64,000 nt of DNA, from the NCBI GenBank assembly GCA_963718615.1, contig OY970368.1, forward strand, positions 2,912,001 to 2,976,000, written 5' to 3'. The notes under the pieces are model-generated. The model ran no database searches. It saw nothing but the letters and a program-made list of their open reading frames with translations, and was not told the origin of the DNA. Origin of the DNA: an uncultured cyanobacterium (GTDB lineage Bacteria > Cyanobacteriota > Cyanobacteriia > PCC-9006 > JAAUQQ01). Shown here in pieces: positions 1-64,000 of this stretch. Numbering within the stretch: the stretch's first letter is position 1; the number at the start of each line of letters is the position of its first letter. A program made the position numbers and the translations under genes.

Positions 1-158
1 TTAGCCACCTCTGTCGAATTGTCCGACTGACTAGTTGCTTCTGTCGGCGCAGCCCGAAGCATAAGGTAGGTCCCAAAGCCAACGATGCCCAAAGAAAGCA
101 CCGTCAGACCGGCGATAATGAGGCCGGGAGATTTGGTGAAGCGGATTGGAGAACCCAT
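1..158 (-). CDS. 5' part of a membrane-anchored protein, runs off the window edge
   Basis: ATG at 158 reads MGSPIRFTKSPGLIIAGLTVLSLGIVGFGTYLMLRAAPTEATSQSDNSTEVA.. open to position 1; single N-terminal hydrophobic helix. Confidence 0.55.
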   Translation of the reverse strand, partial: MGSPIRFTKSPGLIIAGLTVLSLGIVGFGTYLMLRAAPTEATSQSDNSTEVA

Positions 159-453
159 AGGGGACGCGGTAGAAATAGAATTTGAGGAATAAAACAGAAA
201 CCTATAACAGCTCCCAGAGCCTGGGGAAAGAGGTTTTGGGTTGGCCTGGGAGCTTTTGGGCGGTTCTTGGGAGCTTTTTACAGATTGAGGCTATTGGATA
301 TTGAGGTTTACGTATTAAGAGATTGTAATCATTATTTTTACATCCTTCTATAAAGTCTTGGCGATCGCCCCCCCAAACTCCGACGGCTCATATATTTCTC
401 TTTAATAAGCTAAACTCAGGTTCATTTCGCTCCCTGTCGTCGCACCGTCACCC

Positions 454-1137
454 ATGAGTAACGTGCAAATCCCCCGTTTCCCTGAGGCCCAGCATCCGCT
501 CATTCAGCCCCTAACGCAGATGAGCGATCGCGATCTGCTGACTCTCTTTCAGCGGCATCCCGATCAGGGGCGCTACTTTACAGCCATTCTGTGCCGTTAT
601 ACCCCGATTGTCTATACGCTGATTTGGCACTCAACCCGCTCGGCGGTGCAGGCGGAATATCTCTTTGCCCTGACTTGGCGACATATCTTCTATGAAATGG
701 GGGGATTGGATCTGCGCACTGATGATTCAAGCGGCGGTGCACCTGCAACCCTGCAGGGATGGCTGATCAATCTCGCGGCGCAATGTATTAACCATATCTC
801 GCTACCACCGGTTGAAGAAATTCAGTACTCGATGCAAGCCGCACCGCCGCCGCTCTGGTGCTATGTGGAACAAGCGCTCGATCGCCTGCCCCCTCGGCAG
901 CGGTTAATTACGATTATGGCCCAAACCTATCACTGGAGCGAGACCCGTATTGCGGCCTATCTCCAAGCAGAAGGCGAAAATCTCTCACCCAAGGAAATTC
1001 AGGGAGCCCTGAAAGATGCCTATCAACAGCTCGAAACTGCTCTTCCGTCGGACTTGCGGACCGTTTACTTTGATGAGCCCCTGCCCGAGCACGAAGAATT
1101 GGGAACAGTGGGAGACATTGCAGAGCGCTTGGGGTAG
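454..1137 (+). CDS. sigma-70 family (ECF-like) RNA polymerase sigma factor, cyanobacterial type
   Basis: Region-2-like segment (F..ILCRYTPIVYTLI..AEYLFALTWRHIF..LQGWL) and region-4-like segment (ALDRLPPRQRLITIMAQTYHWSETRIA). Confidence 0.75.
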   Translation: MSNVQIPRFPEAQHPLIQPLTQMSDRDLLTLFQRHPDQGRYFTAILCRYTPIVYTLIWHSTRSAVQAEYLFALTWRHIFYEMGGLDLRTDDSSGGAPATLQGWLINLAAQCINHISLPPVEEIQYSMQAAPPPLWCYVEQALDRLPPRQRLITIMAQTYHWSETRIAAYLQAEGENLSPKEIQGALKDAYQQLETALPSDLRTVYFDEPLPEHEELGTVGDIAERLG

Positions 1138-1202
1138 GTTGTACAAATGACACAATCCTCCTGCTTTGAAGATTAGCCCAATCGATTTAAGCCCCGAACA
1201 CC

Positions 1203-2282
1203 ATGGAGAATTCTATGTCGCCCAAAACGCTGCTGACCGGCCTCCTGGCCCCCGGCCTCCTTGGCCTACTCACCCCAGGGGCGGCGTTGGCTCAGTTTTT
1301 GCCGTCTGATCCCCTACAGGCCCCGCTGCGCCCCAATCTGGATCAACAGCTTCAGGTCCAAGTCAACAATGGTACTCGGGGCCAAGAGCGCGATCGCGCC
1401 GATATCTTTATGACAGAGGCCGCAGGACAGGCCCGACAAGGTTTTCAGCGCAAGGCGATCGCCCTCTGGGAGCAAGCCTACGATCGGTACCGCAAGGCCG
1501 GAGATAGTCAGGGTATGGGCATGGCCCTAGAATATGTGGGTTTGGCCTATGCGGATTTGGGGCTGATGGTCCCGGCGGAAGATGCGCTGCGGCGTCGGTT
1601 GGCGATCGCCCGCGATCAAGGGGATTTTCGCAGTCAGGTGTATGCCCTGAACAATGTCGGTACGGTGCTGCTCCAGCGCGGGTTTGCGCCCCAAGCGGAG
1701 AAATCCTTCCAAGAAGCGCGTCAAATTGCCGGAGACATCAAGCATATTGAGGGTCAAGGGTTGTCCCTGAGCAATCTGGGCCTAGCCTCCGCTCGCCAAG
1801 GACAGCATGGCCGAGCCGTCAAGCTCTATGAAAGCGCTCTGGCCTACCGTCGCCAAACCCGTGATTCCGTTGGCGAGGCCAACACGCTGAATAATTTGGG
1901 GGATTCCTATCAGGTGCTCAATCTCTACCCTGATGCGATCGGGGCCTACGGCGCAGCACTGAATCTCGCACGACTCGCTTCGGACGACAATAACCAATTT
2001 CGCGCCATTGATGGCTTAGTGATTGCCCACCGCGATGCGGGGCGGGATGCCCGAGCCCTAGATCTGCTCGACAAGCGTCTACAAATCGCCCGAAGCCAAG
2101 ACAATTTGCAGCAGCAATTTGTGACGGTTCGATCCCTTGCCGAGTTCTATCAAGGGCAAGGAAACCCCAATGCAGCCAAAAACTTCTATCAGCGGGCGCT
2201 AGTGCTGGCCCAGGCCCTGGGCGATCGCCAGCAGGAAGTGCTGTTGATTGACCAGTTGACCCAAATTGAATTTCCCCAGTAG
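1203..2282 (+). CDS. exported tetratricopeptide repeat protein
   Basis: Signal peptide ending ALA-Q; repeated LNNLG..Y TPR motifs; alternative start 1215. Confidence 0.85.
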   Translation: MENSMSPKTLLTGLLAPGLLGLLTPGAALAQFLPSDPLQAPLRPNLDQQLQVQVNNGTRGQERDRADIFMTEAAGQARQGFQRKAIALWEQAYDRYRKAGDSQGMGMALEYVGLAYADLGLMVPAEDALRRRLAIARDQGDFRSQVYALNNVGTVLLQRGFAPQAEKSFQEARQIAGDIKHIEGQGLSLSNLGLASARQGQHGRAVKLYESALAYRRQTRDSVGEANTLNNLGDSYQVLNLYPDAIGAYGAALNLARLASDDNNQFRAIDGLVIAHRDAGRDARALDLLDKRLQIARSQDNLQQQFVTVRSLAEFYQGQGNPNAAKNFYQRALVLAQALGDRQQEVLLIDQLTQIEFPQ

Positions 2283-2316
2283 CTTTCCCCAGTCGCTTTT
2301 CCCAGTCGCTTTTCCC
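2271..2316. repeat. 13-bp tandem repeat spanning the TPR gene stop codon
   Basis: tttccccagtagc / tttccccagtcgc / ttttcccagtcgc / ttttccc. Confidence 0.85.
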
Positions 2317-2528
2317 GTAAATTTTGTAGCATTAGACGCTTGGGAATCTCCTTGCACAAGCTAGAGTAAAAGGGTCAGGATCTACCGGTTGCGACGCATT
2401 GGTTTCGATTCTCCTCGGTTTCTGTGCCTCTTCAAACTCTGTCCATTCGGCAACCGCATCTATACCGAAGTTAAGCAAGATCAGTTAGATCGATTGAAAG
2501 TCCCTTGCTGTGGCGTAACGTCAACTTG

Positions 2529-4925
2529 ATGGGTTATCAAACCGCCGTACAATCCTCCCTTTCACTGCGGGAGGTGTTTGACCAATTTAATCAGGCTCAA
2601 GTCCAGCTCCAGACCTTTTTTGATGCCCCGCTGGACCTATTGTGCTGTCTCAATCGGGAAGGCAAATTCCAGGCAGCAAGCTTTAGCTGGTTACAAACCC
2701 TCGGATGGCGCGAGGACGAACTCCAGGGGCATTATTGGGGGGAATGGGTGCACCCCCAGGATATGCAGCATGCGTTACTGCAGCTCAATAGCCTGCTCAA
2801 CCAGCGCAGTAACCGCAAACAGCAATATCGCTTTGACTGTCGATTTCGCCACCGCGATGGCAGCTATCGTTGGCTCATGTGGCGTTTGGTGCTGGCCAGC
2901 CCGAGCCGCTCCATTGTCTATGCTTGGGTCCAAGACATTACCGAACAAAAAATGTCAGAGCCCCAGGGCTTTGAATATCGGGATGAATTTTTGCAGTTGG
3001 CCGAAACCCTTCGGGATGTGTTTTGGATCTATGACCCCCTTGCCCATCAGCAGCTCTATGTCAGCCCTTCCTATGAGCGGGTTTGGGGACGGTCCTGTGA
3101 CAGCTTATATCAAGACCCTAGCTCCCTCCATGCCGCCATCCACCCGGAGGACCAAGATTATGTCCGCACCGTTTTAGATGACACCCAGCACACGGTTTTG
3201 ACCGGAGCCAACCAGGCGGCTTGTAGCGATTTGGAATATCGGATTGTTCAGCCCAATGGAGAGGTTCGCTGGATTCACGATCGCAGTTTTCCGCTCCTGG
3301 ATAGTACGGGACAAATTTATCGATTCATTGGCGTTGCGGAAGATATTACGGAACAGCGGCAGGCGGAAGAGGAGTGCGATCGCCTCTTTGCCCAGATCAC
3401 CCAGCAAAACCAAACCCTTGAGCAGCGCATTGCCCAGCGCACCGACGAGCTGCGAGCCATTATCGATGCCATCCCTGACCAAATTTGCGTGGTCACGCGG
3501 CCTGACATGCGGATTGACTACTGCAATGCTGCCTTCGTTGAAGCGCTCAATGCCCCCAATCGTCAAGCCCTCGAAGGGAAAACGATTTACGAATGTTTCC
3601 CCGCAGCTCAGGCCGAGTATTCTGCTCAGCAAAACGAGCAGGTTTTCGCCACAGGGCTGCCGCTCCAAATTGAAGAGAGTTTAGTCCTCGGGAACTGGGC
3701 ATCGCTACTGCATTTGGATACGACGAAAGTGCCGCTGCGAACACCGGAAGGGGAGGTTTATGCCCTGGTCAGCGCGGCTCGCGATATCAGTGCCTTCAAA
3801 ATTGCTGAGGCGGAGTTACAAAAGAGCCAGGAATTGTTCCGCGCTATCTTTGAGCAGGCAGCGGTGGGGATTAGTTTAGTCAGCCCAGAAGGAAAGTTTA
3901 TTGCCGTCAACCAAAAATTCTGTTCCCTCTTGGGATATTCCCAGGCAGAGCTGATGACGATGACGTTTCAGCAAATTACGGACCCTCACCATCTCGAAGC
4001 GGATCTCAATCAATATCATCGCTTGCTCAATGGCGAAATCCAGTCCTTTTCCCTAGAAAAGTGCTTTATTCGCAAAGATCAAGGGCTCCAGTGGGCTGCG
4101 CTGACGGTCTCTGGGGTCTATGACGATGGCGGGGAGATGAAGTATGACATTGGGGTATTGCAGGATATTAGCGATCGCAAACAAGGTGAAGTCGAAGTCC
4201 TCAAGGCCCTGGCCAAAGAACGGGAACTCAATGAGCTGAAGTCGCGGGTAATTTCGATGATTTCCCATGAGTATCGAACGCCGTTGACGGTGATTTATTC
4301 ATCGGCAGAGTTGTTGGAGCATTATGGCGATCGCTGGACCGATGAGCGGCGGCGAACCCATTTTGAGCGCATTCAAAACTCGGTAAACCATCTGACGGAG
4401 TTGGTGAATGATGTTTTATTTCTCAATCGAGCCGAGGCCGATCGCCTCGACTTTAACCCAGCGCCGCTAGACGTGGTGGGATTTTTCCAAAAGCTGTTAC
4501 CGGAAATTCAGGATGCCTTTTTCGCCCAGGAAAACTGTGTCCATTCGCTGCGGGTTATGTACCCGGAGGGGCGTCCGATTCTGTCATTAGATGAGCGATT
4601 GCTGCGGCAAATTGTCACGAATCTCTTTTCCAATGCAGTTAAATATTCGCCCCAGGGTTGTCAGATTGAAATCAATATTCGCTATGTGAACGATGAGCTC
4701 CAGTTGGTCATCGAAGACCGGGGCATTGGCATTCCAGAGGAAGAACAGGGTAAGCTCTTTGATTCTTTTCGTCGAGCAGGAAATGTGGGAACCATTCCGG
4801 GAACGGGCCTAGGACTGTCCATCGTGAAAAAATGTGTGGATATTCACCAGGGACGAATTAAGGTGCGGAGCCAGGTAAACCAGGGAACACGGTTTAGTAT
4901 TGCGTTGCCGTCATTTCGGGGGTAG
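2529..4925 (+). CDS. multi-PAS sensor histidine kinase
   Basis: Four PAS/PAC segments, H-box SHEYRTPL, N-box NLFSNAVKYS, G boxes DRGIGI and GTGLGL. Confidence 0.92.
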   Translation: MGYQTAVQSSLSLREVFDQFNQAQVQLQTFFDAPLDLLCCLNREGKFQAASFSWLQTLGWREDELQGHYWGEWVHPQDMQHALLQLNSLLNQRSNRKQQYRFDCRFRHRDGSYRWLMWRLVLASPSRSIVYAWVQDITEQKMSEPQGFEYRDEFLQLAETLRDVFWIYDPLAHQQLYVSPSYERVWGRSCDSLYQDPSSLHAAIHPEDQDYVRTVLDDTQHTVLTGANQAACSDLEYRIVQPNGEVRWIHDRSFPLLDSTGQIYRFIGVAEDITEQRQAEEECDRLFAQITQQNQTLEQRIAQRTDELRAIIDAIPDQICVVTRPDMRIDYCNAAFVEALNAPNRQALEGKTIYECFPAAQAEYSAQQNEQVFATGLPLQIEESLVLGNWASLLHLDTTKVPLRTPEGEVYALVSAARDISAFKIAEAELQKSQELFRAIFEQAAVGISLVSPEGKFIAVNQKFCSLLGYSQAELMTMTFQQITDPHHLEADLNQYHRLLNGEIQSFSLEKCFIRKDQGLQWAALTVSGVYDDGGEMKYDIGVLQDISDRKQGEVEVLKALAKERELNELKSRVISMISHEYRTPLTVIYSSAELLEHYGDRWTDERRRTHFERIQNSVNHLTELVNDVLFLNRAEADRLDFNPAPLDVVGFFQKLLPEIQDAFFAQENCVHSLRVMYPEGRPILSLDERLLRQIVTNLFSNAVKYSPQGCQIEINIRYVNDELQLVIEDRGIGIPEEEQGKLFDSFRRAGNVGTIPGTGLGLSIVKKCVDIHQGRIKVRSQVNQGTRFSIALPSFRG

Positions 4926-4965
4926 ATTAGCCACAAAAGTTTGCCATTCTCTCCTATCAGTAGCC

Positions 4966-5190
4966 ATGTCTGACCGCCTCTCCCTGGCCGAGCGCATCAC
5001 AGAAATCAAAAAGATTCTGACCCTGACGCCCCGCGATCGCCTCCACAGTGCAGCCCTACTCGTACAGCTCGGCCAACATATGCTCAGCGAGGCGGAGCTA
5101 GCAACACTGCCCGAAGCCGAGCGGACCGAGTTGTATCACAACCTCGAAGCAGGTATCACCCGCTTGAAACACACTTTAAACTCAGATTAA
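4966..5190 (+). CDS. small hypothetical protein (74 aa, helical)
   Basis: ATG at 4966 downstream of the kinase, MSDRLSLAERITEIKK..; no motif recognised. Confidence 0.5.
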   Translation: MSDRLSLAERITEIKKILTLTPRDRLHSAALLVQLGQHMLSEAELATLPEAERTELYHNLEAGITRLKHTLNSD

Positions 5191-5468
5191 TCTTTTGGGC
5201 AAATGCTTTGGGAAAATGTTTCTAGCCAAAGTATTGGCTAAAGGATTGTTGACTAAAATATTAGCTAATGTTTTTGGAATTCCTGATGACCCATAGTAGA
5301 ATTAACGCCTCCGTAGCAATACGGTTTTTAGTCGCTACAGAACTCCTATAGATCAGAGAAAATCCGGTAGATAAAACAAACTAGGGAAAGACTGAAAAGA
5401 GCGATCTAAATCAACGCTAATCTTACAGCGCTGAGAGATTATTTTAAGCCTTATCAGAGCCTTGACCC

Positions 5469-7016
5469 ATGCAGCTCAAATCTCATCCCCTAACCGCTGC
5501 GTTTATTCTTCTCAATCTTTGTATTACAGTACCTCTCGCTGCCAAACTGAATATTTGGATTGATGAAGCCTATTCTTTGAATACAACCGGGGGTGGTTTC
5601 TTTGAGACGATCCGAGCGGCGATCGCCTTCGAAAACCAACCCCCTCTCTATTTTTTACTATTGCATCTCTGGCGAAATCTCAACGGCTCTATTTTCTTCG
5701 CTCGACTGTTTTCTTGTCTCTGCCTTAGCCTCACTCTTTTCTTCGCAGCAAAAGTTTCTCAACGATATCTCAACCGGATTAGTCCCGCTTGGTTCGTGGG
5801 GGCGATCGCCCTGCATCCCTACGCCATTTGGACCGCCCTCGAAATTCGCACCTATGGCTTTGCGGTCTTACTTTCAATGCTGCTGCTCCTGCTTTTTTTC
5901 GATGGCTATCTTGCCGAGCAGCCTCAGAAAAATGCTAGGGTGGTTTATGGGTTTTTGGCGATCGCCGCCCTCTATACCCATTATTTTTTAGCCTGTATTC
6001 TCTTTGCCCATTGGGTCACCCTCTGGCTGCTCCGTCGTTGGCGAGATGCCATTTTTCATAGTCTCGTTTTGGTCGGTGTTGGCTTTACGTTTTCGCCTCT
6101 CCTGTTGGTCTTGGGACATCATCTGGCGGGTCAGGGTGCAGCCATGACGAACCATGCGGATACAGTCCTAGAAAGTGTGCGAACCATGCTAGGTCGCCTC
6201 ACCCTTTACATTTTACCCAGCGATTTTCAGGGCCTTTCAGGTCAGTTTTTTAGCATTTATCGCTATTGCTTTATGCTGGTTTTAGGGGGCTTAATAGTCC
6301 TCTATCGACAGGTCATAGAGCCACGAGCCTTGGCCACATTCATAACGTTTTTAGTCGCCACAGGAACCCTTACTCTTTTACTAGATTTAACCGAGAATGC
6401 CAAATTAACCAGCCGCTACAGTTATCCCCTCTTTATTTTGACGTTGCTGGGGGGATTAACCGTTTTTTCGCTCGTTCCCGAGCACTCAAGGCGCAAAGGG
6501 CTGGAATTGTGGAGTGTGATCATCGTTGTTCTCTATGCAACCTCCCTAATAGTAACCTATGCCCCCCTCGCAAAAGATGGCGACTGGCAACGGGTTGCAG
6601 CCTATATTACGGCCCAAGAAACGCCCAAACAGCCGGTGTTAGTCTTTTCGGCAGAGGGTTTATTGCCGCTAAATTACTATTATCAAGGTGTGAATTCGTT
6701 ACGAGGTGTACCCCGTCAGGTACCTGGAGGTCAATATGATTTACGACGGTTTGCCCTGCAAAACGACTCAGAAATTCAGGAGGCGATCGCCGGTTCCAGC
6801 CAACCCGAAAAGCCCCTGCCCCAACAACTCTGGCTTGTCAAAGCCCCCAGTTATGTCTTAGATGGCACGGGGAAAAAAGCCTGTCAAATTTGGGAGATTG
6901 ATCTAGGCTGCACTCGCTTAGAAGCATTTTTGAACCGTCGCTATGATGTCGTCAATCGTCGAGATTTCTATGGCGCAAATGTTCGTCTCTTCCAAAAAAA
7001 GAGGGACAGCGCTTGA
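5469..7016 (+). CDS. GT-C fold membrane glycosyltransferase (GT39/PMT_2-like)
   Basis: IWIDEAYS, PPLYFLLLH, EIRTY and LYTHYF motifs; many TM helices. Confidence 0.85.
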   Translation: MQLKSHPLTAAFILLNLCITVPLAAKLNIWIDEAYSLNTTGGGFFETIRAAIAFENQPPLYFLLLHLWRNLNGSIFFARLFSCLCLSLTLFFAAKVSQRYLNRISPAWFVGAIALHPYAIWTALEIRTYGFAVLLSMLLLLLFFDGYLAEQPQKNARVVYGFLAIAALYTHYFLACILFAHWVTLWLLRRWRDAIFHSLVLVGVGFTFSPLLLVLGHHLAGQGAAMTNHADTVLESVRTMLGRLTLYILPSDFQGLSGQFFSIYRYCFMLVLGGLIVLYRQVIEPRALATFITFLVATGTLTLLLDLTENAKLTSRYSYPLFILTLLGGLTVFSLVPEHSRRKGLELWSVIIVVLYATSLIVTYAPLAKDGDWQRVAAYITAQETPKQPVLVFSAEGLLPLNYYYQGVNSLRGVPRQVPGGQYDLRRFALQNDSEIQEAIAGSSQPEKPLPQQLWLVKAPSYVLDGTGKKACQIWEIDLGCTRLEAFLNRRYDVVNRRDFYGANVRLFQKKRDSA

Positions 7017-7054
7017 GCCTGTCCCTACCAGATACTGTATGCCAACTGTTGCGG

Positions 7055-7879
7055 CTAAACCGCTGCCTGCTGGAGTGCCTGTTGTACCAGCAAAATCACC
7101 TGGGCACGGCTCAATTTTTCCTTGCCTTTCATCATGGCATCTAGGGTCCCGTGGGCTAAAACCAGGGGCAATTTGCAAAATTCCTTCACAGGCCCCGGAT
7201 GCAGCGCATCCGTATAGGCGTCCGCTAACAGCAAATTGCGACGGGCATATTCATGCATTTGGCTATCTGTCCAACCCATGGGATAAAAATCAGCCCCTCG
7301 TTGAAGATCTTCCTGATGATTGCGCAAAATATTCACCGCCTGGAGACCCCGACCGAACCCGATCGCCTCAGCGCGATTGGTCTGGGTACCGTCGTACCAG
7401 GCCCAAAGGTCCGAGAGCAGTAACCCCACAGCACCCGCCACGCTAAACGTATATCGATCCAGATCGGTTTCACTGCTAACGACCCAATCCTGCTCTGCCC
7501 AATGGGCCATGCGGTCTGCCATGGCAGCCGTGGCATCCCAAACGCGGGGCGCAATTTCCCCTGGCGCGAGCTGTGCCCAGTCCTGCAATCGCAAGCTGAC
7601 CTCGGGGAGCAAATGCATCGCCGATTCCATACCCCTGGCCCAATCCTCAGGTCCACAGGCCGCTGGAAACCCTTGCAAAGCCAAGCTCATGTTGCGCAGG
7701 ATTTTGGCCTTGGTGACATTGTCCAAGTCCGGGTGGTCTTCGACTTCGTCGATCGCCCGCATGCAAAGATACCCCGAAGCCACCGCTTCTTGCAGGCCCT
7801 CTGGCAAACGACTAATGGGAATAAAAAAGGTCCGACTGGTCGCCTGCAAGACCGCAAGGGCATCCTTCCGAAGGTTCAT
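7055..7879 (-). CDS. sqs: squalene/phytoene synthase family, probable squalene synthase
   Basis: TSRTF, YLCMRAIDEVED, YTFSVAGAVG, GLQAVNILR motifs. Confidence 0.85.
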   Translation of the reverse strand: MNLRKDALAVLQATSRTFFIPISRLPEGLQEAVASGYLCMRAIDEVEDHPDLDNVTKAKILRNMSLALQGFPAACGPEDWARGMESAMHLLPEVSLRLQDWAQLAPGEIAPRVWDATAAMADRMAHWAEQDWVVSSETDLDRYTFSVAGAVGLLLSDLWAWYDGTQTNRAEAIGFGRGLQAVNILRNHQEDLQRGADFYPMGWTDSQMHEYARRNLLLADAYTDALHPGPVKEFCKLPLVLAHGTLDAMMKGKEKLSRAQVILLVQQALQQAAV

Positions 7880-8018
7880 AAATTCAGTCTCCTCACACAC
7901 GGTTAACTATACCGAGCAGCACTCATTGTAGACAGTTGTCCCACAAAGCCGCACCTTATAATGTTGTTCTGCGATACAGCACTATCACCAAGCCCTGAGC
8001 GAAAGAAGCAATTAAATT

Positions 8019-8300
8019 ATGCCCAAAGCAATTTGGAAAGAAACAGTGATTGCCCAAAGCGATCGCTACGAAACCGTTGAAGGGAATATTTACTTCCCGC
8101 CCGAAGCCCTCAACGCCGAGTATTTTCAACCCAGCGACCACCACACCACCTGCTCCTGGAAGGGCCTCGCCAGCTACTACAACGTAGTCGTCGAGGGCGA
8201 GGTCAATGCCAACGCTGCTTGGTATTATCCCGAGCCCAAAGCGGCGGCCAGCAATATCAAGGGCTACATTGCCTTTTGGAAAGGGGTCAAAGTGGAATAG
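8019..8300 (+). CDS. DUF427 domain protein
   Basis: [37 protein letters not shown]. Confidence 0.9.
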
Positions 8301-8973
8301 GAGAAGCCGTTGAAGCGAAGGGAGGGCTGGGCTGGGGGATCCAGCTCAGGCCAAACTGGTCGGCGAAGGTTACGGCAACGCGATCGCGCACGGCCTCAAA
8401 CTCAATGTCGGGGATAAACTGCGCGAGGCTCCCCACCGGGCGATCGCCAATGCCACAGGGCACAATCCGCTCAAACCCGCTTAAATCCGGACAAACATTG
8501 AGCGCAAAGCCATGCATGGTGATCCAGCGGCTGGCCTTGATGCCGATCGCCGCCACCTTGCGCCCTTCCACCCAAACCCCGGTTAATCCCTCAATCCGTT
8601 CTCCCACCAACCCGTACTGGTCCAAAACCGAGATCAGGACGGTTTCAAGCTGCCGCAAATACCAGTGCAGGTCTTGACGATGACGGCTGAGATTCAAAAT
8701 GGGATAGCCGACCAGTTGGCCGGGACAGTGGTACGTAACTTCACCACCACGTTCCACACGATGGAGTTCATAGTCGGGATGATGGGGGTCAAATTTGAGA
8801 AATTCCAGGGTTGCGCCCTGACCCAAGGTGTAAACCGGCGGATGTTGTAAAAGCAGAAGAACGTCGGGCAAGTTGGAATTGAGTTTTCTGGCAGAAAGTA
8901 GCGATCGCTGCCATTCCCAGGCGGTTTTGTAGGGAATGATACGGAGTGAATAGAGGTGGGCAGAGTATCTCAA
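8287..8973 (-). CDS. lipB: lipoyl(octanoyl) transferase
   Basis: [43 protein letters not shown]. Confidence 0.95.
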
Positions 8974-9223
8974 TACACCAATTGTTTACGTTTGTCATTT
9001 TCGATTGTAGAAAGTCGGGTCAAGAAATATCAAGCCATGCAAAGGATCTTAAAGCTCCTTCAGGTCTGACTGCGAGTTTGCTAGGGTGGGATCAAAGACA
9101 AACAACTAGTCCATCCGGACCTTATGACAAAGCTTCAGAAGTATAGCGTCTCCAAACAAACGCTCTCTTAGCGCTTCTGGAAAGTTGTGGGTCCGGTTCT
9201 GCCTATTGGGGGAGGAAGCTCCT

Positions 9224-9964
9224 ATGAAGCTTGTTATCCAGGGTAAAAACATTGAGATCACGGATTCGATTCGCAATTATGTCCATCAAAAAATTGAGAA
9301 GGCGGTGAGCCATTACCAACACCTCACGATGGAAGTGGATGTACATCTGTCCGTTGCTCGCAACCCTCGGATAGCTTTGCAGCAGCAAGTTGCAGAAGTT
9401 ACCATCTATGCCAATGGTGCGGTGATCCGTGCAGAAGAACAAAGCGAGGATCTGTATGCCAGCATCGATATGGTGGCGGACAAGATCAGCCGTCGCCTCC
9501 GCAAGTACAAAGAAAAACGACAAAGCAAGCGAGACCACACCTCTGTAAAAGCCGTTCCGCCGGAGGTTTTGGAAGAGAGCGCTGGACTCACACCCGATGC
9601 TCTGCAAGAGCTGATTACCAAGGGTGAACCCGTTCTGCCGACGGATGTCGTGCGGATGAAGTACTTCCCCATGCCGCCGATGAATGTGGAGGAAGCGCTG
9701 GAGCAGTTGCAGTTGGTTGGCCATGATTTCTTTATGTTCCACAACCGGGATACGGAGGAAATCAACGTTATCTACAAACGCAATCATGGTGGATTTGGCG
9801 TCATTCAGCCACGTCTGGCCAATCAGACGAATGGTCACCGCAATGGAAATGCCCATCATGCCAACGGCAATGGTAACGGTCACGCGAATGGTCATTCAAG
9901 CTACCAAAACGGCAATTTGACACAGCTCAATGTCCCGGCGGCTCAGGTCCCGGATCGGGGTTAA
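9224..9964 (+). CDS. lrtA: ribosome hibernation factor LrtA/HPF (long form)
   Basis: [35 protein letters not shown]-terminal [14 protein letters not shown]; GGAGG RBS. Confidence 0.95.
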
Positions 9965-10001
9965 TCGCAAGTTGAGCCGAACAGCCTAGACCGATAGGGG
10001 C

Positions 10002-10037
10002 ACGGGGACATTGCAGTGCAATGTCCCCGTCTTTTTT
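10002..10037 (+). terminator. intrinsic terminator / REP-like hairpin
   Basis: acggggacattgca-g-tgcaatgtccccgt 14-bp perfect inverted repeat followed by T6, between convergent genes. Confidence 0.75.
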
Positions 10038-10064
10038 CCGTTTTTTGGCATTTGGGGGGAGATT

Positions 10065-10646
10065 CTAGAAATAGAGCCAAGTTGTCCAAGCATATTTGGT
10101 ACCTGTGAGAACGGGTAAGGATTGGTGGGGATAGGCATAAAACGACGGAAAAACCAGGACCGCGCCTCGTTGGGGTTTGACCTTGAGTAATTGGCGATCG
10201 AAATAGGTTTCTCCCCCTTCAAAGTCATCATTCAAATAGCCCACCACACTCACATCCCGCGTCGGTACACCCCGCTGGGATTCTTCTAGGCGGCTGGGCA
10301 TAAGCAAATTATCCACATGGCGCTGGTAAAATTCGCCCGTTTCGTAGCGCAAAATCGAACAGGCTTCAGCACGAGTAAAGCGAATACCGTATTCGGCATG
10401 GAGCCAGTCCTGCACATAGCCCACCTGTTCGAGCAGGAGCTCATTAGTTGAGGTCAAAACCGGATCGCCCTCCAGCAGCAGCTTGGTATTACTGCGGACT
10501 TCGGCCTCGACGCGGCCTAGCTCAACCCCAGCGGGTTCGGGCTGATAGAACTGGGTGAGCTGGATGAGGTGGTCACAGAGGCTGGGAGTAATCAAAGATT
10601 GCAGCAAAAAGATATCAGGGGTGAGAGCGGTGATCGTTAAAGACAT
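10065..10646 (-). CDS. 2OG-Fe(II) oxygenase (prolyl 4-hydroxylase-like)
   Basis: LRYETGEFYQRHVD (HxD), YLNDDFEGGET, HQSLPV..GTKY. Confidence 0.9.
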   Translation of the reverse strand: MSLTITALTPDIFLLQSLITPSLCDHLIQLTQFYQPEPAGVELGRVEAEVRSNTKLLLEGDPVLTSTNELLLEQVGYVQDWLHAEYGIRFTRAEACSILRYETGEFYQRHVDNLLMPSRLEESQRGVPTRDVSVVGYLNDDFEGGETYFDRQLLKVKPQRGAVLVFPSFYAYPHQSLPVLTGTKYAWTTWLYF

Positions 10647-10707
10647 TGTATTGTTAAGGACATTTTGTAGAATGGGGCTGTTCCGGATGGGTGGAAGGAT
10701 TTAGAGC

Positions 10708-12228
10708 ATGGTTCGGGCAGCTTCTCGGCGCACAGGATGGCAACCCCTCGATCGCTGGGCGATCGCCCTCATGGCAATTCTGGCTTTACTGACGGCGTTG
10801 CTTTGGGGAAGCGGCGACCATAGCCTGCCTCGGGTGAGGGGGTTTAATTGGGAAGGTCGCCAGGTGGGTTCCATGGACCAAGCGATGATCTTTAACTTTA
10901 GCCGTCCCATGGATCGAGAGACCGTGGAACAGGGCTTTAAGTTGGAGCCACCGCTTCCCGGTAAGTTTAGCTGGGCGAGACGGCGGATGGCCTATACGCT
11001 AGATGTACCGCTGCCCTATGGAGATCAGGAATATAGGGTGGCGATAACCGGGGCGAAGGATGCCCTGGGCGGCGCTGGCGCTCGTGAGATGGAGCCGTTT
11101 GTGGGACGATTCCGGAGTCGCGATCGCGCCTTTGTCTATATTGGTGTGGACGGAGAAGAGGCGGGCCGATTAATTCTGTATAACCTGACCCAGCAGGGGG
11201 CTACGGTCCTGACGCCAGAAAATTTAGTTGTGTCGGATTTTGAGCCTGCGCCCGAGGGCGATCGCATTGTGTTTTCAGCGAGCGATCGCCAATCGTTTCT
11301 CCAGGGTTTGCCCGACCAACAGATTTATCAGGTCACCACGGGGCTGAGTGATGGCTCCAATCCAGACCAGAAACCCCAATCAGCGGGGGAAGTCGTGCAG
11401 ATCCTCGATAGTCAAAACTATCTCAATTTAGGCTTTGACTTGGCTCCCAACGGCAAGACACTGTTGGTGGAACGGGCGGAGAAGCAAAATCCAGGCGCGA
11501 GTTTTGGGTTATGGATTATTCAGGGGAATCAGGCGGCTAAGCCCTTTGAGACTGCACCGGGGGGCGAATTTTTGATTACGCCCGATAGTCAATCCCTGGT
11601 CATGGCCCAGGGGGAAGGCATTGCCGTGCTGCCCTTGGAGTCGGGGGCCAAGCCGATTGATTTTTTGCCCAAATTTGGTCAGGTGCTCGATTTTTCGCCC
11701 GATGGCACCCAGGCAACCATGGTCAAATTTAATGGGGACTATACGGCGTCGCTGTTTTGGGTGACGAATCAGGGGATTCAAAAGGAACTCTGGAGGCTCG
11801 ATGGTGCCGTGCTACAGGCCCAGTTTGACCGGACCCAAACGCGGCTCTACTGTTTATTCTCCAAGCGGATTCCCGGCGAGATTTATCAAGAGCAACCCTT
11901 TGTCGCCGTGTTGGATTTAGAAAAAGCTAAAGCCGCTAAGGGCTTGACAGCCCCGAAGACGCTCTATGAATTACCGGTTAATCAGCGGGATGTCACGCTT
12001 AATCTTGCCCCCGATGGTTTGGCGCTGATCTTTGACCAGGTGAAATCAGCCCAGGGTCAGCAGGAAACCGGTGTGCGGGGGAGTGATGGTCGGGCGATCG
12101 CAGAAAGTCGGCTGTGGGTGCTACCGCTGCTCTCGCCGGTTTTGAATGGAGTAGCGGACACCTCGGTGGAGACGCCAGAGGCGGTATCCTTGCCGCTTCA
12201 GGGGTTGCGACCCAAGTGGATGCCCTAG
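10708..12228 (+). CDS. membrane-anchored Ig-like plus TolB-like beta-propeller protein
   Basis: N-terminal TM, FSRPMD Ig-like motif, repeated (S/A)PDG blades. Confidence 0.7.
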   Translation: MVRAASRRTGWQPLDRWAIALMAILALLTALLWGSGDHSLPRVRGFNWEGRQVGSMDQAMIFNFSRPMDRETVEQGFKLEPPLPGKFSWARRRMAYTLDVPLPYGDQEYRVAITGAKDALGGAGAREMEPFVGRFRSRDRAFVYIGVDGEEAGRLILYNLTQQGATVLTPENLVVSDFEPAPEGDRIVFSASDRQSFLQGLPDQQIYQVTTGLSDGSNPDQKPQSAGEVVQILDSQNYLNLGFDLAPNGKTLLVERAEKQNPGASFGLWIIQGNQAAKPFETAPGGEFLITPDSQSLVMAQGEGIAVLPLESGAKPIDFLPKFGQVLDFSPDGTQATMVKFNGDYTASLFWVTNQGIQKELWRLDGAVLQAQFDRTQTRLYCLFSKRIPGEIYQEQPFVAVLDLEKAKAAKGLTAPKTLYELPVNQRDVTLNLAPDGLALIFDQVKSAQGQQETGVRGSDGRAIAESRLWVLPLLSPVLNGVADTSVETPEAVSLPLQGLRPKWMP

Positions 12229-12244
12229 TGCGACTAGGCTGTGA

Positions 12245-13492
12245 CTAGGGCGCGACTGCTGTTCTCATCGGCTGCGAGGAAGAGATAGATTCAACCTTGA
12301 GGATTGGATCGAGGATTTGATCATAGATCTCTTCCAGGTGGGCGGTATTGATCGCCAAGTCAAAGCGCTGGGTGACATGGACACGTCCGGCTAATCCCAT
12401 GGAGCGCCTAAGCTCTGGCTGGGCCAACAGTCGCTCGATCGCCCGACTCAGTTCTGCCACCGCCCGTTCGGGAACCAGCAATCCCGTTTCGTGATGACGA
12501 ACCACTTCGCGAATTCCTCCGGAGGCGAAGCTCACCACCGGCAGCTCCATGGCCTGGGCCTCGGCAAATACCATTCCTAACCCCTCCAGATCCCCCTGGG
12601 GCGTTGTCACGCTGGGCACACAGAAGAGGGCCGCTCGGTTCATCCAGTAACGCACCGCCGAGGCGGGCTGACGTCCGAGAAACTCGGCTTGTACTCCGCT
12701 TTGCTGAGCTTGCTTTTCGAGTTGCGATCGCAACTTTCCCTCCCCAATGATCACCACCTTCACATCCGGATATCGCTGCTGAACCGCCTCCATAGCCTGG
12801 AGCAAATAGGTACAGCCCTTTTTCTCCACCAATCGTCCGACAAATAACACCACCGGCTCACGGGGTAACAACGGCTCCGGCTGAAATTGCTGGAGATCAA
12901 TGCCGATGTAATGGGTTGTGACTTTTTCCGGTGGACAACCCTGGGCAAGCAAATGCGATCGAATGCAATCCGAGACGGCAATCACCTGAGCCGCTTCGGC
13001 AAAGAGCTGTTGTCGCTGACGAATATAGCGATATTTGTAATAGGTACCTCGATGGTAGAGCAACTGATGGAGATCTCCCCAGGGAGTTCGTCGTTGGGCG
13101 GGAAGCTGGAGTGCCGCATCATAACCGTGGAACGTAACTACGAGGGGAATTCCGAGGCGGCGGGCGATCGGTAACGCCTGGACAGCATCGGGGCCGAAGT
13201 GAGCATGAAGCAACTGGGGCGATCGCCCTTGCAAGAGCCGCAAAAAAGCCCGAGGCGGATGCTGAAGCAACTTAAGCTGGGCCTTCCCCCAAGCAGGCCA
13301 CCGGACCTGGTCTTCGAGCAGACAGAAGCGATCGCCCGGTAGGGCCTCCCACCCCGACTGACGCGAAACCCCCACGTAGTAGCCTTGGTAGCGCTGGAGG
13401 GATTCCGCTTGGGCTGGGATAAAGGTTTCAGAATAGGCGAGGAGGCGATCGCGATAGATCAAAACAGGACGATCAGAAACGCTATCCAACAT
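12245..13492 (-). CDS. GT4 glycosyltransferase (WcaL-like)
   Basis: SETFI, HAHFG, TFHGYD, FVGRLVEKKG, EGLGMVFAEAQA. Confidence 0.9.
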   Translation of the reverse strand: MLDSVSDRPVLIYRDRLLAYSETFIPAQAESLQRYQGYYVGVSRQSGWEALPGDRFCLLEDQVRWPAWGKAQLKLLQHPPRAFLRLLQGRSPQLLHAHFGPDAVQALPIARRLGIPLVVTFHGYDAALQLPAQRRTPWGDLHQLLYHRGTYYKYRYIRQRQQLFAEAAQVIAVSDCIRSHLLAQGCPPEKVTTHYIGIDLQQFQPEPLLPREPVVLFVGRLVEKKGCTYLLQAMEAVQQRYPDVKVVIIGEGKLRSQLEKQAQQSGVQAEFLGRQPASAVRYWMNRAALFCVPSVTTPQGDLEGLGMVFAEAQAMELPVVSFASGGIREVVRHHETGLLVPERAVAELSRAIERLLAQPELRRSMGLAGRVHVTQRFDLAINTAHLEEIYDQILDPILKVESISSSQPMRTAVAP

Positions 13493-14474
13493 AAAGAGCT
13501 TTCCAACGACGCAGCAGGTGATAAAACGGGCTCAGCACACTGGTTTGAAAGAGTTCACGCTCACATTGGGTGACCACATCTAGGGACTCAAGATGGCGAT
13601 AGTGCCAACAATGCATCAGCAGTTTGCGCAGATCATTGATCAAATAAAACAGCGTCATCGGGAACCGCTGCCAGCGGGGAAAAACCACCATGCGGGTATA
13701 GTAGCGCCCTAACCCAATGCCGCGAAAAAAGCGACAGAGATATTCCCGCTCAAATCGCCATTGCGGAATCCAATGGACAATGTGCATCTCTGGGTTAAAC
13801 CAAATTTCCCAGCCCGCCTGCTTGAGATAGCTGAGGGCTTCAATGTCCTCCCCCTTCGCCGCCAACCCCTCCCCCACCGGACCACTGAGCACCAACTGCT
13901 CGGGCACCGTTTCAAGCCAAGCCTGCCGCCGAATCATCAGACCGGCTCCCGGCGGTAGCACCTGTTTGCGGGCATAGATCCCGGTGGTAAAACAGACCGG
14001 GCGATCGCGCTCAATCACCGGCAAAAAATGGGCAATGCGCTGAAAATGCTCCGGCGGCTCCACTTCAAAATGACCATGGATCTGACTACCACAGGCTCCT
14101 GCGCGCGGATGGGCCTGCCCAAAGGTGTAAGCAGCGGCCACCCAATCCGCCTCGGGGATATTATCGTCATCCAGAAATCCAATCCATTCGCCCTGGGCTT
14201 CCCGAATCGCTCGCCAGCGGGCAAAGACAGCCCCTTGCTGAGGCTCTTGATAATACCGGAGCGTCCAACCCTTGGGCCAGTTGGCTTGATAGCGCTGAAC
14301 CACAGCGGCGGTGTCGTCCGTACTGCAATTGTCGATAATGACGGTTTCCCAGGTCAAACCGTCCAGGCCCGTTTGAGTCAGAATGGCCTCTAGGAGAGTC
14401 GGTAGCCGGTCCGCCGCATTGTATGCCCGGATAGCCACAGTAAAATTAAGGATGTCCGGAGCCGATGATTGCAT
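13482..14474 (-). CDS. hpsE: GT2 glycosyltransferase, hormogonium polysaccharide HpsE-like
   Basis: DNCSTD, FLDDDN, LPPGAGL.IRRQAW, GEDIEAL, C-terminal NDLRKL...SPFY. Confidence 0.75.
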   Translation of the reverse strand: MQSSAPDILNFTVAIRAYNAADRLPTLLEAILTQTGLDGLTWETVIIDNCSTDDTAAVVQRYQANWPKGWTLRYYQEPQQGAVFARWRAIREAQGEWIGFLDDDNIPEADWVAAAYTFGQAHPRAGACGSQIHGHFEVEPPEHFQRIAHFLPVIERDRPVCFTTGIYARKQVLPPGAGLMIRRQAWLETVPEQLVLSGPVGEGLAAKGEDIEALSYLKQAGWEIWFNPEMHIVHWIPQWRFEREYLCRFFRGIGLGRYYTRMVVFPRWQRFPMTLFYLINDLRKLLMHCWHYRHLESLDVVTQCERELFQTSVLSPFYHLLRRWKALYVG

Positions 14475-14788
14475 CTGAATTCAATGGCCAATGGTGCAAG
14501 CTGTAAAAAGCCAGGACTCAAGTTTTGGCTTGAGTAGTGATAGATGCAAAATCAAACCCAACGAATTGATTCTCTCAAACCTGATTCCAGCATGGCTCAT
14601 AAATACGGTATTAGCACGTAGGTTAATAGCTTCTTTCTACACTCTCTATTGTGCGATGAAGCTTTGCCATAGGCTCAGGATTCCCGTTTTCGCCAAAAAA
14701 TAGTCGGTGGACGTTAAGGCCAATGGGGTTTGGGAAATTAGGTTATGTTGAAGAAGCACGAGATTTGGAACAGCACAGGGCAACAATT

Positions 14789-15655
14789 ATGGGATTGGCG
14801 GAGAAGCGATCGCAGCTCGAAGCGATGTTTGCAGACCTGGACCGGGCGCTCATTGCCTATTCAGGAGGCATCGACAGCACGCTGGTGGCTAAGTTGGCCT
14901 ATGACCAGTTGGGCGATCGCGCCCTAGCAATCACCGCCGTTTCCCCTTCGCTGATGCCGGAGGATCTGGAGGAAGCCCAGGCCCAAGCCCAGGCCATTGG
15001 CATTCGCCATGAGCTGGTCCACACCCACGAGATGGATAATCCGAACTACACGAGTAATCCGGTAAATCGCTGTTACTTTTGCAAAAGCGAACTCCACGAT
15101 ACGCTCAAACCCCTGGCCCTGGAACGGGGCTATCCCTATGTATTAGATGGCGTCAATGGGGACGACCTGCGGGATTATCGTCCTGGGATTCAGGCGGCGA
15201 AGGAACGGGGCGCGCGATCGCCCCTAGCGGAGGTGGGACTGAGCAAATTAGAAGTGCGTCAACTCTCCCAGGAACTCGGCCTACCCTGGTGGAATAAACC
15301 GGCCCAGCCCTGCTTGTCCTCGCGATTTCCCTACGGGGAACTGATTACCGTCGAGAAGCTCCAGCGAGTGGGCCAAGCTGAGCAGCATCTGCGGCGGCGG
15401 GGTTGGAGCACGGTGCGGGTGCGGTCGGAAGGAGACACGGCGCGGATTGAGCTGCCGCCGGAGCAGATTGGTGAATTTGTCGCCCAGACTTCGCTGCCAG
15501 AGTTAGTCGCTGCGTTTCAGGACTATGGCTTTTTGTTTGTGACGCTGGATCTGGAAGGATTCCAGAGTGGCAAGCTGAATCGGATATTGACTTTTAATGC
15601 GTCTCCCAATGGTCCAACAATCACAACATCATGCTGCATCCTGCCCGTCCATTGA
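14789..15655 (+). CDS. larE: ATP-dependent sulfur transferase LarE
   Basis: PP-loop AYSGGIDS, NRCYFCK, DYRPG, PCLSSRFPYG, DLEGFQSGKLN. Confidence 0.9.
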   Translation: MGLAEKRSQLEAMFADLDRALIAYSGGIDSTLVAKLAYDQLGDRALAITAVSPSLMPEDLEEAQAQAQAIGIRHELVHTHEMDNPNYTSNPVNRCYFCKSELHDTLKPLALERGYPYVLDGVNGDDLRDYRPGIQAAKERGARSPLAEVGLSKLEVRQLSQELGLPWWNKPAQPCLSSRFPYGELITVEKLQRVGQAEQHLRRRGWSTVRVRSEGDTARIELPPEQIGEFVAQTSLPELVAAFQDYGFLFVTLDLEGFQSGKLNRILTFNASPNGPTITTSCCILPVH

Positions 15656-15693
15656 TTTGACATCCATTGGATTTAAATCGAACCGAGTTTATT

Positions 15694-16206
15694 TCAGCTG
15701 GGCAAACGGTCCATCAATTGACCAACAACCTGCTGAACCTTAATATCCAAAGCACCCCAGTCTACTTCACCATAGTCATCTAACAAGGTTTCGTCAATTT
15801 CAACCTCATCAGTTGCTTCTGAGCCAGTTGCTTCCGATGACCCCGGTACATAATTTTGAAAACAGACTTGATAGCACAACTGCCAGAGATCAAACTGTAC
15901 AAGCTGATCATCTCGGCTCAAGTTCAATCGATACGCCATCGCAGGCTCCGGCAATGCGGCTAAAGCAGCTTCTAATGCGGGCACTTCATCAGGACGGGCG
16001 CGATCGAGCTGTTGCAGAATGACATCCCGCTGCTGCTGTTGCTCCAATGTGGTTCCCTCAGGCCAAGTCGCGATATCTTCGTAGTGGCTCTGCCAATCCG
16101 ACTCGGATAGCACTTTACGAAAGTTATCCAACAGACGGATAAAGGCTGGCTGCATGAGAAGCTCAGCTTGGTGCCAAGTTTTTACATCGTTAATTTGGGG
16201 CTTCAT
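15694..16206 (-). CDS. conserved cyanobacterial hypothetical protein
   Basis: AELLMQPAFIRLLDN..., DLWQLCYQVCF, GEVDW..LD.K motifs. Confidence 0.75.
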   Translation of the reverse strand: MKPQINDVKTWHQAELLMQPAFIRLLDNFRKVLSESDWQSHYEDIATWPEGTTLEQQQQRDVILQQLDRARPDEVPALEAALAALPEPAMAYRLNLSRDDQLVQFDLWQLCYQVCFQNYVPGSSEATGSEATDEVEIDETLLDDYGEVDWGALDIKVQQVVGQLMDRLPS

Positions 16207-16352
16207 AGCGATGGATTGCGACCTTGATAGATTGAGACCTTTACCGAGACCGATTAGGCTTGATACTCGATCATACAGGGGTGATACAATTGCAAGTAAG
16301 TTTGCAGCTTAATATCTATCAACTTCATCCACTTTAGAAGAGTTGAAAAGCC

Positions 16353-18995
16353 ATGGGACGTTGCCTCAGTCTCCTGTTTTGCTTATTGTACAGTTTAAGC
16401 AACGGCCTCGTGCTGGCGACTGAGGAGCCCTCTGAGCACTCCAAGGATCAGCCCTCTGAGCAGCCCTCTGAGCAGCCCACGAAGCGCTTCTCCAACGCCC
16501 TGCTGCAAAACGGCATCCAGCGCTATCAAGCCGGACAGACTCAAGCGGCAATTGATATGTGGAAACAGGCCCTTGCAGAAACGGCACAACCCTATCAGCA
16601 GGCTCTGCTGCTCAATTACCTAGCGTTGGCCTATCAACAGCTTGGACAAGTCCAACAAGCCCAGAGCGCTTTAATCCATGCGAAAACCCTGCTCGACGGT
16701 GAGCTCGACGGTGAATTGCCCCACGGCTTCGATCAACATCAAACGGCCTCTATTCAATCCCGTCTTCTCAATACCCAAGGTCGATTATATTGGTCGCAAG
16801 GTCAGATTGAGTTGGCTCAAGCGACCTGGCAAGCTGCCCAGGAGGCCTATGGCATCGCTGAAGATCCGGAAGGTCAACTGCTAGCAACACTCAACCGAGC
16901 GCAGGCGTTGATGGCCTTGGGATTTAATCACCAAGCAGAGGTTCAACTGAGCCAGAGCTATCAGCAATTACAACGTTATGCCCCCGATAACCCTAATCTG
17001 AGCGCCACAGGACTGCAATTGCTGGGCATCGTCTTGCGGCAGGTGGGTCAGCCTCAGCGATCGCAACAGATCCTGCAAGAAAGTCTCAGCATCACGCCCC
17101 CTACAGCAGTAAATCAGCAGGCTAAAACCCTTTTGGAACTGGGGAATGGCGAACAGGTTTTAGGCACTCGCTTGAAAACCCTGGGGAAACGGACAGACTC
17201 GCAAGCAGCGACACAGCAAGCTTTACAGTTTTATCAGCAAGCGGAAACCCTCGCAACGGAGCCGCTGGTGCAATGGCAAAGTCGATTAAATCGGCTGGCG
17301 CTCCTCGTGGATACGGATAATTCGCAGGCGATCGCGATCGCCTCCACCCTCCAAACCCAGCTCCCAGCCTTTCTCGCAACCCAGCCTCCCAGCCATGCAA
17401 CGGTCCAAGCCCAGCTCAATTTGGCAGACCGCCTCATTGACCTCGGACAAAATCCGGAGCCTCTCATTCAATCCACCCTGATTCAAGCCAAAACCCTAGC
17501 GGATTCCACAGCAATTTCCTATGCCCTTGGGCAGCGGGGCGCTTGGTTGGAGCAGCAACAGCAATGGGCTCAGGCTCAATATTGGACAGAGCAAGCCCTG
17601 GTAACACTTGATCCAGTCCAAGTGCCGAGTTTACGATATCGCTGGGAGTGGCAGCTCGGGCGGTTGCTGCGACAGCAACGGAATCTACCGGGGGCGATCG
17701 CCGCCTACCAAGACGCGGTCACTAGTCTCGAAGCGGTGCGGGGAGATTTGCTGTCTATTAATCCAGAACTCCAATTTTCCTTTCGAGATGATGTAGAACC
17801 AGTCTATCGTGAGTTGGTGGGTCTACTACTCGACGAGTCCAAGGCCAAGGACGGTGCTCCCAGCCAGTCCGTGCTTAAGCAAGCCATTCAGCAGGTTGAC
17901 GCATTGCAGCTCGCAGAATTGGAGAATTTTCTAGGTTGCAAACTGGCTCGAACCGTAGCGCTCGGAGCGGTTACCGCTGATCCAAAGGCGGCTAAGCTTT
18001 ACCCCTTGATTCTGGACGATCGCCTAGCCATTATCCTTGAACCCCCCGGACAACAACCGTTGCAGTACCATGAAATTCGTGTAGAACGCCTGATAGTGCA
18101 GCAGCAACTACAACAGCTTCGGCAAGATTTGGCGGCACCGGGACGGACACCAGAGGCGATCGCAGGACTCACCACCGTCTACCAATGGCTCATCCAACCC
18201 TTTGAAGCCCAACTGACAGCCCAGAATGCCGAAACCTTGGTGTTTGTCTTGGATGGGGATCTGCGCAATATCCCCATGGCGGCCCTCTATGACGGTGAGG
18301 ATTATTTAATTAGTCGCTATGCCGTGGCCCTGTCACCTCGATTGCAGTTGTTTGATCCGAGACAGCGATCGCGCAATCTGTCGGTATTTCTCGGGGGCGT
18401 TGGTAAGCCTCAGGATTTGGCTGGGCGGAGTTTTCCGGCGATCGCCAACCTAGAACCCGAATTAGACGGTATCCGCGATCTCTTTTCCACTCCTCAACCT
18501 TTACTCAACGAATCTTTCACCAAACCTCAGCTCACTCAATCGTTATCCAGTCAATCCTTTTCAGCCATTCATCTCAAAACCCACGGCATCTTTAGCTCAG
18601 ACCCTGAAGAAACCTTTGTGGTCGCCTATGAAGGCTTGCTCACGGGGCAAGAGCTAGGGCAGTTGCTGCGGGGACGAGAAACCAAAGCAGGAACGCTCAG
18701 TCCAGTGGAACTCCTGGTATTGAGCGCCTGTTCTACGGCCCAGGGCGATAATCGGGCGGTCTTAGGAATGGCCGGATTGGCTGTCCAAGCGGGGGCGCAG
18801 AGTGTAGTTTCGACATTATGGGAAGCGCAGGATGTGCCAAATACAGCGTTGATGCTGCGCTTTTATGAGGCGTTGAAAAATCCAGCGGTGAGTCGGGCGG
18901 AGGCGTTGCGATCGGCACAGTTGTCGTTGCTGGAAGAGGGCTATACAACGCCCCATGTTTGGGCAACCTACGTGTTGGTGGGCAATTGGCTATAA
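16353..18995 (+). CDS. exported TPR-CHAT (caspase-like) protein
   Basis: N-terminal signal-like segment, TPR helices, SFRDDVEPVY, LRNIPMAAL, IHLKTHG (His), LLVLSAC (Cys), HVWATYVLVGNWL. Confidence 0.92.
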   Translation: MGRCLSLLFCLLYSLSNGLVLATEEPSEHSKDQPSEQPSEQPTKRFSNALLQNGIQRYQAGQTQAAIDMWKQALAETAQPYQQALLLNYLALAYQQLGQVQQAQSALIHAKTLLDGELDGELPHGFDQHQTASIQSRLLNTQGRLYWSQGQIELAQATWQAAQEAYGIAEDPEGQLLATLNRAQALMALGFNHQAEVQLSQSYQQLQRYAPDNPNLSATGLQLLGIVLRQVGQPQRSQQILQESLSITPPTAVNQQAKTLLELGNGEQVLGTRLKTLGKRTDSQAATQQALQFYQQAETLATEPLVQWQSRLNRLALLVDTDNSQAIAIASTLQTQLPAFLATQPPSHATVQAQLNLADRLIDLGQNPEPLIQSTLIQAKTLADSTAISYALGQRGAWLEQQQQWAQAQYWTEQALVTLDPVQVPSLRYRWEWQLGRLLRQQRNLPGAIAAYQDAVTSLEAVRGDLLSINPELQFSFRDDVEPVYRELVGLLLDESKAKDGAPSQSVLKQAIQQVDALQLAELENFLGCKLARTVALGAVTADPKAAKLYPLILDDRLAIILEPPGQQPLQYHEIRVERLIVQQQLQQLRQDLAAPGRTPEAIAGLTTVYQWLIQPFEAQLTAQNAETLVFVLDGDLRNIPMAALYDGEDYLISRYAVALSPRLQLFDPRQRSRNLSVFLGGVGKPQDLAGRSFPAIANLEPELDGIRDLFSTPQPLLNESFTKPQLTQSLSSQSFSAIHLKTHGIFSSDPEETFVVAYEGLLTGQELGQLLRGRETKAGTLSPVELLVLSACSTAQGDNRAVLGMAGLAVQAGAQSVVSTLWEAQDVPNTALMLRFYEALKNPAVSRAEALRSAQLSLLEEGYTTPHVWATYVLVGNWL

Positions 18996-19035
18996 GTGCG
19001 ATCCAGTGTAATAGATATGCCTTCTCCTGGCTAGA

Positions 19036-19236
19036 TTACGGGTTTACGCCCCTCAGTGCGAGTTCATGGATATAGCTTTGTCCTAAAAATTGAAGGCGAT
19101 CGCGATAGATACTTGACTGAGGTTGGCGATCGGGGTAATACGAATGACCTAAGAATTTCAGCTCAATTGGGGGTGAAGCAACGGCGACTCCGGCTGGGTT
19201 GATTTCGTAGCTGATTCCACGATATTTCAGAATCAT
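19036..19236 (-). CDS. DUF4278 family small protein
   Basis: MILKYRGISY start plus two further LxFLGxSY repeats. Confidence 0.75.
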   Translation of the reverse strand: MILKYRGISYEINPAGVAVASPPIELKFLGHSYYPDRQPQSSIYRDRLQFLGQSYIHELALRGVNP

Positions 19237-19317
19237 GACTGCTTTTCCTGGCTGTTGTGATAGTACTAGAGATCAAGGGCAACAGATTCAGAGATTGCTG
19301 TATTGCCCTGTAGAAGT

Positions 19318-19350
19318 CTCCTACGGCTCTCCAATAGAAATTATTCAGAT
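19318..19350 (-). promoter_or_regulatory. putative alternative-sigma promoter, copy 1 (toward the DUF4278 gene)
   Basis: Minus strand reads ATCTGAATAA-tttctattggagagc-CGTAGGAG; same boxes and 15-nt spacer as copy 2. Confidence 0.65.
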
Positions 19351-19480
19351 CAAACGGACAAAATCACTCAAAATTACTGCGATGACTGGAGTCGTTCAAG
19401 CATTTGATCTTTTCCCGAATGCTTGCTGAGCTTCACGCTTAGTCTTCCTAAAGCGGCTTATTTATCAAAATTCCATCTCT

Positions 19481-19513
19481 ATCTGAATAAACCTGTTGAG
19501 TGCTTCGTAGGAG
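19481..19513 (+). promoter_or_regulatory. putative alternative-sigma promoter, copy 2 (toward the RTX gene)
   Basis: ATCTGAATAA-acctgttgagtgctt-CGTAGGAG. Confidence 0.65.
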
Positions 19514-19609
19514 GTTGCAGAGGAGAGTGTAGCGCGCTGCTGAACGAGAACCACATCTCTACAGTTTTTCTCCTTTGATTCAACCGATTACCCCACAGGA
19601 GCAAATATC

Positions 19610-20776
19610 ATGGGAACTAAAGTTCTTGGACCTAATGACTACAATTTTTCAGCATCTAAAGAGTGGGATTACTTTCCTTATCCCAGCAAAGTCTGGAAAC
19701 CTTGGACAATTACTGGCAATGCTCGCAATAACACGCTAACGGGAGGTGAAAAAAACGACACGATTTTTGGAGGATTGGGTGACGATACCATCTTTGGTTT
19801 AGCAGGAAATGATTTGCTTTTTGGTCAAGCCGGTGACGATCGCCTATACGGGGGCAGCGGGGATGACTCGCTCTCTGGTTCGGATGGCAATGATGTGCTT
19901 GAAGGAGGAGCAGGCAACGATTATATGGATGGGGGCTCTGGCAACGACTACTATTACGTTGATTCTTTCAATGACAAAATCATTGAACTCAGCGGTTTTG
20001 GTCTCGACACCGTTGAAACCAGCCTGAGTGGCTATAACCTAGCGGCTAATGTCGAGAATTTGGTTGTTTCGCCGTTCTCCAATGGTGGAAGCTTTTTCGG
20101 CAACTATCTCGCTAACACAATGTATGGCAACGCTACTGGCAATGAACTCTACGGTATGGATGGCAATGATACTATCTTTGGCCGGGGAGGAAACGATATC
20201 CTAATTGGCGGTGCTGGCAGTGATGTTCTCTATGGCGATGACGGCAATGATCTCTTGTATGGATCTTACGATGCAGACCAGCTCTATGGAGGCGCTGGTC
20301 ATGATGTGCTGTACGGTGGCGGTGGCAATGACTACCTCGTTGCGGGGACAGGGACCGACGTTCTCTTGGGTGAGTCCGGCAATGATACTCTGGTCGGATC
20401 TGAAGGCTCAGGCTCCGCGATGCTCAATGGCTCTGCCACCGTCGCAAGCAATTACTTTGATCCGGGAGAGTTCGATACACTGATCGGTGGCATCGGATAC
20501 GATACGTTTGTTCTTGGTGGAACTTGGGGTGTTTCCTACTTTGAGAGTGGCGATGGCTATGCCACGATCCAAAACTTTGATTATTCCAGAGACAAAATCC
20601 AGGTAAAAGGAGGCTTGGGCACCTACAGTTTAGAGTTTAAGGAACTCGGCGGCGTTGGCTCTAGTGCGAAGGATACGGAGATCTACTTTACGAGCAGCAA
20701 TGGCGTAAAAGACCGGATTGGTATTGTTCAGGACACGACCAATATCAGCATCAACCGTGACTTTTTGTTTGTTTAG
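19610..20776 (+). CDS. RTX/hemolysin-type calcium-binding repeat protein
   Basis: Many GGxGxDxLx nonapeptides; AGGAG RBS; C-terminus DFLFV; no signal peptide (type I secretion-like). Confidence 0.92.
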   Translation: MGTKVLGPNDYNFSASKEWDYFPYPSKVWKPWTITGNARNNTLTGGEKNDTIFGGLGDDTIFGLAGNDLLFGQAGDDRLYGGSGDDSLSGSDGNDVLEGGAGNDYMDGGSGNDYYYVDSFNDKIIELSGFGLDTVETSLSGYNLAANVENLVVSPFSNGGSFFGNYLANTMYGNATGNELYGMDGNDTIFGRGGNDILIGGAGSDVLYGDDGNDLLYGSYDADQLYGGAGHDVLYGGGGNDYLVAGTGTDVLLGESGNDTLVGSEGSGSAMLNGSATVASNYFDPGEFDTLIGGIGYDTFVLGGTWGVSYFESGDGYATIQNFDYSRDKIQVKGGLGTYSLEFKELGGVGSSAKDTEIYFTSSNGVKDRIGIVQDTTNISINRDFLFV

Positions 20777-20811
20777 TTTGTAGTCGGTAGTCAGGGTGTC
20801 TAGAATGAGTG

Positions 20812-20840
20812 CAGGATGGGATTTTCCCATCCTGTTTCTT
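20812..20840 (+). terminator. hairpin terminator between the RTX and FHA-like genes
   Basis: caggatggga-ttt-tcccatcctg followed by tttctt. Confidence 0.7.
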
Positions 20841-20866
20841 CGGCTTGTTGTTTGGGGAGATTCAAA

Positions 20867-23800
20867 ATGATACGCGATCGCACCTCCATACACATGACCC
20901 AAAAGGTATTAAAAAGCCTTCTCTCTGGACTGCTAGCCGGAACAGAAATTTGTCTGGGAGCGCCAGTAACTGCACAAAACATCACATTAGATGGATCTTT
21001 AGGACCTGTTAGAGACTTAGGAAATGGTCCGGTCTATGAAATTCAGCAAGCGGATGGAACGACGGTTGGGGAAAATTTGTTTCATAGTTTTGGTCAATTC
21101 AATTTAAGTGTTGGTGAGAAAGCCTCGTTCCAAAGCACGCCGACCATTCAAAACATACTGACTAGAGTAACAGGTGGTTCGACTTCATCGATTGATGGAT
21201 TGATATTTACTGAAAGTCCAGCCGTCAATTTCTTTTTGATTAATCCATCAGGAATTATATTTGGACCAAATGCTCAACTTGACATTGGTGGAACAACAAG
21301 AGGGGATTTCACCGCGACAACCTTAGATGCGCTTGTATGGTCAGACGACAATCGATTTGATGCGGTGAATCCAGATGGAGCAGAGGCATTGTTGAAAATT
21401 GTGGGGGATCCGAGTGGCTTCCTAGGCTCTCAGCGGCGGATGGCAGAAATTGCTTTAGAAGGAAGTTTTTTACAAGTTTATAAGAATCAAGATTTGCGTT
21501 TCTTAGGGGGAGGAATTAACGTAGATGGAGCACTTCTGATTGCACCGTCTGGGAGAGTAGGACTCGGCTCTACAAACAACTTGGGAACAGTCTCAATCAA
21601 TCAGAACGGAAGTTTTCAATTCACGGATCAATTTGAGCGTGGAGATGTGCAGTTTAACAATGGTGCTCTAGTAGATGTAACGAGTGAAGACAAAGGGGAT
21701 ATCCAAGTCATTGGCAAGGATATCAACGTGTTAGAGGGAAGTATATTAAGGGCAGGCATCGCCAGAAACTTAGGAACAGATTTCAGTCAAGCTGGAGACA
21801 TAAAAGTAGATGCGACAGGAACAGTGAGCGTTACTGGGAACTTTAGTCAAGTCGTGAATGATGTTAGAACCGGAGCAAGCGGAAAAGGAGGAAATATTGA
21901 GATCATTGCACGAAATTTAATCGTTCAAGGAAATGGTTCACGATTAAGCACGATCTTATTTGGAACGGGAGTTGCTGGGAATGTTCAGATCAAAACTAGA
22001 GATCTTGTACTTCTTCAAGGCAGTACAAATGGACAATTTCCGGTTGGTATTACCAGCAGTGTGGAAACACTAGGAGAAGGTAAGGGAGGAAATGTAATTA
22101 TTGAAACCTCTGAGCTAAAGGTGATTGATACTGCTCAAATAGATGCTAGCACCAACGGTCAAGGGGATGCAGGAAATATTTTCATTAATGCTCGCGATCA
22201 AGTCCTTTTCAAGGATAACAGTACTGCATTTAGTCTGGTTGGAAAAGATGGAGAGGGAAAGGGAGGGGGTATCACAATCAACACAGGAGCACTAGAGGTT
22301 CGTGATGGTTCTCAACTCGTTGCATCAACTCTTGGCGTAGGAAATGCAGGAAATATTTTCATTAATACTATTGATTCAACAGAACCGATGAAAACAGGTC
22401 ATGTCCTGTTCCAGAATGGCGATGCTTTCAGTAATGTTGGGGAAACAGGTTCTGGAAGTGGTGGTAACATCGTAATTAATACCACTGAATTAGAAGTTCG
22501 CAATGGAGCTCAGCTCATTGCTAGCACCGAGGGCATTGGAAACGCAGGGAATATCCTGATTAATGCTCGCGATTTCGTCATTTTTGAAGGACGTACAATT
22601 GATGGACGATTTGGTAGTGATGCATTTAGTAGTGTGGAAAAGACGGGCATAGGAAAAGGTGGAGACATTGTAATCAATACAAACATTCTAGAAGTAAAAA
22701 ATGGGGCTCAACTAACCGCTGAAACGAAAGGACAGGGGAACGCAGGAAATATAAAATTGATAGTGAGAGATCGTGTTCTGTTTGAAGGAAGCAACACAGC
22801 TGCATTGAGCAATGTCAATAGCATAGGAAATGGTAATGGTGGTGATATTATAATTGTCACGGGTACTCTCGAAATTCTTAGGGGGGCTCAACTAATTGCG
22901 ACAACCCAAGGTGAAGGTGATGCAGGGAATATCAGTCTCGCAGTGCGCGACCGTTTACGTATTGAGGGTACAGACCCCATTCAAGGGTTTTCCAGCGGCA
23001 TTCTTACAAGTAATGCTAATCCCAATCCTAGTAAAAGTATAAGGAGCGGTGGAGATATTTCTATTACAACCCCTCAACTCCAGATTACTAATGGAGCTGT
23101 GATTGATTCTCGAACTGTTAATGATGGACCAGGGGGTGATATCACCCTTAATGTGGATGACCTAACTCTTATCGATGGTGGACAACTTCTCAGCACCAGT
23201 GACGGGAGCGGTCCCGCAGGCACTGTCCGCATCAATGCTACCAATGCTCTCCGAATTACAGGCAGCGACCCCATTTACACCGACCGCCGTGCTCAGTTCG
23301 GCAGTGCCGTTGCTTCCATCTCCGCCAACAGCGGCATCTACGTTCGCTCCACCGACACTGGAGCTGCTGGTCAGGTTATCATCGGCGACCCAAACCTTGG
23401 CACATTACCACGACTTCTATTGCTTGACGACGGTGAGATCGTTGCTGACTCTAATGCAGTAACGGGTGGCGATATCAGCCTAAATTTGGCGCAATCTTTG
23501 GTAATGCGCAACAATAGTCTCATCTCCGCTACTGCAGGACGCAGCGAGGGTGGAGGCGACGGGGGCAATATTACGATCAGCGTCCCCTTTGTACTCTCTC
23601 TTCCTGATGAAAATAGCGACATCATCGCAAACGCTTTTAGTGGTACAGGGGGCAACATTACGATCAACGCCGACGCCATCCTGAACTTTAGTCTCAACGA
23701 AGACAAGAAATCCTTCGAGCAATTGCGTCAGCAATCCACTAACGATATCAGTGCCAGCTCCCAATTCGGCAGCAACGGCACCCTCAACCTTGCTGGACTC

Positions 23801-24160
23801 AACGTAGATCCCACCCGAGGCATTAGCCAACTCCCCAGCACCGTCAGCAGCACCCAACCCAGCCAAGGCTGCCAAACCGCTAGCACCGGCCAAGCCACCT
23901 CAGCCGAATTCTTCACCACCGGACGCGGTGGCCTTCCCCCCAGTCCCAGCGATGCCCTCAGCAGCAACACCATTCTCGACGACCTACGTGTGCCATCCGA
24001 GTTCGCGGTGACAGAAGTAATTCCGACCGCTGCCTCCACTTCACGCCCCATTACCGAAGCCACCCACTGGGAAATCAACGCCCAAGGCAAAGTTATGCTT
24101 GCGGCTCAAACGGCTGCTCCAGCAAAAGTTAATCACTGCAAGTTGCTCAGTCAAGATTGA
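20867..24160 (+). CDS. filamentous haemagglutinin N-terminal (TPS) domain exoprotein
   Basis: Signal peptide ..VTA-Q, NLFHSFGQFN, RVTGG..SSIDG, INPSGIIFG (TPS domain), GxGGNIxI beta-helix repeats, C-terminal TGRGGLP..EA..W..GKV; alternative start 20894. Confidence 0.9.
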   Translation: MIRDRTSIHMTQKVLKSLLSGLLAGTEICLGAPVTAQNITLDGSLGPVRDLGNGPVYEIQQADGTTVGENLFHSFGQFNLSVGEKASFQSTPTIQNILTRVTGGSTSSIDGLIFTESPAVNFFLINPSGIIFGPNAQLDIGGTTRGDFTATTLDALVWSDDNRFDAVNPDGAEALLKIVGDPSGFLGSQRRMAEIALEGSFLQVYKNQDLRFLGGGINVDGALLIAPSGRVGLGSTNNLGTVSINQNGSFQFTDQFERGDVQFNNGALVDVTSEDKGDIQVIGKDINVLEGSILRAGIARNLGTDFSQAGDIKVDATGTVSVTGNFSQVVNDVRTGASGKGGNIEIIARNLIVQGNGSRLSTILFGTGVAGNVQIKTRDLVLLQGSTNGQFPVGITSSVETLGEGKGGNVIIETSELKVIDTAQIDASTNGQGDAGNIFINARDQVLFKDNSTAFSLVGKDGEGKGGGITINTGALEVRDGSQLVASTLGVGNAGNIFINTIDSTEPMKTGHVLFQNGDAFSNVGETGSGSGGNIVINTTELEVRNGAQLIASTEGIGNAGNILINARDFVIFEGRTIDGRFGSDAFSSVEKTGIGKGGDIVINTNILEVKNGAQLTAETKGQGNAGNIKLIVRDRVLFEGSNTAALSNVNSIGNGNGGDIIIVTGTLEILRGAQLIATTQGEGDAGNISLAVRDRLRIEGTDPIQGFSSGILTSNANPNPSKSIRSGGDISITTPQLQITNGAVIDSRTVNDGPGGDITLNVDDLTLIDGGQLLSTSDGSGPAGTVRINATNALRITGSDPIYTDRRAQFGSAVASISANSGIYVRSTDTGAAGQVIIGDPNLGTLPRLLLLDDGEIVADSNAVTGGDISLNLAQSLVMRNNSLISATAGRSEGGGDGGNITISVPFVLSLPDENSDIIANAFSGTGGNITINADAILNFSLNEDKKSFEQLRQQSTNDISASSQFGSNGTLNLAGLNVDPTRGISQLPSTVSSTQPSQGCQTASTGQATSAEFFTTGRGGLPPSPSDALSSNTILDDLRVPSEFAVTEVIPTAASTSRPITEATHWEINAQGKVMLAAQTAAPAKVNHCKLLSQD

Positions 24161-24246
24161 ATCAGAACAAGTGCCTCATTAGTTCTTTCATTACCGCTGA
24201 TCATTACCGTTGATAAAGTCCATTACCACATTATCCAGCAGTCCCT

Positions 24247-25071
24247 ATGGCAACTAATATTGAACAACAGATCCTTGTAGCCGAAGAGCGTCTTCAGAAC
24301 GCGATGCTTACTTCAGACATCAATGCTCTTGACGAGTTGATTGCCGCTGAACTCATCTTCACCAATCACCTAGGACAAGTGCTGAGCAAACAGGATGATC
24401 TCGCTCTGCATCACTCTGGAATCCTGACCTTTCATAGGCTTGAGCCCTCAGAAAGACAGATCAAAATCAATCTACCTATCGCAGTTGTTTCAGTTCGTAT
24501 GCAGGTATCGGGTCTATACAACGAGGTCCCGTTTATGGATAACCTGCGATACACACGCACTTGGTGTTTGTCGCAAAACGGTGCATGGCAGGTGGTTGCT
24601 GGCCATAGCAGTGTCGTGCAGGCCGAACCGCCGATCGCAACAACGATCGATATTGGCCTCACGCACCTTGCGCTTCCGGTTGCTGATGTTGACAAGAGTG
24701 TTCAATTTTATGCGGCCTATGCATCAATGCAGGTCATTCATCGTCGCGTCGATTCAGAAACAGGGGTGGCTGTGGTGTGGCTTTGCGATCGCACCCGCCC
24801 CTTCGTCATTGTTCTGATTCAAGCCAACCCCGTCCATCCGATTTTGTCGCCCCTAGGCCATCTCGGAATTGGGTGCGAGAGTCGGGAACAAATGGATGCA
24901 CTTTGCGCGAGGGCACAGCAAGAAGGTGTTCTGATTCAAGCGCCCAAGGAGTCTGGTTATCCCATCGGCTATTGGGCTTTTTTGCGTGATCCAGATGGTC
25001 ATACGCTAGAGCTCTCCTACGGCCAAGAAATTGGCTTGAACGTCGACAAAACTGCTGGATTGCAATGGTAA
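24247..25071 (+). CDS. NTF2-like (DUF4440) plus VOC/glyoxalase fusion protein
   Basis: N-half ..RYTRTW...WQVVAGHSS (NTF2-like); C-half GLTHLALPV.DVDKS..FY, LGHLG, FLRDPDGHTLELS (VOC). Confidence 0.8.
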   Translation: MATNIEQQILVAEERLQNAMLTSDINALDELIAAELIFTNHLGQVLSKQDDLALHHSGILTFHRLEPSERQIKINLPIAVVSVRMQVSGLYNEVPFMDNLRYTRTWCLSQNGAWQVVAGHSSVVQAEPPIATTIDIGLTHLALPVADVDKSVQFYAAYASMQVIHRRVDSETGVAVVWLCDRTRPFVIVLIQANPVHPILSPLGHLGIGCESREQMDALCARAQQEGVLIQAPKESGYPIGYWAFLRDPDGHTLELSYGQEIGLNVDKTAGLQW

Positions 25072-25095
25072 AATCGTCTACCCAATCGTCAAAAC

Positions 25096-25818
25096 TTAAG
25101 GATTATAAAATGGTGCATTGAACTGCTCGACTAACCCTAGTTGTTCTAATAGTTGATGCCAGCGATCGCGCACTTCCCCATTCTCCGGCTGGTCCTGCAA
25201 CTGCTGGACAATCGCGTCCACCTCATCATACCAAGCCGCCCCTTCCGCTCCGGATTGCATCCGCTCAATTCCCGCATCCACACTAAGTTGAACCGTGGAG
25301 TTTTCGGCAACACACTGCACCGTCAGATACCAACGGTAGGGTATGCCAGGTTGTAGGCTCACCTCAGGAGGTAGGGTCAGACGGATAAACCCTGGGCTCG
25401 GAGGTAGGGCGATCGCCTGTCGATACAACCGCTCTTTTTCATCGATTCCGGCATTCACCACAAATTCGGCTTGCCGCATTTCGGCTTGAGCCCCAGGAAC
25501 ATACACCCAAATCTTCGGCTGAGGGCTGTGAGTCGTCAGCGGATTTTGGGCCGGGACCAATGCCGATAGGACCTGTTCGGAGTTTTTGCAGGATTCACTT
25601 AAGGATCCCCCAGCTCGGGTTTGGTTAGGTCGCTGGCTTCGAGGTTTCGGGATCACGGTTCGCTGGCGGGTGGGCGTAGACTGGCCAATCTTAGATGTTC
25701 TGGATTGCGATGTTCTAGGGTGTACGGTTTGTGCAATAACTGATAGTCCAGGATAAGACCATACACTAGCCATTAAAGCCACAAGCCCTAACTTCTTCAG
25801 CCCTCTCATCCTATTCAT
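25096..25818 (-). CDS. DUF928 domain exported protein
   Basis: Signal peptide, GGSLS..C, LSALVP, P.IWVYVP, YRWYLTVQC, WYD, W..LLEQLGL. Confidence 0.85.
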   Translation of the reverse strand: MNRMRGLKKLGLVALMASVWSYPGLSVIAQTVHPRTSQSRTSKIGQSTPTRQRTVIPKPRSQRPNQTRAGGSLSESCKNSEQVLSALVPAQNPLTTHSPQPKIWVYVPGAQAEMRQAEFVVNAGIDEKERLYRQAIALPPSPGFIRLTLPPEVSLQPGIPYRWYLTVQCVAENSTVQLSVDAGIERMQSGAEGAAWYDEVDAIVQQLQDQPENGEVRDRWHQLLEQLGLVEQFNAPFYNP

Positions 25819-28297
25819 GATTAGCCTCCTGAACCTTTAAATGGGAACGTAAATCTGAACGTAAATTTGAACGCAAGCCAGAGTGCATACCTAGGCCATA
25901 GCCCAGCATCCAGCCCAGGACAGAGGGCACTAGGGGCAACCAGAGGCCCTGGGCGATCGCCCCTAAACTGACGCCATACAACACCATCACACCACCCACA
26001 CCACTCCCCCAGAGTAATGACTGAAACCGGGGTGGATTTTGTTTCGGGTCACGCTGCAAACCCTGGCCCAAACCACTGCCGAGGAAGGTCCAAGCCATAA
26101 TCCACAGCCCATCTCCCCATTGCCAATCATTCCACTGGGGCAAGGTCCAGATCAGCGGACGGCGATCGAGAACTGCGCTCAGCAACTGGCTGAGCTGATG
26201 GGCATGGACCCAAACCCCCGGCATTTCTCCGAGGGGCGTGGACAGAATATCTTGGCCCACGGGGGCTGTGGTGCCGATCAGGACGATGCGATCGCCCACG
26301 GCTCCCGCAGGCAGTTGCCCTGACAAGACTGTTTCCAAACTCACCCCTTGCCCTGGCTGTGCCCCACGATAGTTGATTAAAATTTGACTGCTTAGCCCCT
26401 CAAGCTGTTGATAGGCCCCAAAGCGGCGGGGTAGGCTCGGCAAAACGGTTTGATCCAACACCCAGTTTTCTCGATCATCGAGGCTAATCTTTCGATCTTC
26501 AGCCCCCAAAAACTCGTGGGCTAACCGCAAACTTAGCCCTTGAATCGCTGTACAGTCTGAGAGTTCGCCTAGATTGGGATCAACAGATAGGAGTTGACGA
26601 CGAATCCTATCGGGAGTGAGCCAGGAAAGGGCAGGGAAGTCCTCCTGTAAATCGCTAAACGCAAGTTGTTGGGTTTGTTGGGTGGAATCAAATTCAGGGG
26701 GCGTCGCAAAGTTAGGGTCGCTCCCCCCACTCCAGCAAACGGTGCTCAAACTGGGATGCAGTCGAAACTGTTCCAGTAATTCTGCTCGACCTTCTCCCCG
26801 AGGCTGAGCTCGATGCATGTCTAGGCCAACCGCTCGGGGCTGATCACTGTACAGTTTTTTCAGCAACTGGGCCAAGAGCTTATCTTCTAGAGGATAGCCG
26901 TAACGGAGAGTATCCGCTTGAGTCACTTCGACGACTAAGATGTGAGGATCTGTTGTTTCGGCAGGGCGCTGGCGCAGCAGCAAATCATAGGCAAAGAGTT
27001 CGAAGGGCTGTAGGAAACCTAGAAACCGTAAACCCAAGAGGAGGAGCGTGGCGATCGCTCCTCGTACAAGAGCAGGAGTGAACCGCCAGGGAAAAGCAGT
27101 CCGTACAGAAGTGAGCGCTGACTCTGTCCGTGTTGGCTCTGTCGGTGACAAAATCACGGGTCCTGAACTTGGACGCAATCGGGTCAGTACCTGCCAAGTC
27201 AGCGACATCGCCGCTGGATTTTGATGAATCACCGGTAGCCAAGAGGCACAGAGAAACTGATCTTCCAGGGCCTGAAGCTTTTCCCGTGCTTCCCGCACCG
27301 CCTTGTAAAAGGGCTGCCCTCCGGCAAAGGCCCGTAAAAAATGCTTCAGGAACGCTTGGGCCACCGGATCTGGCACAGGCTCCCGCATGACGATGAGCTG
27401 AGGCAGATTGAGCGTTGCTAAACCACGGGCTAGCCCAAGACCATCACAGGAGTTAAAAATCGCTAATTGCAGACCTCGGGCGATCGCAGCACCGAGGGCA
27501 TAGTCCAACTGCTCAATCGTTAGCGATTCGGTCGAGTTAATGGCAATTTGCCCCGTGGCATCCCCCAGGTGACTTTGACTGTGCCCCGCGAAGAAGAGAA
27601 TATCCCAGCCTGACTCAGCCCAGAGCGCCTCGTGAAGCTGCGATCGCGAGGGTTCCACCAGGAATTGGGTATCCGCCTGGGGCAGTTGGGAGAGGAGGGT
27701 GCGATCGCCTGCCACATCAATGCCGACAGAATTACCCAATATCGCTAAGATTCTCACCGTACCGGCACGAGCAACGGGTTCTGACATACCCACAGGCCGA
27801 TAGTTGAGACTCCCCAGGGCGAACTCAGCCTGGGGATAATCGCGGAAAAACAGCCATAGATGCCAGGGCAACCGCCTTGTGTTTGGACAATCGGTTTCGA
27901 GAATGAGCCGAATCGGATCTTCCGGGTTGAGGTAGAGCCGTAACTGTTGGTCAATCCGCTGGAAACCCGGCATACCCAGCCACTGATTGAGATCCCGACT
28001 TAACTGCTCCGACAACTGTTCAAACCGTTCCCGCGACACCTGATTCAGAGTATTTTCAGTCACAAGCTGAATTCTTAACCGGTCCTGGAGCGCGAGGTAA
28101 TGGGCCTGCCAGTCGCGATAGTTTTGATCAAGCTGGGGAGCCGGAGGCAGCGTGCCGCTAGCCTTCAGTCGTTGGGAGAGATGCTGATCTAAGCTAGTCT
28201 GCATCGTTACCGCCAGAAACCCTTGCTCCAAGTCTCCCCCGGACAAGGTGAGAATGACCTGTTTCTCTTGAAGGGTGGCAGGCATTCGGCTCTCCAT
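25811..28297 (-). CDS. membrane CHAT-CHASE2 protein
   Basis: N-terminal CHAT (LPWHLW, DILFFAGHS, LAIFNSCDGLG, LIVMREPVPD), TM helix, CHASE2 (ELFAYD, VGLDM, RIVLIG, GVWVHA), three C-terminal TMs; ATG overlaps upstream TGA (TGATG). Confidence 0.9.
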   Translation of the reverse strand: MESRMPATLQEKQVILTLSGGDLEQGFLAVTMQTSLDQHLSQRLKASGTLPPAPQLDQNYRDWQAHYLALQDRLRIQLVTENTLNQVSRERFEQLSEQLSRDLNQWLGMPGFQRIDQQLRLYLNPEDPIRLILETDCPNTRRLPWHLWLFFRDYPQAEFALGSLNYRPVGMSEPVARAGTVRILAILGNSVGIDVAGDRTLLSQLPQADTQFLVEPSRSQLHEALWAESGWDILFFAGHSQSHLGDATGQIAINSTESLTIEQLDYALGAAIARGLQLAIFNSCDGLGLARGLATLNLPQLIVMREPVPDPVAQAFLKHFLRAFAGGQPFYKAVREAREKLQALEDQFLCASWLPVIHQNPAAMSLTWQVLTRLRPSSGPVILSPTEPTRTESALTSVRTAFPWRFTPALVRGAIATLLLLGLRFLGFLQPFELFAYDLLLRQRPAETTDPHILVVEVTQADTLRYGYPLEDKLLAQLLKKLYSDQPRAVGLDMHRAQPRGEGRAELLEQFRLHPSLSTVCWSGGSDPNFATPPEFDSTQQTQQLAFSDLQEDFPALSWLTPDRIRRQLLSVDPNLGELSDCTAIQGLSLRLAHEFLGAEDRKISLDDRENWVLDQTVLPSLPRRFGAYQQLEGLSSQILINYRGAQPGQGVSLETVLSGQLPAGAVGDRIVLIGTTAPVGQDILSTPLGEMPGVWVHAHQLSQLLSAVLDRRPLIWTLPQWNDWQWGDGLWIMAWTFLGSGLGQGLQRDPKQNPPRFQSLLWGSGVGGVMVLYGVSLGAIAQGLWLPLVPSVLGWMLGYGLGMHSGLRSNLRSDLRSHLKVQEANHE

Positions 28298-29664
28298 CAC
28301 AAACAAAACTCTTCGATGAAAGTGAGTTGAGTCTCTTGCTCCGGCATCTGAGCAGTTTGACTATCTCCGTCAATGTCCCCGTCAATATCCCCGTCAATAT
28401 CCCCGTGAGCTTCTGGAGACTGCCACTCAACTCGCACTTGAAAGGATTCTCCAGCACTGCCTGTCAGCGGCGTGAGTTGCAGATAGGTATCTGCTGTCCC
28501 ACTTTTGATCGCTTGCAAGTCGATCGCCTGATTCGGATCGTGCAAAATTAGCTGAATTCCCGCAGGAAGATGTTGAGCTTGAAGGGGATGAAGTTGAATC
28601 TGTACCCGCAGAAGAGGAGCATCCTCAAGGATATCCAGAGCAGTTTCGCGAACAACAGAAACTAATAGGACCAAGGTTGTGATATTGTCAGTTTCGCCTA
28701 GAAAAATGCGTTTTGCCCGTTGTAGAGGCACAAGATTGGATGGACGATCGCCCCCACCGCTACGCAACTGAGAAGCGAAGGTTAACTCTGGACCCAATAC
28801 GTCTGCTAGCGATCGCCACCCCGCTTCAAACTGTCCCTCAAACCAACGACTTAACCGCGTCATCTGAGCATCCACTTGGCCAAGCCAACTCTGGCAGCGT
28901 CGCTGATACAATCGATCGCGCCAGTCTCTATCCTGTATCAAAGCCCCCCACTGGGCGAACGGCAGGCTCAAGCGAGGAAACACCAGCGTCGGATCTCCTA
29001 AGCGTTCGAGTAAATTGTCCTGCTGTATGTCCGACAACCTTGGCAAAGCCTCTAGCGCCGTCTGACTGTCTCGAATCCCGCAAAAGCGCAGCGTGGTGCT
29101 CAACGTCGTCATATCCTCCACCAAATTGGGCCGAGCCAGGGAATAGGTTCGCGTTTCCGGGTCATAATCGCCCCATTCCTTCAACTGCCGGTGGCTCCCA
29201 TAGCCCCAAACCCTCAGTCCGTAAGACTCCTCTCCTTCCTCGGTTTCACTGCAGACCTGAACCGCCAGATAATAGTGACCCATCCAATCCGGCAAATCCA
29301 CCCATTCCTGAGGCACAACCAACGTCTCTGAATCAATCTCATCACTAGGAATCACCACCAGGCGCACCCCATCACCTGCGACCCCATCACCCAAAACCTG
29401 CACCACACAACCCCCAACCCCCTCCCAAACCGCAGGCCAATCCGACAGCGGTAAACCGGGCCGAACTGCCCCCATCCCCCCCACCTTGAGCTCCGCCAAC
29501 CCCGGCACCAACCCCACCAAACACAACTGACCTAGATAATCATCCCAGCACCGTCCTGGCTGGCAATGGCGTTGGCTTTGCTGCCAACTGGCCTGGACTA
29601 GGGCGGAATCCAGGGGAATCCACCAATTTCGGACATCAGCCAATAACTCCGCCAACAGCGCCAT
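28297..29664 (-). CDS. DUF1822 family protein (candidate anti-sigma/protease substrate)
   Basis: LVVPQEWVDLPDW..HYYLAVQV, VWGY..H..LK, LSRWFEGQFEAGW..L, C-terminal E.F.L. Confidence 0.85.
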   Translation of the reverse strand: MALLAELLADVRNWWIPLDSALVQASWQQSQRHCQPGRCWDDYLGQLCLVGLVPGLAELKVGGMGAVRPGLPLSDWPAVWEGVGGCVVQVLGDGVAGDGVRLVVIPSDEIDSETLVVPQEWVDLPDWMGHYYLAVQVCSETEEGEESYGLRVWGYGSHRQLKEWGDYDPETRTYSLARPNLVEDMTTLSTTLRFCGIRDSQTALEALPRLSDIQQDNLLERLGDPTLVFPRLSLPFAQWGALIQDRDWRDRLYQRRCQSWLGQVDAQMTRLSRWFEGQFEAGWRSLADVLGPELTFASQLRSGGGDRPSNLVPLQRAKRIFLGETDNITTLVLLVSVVRETALDILEDAPLLRVQIQLHPLQAQHLPAGIQLILHDPNQAIDLQAIKSGTADTYLQLTPLTGSAGESFQVRVEWQSPEAHGDIDGDIDGDIDGDSQTAQMPEQETQLTFIEEFCL

Positions 29665-29673
29665 AAATCCCCC

Positions 29674-30967
29674 TCATTCCCTCTCGTTTGAATCCTCGTT
29701 TGAATCCTCGTTTGAACCCTGGTGTGAGCCATAGTGCAGCATTAACCAAGCCTCGATCGCGTCACCTTGCTGACGTATACGATCTGGGTCCGGGACAATA
29801 TTCAATGACTGCTGACTCCAAACCACAAGTGCGCTTAGCAACGCTTCCCTGGCCCGGAGCAAATAGCGCGCCACCGAGGGTTGAGAACAGCCCATCTGCT
29901 TGGCGATCTGAGATTGAATTAAACCCTGACGATAGTACAGCTCCAGTACCCTTTTCCAGTCGGGTTTAAGGGTGGGAATAGCCTGTTCTAGGACTTGATA
30001 GAGCTGCGATCGCTGCTGCCGTCGTTCGTTCAGCTCCTCCTGAGCAATCAAATTCGTTAACAACGAAGGACTCCCCATAGATCCTTCCAGGGGGAATGCT
30101 GCGAGCGGGATCCGCGACCCGCTCCAAACGCTCTTCTCCCTCCTCGCCAAACTGCATTTGATTGAGCGATTGAACCGGAGGATAAAGATAGTTCCGCAAC
30201 CAACGGGCCGTTTGGGCTAGCCATTGTTCGAGTTGCTGGGGCGTTGCTCGGGGTTGCTCGGGGGATTGGGTTTGGTTGTAGGCTTGGGCGATCGCCTGCC
30301 AATCTTCTGGAGCGGGAGCTACCTGCCGTTTTGTTCCTCCCGGTCCCGGTCCAATCACCCACCCCTCTCGGAAGCAGAGCCAAGCCCACAGATAACGCTG
30401 TTGAAGACTGGGAGAAAGAGATTGTTGATTGAAGGTTTCTTGCAACCGTTTGCGGCTCGTTCGTCGCAATAGGGACCAGTCGCTACAAACATCTAAGGCC
30501 TTTTGCTGTCGCACCGCATCCTTAAGTCGATGGGTAAATGCCAGCTCGGCATAGGTCTCTAAATTGGCACCCCGATCCGGTGAAAACCCCGCAAGAACTT
30601 TCGGAAACTGGGATTGAGCAATCTGAAAATAGTCCGCTAGGGTTTGATACGAAACCGTTACAAACTGTGCCATTTTTTGATGAAACCGATAGCTAGCCCA
30701 GTAGCAGGACTCTTGAACATAGGCGAGCAGATGTTGGGATGGCGTGACGGGGGATGGGGTAGCGGGGGATGAAGACTGGATCTGCTGCCGATACTGCTTA
30801 TACCAGTAATGCTCCCAGGCGATTTTGGCAGTTTGTTGGGGTTGGAGCTGCAACGCTTGTACCATTTTCCGTTTGAGCATTGGATCCCGGCTCCACCGGC
30901 TGGCGGTCCCGGCTTCGAGCTGAAGGAACGTTGAAAAGAGATCAACGAGGTCTTGCCGAGGGCGCAT
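29674..30967 (-). pseudogene. HetZ-related sigma-70 family sigma factor split by a +1 frameshift (ORFs 29966-30967 and 29674-30150)
   Basis: N-part MRPRQDLVDLFSTF..HLLAYVQESCYW..F.PDRGANL..YA..CSDWSLL; region-4 HTH (LELYYRQGLIQSQIA..SQPSVARYL) is in a different frame; removing one base near the C5 tract (30090-30094) gives one 430-aa ORF. Confidence 0.8.
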
Positions 30968-31063
30968 AGGAGAAAATTAGCCAATCAAAACAACAGACGG
31001 GGATTCCACAACGGTCATCTAAATCGGATTTAGCACAACCTCAGTTTAATGATACGATCGCCA

Positions 31064-31216
31064 ACAAGCTAGGGGTGCTCAATTCGGAGGCGCTAAACGT
31101 CAACCTTGCCGCAGACTGTGTGGTTTCGGGCCGTGACGCTTAACAATTCTTCGAACTGAGCTGAGATTACACCCTGAGAACCTGAGACTGGTTAGCACCA
31201 GCGGAGGGAAGCGTTA
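31064..31216 (+). ncRNA. TPP riboswitch with long P3
   Basis: AGGGGTGC...GCTGAGA-TTACACCC-TGAGAACCTGAGACTGGTTAGCACCAGCGGAGGGAAGC core, upstream of a transporter and thiC. Confidence 0.95.
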
Positions 31217-31234
31217 ATTAGAGGTACAGAAAAC

Positions 31235-34205
<2,971 letters not shown>

Positions 34206-34250
34206 ACCTCACGCTTTTTCCAGTAAACCCCATTACCTCCAAAACCCCTT

Positions 34251-34279
34251 GTAGGGCCATCGCAATGCGATGGCCCTAC
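34251..34279. repeat. GTAG-type REP-like palindrome
   Basis: gtagggccatcgca-a-tgcgatggccctac, perfect 14-bp arms, downstream of thiC. Confidence 0.75.
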
Positions 34280-34387
34280 CCTATTCGGCATAAGTTTCAT
34301 GAACCGGACTCCCGTTTGATGGCACTTCGGCTGTTTTTTCGATAGGATTTTGCTGGGATTCAGCTCCTTTCTCTCAGCCTCTATATC

Positions 34388-35020
34388 ATGATTGCGACCA
34401 TCGGTGTTACAAAAGCAATTACCAACCTTAATGTAGCCCACGAGCGCTTAAATTTGCACCCAGCGGCTAATCCCGATTTCTTCGCAGAATGGCAAGGCGA
34501 GTTTGAAGATTTGTCAGCAGCAGATCGAACTTTCTTAGATCGGCTTAAAAGCCGTTATCGTTATTATCAAGCAGATGGATTGATCACCGAAAGTACAGTC
34601 AGCTTAATTTTAGTTGCGCCTCTGCTGGAATATCTAGGTCTTTGTGATCCCCCTTACAAAGTAAAAGGAGAAAAGTACGTCAAGATTGAAATTGAGAATG
34701 GGGCACAGGTGCTAGAGGGATTAATTGACTATTTAGTGATTCAGGATACTTTTTGGCTTGTCTTACTGGAAACAAAACGCTACGGCTTTAGCGTTCTCCA
34801 AGCTTTGCCCCAAACCTTGGCCTATATGGCTAGTGCCGGGTCTTCTCCAAGTTTTGGTTTAATTACAACGGGCGAGGATTATCTCTTGGTCAAACTCGAT
34901 TTATCCTCAAGACAATATGATATTTCAGATAAGTTTACCCTTTCAACCCGTCAAGGAAATCAGCTCTATCAAGTCACACAAATCCTAAAGTTCTTGCTGA
35001 GCTTACACACGTCTACCTAA
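34388..35020 (+). CDS. HsdR N-terminal-like PD-(D/E)xK nuclease family protein
   Basis: E.TV.LILVAPLL, GLIDYLV, LLETKR, ALPQTLAYM, FGLITTG. Confidence 0.75.
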   Translation: MIATIGVTKAITNLNVAHERLNLHPAANPDFFAEWQGEFEDLSAADRTFLDRLKSRYRYYQADGLITESTVSLILVAPLLEYLGLCDPPYKVKGEKYVKIEIENGAQVLEGLIDYLVIQDTFWLVLLETKRYGFSVLQALPQTLAYMASAGSSPSFGLITTGEDYLLVKLDLSSRQYDISDKFTLSTRQGNQLYQVTQILKFLLSLHTST

Positions 35021-35024
35021 GTAA

Positions 35025-35588
35025 TTATCGCCACAACGGTCCCCAGTCGCGATTGTCGTAAAAATGTAGACGACCATACCCTACGAATTGACCCACGCCT
35101 TGTTCTCCCGCCGGAAACACCGTCACCCCAAAGAGATAGATGCCTGCACTCGGCGTTTGAATGGGAGAAAGCGATAGGGTTAGCTGAGTTCCTGGTGCAA
35201 CCGGGGGATCAAAGGCGATCGCCACCGATCGCGCCTGCTGATCCAACGCCACCACCTCCGCTTTGACCGATAATTTGCGATCGCCATTCAAATAGGCAAC
35301 CGTCTTCGACCAATCAAACCGCTCAAACCGATCCGCCCCTTCCTGCTGCTGAATCTCAATTCGTCCTAGGGGTTCACTGGCATCCTCAGGAATTTGCAAA
35401 GTGAAATAGTAGCGACCGCCCCAGGATCTAGCCCGGTCATGGGTCGTAGAGACTTTTTCCAACCGAGGAACGCCGACGAAATGACGACTGCCATCGGAAA
35501 ATTCCACTGCTTTGACTGGAGCGCCTAGCCCATAGGGCCATAAACCGCCCAAAACGGTCAGAAATAATAGGGTTCGCGATCGCACCAT
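35025..35588 (-). CDS. DUF2808 domain exported protein
   Basis: Signal peptide, YYFTL.IP, FDPPVAPG, G.YLFGVT.FP.G, GYGRLHF. Confidence 0.85.
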   Translation of the reverse strand: MVRSRTLLFLTVLGGLWPYGLGAPVKAVEFSDGSRHFVGVPRLEKVSTTHDRARSWGGRYYFTLQIPEDASEPLGRIEIQQQEGADRFERFDWSKTVAYLNGDRKLSVKAEVVALDQQARSVAIAFDPPVAPGTQLTLSLSPIQTPSAGIYLFGVTVFPAGEQGVGQFVGYGRLHFYDNRDWGPLWR

Positions 35589-35629
35589 ACCCCCCCTTGC
35601 ATCGACTGCATCTCCCCCTATGCTAACGC

Positions 35630-36442
35630 TCAGCCCCGATGAATCAGAGCCTTCCAAGCAAACACCGGCAGCGCCAACATCCGTCGCCAGCGCCAAGGCT
35701 CCTGATAGAGGCGATAAACCCATTCCAAATTATTGTTGCGCAGCCAGCCCGGTGCCCGCTGTTTTAGACCAGACCAAATATCAAAACTACCGCCAACGCC
35801 AATCCAGATCGCATGGGGACAAACCTGCCGATAGGCCTGGATCCAACGCTCCTGGCGTGGCACCCCAAGACCCACCAAAATCAACTGGGGCTGAAGCAAC
35901 CGCAACCGGTTGAGGAGATCCGCTTCAGCATCATCCTTGATATAGCCATTTTCGACCCCGACCAAATTGAGCCCCGGTGCCCGCTGCTGCCATTGCTCCG
36001 CCGCTGCGGAGATCACCTCCGGCGCACCCCCATAGAAAAATACAGACCAACCGCGCTGGGCCGCCCGCTGAATCATCGTCTCCGCGAGCTCAATGCCGGG
36101 ACAACGCTGGACTCGCTTGCGCCGTAGCTTGAGGTAAAGCACCACCCCCGCCCCGTCAGGAATGACTAAATCGGCCTGACGGATCACCTGGTCCAAAATG
36201 GGATCCTTTTCGGCTTGGATGGCCATTTCTGCATTGAGCGTCACCACGTGGATACTGTCTTGGGCTTCGAGGCGATCGCCCAACCAACCGGCATAATCAT
36301 CTAAAAGCTGGATCGGCAGACCCAAAACGGAGGCCGCCTGGAGGCCAGTTTGAGGGCCAGTTTTGGGGCCAGTCTGGGAAGTCGCCTGAGTCACAGGATT
36401 GGGGGAAATATTCGACAGGAGCCGACGGGGCGGGAGGGACAT
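35630..36442 (-). CDS. WecB/TagA/CpsF glycosyltransferase
   Basis: VTLNAE, PDGAGV, VGLGVPRQE, GVGGSFD, KQRAP, LEWVYRL.QEP.RWRR. Confidence 0.93.
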   Translation of the reverse strand: MSLPPRRLLSNISPNPVTQATSQTGPKTGPQTGLQAASVLGLPIQLLDDYAGWLGDRLEAQDSIHVVTLNAEMAIQAEKDPILDQVIRQADLVIPDGAGVVLYLKLRRKRVQRCPGIELAETMIQRAAQRGWSVFFYGGAPEVISAAAEQWQQRAPGLNLVGVENGYIKDDAEADLLNRLRLLQPQLILVGLGVPRQERWIQAYRQVCPHAIWIGVGGSFDIWSGLKQRAPGWLRNNNLEWVYRLYQEPWRWRRMLALPVFAWKALIHRG

Positions 36443-36643
36443 GGGTCTCTCGGGGGAGCGATCGCATCAAGGGTTAGCCACACCATCCATCTTTGCGAAC
36501 CAAACGTCAAGCGCATTCACGGGCACACTCACAAGCATATTCAAAAGGGTCCTCAGAAATGCCCTTCCGGGTCTGCGGAGCAATGGTAATATTTAGAAAC
36601 CTGAAGAATCCAATACACCATTTTCAAAAGGACAATTATTTAA

Positions 36644-36781
36644 ATGGATGCAGTCATTCTTTTAGCAAAACTTCCCGAAGCCTATCGGATGTTTGGTCCC
36701 ATGGTGGACATTCTGCCGGTAATTCCGGTCTTCTTCCTGCTGTTGGCCTTTGTTTGGCAAGCAGCGGTGGGCTTCCGCTAA
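36644..36781 (+). CDS. psbK: photosystem II protein K (absent from the ORF track)
   Basis: [45 protein letters not shown]. Confidence 0.98.
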
Positions 36782-36895
36782 GCGGTTCTCGCTAAGAACT
36801 TTTGCGTGGTCTGGCAGCGGATTGATACCCCTTGGCGGTTACCCGTCCCTCTGTCGGTTCATTGCTGTTTTATCGCTAGATTCTAGCTAACCTGG

Positions 36896-36926
36896 GCGTG
36901 TCGCACTGTTGTGAGACACGCTTTTT
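36896..36926 (+). terminator. intrinsic terminator downstream of psbK
   Basis: gcgtgtcgcac-tgtt-gtgagacacgc followed by T5. Confidence 0.7.
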
Positions 36927-36966
36927 GTTGTGGGACAGGCTTTTTATTGAATTATCGGAATTTCCC

Positions 36967-38136
36967 ATGCGGACGATCGCCGACATCAATGACAAAATCC
37001 GCACCGGCCAAGTCACGGTTTGGACCCTAGCGGAAGCCAAGGCCCGGATTGCCCAAATTGGCGTGGTGCAGGCGGCGAAAACCGTTGATGTGATCGTCAC
37101 GGGGACGTTTGAGCCCATGGAAGGTTCGGGGGCCATGATCAACCTGGGTCATACGGATCCCCCGATCAAATTTCGTCAAGCCTGGCTGAATGAGGTTTTA
37201 GCCTATAGCGCCTTTGGGGCGGTGGATTTGTATTTGGGCGCGTCTCAAATGACCGAGGAGCCGGAGGTGGAGCGGGGCGGGGGCCATGTGATTGCGGATC
37301 TGATTGCGGGCAAGCCAGTGACACTGCGGGCGGTGGGTCAGGGAACCGATTGCTATCCGCGCATGGGCCTAGAGACAACGATTAGCAAAGAGACGATCAA
37401 CCAGTTTTATCTGTTTAATCCGCGTAATCTCTACCAGAACTTTATTGTGGGTGTGAATGGAGGCGATCGCCCTCTCCATACCTATCTCGGCCCCCTTCAG
37501 CCCCAACTCGGCAACGCCGTCTATGCTAATCTGGGAGCCCTATCTCCCCTGCTGAATGATCCGGAATTGCGGCTGATCGGGATTGGCACGCGGATTTGGT
37601 TGGGGGGCGGCATTGGCTATGTGGCCTGGGAGGGAACCCAGCATTTTCCGCTGCAAAGGCGCTTGGCCAATGGCACTCCTATGGGTCCGGCGGCAACCCT
37701 GGCGCTGATTGGCGATGCCAAGTTAATGGACCCTCGCTGGGTGCGCGGCTGCTATTTTCGAGGCTATGGTCCTTCCCTCATGCTCGGCGTAGGGGTACCG
37801 TTGCCCGTTTTAGATCAGGCGGTAGTCGAGCGCTGTGCAGTCCAGGATGAAGATGTGGTGGCACCGGTGATCGATTTTTCGATTCCCCGCCGGGTCCGAC
37901 CGACGTTTGGGCTCGTCACCTACGCCCAGCTCAAATCCGGTCGGATCAAAATTGAAGGAAAAACCGTGCGCGTTGCGCCCTTGGCCAGTGGTTATTTATC
38001 TCAGCAGGTGGCGATCGCCCTCAAGCAGGCCATTGTCACCGGTGAGTTTACCTTGACTGAGGCGATCGCCCCACTCCCCACGGACCGCACCTTCATGCCT
38101 CAAAACACCTGGGGAGCTCCTCTGTCGTTAGAGTAA
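36967..38136 (+). CDS. DUF39 homocysteine biosynthesis protein (aspartate-semialdehyde sulfurtransferase-like)
   Basis: VDVIVTGTF.PM..SGA, GGGHVI..LI.GK, NPRN.YQN, IGIGTRIWLGG. Confidence 0.85.
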   Translation: MRTIADINDKIRTGQVTVWTLAEAKARIAQIGVVQAAKTVDVIVTGTFEPMEGSGAMINLGHTDPPIKFRQAWLNEVLAYSAFGAVDLYLGASQMTEEPEVERGGGHVIADLIAGKPVTLRAVGQGTDCYPRMGLETTISKETINQFYLFNPRNLYQNFIVGVNGGDRPLHTYLGPLQPQLGNAVYANLGALSPLLNDPELRLIGIGTRIWLGGGIGYVAWEGTQHFPLQRRLANGTPMGPAATLALIGDAKLMDPRWVRGCYFRGYGPSLMLGVGVPLPVLDQAVVERCAVQDEDVVAPVIDFSIPRRVRPTFGLVTYAQLKSGRIKIEGKTVRVAPLASGYLSQQVAIALKQAIVTGEFTLTEAIAPLPTDRTFMPQNTWGAPLSLE

Positions 38137-38152
38137 TTTCAAGTTTTTTATC

Positions 38153-39115
38153 ATGACCCATGAGACCCAATCTACCACCCCCATGGAGCCCTCCCTCCTC
38201 AACCTCACGATCCTAGGGGCCGGGGTTTGGGGCTCGGCCCTAGCCGGTTTAGCCGCCGAAAATCATCATCCGGTGCGACTCTGGTCGCGGCGAGGTTCGC
38301 TGAGCTTGGCGGAAGCAGTGGAGAACGCAGATATCATTTTGTCGGCCATTTCCATGAAGGGCGTTCCCGAAACCTTGGAAAGGCTCAAAGCCTTGCAGTT
38401 GCCGCGCCACATCATCCTGGCCAGCGCCACCAAGGGACTAGACGCCGCAACCCTGCAAACCCCGTCTCAAATTTGGCAAGCTGCTTTTCCGCATAATCCC
38501 TTTGTGATTCTCTCTGGTCCCAATCTTTCTGAAGAAATTCGCCAGGGACTCCCCGGCGCAACCGCCGTTGCCAGTACCGATCAAAGGGCAGCGGAGCAGG
38601 TGCAGCAGCTTTTCGCCTCCGATCGGTTTCGGGTCTATACCAACAGCGATCCCATTGGAACGGAACTGGGGGGAACGCTCAAAAATGTGATTGCGATCGC
38701 CGTTGGAGTCTGTGATGGCCTTAATCTGGGCACCAATGCCAAGTCTGCCCTAATTACCAGGGCTCTGCCGGAAATTATCCGCATTGGCACCCACCTTGGC
38801 GGTCAGACCGAGACTTTCTTTGGGTTGTCGGGGCTGGGGGATTTACTCGCCACCTGTAGCAGTGCCCTCAGCCGCAACTATCGCGTGGGCTATGGCCTAG
38901 CCCAGGGCAAAACCCTGGCGCAAATTCTCACCGAACTGCAGGGCACGGCGGAAGGCATCAATACAACGCGGGTGTTGATTCCCCTGGCAGCGCGGGAGCA
39001 AATTCCGGTGCCGATTTCGCGATTGGTCTATCTGCTCTTGGAAGGCAAAATTACGCCCCAGCAAGCGATCCAAGCCTTGATGGCACGGGATCTGAAGGCT
39101 GAGGGGATTGATTAA
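38153..39115 (+). CDS. gpsA: NAD(P)H-dependent glycerol-3-phosphate dehydrogenase
   Basis: [42 protein letters not shown]. Confidence 0.95.
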
Positions 39116-40346
39116 GCGCGACTGGATTGGCCATTGCCGAATTGACAATTGCTGAATTAACCACTGACGGCTGGATCAATTGATACAACGTATCGCGCTG
39201 GGCGGCAGGACGTCCGAGGGAGGCGATCGCCCCCTCCAAAACCTCCACGGTCTGACAAGTTCCCCCCTGGGCTCCAGCCATACTGGTAATGTGCTCCTCC
39301 ATCAGGGTTCCCCCAAGGTCATTACAGCCCCAACGCAACGCCGTCGTCGCCCCCGCCAACCCCAGCTTGACCCAGCTGGGCTGATGGTTTTGGATCCAGC
39401 GACCCAAAAAGAGCCGACTCACCGCTGTCAATCGCAGCGCATCGGCCAAAACTGGCTGGTCCCGGCCCACCCGTCGCCGGAGCGGTTGGGGGGCATGGAG
39501 ACCGACAAAGGGCAACAGAATAAATTCGCTGATGCGAGCTGGATAGGCTTTGTGTTCGGCGGTTTGTTGGAGCGATCGCAACTGGGCCAAATGCTCCATC
39601 TGCTGCAGCGGCGTTTCAATATGGCCCGAGAGCATCGTGCTCGTCGTCGGCAATCCCAAGCGGTGAGCCGTTTCCACAATCTCTAGCCAAGTGGCTGTGT
39701 CAATCTTTTCGGGGCACAGTACCCGCCGCACCTGATCATCCAACACCTCCGCTGCGGTCCCTGGCATTGACCCGACCCCAGCCTCCTGCAACGCTGCAAT
39801 CACAGTTTCATAACTCAGACCATCCTGCCGTGCGATAAATTGCACTTCCTGGGGCGAAAACGCATGGAGATGAATGGCAGGGAAAGCCTGTTTAATAGTT
39901 TTGATTAATTTGAGATAAAACGAGAGGGATTTTCCCGCCAATTTTGCCGCTGGATTTAGCCCTCCCTGCATACAAATTTCTGTTGCCCCTCGGGCCACGG
40001 CATCCGCTGTTTTTTCTAAAATTTGCTCCCAACCCAGTTCATAAGCTCCGGCAGCATCCTCATCCCGTCGAAAAGCACAAAAACTGCAATGCTGTTCGCA
40101 AATATTGGTGAAATTGATATTGCGATTGACCACATAGGTCACCGTTTCACCAACCAGTTGTTTTCGCAATCGATCTGCCGCCTGCTGGATCTGGGCGATC
40201 GCCCCCGCTTCCCGTTGTTCCAACAACCAAACGCCCTCCGCAACGGTCAAGGCGTGATCCTCCGGGCAAGCAGGATCTAAAATCCGGTCCAAGATTTGAT
40301 CTAAGGCAAAGGATTGAGCAGAAACGAATTGGGAAGAAACAATCAT
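39051..40346 (-). CDS. cofH: FO synthase subunit CofH (radical SAM)
   Basis: [47 protein letters not shown]. Confidence 0.92.
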
Positions 40347-40462
40347 GGCAACAGTAACAGAAATAAGGTTCAAAATTCCTGCCCCTATTATTAATCTTCC
40401 TCCGTAATCTTGCGGGTGGCGATCGCGGCGATCCCTGTGCTATCCTTAAGGTGCTAGCAAAG

Positions 40463-40560
40463 AGTTCGTATTCGGAAGACTAATCTTGTTTCATTTTCGG
40501 CTGTTTCAAGTTCATCTCCGTCCAACTCGCTACGTTGTTGTTGACTAAGGAGATGTCCTC
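40463..40560 (+). promoter_or_regulatory. rbp-type 5' UTR
   Basis: TTCGGAAGAC and CATCTCCGT elements resembling the conserved boxes of cyanobacterial rbp leaders; AGGAG RBS. Confidence 0.4.
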
Positions 40561-40872
40561 ATGTCTATTTATGTTGGTAATTTGTCCTACGAAGTGACCA
40601 GTGAATCCCTTGAAGAGGTATTTGCTGAGTATGGCAAGGTCAAGCGCCTCAGCTTGCCCATGGATCGCGAAACCGGTCGTCCTCGGGGCTTTGCCTTTGT
40701 GGATATGTCCGCTGATGCGGAAGAAACCGCTGTAATCGAAGCCCTTGACGGCGCTGAGTGGATGGGTCGCGAAATGCGAGTCAATAAAGCAAAGCCCCGC
40801 ACCGAGTCTGGCTCCGGTTCGTTCGGTGGCGGCGGCGGTGGCGGTGGTAACTATCGTCGTAATTCCTGGTAA
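40561..40872 (+). CDS. RRM RNA-binding protein (Rbp family)
   Basis: RNP2 IYVGNL, RNP1 RGFAFV, Gly-rich tail. Confidence 0.96.
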   Translation: MSIYVGNLSYEVTSESLEEVFAEYGKVKRLSLPMDRETGRPRGFAFVDMSADAEETAVIEALDGAEWMGREMRVNKAKPRTESGSGSFGGGGGGGGNYRRNSW

Positions 40873-40906
40873 GCAGGAATCCCTCACTAGCTCCTAGCTT
40901 TTGATG

Positions 40907-40941
40907 CAAAGCCCTGGCCTTAGCGGTCAGGGCTTTTGTTT
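40907..40941. terminator. bidirectional terminator-like hairpin
   Basis: aaagccctggcc-ttagc-ggtcagggcttttgttt between convergent genes. Confidence 0.7.
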
Positions 40942-41795
40942 GGGATTTTGGGATAATTTTCTGAGGTCGTTTTGCCCGGAATGAGCAATCCTTGGCTGGG
41001 GCTAAAGAGGAGCGTTAGAAAGAAAAGGACAAAGACAGTAAGCGCGATCGCTGGTCCCGAAGGCAGATCAAGATAGTAGCTCAAGTACAGCCCAATCACA
41101 CTCGCCAAAGCGCCTAGGCCAGACCCTAGAATAATCATCCAGTGGAGCTCCTTGACGAGCAGGTAGGCGGCGATCGCCGGTCCCACCATCAGCGCCATGA
41201 CCAAAATCGCACCAACGGCTTTCATCCCGGTAATAATCGCCAGCGTCATCGCCCCCATGAGGGCTAGATTAATCCCGTGGACCGGGAGCCCTAAGGCTTC
41301 AGCCCCTCGTCGATCAAAGGTAAAGCAAAGCAGCGGTCGGTAAAACAGCTTAATGGCACACAGCACAAACAGCGTGATCCCGGCCATTTGCCAAACATCC
41401 GCACGGCTCACGCTGAGAATATTGCCAAACAGCAGATCTTCTAAGGAAAGATAATTTTTTAGCTTCGTCAGTAGCACCACTCCAAGGGCAAAAAAGCTCG
41501 ATAGACACAGCGCCATAATGCCATCGGCCTTGACCCGTGATTGTGTTCGCACCCAGGCGACGATCGTCGTGCTCAAAATACCAGAAACAAAGGCCCCAAT
41601 CAGTAAATTGATGCCCCAAAAATGAGCCAGGGCCAACCCTGGCAACACCGCATGGGCCACCACATCCCCCAACATGGCCATCCGCTGGACCACGAGGTAG
41701 GCTCCCACCGCAGGACAGAGAATTCCTACCAAAATCCCCGCCACTAAGGCATTGCGCATAAACTCAAATTGCAGCGGATCGAGAAACCAGTGCAT
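40920..41795 (-). CDS. metal ABC transporter permease (ZnuB/MntB, ABC-3)
   Basis: FMRNAL, GDVVAHAVLPG, LLFGNIL, VGAILV.AL, DLPSGPAI. Confidence 0.92.
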   Translation of the reverse strand: MHWFLDPLQFEFMRNALVAGILVGILCPAVGAYLVVQRMAMLGDVVAHAVLPGLALAHFWGINLLIGAFVSGILSTTIVAWVRTQSRVKADGIMALCLSSFFALGVVLLTKLKNYLSLEDLLFGNILSVSRADVWQMAGITLFVLCAIKLFYRPLLCFTFDRRGAEALGLPVHGINLALMGAMTLAIITGMKAVGAILVMALMVGPAIAAYLLVKELHWMIILGSGLGALASVIGLYLSYYLDLPSGPAIALTVFVLFFLTLLFSPSQGLLIPGKTTSENYPKIPNKSPDR

Positions 41796-41898
41796 GTCAA
41801 ACCTTGAGGGAACCGACAGTTGAGCCAAACAGGCCCTACGCTAATCCTAGACCGAAGCGATCGGTTAACATGGTGCCAATCTGCGAAATCATTACACT

Positions 41899-42366
41899 AT
41901 GAACAAGCCTTTCTTACTCCCCTTGGCATTGCTCACGGCCCTGGCCATTCCCACTCAGGCCCTGGCTCACTCCGTTGAAACCAACTATTTGGTCGATATC
42001 AACAAGCAGCTAGAGCTGGAAACGGTTTTTAGTACGGGCGAACCGCTCCAGGGCGCAACGGTGCGGGTTTATGCTCCTGGCAATTCCCAGACCCCCTGGC
42101 TGGAGGGCAAAACCGACGAGAATGGCAAGTTTACCTTTAAGCCCGACAGCAAAATTCCAGGGGATTGGGAAGTCTCCATCAAAGACCAAGGCCATGCCGA
42201 TATTTTGACCGTTCCCGTGGACGACAAGGGTGTGGAAGTTGACGAAATCAGCGAAGCCATGGGCGTTCATATGCACTATGCTACGGGACCTTTGGCGGCC
42301 TTTGGCACGCTGATCGTGGGTGGCGTTTGGGTCTTCAAGCGTCGTCGCCAGTCACCCAAGGTCTAG
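41899..42366 (+). CDS. exported NikL/CbiL-like beta-sandwich protein with C-terminal anchor
   Basis: Signal peptide ALA-H, FSTGEP..GA.V.V, G.TDENG.F.F.P..PG.W.V, GH, C-terminal TM. Confidence 0.65.
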   Translation: MNKPFLLPLALLTALAIPTQALAHSVETNYLVDINKQLELETVFSTGEPLQGATVRVYAPGNSQTPWLEGKTDENGKFTFKPDSKIPGDWEVSIKDQGHADILTVPVDDKGVEVDEISEAMGVHMHYATGPLAAFGTLIVGGVWVFKRRRQSPKV

Positions 42367-42373
42367 CTCAGGT

Positions 42374-62216: not shown

Positions 62217-62295
62217 GGTGTTCCCTGTAGAGGCATTCTGTGGCCCTTGAATTCGTGTCAGAATGGAGGGGTAGGGCGCGCAAGGATAAACCCGC

Positions 62296-62856
62296 ATGAC
62301 CCCCCGTGCCGTTCAACAGCGATTGACGTTAGAGGAGTTTCTGACCCTGCCGGAGACGAAACCTGCTTCGGAGTTTGGCAAGGGTGAAATTTGGCAGAAA
62401 CCGATGCCTCAAGGAGAACATAGCTGTTTACAGGTTGAGTTGTGTAGAGTATTGAACCAAGTCGGCCAACCGGCTCAAATTGCCTATGCTTTTTCGGAGT
62501 TACGCTGCTCGTTTGGGGGGCGATCGCTCGTTCCGGATGTGTCGGTGTTTCGCTGGGATCGCATTCCTCGGACGGAGACGGGGCGAGTGGCGAATCGTTT
62601 TTTGAGTCATCCAGATTGGGCGATCGAAATTTTGTCACCGGGACAGCGGCAAACCAAAGTATTGGAAAATTTGCTCCATTGTTCGGAGCAGGGGACGGAG
62701 TTAGGTTGGTTGTTAGATGCGGAGGAGGAGATGATTTTGGTGGTGGATGAAGCTCAGCGGGTGCGAATTGTGCAGGGAGAGGCGAGGGTGCCGACCTTGC
62801 CAGAATTAGGGTTGAGTTTGACCGTAGCCGAGGTGTTTGGTTGGCTGATGTTGTAA
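62296..62856 (+). CDS. Uma2 family endonuclease
   Basis: LEEFL.LPETKPASE, QKPMP, ELRC, VPD, PDWAIEILSP. Confidence 0.92.
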   Translation: MTPRAVQQRLTLEEFLTLPETKPASEFGKGEIWQKPMPQGEHSCLQVELCRVLNQVGQPAQIAYAFSELRCSFGGRSLVPDVSVFRWDRIPRTETGRVANRFLSHPDWAIEILSPGQRQTKVLENLLHCSEQGTELGWLLDAEEEMILVVDEAQRVRIVQGEARVPTLPELGLSLTVAEVFGWLML

Positions 62857-62896
62857 TGCAACTCATCTGAAATCTGAATCCATTGAGGGTGCTCCC

Positions 62897-64000
62897 ATGA
62901 ATCGTCGTTTGCTTTTAATCAGTCTCTCCTGCTGTCTTGCGATCGTCTCTACCCTCCTCCAAAGCCCTTCGGCAATTTCCCAATCTACGAACCCCCAATC
63001 CACGAATCCCCAATCTGCCGAATCCCAAACTACGGCCCCCCAGCCCGACTACATCGCCACGGGAACCGGTGGAGCCGTCGCCAGCGAAGACCCCCTCGCC
63101 ACGCAGATTGGCCTAGAAGTCCTGCGCTCTGGCGGAAATGCTGTCGATGCTGCGATTGCAACTGCTGCTGCCTTGGGTGTTGTGACTCCCTTTTCTGGTG
63201 GCATTGGCGGTGGTGGGTTCATGGTCATCGCTCAATCGGACCACAAGACCCCGAACGGTCAAACAGTCATCACTCTCGACAGTCGCGAAACCGCCCCTGC
63301 TGCCACTACAACCGATCAATTCCGAGACCCTGATAGCCCGGCAGACCTACTGCCCTTCATGCCCAACCGCGTCAGCAGCGGGCTGTCCGTTGGCGTACCC
63401 GGCACTCCGTTGCATTGGCAAACTGCCCTGGAGCGCTATGGCACAAAGTCCTTGGCAGAAGTGCTGGAACCGGCGATCGCCCTCGCCCAAACCGGTTTTC
63501 CGGTAGACGCCACCTTCGCTGAACAAATTCGCAGCAACCAAACGCGGTTTGAAGCCTTTTCCAGTACGCGATCGCTCTACCTCCCCCAGGGCAAAGCCCC
63601 TGAACCGGGCAGTCGTTTTCGCAACCCTGACCTTGCCAAAACCTATCGTATCCTTGCAGAGCAGGGCATGAATGCCTTTTATCGGGGGGAGATCGGTGAG
63701 GCGATCGCCCAAACTGTCCAACAGCCGCCGATCATCGCGCAGCCCCCCTTCAAAGTTTGGCCCGGTCGGATGACTACAGCCGATCTCGATCGCTACGAAG
63801 TTCGCATCCGGCCTGCGGTTTCTAGCCGATACCGAGGCTATCAAATCTATGGCATGGGGTTGCCCAGCAGCGGTGGCATTACCGTGGCACAAACCCTAAA
63901 CCTGCTGGAGGGTTATAACCTCGGGAGAATGGATCGAGCTGAAGCGTTGCACTGGCTGATTGAAGCGGAAAGACTGGCCTTTGGCGATCGCAATGCTTAC
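62897..64000 (+). CDS. ggt: gamma-glutamyltransferase, runs off the window end (absent from the ORF track)
   Basis: Signal peptide, GAVAS..PLA..IG.EVL..GGNAVDAAIA, SGGIGGGGF, DSRETAP, SVGVPG, PSSGG. Confidence 0.93.
   Translation, partial: MNRRLLLISLSCCLAIVSTLLQSPSAISQSTNPQSTNPQSAESQTTAPQPDYIATGTGGAVASEDPLATQIGLEVLRSGGNAVDAAIATAAALGVVTPFSGGIGGGGFMVIAQSDHKTPNGQTVITLDSRETAPAATTTDQFRDPDSPADLLPFMPNRVSSGLSVGVPGTPLHWQTALERYGTKSLAEVLEPAIALAQTGFPVDATFAEQIRSNQTRFEAFSSTRSLYLPQGKAPEPGSRFRNPDLAKTYRILAEQGMNAFYRGEIGEAIAQTVQQPPIIAQPPFKVWPGRMTTADLDRYEVRIRPAVSSRYRGYQIYGMGLPSSGGITVAQTLNLLEGYNLGRMDRAEALHWLIEAERLAFGDRNAY

Follow-up and report, generated by a model that had tools for sequence, protein, structure and literature searches.

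In the classical pair of an ECF sigma factor and its anti-sigma factor, RpoE and RseA, the sigma factor is freed by regulated proteolysis. Proteases of the CHAT family can also serve in regulation: in the type III-E Craspase, Csx29 (a TPR-CHAT protein) cleaves Csx30 and thereby frees an RpoE-like sigma factor, and HetF of Anabaena is a CHAT-family protease with a regulatory role. The closest described systems were predicted computationally by Kaur, Iyer, Burroughs and Aravind (Kaur et al. 2021 eLife, PMC8195603). According to the available text of that paper, caspase proteins that share a constant N-terminal domain but differ in their C-termini, with CHASE2 among these, are encoded near genes for an ECF sigma factor and DUF1822; a stimulus is proposed to activate the protease and lead to sigma-driven transcription, and the systems are grouped with apoptosis-like conflict systems.

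We examined a stretch of 64,000 nucleotides from an uncultured cyanobacterium (the window hereafter), and 52 of its ORFs were scanned against Pfam. Two gene groups face each other in the focused region (Table 1). On the minus strand, a sigma factor, DUF1822, a CHAT-CHASE2 protein and DUF928 are encoded in this order at 25096-30967, as given by the ORFs and Pfam. This gene set, read as an operon in the first-pass annotation, was borne out by Pfam matches to all four families, and the tight junctions described there were also recovered: the 9-nt gap between the sigma and DUF1822 genes (29665-29673) and the 8-nt overlap between CHAT-CHASE2 and DUF928 (25811-25818) follow from the ORF ends, and the TGATG overlap between DUF1822 and CHAT-CHASE2 (28299-28295) was read directly in the sequence. 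The ATG inside this TGATG, at 28297, is taken as the CHAT-CHASE2 start; a TTG farther upstream, at 28306, could also serve. The plus-strand genes for an exported TPR-CHAT, an RTX protein and a TpsA-like protein oppose this operon. The two groups are convergent, tail to tail (25071 and 25096), and have no promoter region in common. No RNA run holding the locus was found.

Table 1. Features of the locus (positions in the window)
Feature	Position	Strand	Evidence
Exported TPR-CHAT protease candidate, 880 aa	16353-18995	plus	Pfam CHAT 4-289 of 289, E 2.4e-52; TPR
DUF4278-like small ORF, 66 aa	19036-19236	minus	Pfam PF14105 E 4.1e-5, sub-cut-off
RTX-repeat protein, 388 aa	19610-20776	plus	Pfam HemolysinCabind E 7e-64
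TpsA-like two-partner-secretion passenger, 1114 aa	20816-24160	plus	Pfam TPS E 1.5e-38
DUF928 exported protein, 240 aa	25096-25818	minus	Pfam E 4e-32
CHAT-CHASE2 sensor	25811-28299 (ORF 25811-28306)	minus	Pfam CHAT E 1.8e-13, CHASE2 E 9.6e-51
DUF1822 protein, 455 aa	28297-29664	minus	Pfam E 2.3e-52
Sigma-70-family factor, two frames	29674-30967	minus	Pfam, NCBIfam, local HMM, paralogue alignment
Sigma frame A, holds region 2	29966-30967	minus	TIGR02937 residues 80-191 = model 2-86
Sigma frame B, holds region 4	29674-30216	minus	TIGR02937 residues 29-108 = model 86-165
One extra base breaking the sigma frame	30103		outside any homopolymer run

The minus-strand operon is a typical member of the caspase, ECF-sigma and DUF1822 systems as these appear in the available text of Kaur et al. 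(2021). The earlier statement that no mechanistic description of such a cascade was known is thus wrong, since the cascade is predicted there. The EACC2-caspase system of those authors is alike in its N-terminal module joined to a C-terminal CHASE2/TM sensor, its sigma factor, its DUF1822 and its signalling logic. Two differences were found: DUF1822 is called TPR there, whereas the model obtained here combines a nuclease-like alpha/beta, a helical and a beta-sandwich part; and DUF928 and the exported CHAT/TpsA neighbours, both present at the window locus, are not mentioned in the available text. Compared with the RpoE-RseA type, a sigma factor with regions 2 and 4 is likewise co-transcribed with a partner predicted to contact both regions, and release by proteolysis upon an envelope signal is likewise proposed. 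However, DUF1822, the partner here, is a soluble protein in which no anti-sigma domain can be recognised, sensor and protease are united in a separate caspase-fold membrane protein, and the sigma factor carries an N-terminal extension and an insert between regions 2 and 4. Craspase resembles our proposal in that a sigma factor is set free from its binding protein through a CHAT protease. It differs in that the sigma factor here reaches only 22.3 bits with the type III-E sigma model (cut-off 100), and in that a periplasmic sensor, not target RNA, would provide the trigger here; no CRISPR-associated family was matched in Pfam among the 52 scanned ORFs. HetF, too, is a cyanobacterial CHAT-family protease; the window CHAT protein was rejected as its orthologue (22.5 bits with the NCBIfam HetF model, whose cut-off is 1200, and over the caspase core only). 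Both parallels, to Craspase and to HetF, are no more than analogies.

A crude hydropathy scan of CHAT-CHASE2 placed a transmembrane segment at about residues 411-435 and more near the C-terminus. The predicted order is a conserved N-terminal domain with the cytoplasmic CHAT, one transmembrane segment, the periplasmic CHASE2 and C-terminal transmembrane segments. The His/Cys motifs are kept, as had been claimed: His242 (DILFFAGHS) and Cys287 (AIFNSCDG) are invariant in five CHAT-sensor paralogues of the same genome.

The sigma gene, implied earlier to be frame-broken, was indeed seen in two frames, split by the base at 30103. Of the 414 positions of a local sigma HMM, 3-287 are covered by frame A and 288-407 by frame B, and region 4 is matched in Pfam at 29674-30150 on the minus strand (E 1.2e-10). 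Without base 30103, the frame gives a 430-aa sigma factor spanning HMM positions 3-407. It belongs to a class of long cyanobacterial sigma factors, which elsewhere measure about 400-550 aa. Its N-terminus is extended by about 80-100 aa, and roughly 100 aa are inserted between region 2 and region 4; an intact orthologue, at the locus L045, scores 106.8 bits with TIGR02937 (cut-off 42.9). Contigs of two runs from two other studies both lack the extra base; these environmental contigs are near-identical to the window, one showing no other difference over 151 bases and the second a single one over 236 bases. In the sequenced strain, either the cassette is inactive or base 30103 is a sequencing error.

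The genome (6.1 Mb) contains seven DUF1822 loci. A sigma or sigma-like gene, DUF1822 and CHAT-CHASE2 follow one another at four loci (the window, L011, L013 and L014), and DUF928 is recognised by Pfam beside three of these four cassettes; in the short-class cassettes, the sigma identity of the genes upstream of DUF1822 was not borne out. At another locus (L012), the caspase that goes with DUF1822 is fused not to CHASE2 but to a periplasmic-binding-protein domain, two more loci (L009 and L010) carry sigma-DUF1822 pairs without a caspase, and CHAT-CHASE2 and DUF928 occur as pairs without sigma and DUF1822 at L125 and L126. The presence of at least three other sigma-DUF1822-CHAT-CHASE2 cassettes, together with an extra base outside any homopolymer run, is what a decaying, non-functional pseudogene copy, redundant with its paralogues, would lead one to expect. 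We consider this somewhat doubtful for the sequenced strain: the lesion is single, the other operon genes are all open with intact motifs, the sigma frame is intact in the near-identical contigs of the two studies, and the extra base may be an assembly error.

Conservation of the operon was examined at 80 CHAT-CHASE2 loci from other cyanobacteria, the denominators being the scorable loci. DUF1822 lies directly upstream of CHAT-CHASE2 on the same strand in 62/75, the sigma gene directly before DUF1822 in 53/70, and DUF928 directly downstream of CHAT-CHASE2 in 45/71; with local HMMs, DUF1822 was found at 74 and DUF928 at 61 of the 80 loci. The linkage of the four genes supposed at the outset is therefore conserved. 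When 30 genomes were viewed from their best DUF1822 loci, 29 of these 30 loci had sigma immediately upstream, and a CHAT sensor was directly downstream in only four of the top 30. Thus, the sigma-DUF1822 pair is the constant core, and the caspase is dispensable for it, as at L009 and L010.

The AlphaFold2 model of the window DUF1822 (pLDDT 85.4) consists of an alpha/beta N-terminal domain, a helical middle and a C-terminal beta-sandwich. The N-terminal domain resembles PD-(D/E)XK nucleases at middling Z scores (5.5-7.0), and structure comparison gave no likeness to known anti-sigma domains. In the complex prediction, made for the closest orthologous pair (that of L045, whose DUF1822 is 35% identical to that of the window) and not for the window pair, sigma with DUF1822 scored 0.86, against 0.00 for the best of three controls; 58 of 80 solved complexes attain this mark, as do 2 of 110 mismatched pairs. 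At least 90% of the contacts recur across the three runs, and the partner pLDDT is at least 83. Since no solved structure matches the DUF1822 model in Foldseek at E 0.001 or better, recall of a solved complex by the prediction is unlikely. The predicted interface joins sigma residues 106-236 and 337-397, involving regions 2 and 4, to DUF1822 residues 1-216. With this clean control gap, the interaction suggested in the first-pass annotation is supported as a prediction, and DUF1822 is the predicted binding partner of the sigma factor. The lengths of the two proteins also co-vary (Spearman 0.83, n=54; the sequences are related and not independent).

The explanation that we favour, at chances we put near even, is that the locus is one of at least four paralogous cassettes in its genome, in which a CHASE2-triggered caspase would release sigma from its pairing with DUF1822. 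As predicted by the models, sigma and DUF1822 would form a cytoplasmic pair, in which the nuclease-like-fold N-terminal domain of DUF1822 would clamp sigma regions 2 and 4 in an anti-sigma-like manner. From the gene linkage, CHASE2 of the membrane protein would read a periplasmic cue, with the exported DUF928 as its likely partner or ligand source. The cue would switch on the cytoplasmic His/Cys caspase, which would cut DUF1822 or itself, so that sigma is freed. A candidate cleavage site in DUF1822 is R301: it is Arg in 59 of 61 sequences and stands just before a putatively disordered loop of variable length (6-74 residues), modelled with low confidence. The neighbouring exported TPR-CHAT and TpsA-like proteins would be an associated extracellular protease module, which may act on DUF928.

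The pairs at L125 and L126 bear on the substrate: as they lack sigma and DUF1822, DUF1822 cannot be the sole substrate of the caspase, which must have another output. They agree with a proposal in print, in the available text of Kaur et al. (2021), in which the caspase cuts its own sensor and frees the N-terminal module to act on the sigma pair or other targets, with DUF1822 as an adaptor and not a substrate. Conservation of the N-terminal module in all of the 80 full-length CHAT-CHASE2 relatives, found with a local HMM, also fits. However, no self-cleavage site was identified in the sensor, and the position of DUF1822 between the sigma and caspase genes in 62/75 loci is left unexplained; we regard this alternative as unlikely.

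Turning to the plus-strand neighbours, the TPR-CHAT has an N-terminal signal-like hydrophobic segment in the crude hydropathy scan, and a hydrophobic N-terminal stretch was also seen in 21 of 22 full-length TPR-CHAT-type neighbours at other loci. Its His/Cys motifs, assigned by eye in the translation as HLKTHG and LSACSTAQG, are retained, in line with the earlier claim. The TpsA-like protein scores 66.8 bits with TIGR01901; no TpsB gene is in the window, and the only three ShlB-type genes of the genome are all elsewhere. The association of the operon with exported CHAT and TpsA genes holds more widely: a big CHAT or TpsA occurs within 10 kb in 26/37 fully flanked loci against 0/20 control windows. 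The RTX-repeat protein has no signal peptide, and the plus-strand 64-aa ORF at 19235-19429 matches no family in Pfam.

The first-pass annotation had proposed a full cascade, in which an envelope cue, possibly made or displayed by TpsA, TPR-CHAT or DUF928, stimulates CHASE2, the cytoplasmic CHAT cuts DUF1822, and the freed sigma transcribes the RTX and DUF4278 genes. The conserved linkage and the predicted sigma:DUF1822 complex apply to it equally, and RTX genes lie close to sigma at several loci, some divergently (for example, L045, L049, L055, L058, L059, L068 and L105). Its target genes fare worse. RTX occurs within 10 kb in only 9/37 fully flanked loci, which makes its link to the sigma/caspase system weak, and the background for such proximity is high because RTX repeats are matched 105 times in the genome, across many genes. 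As to DUF4278, a PF14105-like ORF is present but lies on the other strand and falls below the Pfam cut-off (24.3 against 25.3 bits). The convergent arrangement leaves no common promoter region, and a shared promoter motif was looked for and not found. We thus judge this cascade quite improbable.

DUF928 has an N-terminal signal-like hydrophobic segment (crude hydropathy scan), and its model (pLDDT 78.7) comprises a signal peptide, a disordered linker, a beta-sandwich and a helical hairpin. Among its best structural matches is the C-terminal domain of MtxA of magnetotactic bacteria (PDB 4Z29), spanning the sandwich and the helices (VIA-align Z 7.4, rmsd 4.0, 130 residues; Foldseek E 2.2e-3). 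This Z is in a range common for the tool and does not establish homology; the DUF928 profile gave no sequence match to MtxA. As far as the available text goes, MtxA is likewise exported with a signal peptide and encoded directly beside a CHASE2 sensor gene, that of an adenylate cyclase, which it precedes (PMC4439547).

CHASE2 is beside DUF928 in 23/40 genomes against 0/20 control windows, and exported CHAT proteases often adjoin the pair. DUF928 also adjoins CHASE2 sensors with kinase, cyclase and GGDEF outputs, with no protease nearby (L127, L129 and L130); it accompanies CHASE2 sensors regardless of the output domain. These sensors weigh on a last alternative, a cell-death or immunity device, in which the caspase effector degrades many proteins after an envelope attack (for example, by a neighbour's secreted CHAT/TpsA), DUF928 is a periplasmic guard or immunity protein, and the sigma pair does no more than tune expression. 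The genome shows a heavy expansion of these families (about 49 CHAT, 16 DUF928 and about 24 TPS genes), TPS-CHAT fusion proteins exist, and DUF928 is directly beside exported CHAT genes in 8/16 cases within 1.6 kb. In contact-dependent inhibition systems, this is the position of the immunity genes. The apoptosis-like grouping by Kaur et al. (2021), in the available text, would also suit such a device. However, a signalling partner fits the non-protease CHASE2 sensors better than an immunity protein does, and the chromosomal surroundings of the locus are ordinary, with neither mobile elements nor a defence island as context, so that we hold this device to be very unlikely. In our favoured reading, the small exported DUF928 looks like the missing partner of the CHASE2 sensor domain, as gene linkage suggests. 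The DUF928-CHASE2 linkage adds a lead on what CHASE2 senses, beyond the cassette type already in print.

The minus-strand operon made up of a sigma factor gene, a DUF1822 gene, a CHAT-CHASE2 sensor gene and a DUF928 gene was examined together with its surroundings. The ORF listing and the Pfam scan confirmed the gene set described in the first-pass annotation, and the junctions claimed there also hold: a 9-nt gap between sigma and DUF1822, a TGATG junction between DUF1822 and the sensor, and an 8-nt overlap between the sensor and DUF928. As for the DUF4278 gene proposed there as a target, the ORF is present; it lies on the minus strand and its score falls just under the cut-off. The operon and the gene group facing it converge tail to tail, so that a shared promoter region is impossible. 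The remaining part of the window is an ordinary cyanobacterial chromosome, with genes for thiamine, haem and chlorophyll.

Features of the operon and its surroundings (window positions)
Feature	Position	Strand	Basis or remark
Sigma gene, two frames	29966-30967 and 29674-30150 (second readable back to 30216)	-	ORF listing and Pfam
DUF1822	28297-29664	-	ORF listing and Pfam
CHAT-CHASE2 protein (sensor)	25811-28306	-	ORF listing and Pfam
DUF928	25096-25818	-	ORF listing and Pfam
TPR-CHAT protein	16353-18995	+	ORF listing and Pfam
RTX-repeat protein	19610-20776	+	ORF listing and Pfam
TPS-domain protein (TpsA-like)	20816-24160	+	ORF listing and Pfam
DUF4440-glyoxalase protein	24247-25071	+	looks unrelated to the system
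DUF4278-like ORF	19036-19236	-	just under Pfam cut-off
Second RTX-repeat protein, 432 aa	46594-47892	-	16 kb off the operon, between cobalt-transport and acetyltransferase genes
Uma2-family putative restriction-endonuclease-fold gene	54898-55614	-	

Another Uma2-family gene was found at positions 4129-4725 (+) of L126, a locus of the same genome, near a CHAT-CHASE2 and DUF928 pair. The Uma2 family is abundant in cyanobacteria, and this proximity is therefore probably a coincidence.

The cassette belongs, as a regular member, to a system that was predicted from genome context in 2021. In the account of Kaur et al. 2021 (eLife, PMC8195603), a constant N-terminal alpha+beta domain, EACC2, precedes the caspase domain of the proteins, whose variable C-terminus may consist of CHASE2 with transmembrane helices; a stimulus is proposed to activate the autopeptidase, and the coupled sigma factor to mediate transcription. 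The statement in the first-pass annotation that no mechanistic description of such a cascade is known is thus wrong, as that account gives one, on purely computational grounds. Three features are shared with that system: the caspase CHAT domain keeps the catalytic His and Cys; the C-terminal sensor is variable, being CHASE2 here and Peripla_BP_6 in one paralogue of the same genome; and the sigma and DUF1822 genes lie directly upstream in one operon, the sigma gene being frameshifted in this assembly. Full-text literature searches returned no experimental study of the core cassette. A Tolypothrix genome paper mentions DUF1822 genes in passing among strain differences, and a review of cyanobacterial orthocaspases, likewise in passing, sketches membrane orthocaspases that bear CHASE2 as death receptors.

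Two other assignments were rejected. For membership of the type III-E Craspase group, NF041236 gave 22.3 bits against a cut-off of 100, and no CRISPR-associated family was matched among the 52 window ORFs scanned with Pfam. For HetF, the equivalog model NF045509 gave 22.5 bits against a cut-off of 1200.

In the sensor, the caspase domain was recognized by Pfam CHAT (E 1.8e-13) and the CHASE2 domain at residues 419-743 (E 9.6e-51). Both CHAT proteins retain the His and Cys motifs, as had been claimed: in the sensor, His242 and Cys287 are invariant in an alignment of the five CHAT-sensor paralogues of the own genome (the genome of the window), and the TPR-CHAT protein covers the entire CHAT model, its translation containing HLKTHG and LSACSTAQG, which were assigned by eye. 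Ahead of the caspase, all five paralogues share a conserved module, about 170-200 aa long, that contains the motif RLPWHxWE, and a local HMM made from the first 400 aa recognizes 80/80 relatives (the best 80 of more than 597 candidates). This module is a candidate EACC2 domain. In a crude hydropathy scan, the caspase and CHASE2 are separated by a single membrane segment (about 411-435), and more such segments follow at the C-terminus; by this placement, the caspase should be cytoplasmic and CHASE2 periplasmic. The same scan gave signal-like N-termini for TPR-CHAT and DUF928, and a long leader for the TpsA-like protein.

The sigma gene is interrupted by an extra base at 30103, outside any homopolymer run. 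The sigma70-ECF superfamily model of NCBIfam, TIGR02937, splits exactly over the two window frames (model positions 2-86 and 86-165). The intact orthologue of L045, a locus of another cyanobacterium whose sensor is the closest to that of the window, scores 106.8 bits against the cut-off of 42.9 (model positions 4-165), and the superfamily match spans regions 2 and 4. When the base is omitted, a frame of 430 aa is obtained; against an HMM with 414 positions, derived from 36 sigmas of the long class, it covers positions 3-407. Among the public sequencing runs listed for the stretch, none is of RNA, and the contigs of the DNA runs cover parts of it only; two short ones, from runs of two different studies, both lack one base at 30103. 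They differ from the window by 0 and 1 further bases and agree with each other, each at a depth below 3. The sigma gene is thus intact in near-identical environmental relatives, and the extra base either arose by mutation in the sequenced strain or was introduced by the assembly. The read-through product of 430 aa, extended at the N-terminus and with a long insert separating regions 2 and 4, is not of the compact ECF build (about 170-220 aa, no long extensions), and none of the specific ECF subgroup models reaches its cut-off on this sigma.

The neighbourhood survey called for in the first-pass annotation was made with the best 80 of more than 597 candidates from a CHAT-CHASE2 paralogue-alignment search (full-length, 37-49% identity, many cyanobacterial genera), the neighbouring ORFs being labelled by BLAST against own-genome paralogues. 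The order sigma, DUF1822, caspase-CHASE2, DUF928 is conserved among these 80 loci: DUF1822 lies directly upstream of the sensor on the same strand in 62 of the 75 loci with enough upstream DNA (71/75 anywhere in the locus), sigma directly upstream of DUF1822 in 53/70 (61/70 anywhere), and DUF928 directly downstream of the sensor in 45/71 (55/71 anywhere). Local HMMs on the same best 80 loci matched DUF1822 in 74/80, DUF928 in 61/80, CHAT in 29/80 and TPS in 28/80, while the same families occurred in 0/20 control windows of other genomes, each 100 kb off a DUF928 gene. Related genomes are not independent samples, and the counts should be taken as a description of the pattern, not as a test.

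Within the own genome (one contig, 6.10 Mb, seven DUF1822 loci), the parts occur in varied sets. Full CHAT-CHASE2 cassettes are present at L011, L013 and L014: the sigma of L011 is recognized by Pfam, and two DUF928 genes, an exported CHAT and a TpsB gene follow there; at L013 and L014 the upstream gene is sigma-like by alignment only. The 248-aa gene behind the L014 sensor could not be identified as DUF928 by hhalign (probability 4%). At L012, the caspase is fused to a periplasmic-binding-protein domain (Peripla_BP_6), with neither CHASE2 nor DUF928; L009 and L010 are sigma-DUF1822 pairs with no caspase in the Pfam scan of neighbours; and L125 and L126 are CHAT-CHASE2 and DUF928 pairs without sigma and without DUF1822. 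These sets show that the parts combine as modules. An IS110-family transposase gene (L010 11735-13000, +, about 2.245 Mb) lies just downstream of the caspase-less pair of L010; through an insertion there, the remainder of the cassette may have been lost or shifted elsewhere.

The wider distribution points to the sigma-DUF1822 pair as a widespread cyanobacterial two-gene switch, to which the caspase sensor would be only one possible input. A DUF1822 match (E <=0.001) was found in 211 of 301 genomes of the phylum, many of these matches being weak and in small genomes of one family. Among the 30 best-scoring loci (30 genomes, 1.5-kb flanks), a sigma gene is directly upstream of DUF1822 in 29 and a CHAT sensor directly downstream in just 4. 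The partner lengths are correlated (Spearman 0.83, n=54): sigma-like proteins of 167-321 aa pair with DUF1822 proteins of 309-367 aa (short class), and sigmas of 395-558 aa with DUF1822 proteins of 372-436 aa (long class), into which the window pair falls. Pfam recognized sigma region 4 in 28 of the 54 proteins upstream of DUF1822. The short proteins upstream of short-class DUF1822 gained no support as sigma factors from Pfam and hhalign: two short-class relatives of the own genome gave no significant sigma match, and hhalign of the long against the short class gave a probability of 0.9%, which is not significant.

How DUF1822 might hold the sigma factor was approached through structure prediction. 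The complex was predicted for the sigma and DUF1822 of L045 in place of the window's own pair; the L045 sensor is 49% and its DUF1822 35% identical to that of the window. Binding, for which the first-pass annotation had proposed a multimer check, was predicted with a score of 0.86 (runs 0.87, 0.86 and 0.85), against 0.00 for the best of three controls; this mark is reached by 58/80 solved complexes and 2/110 mismatched pairs, benchmarks that hold only roughly because our own alignments were used. The runs share at least 90% of contacts, and the partner has a pLDDT of at least 83. The predicted interface comprises sigma residues 106-236 (region 2 and the following strand, 169-177) and 337-397 (region 4 and the C-terminal helix), and residues 1-216 of DUF1822, whose C-terminal sandwich is left free. 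Anti-sigma factors contact both sigma domains. The model thus supports a pairing in which DUF1822 contacts both region 2 and region 4 of its cognate sigma. In this predicted arrangement it would clamp the sigma in an anti-sigma-like manner, via a domain that Foldseek and VIA-align matched to no known anti-sigma fold.

The AlphaFold2 model of the window DUF1822 (61 aligned sequences, mean pLDDT 85.4) consists of an alpha/beta N-terminal domain (about 14-199), a helical middle part and a C-terminal beta-sandwich (about 313-455), a predicted fold that contradicts its assignment as a TPR protein. Foldseek against the PDB found nothing at E <=0.001. For the N-terminal domain, VIA-align returned the PD-(D/E)XK nucleases D212 (Z 7.0, 138 residues aligned), DpnI (Z 6.5, 143), Hjc (Z 6.4, 117), I-Ssp6803I (Z 6.3, 120) and NhoI (Z 5.5, 120), with Z-scores in the common range of the tool; no invariant acidic or lysine triad was seen in the DUF1822 alignment. 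The C-terminal domain matched Ig-like sandwiches, with Z also in the common range. A further VIA-align match of DUF1822 is to the anti-sigma factor RsgI4; it concerns the sensor domain of that protein, a beta-sandwich, rather than the part that binds sigma. In the window protein, a lineage-specific acidic repeat (several copies of GDID) at about 420-445 precedes the last strand, where the model is of low confidence.

A candidate cleavage site was also noted. Arg301 (window numbering) is kept in 59 of the 61 aligned DUF1822 sequences; after it come a loop of 6-74 residues, modelled at a pLDDT under 50, and a conserved R-A-K-L-I-D-L-G block. Cyanobacterial orthocaspases cleave after basic residues, which makes Arg301 a site worth testing, and nothing beyond that.

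The proposal that the sigma transcribes the RTX and DUF4278 genes is unsupported. A promoter and terminator scan of 15600-31400 gave 12 sites against a mean of 12.3 in shuffled sequence, that is, no excess, and counting 6-mers ahead of sigma genes, in 37 upstream regions, yielded just AT-rich words and no clear motif.

Of the genes facing the operon, those for the TPR-CHAT and the TpsA-like protein fit a recurring extracellular module. In the 37 loci that have 9 kb or more on either side (from the best 80 of more than 597), the flanks contain a large CHAT gene in 22, a TpsA-like gene in 17, either of these in 26, an RTX gene in 9 and a TpsB gene in 1. A hydrophobic N-terminal stretch is present on 21 of the 22 full-length large CHAT neighbours, the exception being cut by a contig end. 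The families are expanded in the own genome (about 49 CHAT genes, 16 DUF928, about 24 TPS, 19 CHASE2 and 105 RTX-repeat matches), where a strong CHAT lies within 10 kb of 11/16 DUF928 genes (random 9.5%) and within 1.6 kb of 8/16, and a TPS gene within 10 kb of 9/16 (random 6.8%). This genome also encodes several TPS-CHAT fusion proteins of 1326-1945 aa with the CHAT domain at the C-terminus; some CHAT proteases are thus two-partner secretion passengers. No ShlB-type or TpsB gene was found in the window, and the own genome has 3 for its approximately 24 TPS genes, so that the transporter of the TpsA-like protein would have to act from a distance.

DUF928 was found to accompany CHASE2 sensors whatever their output type, and this adjacency is general. 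In the own genome, 10 of the 16 DUF928 genes are within 3 kb of a CHASE2 gene, compared with 2% of random points. Besides the caspase sensors, the CHASE2 partners are a histidine kinase (L127), an adenylate cyclase (L129), a GGDEF-EAL protein (L130) and GGDEF proteins (L128 and L131, both with the strand order exported CHAT, DUF928, CHASE2-GGDEF); L127-L131 lie at about 1.70, 2.06, 2.20, 2.39 and 4.92 Mb of the contig (G000 C1). In the class, DUF928 is present in 53 of 61 genomes. One locus from each of 40 genomes was sampled (the best match at least 6 kb off the contig start, with 6-kb flanks), the other 12 non-own genomes with a DUF928 match staying outside the sample. Within 6 kb of DUF928, a CHASE2 gene occurs in 23/40 (20 without a caspase domain and 3 with one), a large CHAT gene in 11/40 and a TPS gene in 8/40. 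Among the 20 test loci matched to controls, CHASE2 is near DUF928 in 11, against 0/20 for control windows 100 kb away in the same genomes (Fisher p = 1.5e-4). The literature search on DUF928 found one paper, in which a lone CHASE2-DUF928 cluster of a Nostoc genome is noted and deemed specific to the species.

The DUF928 model (pLDDT 78.7) begins with a disordered stretch rich in proline, after which come a beta-sandwich and a helical hairpin. Structure searches matched it to FN3- or Ig-like domains of a generic kind, and Foldseek against the PDB gave nothing at E <=0.001. One match, to the C-terminal domain of MtxA (4Z29; Z below 8 in VIA-align), is notable for its gene context: MtxA is exported by magnetotactic bacteria, and its gene precedes one for a CHASE2 adenylate cyclase (PMC4439547). 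Searching PDB sequences with the DUF928 profile did not find MtxA, and sequence profiles do not join the two. As all VIA-align matches of DUF1822 and DUF928 have Z <8, the nuclease-like and MtxA-like likenesses are leads only. Ahead of the folded domain, the Arg in G-S-R-G-x-C is kept in more than 90% of 52 DUF928 sequences; residue 73 is Leu instead of Arg in the window copy and in its closest relative, from L046, a CHAT-CHASE2 locus of another cyanobacterium.

In the mechanism that we propose, CHASE2 would read DUF928 or a product of DUF928, the cytoplasmic caspase would then cut DUF1822 or itself, and the sigma would be set free. A more extended scheme, which in our estimation is rather improbable, combines three statements: DUF928 is a dedicated periplasmic partner of CHASE2, the exported CHATs act on DUF928, and the whole forms an envelope-spanning protease relay. 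In such a relay, DUF928 would be a ligand, pro-ligand or co-receptor of CHASE2 with any output; a caspase-like protease outside the cell, either a Sec-exported TPR-CHAT or a TpsA-CHAT fusion, would process DUF928; CHASE2 would read the result; and the cytoplasmic caspase, being part of the same membrane protein, would free the sigma from DUF1822.

The interest of the cassette lies in the concrete experiments that it now permits. To our knowledge, no ligand or partner of CHASE2 has been reported since the domain was defined in 2003. A 2026 paper concerns CHASE2 adenylate cyclases and cytokinin perception. The conserved exported neighbour DUF928 offers a direct experimental handle on what CHASE2 senses, and a partnership between the two would give the second-messenger, kinase and caspase pathways of filamentous cyanobacteria a periplasmic component in common.

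Follow-up and report, generated by a model that had tools for sequence, protein, structure and literature searches.

The 64-kb stretch of cyanobacterial DNA analysed here (hereafter the window) contains a 373-nt spacer (19237–19609) between two divergent genes, a DUF4278-like ORF on the minus strand and an RTX gene on the plus strand. An earlier sequence-only reading, which had put this gap at roughly 370 bp, reported that it carries the same two-box motif once on each strand. This raises the question of what the motif does and which protein recognizes it. From our comparative analyses, we consider it likely that the two motifs are a divergent promoter pair for an alternative sigma factor whose gene lies in the same cluster.

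An exact motif pair in the divergent spacer

ATCTGAATAA-N15-CGTAGGAG was found twice in the spacer with zero mismatches, at 19481–19513 on the plus strand and at 19350–19318 on the minus strand, exactly as the shared 10-mer and 8-mer had been described, and each copy is oriented towards its own neighbouring gene. The copies are inverted relative to each other and separated by 130 nt. Their 15-nt spacers do not resemble each other, which had also been claimed, and neither do their flanks. With up to 3 mismatches allowed, a pattern search still returned only these 2 matches in the window, and two or more such matches occurred in 0 of 100 dinucleotide shuffles of the window. A second test worked without a preset pattern and counted every 18-nt two-block dyad (gap 8–24) that recurred without overlap in direct or inverted orientation (self-complementary 9-bp hairpins were not counted as pairs); a repeated dyad appeared in 0 of 2000 shuffles of the 373-nt spacer. 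Within the 6.10-Mb genome the spacer matched only itself, other matches being 19 nt or shorter. The pair is exact, single copy and beyond chance. The multi-copy occurrence as a MITE, which the sequence-only reading had named as evidence against itself, was looked for and did not emerge; a MITE was ruled out because the spacer is single copy in the genome. Reduced to TGAATAA-N15-CGTA, the motif occurs 4 times genome-wide, and the 2 occurrences beyond the pair lie antisense within long ORFs.

Read as promoters, the plus-strand copy would provide the RTX side with a -35-type box at 19481–19490 (ATCTGAATAA, with the conserved core TGAATAA at 19484–19490) and a -10-type box at 19506–19513 (CGTAGGAG, with the conserved core CGTA at 19506–19509). 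On the minus strand, the corresponding boxes of the putative DUF4278-side promoter lie at 19341–19350 (core TGAATAA, 19347 to 19341) and 19318–19325 (core CGTA, 19325 to 19322). The ATG of the RTX gene is located 100 nt after the plus-strand CGTA, and that of the DUF4278-like gene 82 nt after the minus-strand CGTAGGAG box and 85 nt after its CGTA core. CTGAA lies 26 nt past each copy (19540–19544 on the plus strand, 19291–19287 on the minus strand).

Several other readings of the region were rejected. Between 18900 and 19700, there were 0 pairs resembling a sigma70-type promoter (TTGACA-N16-18-TATAAT-like; shuffle mean 1.2), which led us to discard a sigma70 promoter. Neither an intrinsic terminator nor an Rfam match turned up in this interval, and the missing Rfam match led us to drop a known RNA family. 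The AGGAG in CGTAGGAG was also considered as a Shine-Dalgarno sequence, a reading that we abandoned because the frame of the nearest TTG (19515) ends after five codons.

The gene cluster and its sigma factor

Pfam searches assigned the genes on both sides of the spacer. To the left, the DUF4278-like gene (19036–19236, minus strand, 66 aa) is convergent with a gene for a TPR-CHAT (caspase-like) protein (16353–18995, plus strand), which is part of the conserved cluster. To the right follow, all on the plus strand, genes for an RTX repeat protein (19610–20776), a TPS-domain filamentous-haemagglutinin-like protein (20816–24160) and a DUF4440-glyoxalase protein (24247–25071). The earlier assignment of the two genes flanking the spacer held, clearly for the RTX gene (HemolysinCabind, 7e-64) and less so for the DUF4278-like gene, whose match (E 4e-5, 24.3 bits) falls just below the cut-off of 25.3. 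The RTX-TPS-glyoxalase genes (19610–25071, plus strand) are a predicted target operon because the gaps between them are short and the strand is shared, and the DUF4278-like gene is the predicted target of the minus-strand promoter.

The remaining cluster genes lie on the minus strand. An ECF-like sigma gene (29674–30967), about 10 kb from the motif pair, is followed downstream on the same strand by genes for DUF1822 (28297–29664), CHAT-CHASE2 (25811–28306) and DUF928 (25096–25818) proteins, and these three (25096–29664) presumably form a signalling and regulation module. Among the scanned cluster proteins, Pfam gave no DNA-binding domain besides that of the sigma factor.

A one-base frameshift divides the sigma gene of the window into two reading frames; judged against an intact orthologue in genome G001 (a single 427-aa frame), it falls within the sigma2-sigma4 linker, at about 30107 to 30070. 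The sequence there is rich in homopolymers, and an assembly error may lie behind the frameshift. The N-terminal 333 aa gave a weak TIGR02937 match and the C-terminal part matched Sigma70_r4_2, above the cut-off both here (41.3 bits) and in G001 (33.2 bits). A single homologue gave a weak Sigma70_r2 match (19 bits, cut-off 24). The window's genome encodes three more intact sigma paralogues (C1, at 1.75, 2.16 and 2.24 Mb), which are 34–36% identical to the main sigma factor over the N-terminal part; an intact paralogue matches TIGR02937 with 1.2e-18 over residues 76–371, with a long insertion between sigma2 and sigma4. No match to a sigma3 domain was obtained in the sigma proteins checked, and the linker of about 100 aa is uncharacterised. 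In view of this long insertion and the missing sigma3 match, we call the protein ECF-like; it is not a proven ECF sigma factor.

Members of this sigma family measure about 390–430 aa; their N terminus is extended, sigma2 is weak, and a long linker leads to a sigma4 of the ECF type. At E <= 1e-5, the family was present in 62 of the 401 genomes sampled from the phylum. A DUF1822 gene always adjoins the sigma gene, a pairing kept across homologous loci, and the sigma loci often also lie beside genes for caspase-like CHAT proteases, DUF928, and TPS or RTX proteins.

Conservation of the core in an orthologous cluster

The only close orthologous cluster among the genomes compared was found on contig C177 of G001, which belongs to the same family and another genus. 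Its proteins are 69–75% (sigma), 74% (CHAT-TPR) and 59–65% (DUF1822) identical to those of the window. The gene order is rearranged to TPS1, glyoxalase, RTX, TPS2 and CHAT-TPR, all on one strand, and the DUF4278 gene is absent. Between the glyoxalase and RTX genes of G001 lies TGGTGAATAACGCTTCTTGCTCCTTCGTACAAG, which corresponds to TGAATAA-N15-CGTA, 94 nt before the RTX ATG (100 nt in the window). A blastn comparison gave no further similarity in that spacer besides this core, so the motif recurs before the orthologous RTX gene in otherwise unalignable DNA. ATC, GGAG and CTGAA at +26 are not kept in the G001 site. Since TGAATAA and CGTA at their exact spacing (7 + 4 letters) are all that G001 retains, we take them as the conserved core. 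The 10-mer and 8-mer that had been described as conserved boxes are thus conserved in their TGAATAA and CGTA parts and not in ATC and GGAG, and the CTGAA that had been noted exactly 26 nt on is true of both copies in the window and absent from the orthologue; it is probably a coincidence. The ATC and GGAG letters common to both copies, and CTGAA at +26, weigh against the promoter reading.

These extra seven shared letters, together with CTGAA, hint at common descent or an added constraint, as would be expected if the boxes were a relic of a local inverted duplication or of a mobile-element terminal repeat, or an RNA-level motif in 5' leaders, with no promoter function. We regard such a reading as extremely improbable, given the single-copy segment, the unrelated spacers and flanks, the lack of an Rfam match, the core at the same place in G001 and the occurrence of a family motif in many genomes (see below). 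The earlier preference for selection for protein binding over a recent duplication agrees with the first two of these observations and with the conserved core.

The exact TGAATAA/CGTA variant was limited to 3 sites in 2 genomes, that of the window and G001, all with N15. When the exact long pattern was searched in 8 genomes of the order, the sole foreign match lay inside a transporter ORF and was dismissed as chance. Exact TGAATAA-type patterns in 20 distant sigma loci matched the window's own sites alone. The glyoxalase gene as a query returned 80 loci, with the site solely in the locus corresponding to the G001 contig; the glyoxalase half occurs widely as a single gene and does not mark the cluster specifically. 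Near-matches in L111 and L131 were in or at ORFs, with the cluster genes absent. A metagenome scan with a CHAT-TPR alignment yielded 47 loci, all of them more distant than G001 because the best identity was 53%. The exact motif of the window's genome was absent from these 47 loci and from the three loci of the sigma paralogues, and one-mismatch matches in the metagenome loci (10, against 2 in the control) were set aside as lying mostly within genes.

A family-wide motif

To cover the sigma family more widely, 20 kb each around 20 distant sigma homologues, the 3 paralogous loci of the window's genome and the 47 metagenome loci were compared. Dyads were counted without bias in 535 upstream regions, drawn from 72 loci that encode sigma or CHAT-TPR homologues; besides A/T-rich noise, the count returned TGCAT-N17-CCTA, equivalent to CATAA-N15-CCTA, and its register shifts in 10–11 loci. 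TG[AC]ATAA-N15-C[CG]TA gave 19 matches, against 0 in the reversed control, in 1,055,881 nt. Other spacings within N11–N20 gave 0–5 matches (reversed control 0–3); the spacing is rigid at N15. The family motif is TG[C/A]ATAA-N15-C[C/G]T[A/G], found at loci of sigma homologues across cyanobacteria.

The placement of the sites is regular. At 10 Nostocales-type loci TGCAT lies across the sigma start codon, on the other strand; the site there points away from the sigma gene and faces a divergent gene whose product is a signal-peptide protein of about 264 aa, mostly at 60–63 nt (150–153 nt in two loci and longer in one). L048 contains three intergenic sites, each 58–63 nt before a gene, one of which encodes an RTX protein. 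A weight matrix built from 33 family sites and scanned at >=12 bits returned 20 rows, 14 of them training sites, against 0 in the reversed control. The matrix also found further sites with a CGTG -10 box before RTX genes in L044 and L049; in L049, both RTX genes have a site, as does an RTX gene of L274 (genome G311). L271, the second cluster of genome G027, has the window's architecture, with CHAT-TPR, site and RTX followed on the opposite strand by DUF928, CHAT-CHASE2, DUF1822 and sigma. In total, a family-type site lies 36–100 nt upstream of nine RTX genes in 7 genomes (window, G001, L271, two in L049, L044, L274, L048 and the window's genome at 558 kb). Six of these were recognized as RTX by Pfam (window, L048, 558 kb, L044 and both L049 genes), and those of G001, L271 and L274 solely by BLAST to the window's RTX.

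In the window's genome, TGNATAA-N15-CNTA gave 27 matches overall (25 in the control) and 13 intergenic ones (2 in the control). The sites there precede another RTX gene and genes for a TPS-TPR-CHAT protein, a trypsin-like peptidase and a secreted 164-aa protein. The generalised site was not found in 12 of 25 sigma loci within the approximately 20 kb fetched. A loose scan of the phylum with TGMATAA-N15-CGTRKA, whose last letter leaves out the window's own sites, gave about the control frequency among the matches listed, and its TGCATAA..CGTGTA subset alone was informative. An inverted AATCTCTGAAC pair in a paralogous cluster was followed up and led to nothing.

Co-occurrence and co-variation with the sigma family

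A stringent variant, TGCATAAAA-N13-CCTA, gave 8 matches and 0 in the control in 5 sigma-bearing genomes, all intergenic and each facing a downstream gene; 4 of them are at sigma start codons and the 4 others 49–86 nt before signal-peptide or similar genes. In 5 genomes of the same family without the sigma factor, 1 match was found, and 1 in the control. The comparison was extended to a 400-genome sample of the phylum, in which genomes with a strong match (E <= 1e-38) were classified as sigma-bearing (n = 40). These contained 54 matches (5 in the control), with at least one in 26 of 40 genomes, and the other 360 contained 46 matches (29 in the control), with at least one in 43 genomes; these counts overstate independence because the genomes are related. 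As 13 of the 54 matches overlap the conserved sigma start codon, part of the motif is fixed by coding sequence. Fisher values for this comparison accordingly have descriptive value only. When sites were inspected individually, 15 of 26 in sigma-bearing genomes lay 30–90 nt before a start codon, compared with 0 of 13 in the other genomes, where 7 of the 13 fell inside ORFs.

The variants of the motif were then set against a maximum-likelihood tree of the sigma proteins (27 rows). TGAATAA/CGTA goes with the clade of the main sigma of the window's genome and that of G001 (support 100/100), TGCATAA/CGTG with the clade of L049, L271 and L050 (100/100), and TGCATAA/CCTA with a 12-row clade (90/85), of which 10 rows have the site within the fetched DNA. 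L156, with TGAATAA/CCTA, is placed elsewhere on the tree. L050 is the sigma factor of G311 and belongs to the CGTG clade; G311 has a CGTG-type site before an RTX gene far from L050. The agreement between motif variants and sigma clades comes down to three or four independent associations, which is suggestive, not proof. In the genomes compared, the element co-occurs and co-varies with one sigma family.

Clade-tracking bears directly on which sigma factor would read the window's sites. One alternative is that these are promoters of the sigma family served by one of the three intact paralogues, with the frameshifted cluster sigma uninvolved. The split cognate gene, the existence of intact paralogues and the TGCATAA-type sites before RTX, TPS-TPR-CHAT and secreted-protein genes in the same genome are all compatible with it. 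We nevertheless judge it unlikely, as the TGAATAA/CGTA variant goes with the clade of the main sigma factor and its G001 orthologue and variants track sigma clades; furthermore, the paralogues are just 34–36% identical to the main sigma in the N-terminal part, and the frameshift, which falls in homopolymer-rich sequence, could result from faulty assembly.

A second alternative concerns the kind of protein. The boxes could be operators for a conventional transcription factor, a repressor or activator co-inherited with the clusters: the copies form an inverted pair 130 nt apart, the -35 box is without the canonical ECF AAC, and another co-inherited, cluster-encoded DNA binder would fit most of the co-occurrence data. 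Operators of this kind are highly unlikely in our view, however. The sites are directional, with single copies facing a downstream gene at 36–100 nt; the two boxes are unlike each other and not palindromic; and the distance between them is held rigidly at N15. In the cluster proteins scanned, the one DNA-binding domain that Pfam recognized was that of the sigma factor, and the spacer is without a sigma70-type promoter for such a factor to control.

A predicted pair of sigma-dependent promoters

The preferred reading, a divergent promoter pair for the cluster's alternative sigma factor, starts from what the alignments display: a directional, bipartite and rigidly spaced element at leader distance, conserved in an orthologue. 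From its association with one sigma family we infer that the element is that family's promoter. TGAATAA would serve as its -35 and CGTA as its -10 element, separated by 15 nt, and the sigma-RNA polymerase holoenzyme, when active, would start transcription about 7–9 nt after CGTA. The 33-site alignment has a preferred A eight nt after the -10 box, with GAA three nt further; on account of this conserved A, the starts are predicted at about 19515–19519 on the plus strand (near 19517) and 19316–19312 on the minus strand (near 19314). The rightward transcript would cover the RTX-TPS-glyoxalase genes and the leftward transcript the DUF4278 gene. Because the cognate sigma gene is frameshifted, the promoters in this genome may be silent, or may be served by one of the three intact paralogues.

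The sequence-only reading had proposed a bipartite, ECF-like -35/-10 element recognized by the cluster's sigma factor. All comparative tests run were in its favour, namely the G001 core, the rigid N15, the enrichment in sigma-bearing genomes, the placement at 36–100 nt and the clade-tracking variants. The scan of the genome and of homologous clusters that it had suggested showed the motif to be kept in G001 and generalised in the family.

ECF promoters are bipartite with a rigid spacer and commonly have a CGT-containing -10 box, and their -35 boxes typically contain AAC; the consensus for Bacillus subtilis SigW (ECF, group 4) is TGAAAC-N16-CGTA. The element described here resembles ECF promoters such as those of SigW in its bipartite -35/-10 organization, its rigid spacer and, in the window, in G001 and in the CGTG clade, a CGT-containing -10 box. 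It differs from them in its -35 box, TG[A/C]ATAA, which lacks the AAC core (AAC is absent from every -35 box in the 33-site alignment), and in the CCTA -10 box of the largest clade. The system is also ECF-like in having a small dedicated putative regulon beside the sigma gene and a sigma factor with an ECF-type region 4 and a TIGR02937 match, although the protein differs in its size of about 400 aa, its extended N terminus and its linker of about 100 aa. ECF sigma factors are usually autoregulated. This appears to be missing here, since in a weight-matrix scan nothing before the sigma gene reached 12 bits, either in the window's genome or in G001. A membrane anti-sigma gene is likewise absent; a DUF1822 gene occupies that position.

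The alternative-sigma promoter is well known as a kind. In the literature searched (main texts, largely from outside subscription journals), we found no account of the sigma family, the promoter class and its motif, the RTX/secreted-protein regulon, or the sigma-DUF1822 pairing and interaction. The predicted promoter class would be a new one. DUF1822 is scarcely mentioned in that literature. No function, regulon or promoter is known so far for this family of cyanobacterial sigma factors. With a promoter motif defined, its regulon can be predicted from the sequence itself, and the output to which the motif points consists of secreted RTX, TPS and signal-peptide proteins. Together, the motif and the sigma-DUF1822 pair offer handles for linking bacterial caspase-like systems to transcription.

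The sigma-DUF1822 pair and a possible protease-gated switch

A fold model of the G001 sigma and DUF1822 proteins gave a binding score of 0.84, which is the model's own confidence and not a measurement, compared with 0.09 for the best of 3 controls. It was run with our own alignments of 14 natural homologues per protein. Of 157 solved complexes, 116 attained such a mark, as did 2 of 215 mismatched pairs; this calibration is rough here because own alignments were used. Runs agreed in at least 76% of contacts, and the partner pLDDT was at least 69. In the modelled interface, the N-terminal half of DUF1822 lies on the sigma2, linker and sigma4 regions in an anti-sigma-like pose. The model supports binding of the sigma factor to its DUF1822 neighbour and makes DUF1822 a candidate anti-sigma factor.

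Activation could then proceed as follows: DUF1822 would hold the sigma factor in an anti-sigma-like manner, and the CHASE2-CHAT and TPR-CHAT proteins would relay a signal that frees it. That CHAT proteases release the sigma factor is suggested by analogy with the CASP-sigma/Csx30/Csx29 and DdvS/DdvA systems and follows a proposal of Kaur et al. In its fullest form, this reading makes sigma, DUF1822, CHAT-CHASE2 and TPR-CHAT a protease-gated sigma switch with a private promoter class, widespread in filamentous cyanobacteria; as a whole we put it forward tentatively and with considerable doubt. CHASE2 would sense a surface signal, caspase-like cleavage would free the sigma factor from DUF1822, a new kind of cytoplasmic anti-sigma, and the freed sigma would fire TG[C/A]ATAA-N15-C[C/G]T[A/G] promoters of secreted RTX, TPS and other exported proteins. 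If true, this would be the transcriptional arm of a bacterial caspase conflict or cell-death system, and a one-letter promoter dialect for each sigma paralogue would allow several switches per cell without crosstalk.

Comparison with known protease-linked sigma systems

Three described systems combine a sigma factor with caspase-like proteins, and the comparisons below are with the accessible portions of the respective articles. In type III-E CRISPR loci, CASP-sigma is an ECF sigma factor held by its partner Csx30 beside the TPR-CHAT protease Csx29, and promoters of that locus itself contain motif matches for the sigma factor (Strecker et al. 2022, PMC10028731). The cyanobacterial cluster is alike in the sigma gene beside TPR-CHAT, the motif sites within the own locus and the predicted partner protein. 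It differs in having no CRISPR effector, DUF1822 in place of Csx30 as the partner, and RTX, TPS and secreted proteins as targets; CHAT cleavage would be a presumed step here.

For the ECF sigma factor DdvS of Myxococcus xanthus, release is proposed to need a TPR-CHAT domain, and several sigma-dependent promoters (P1–P4) are placed inside one genomic island (PMC11506125). DdvA is a single transmembrane anti-sigma factor with a periplasmic TPR-CHAT domain (PMC11506125). In the arrangement here, by contrast, two different proteins, CHAT-CHASE2 and TPR-CHAT, carry the CHAT domains, and a cytoplasmic DUF1822 protein is predicted to bind the sigma factor.

The closest precedent in gene content is the set of EACC2-caspase neighbourhoods, in which a caspase/CHAT protein, an ECF sigma factor and DUF1822 are encoded together (Kaur, Iyer, Burroughs, Aravind 2021, PMC8195603). 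In that study, transcription of a multiplicity of genes is proposed to be mediated by the sigma factor (PMC8195603). As far as the accessible sections of that work describe it, the gene neighbourhood of the window is the same, and the present analysis adds the putative promoter motif and the predicted target genes and sigma-DUF1822 interaction.

Sequence around the predicted promoters

Alignment of 33 family-type sites (TG[C/A]ATAA-N15-C[C/G]T[A/G], predicted promoters with a -35 and a -10 box) revealed favoured letters beyond the two boxes. At 8 nt past the -10 box, 24 of the sites have A, and at 11–13 nt past it the preference is for GAA, whose three letters are present in 25, 22 and 26 sites, respectively. 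These letters may mark the transcription start site or belong to a leader element. Both sites between the DUF4278-like and RTX genes of the window match this preference poorly. These two copies have in common ATC upstream of the -35 core and GGAG downstream of the -10 core, as well as CTGAA at +26 (extra identical letters at window 19318-19325, 19481-19483, 19287-19291 and 19540-19544), none of which is kept in G001, the genome with the close orthologous cluster, or across the family sites. Since agreement in seven extra adjacent letters has a chance probability of about 6e-5, the two copies may be under a strain-specific constraint or have a common origin.

The final gene of the predicted RTX-TPS operon (window 24247-25071) is a fusion of DUF4440 with a glyoxalase domain. 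On its own, the glyoxalase half is a common and strongly conserved cyanobacterial gene, with 70–78% identity at 80 loci in many genera.

Sigma genes and overlapping sites

The sigma gene of the cluster switches frame once, in the sigma2-sigma4 linker (window 30040-30120, minus strand). Its G001 orthologue encodes 427 aa in one uninterrupted frame. The frame switch could reflect a genuine pseudogene or an assembly indel. In the G001 cluster (locus L070), the CHAT-CHASE2 and DUF928 orthologues (G001:C177 15157-18411) were each matched across two or three different frames, which may be due to frameshifts or metagenome assembly errors.

In Nostocales-type loci (L039-L047, L051 and L054; for example L041:2980-3005), the divergent promoter has TGCAT as its -35 box, and this is the start codon and second codon of sigma in reverse complement. 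Polymerase on this promoter would cover the translation start of the sigma gene, a hint of possible feedback. Family-type sites were also found within the sigma gene, at its 3' end, in loci L156 (position 14177, minus strand) and L044 (around 4100, plus strand), about 30–190 nt upstream of the DUF1822 start, and may be internal promoters of the DUF1822-CHAT-CHASE2-DUF928 genes.

Other sites and repeats in the genome

Elsewhere in the genome of the window (G000), a TGCATAA-N15-CGTA site (G000:C1:997816-997843, minus strand; L276:1519-1544) lies 38 nt upstream of a 53-aa ORF, which by eye is a candidate NblA, the phycobilisome degradation protein. This site is probably due to chance. In the paralogous cluster, AATCTCTGAAC occurs between DUF928 and CHAT-TPR as an inverted pair (G000:C1:2166895-2167040), the copies facing each other at a distance of 143 nt, in surroundings that resemble a decayed gene.
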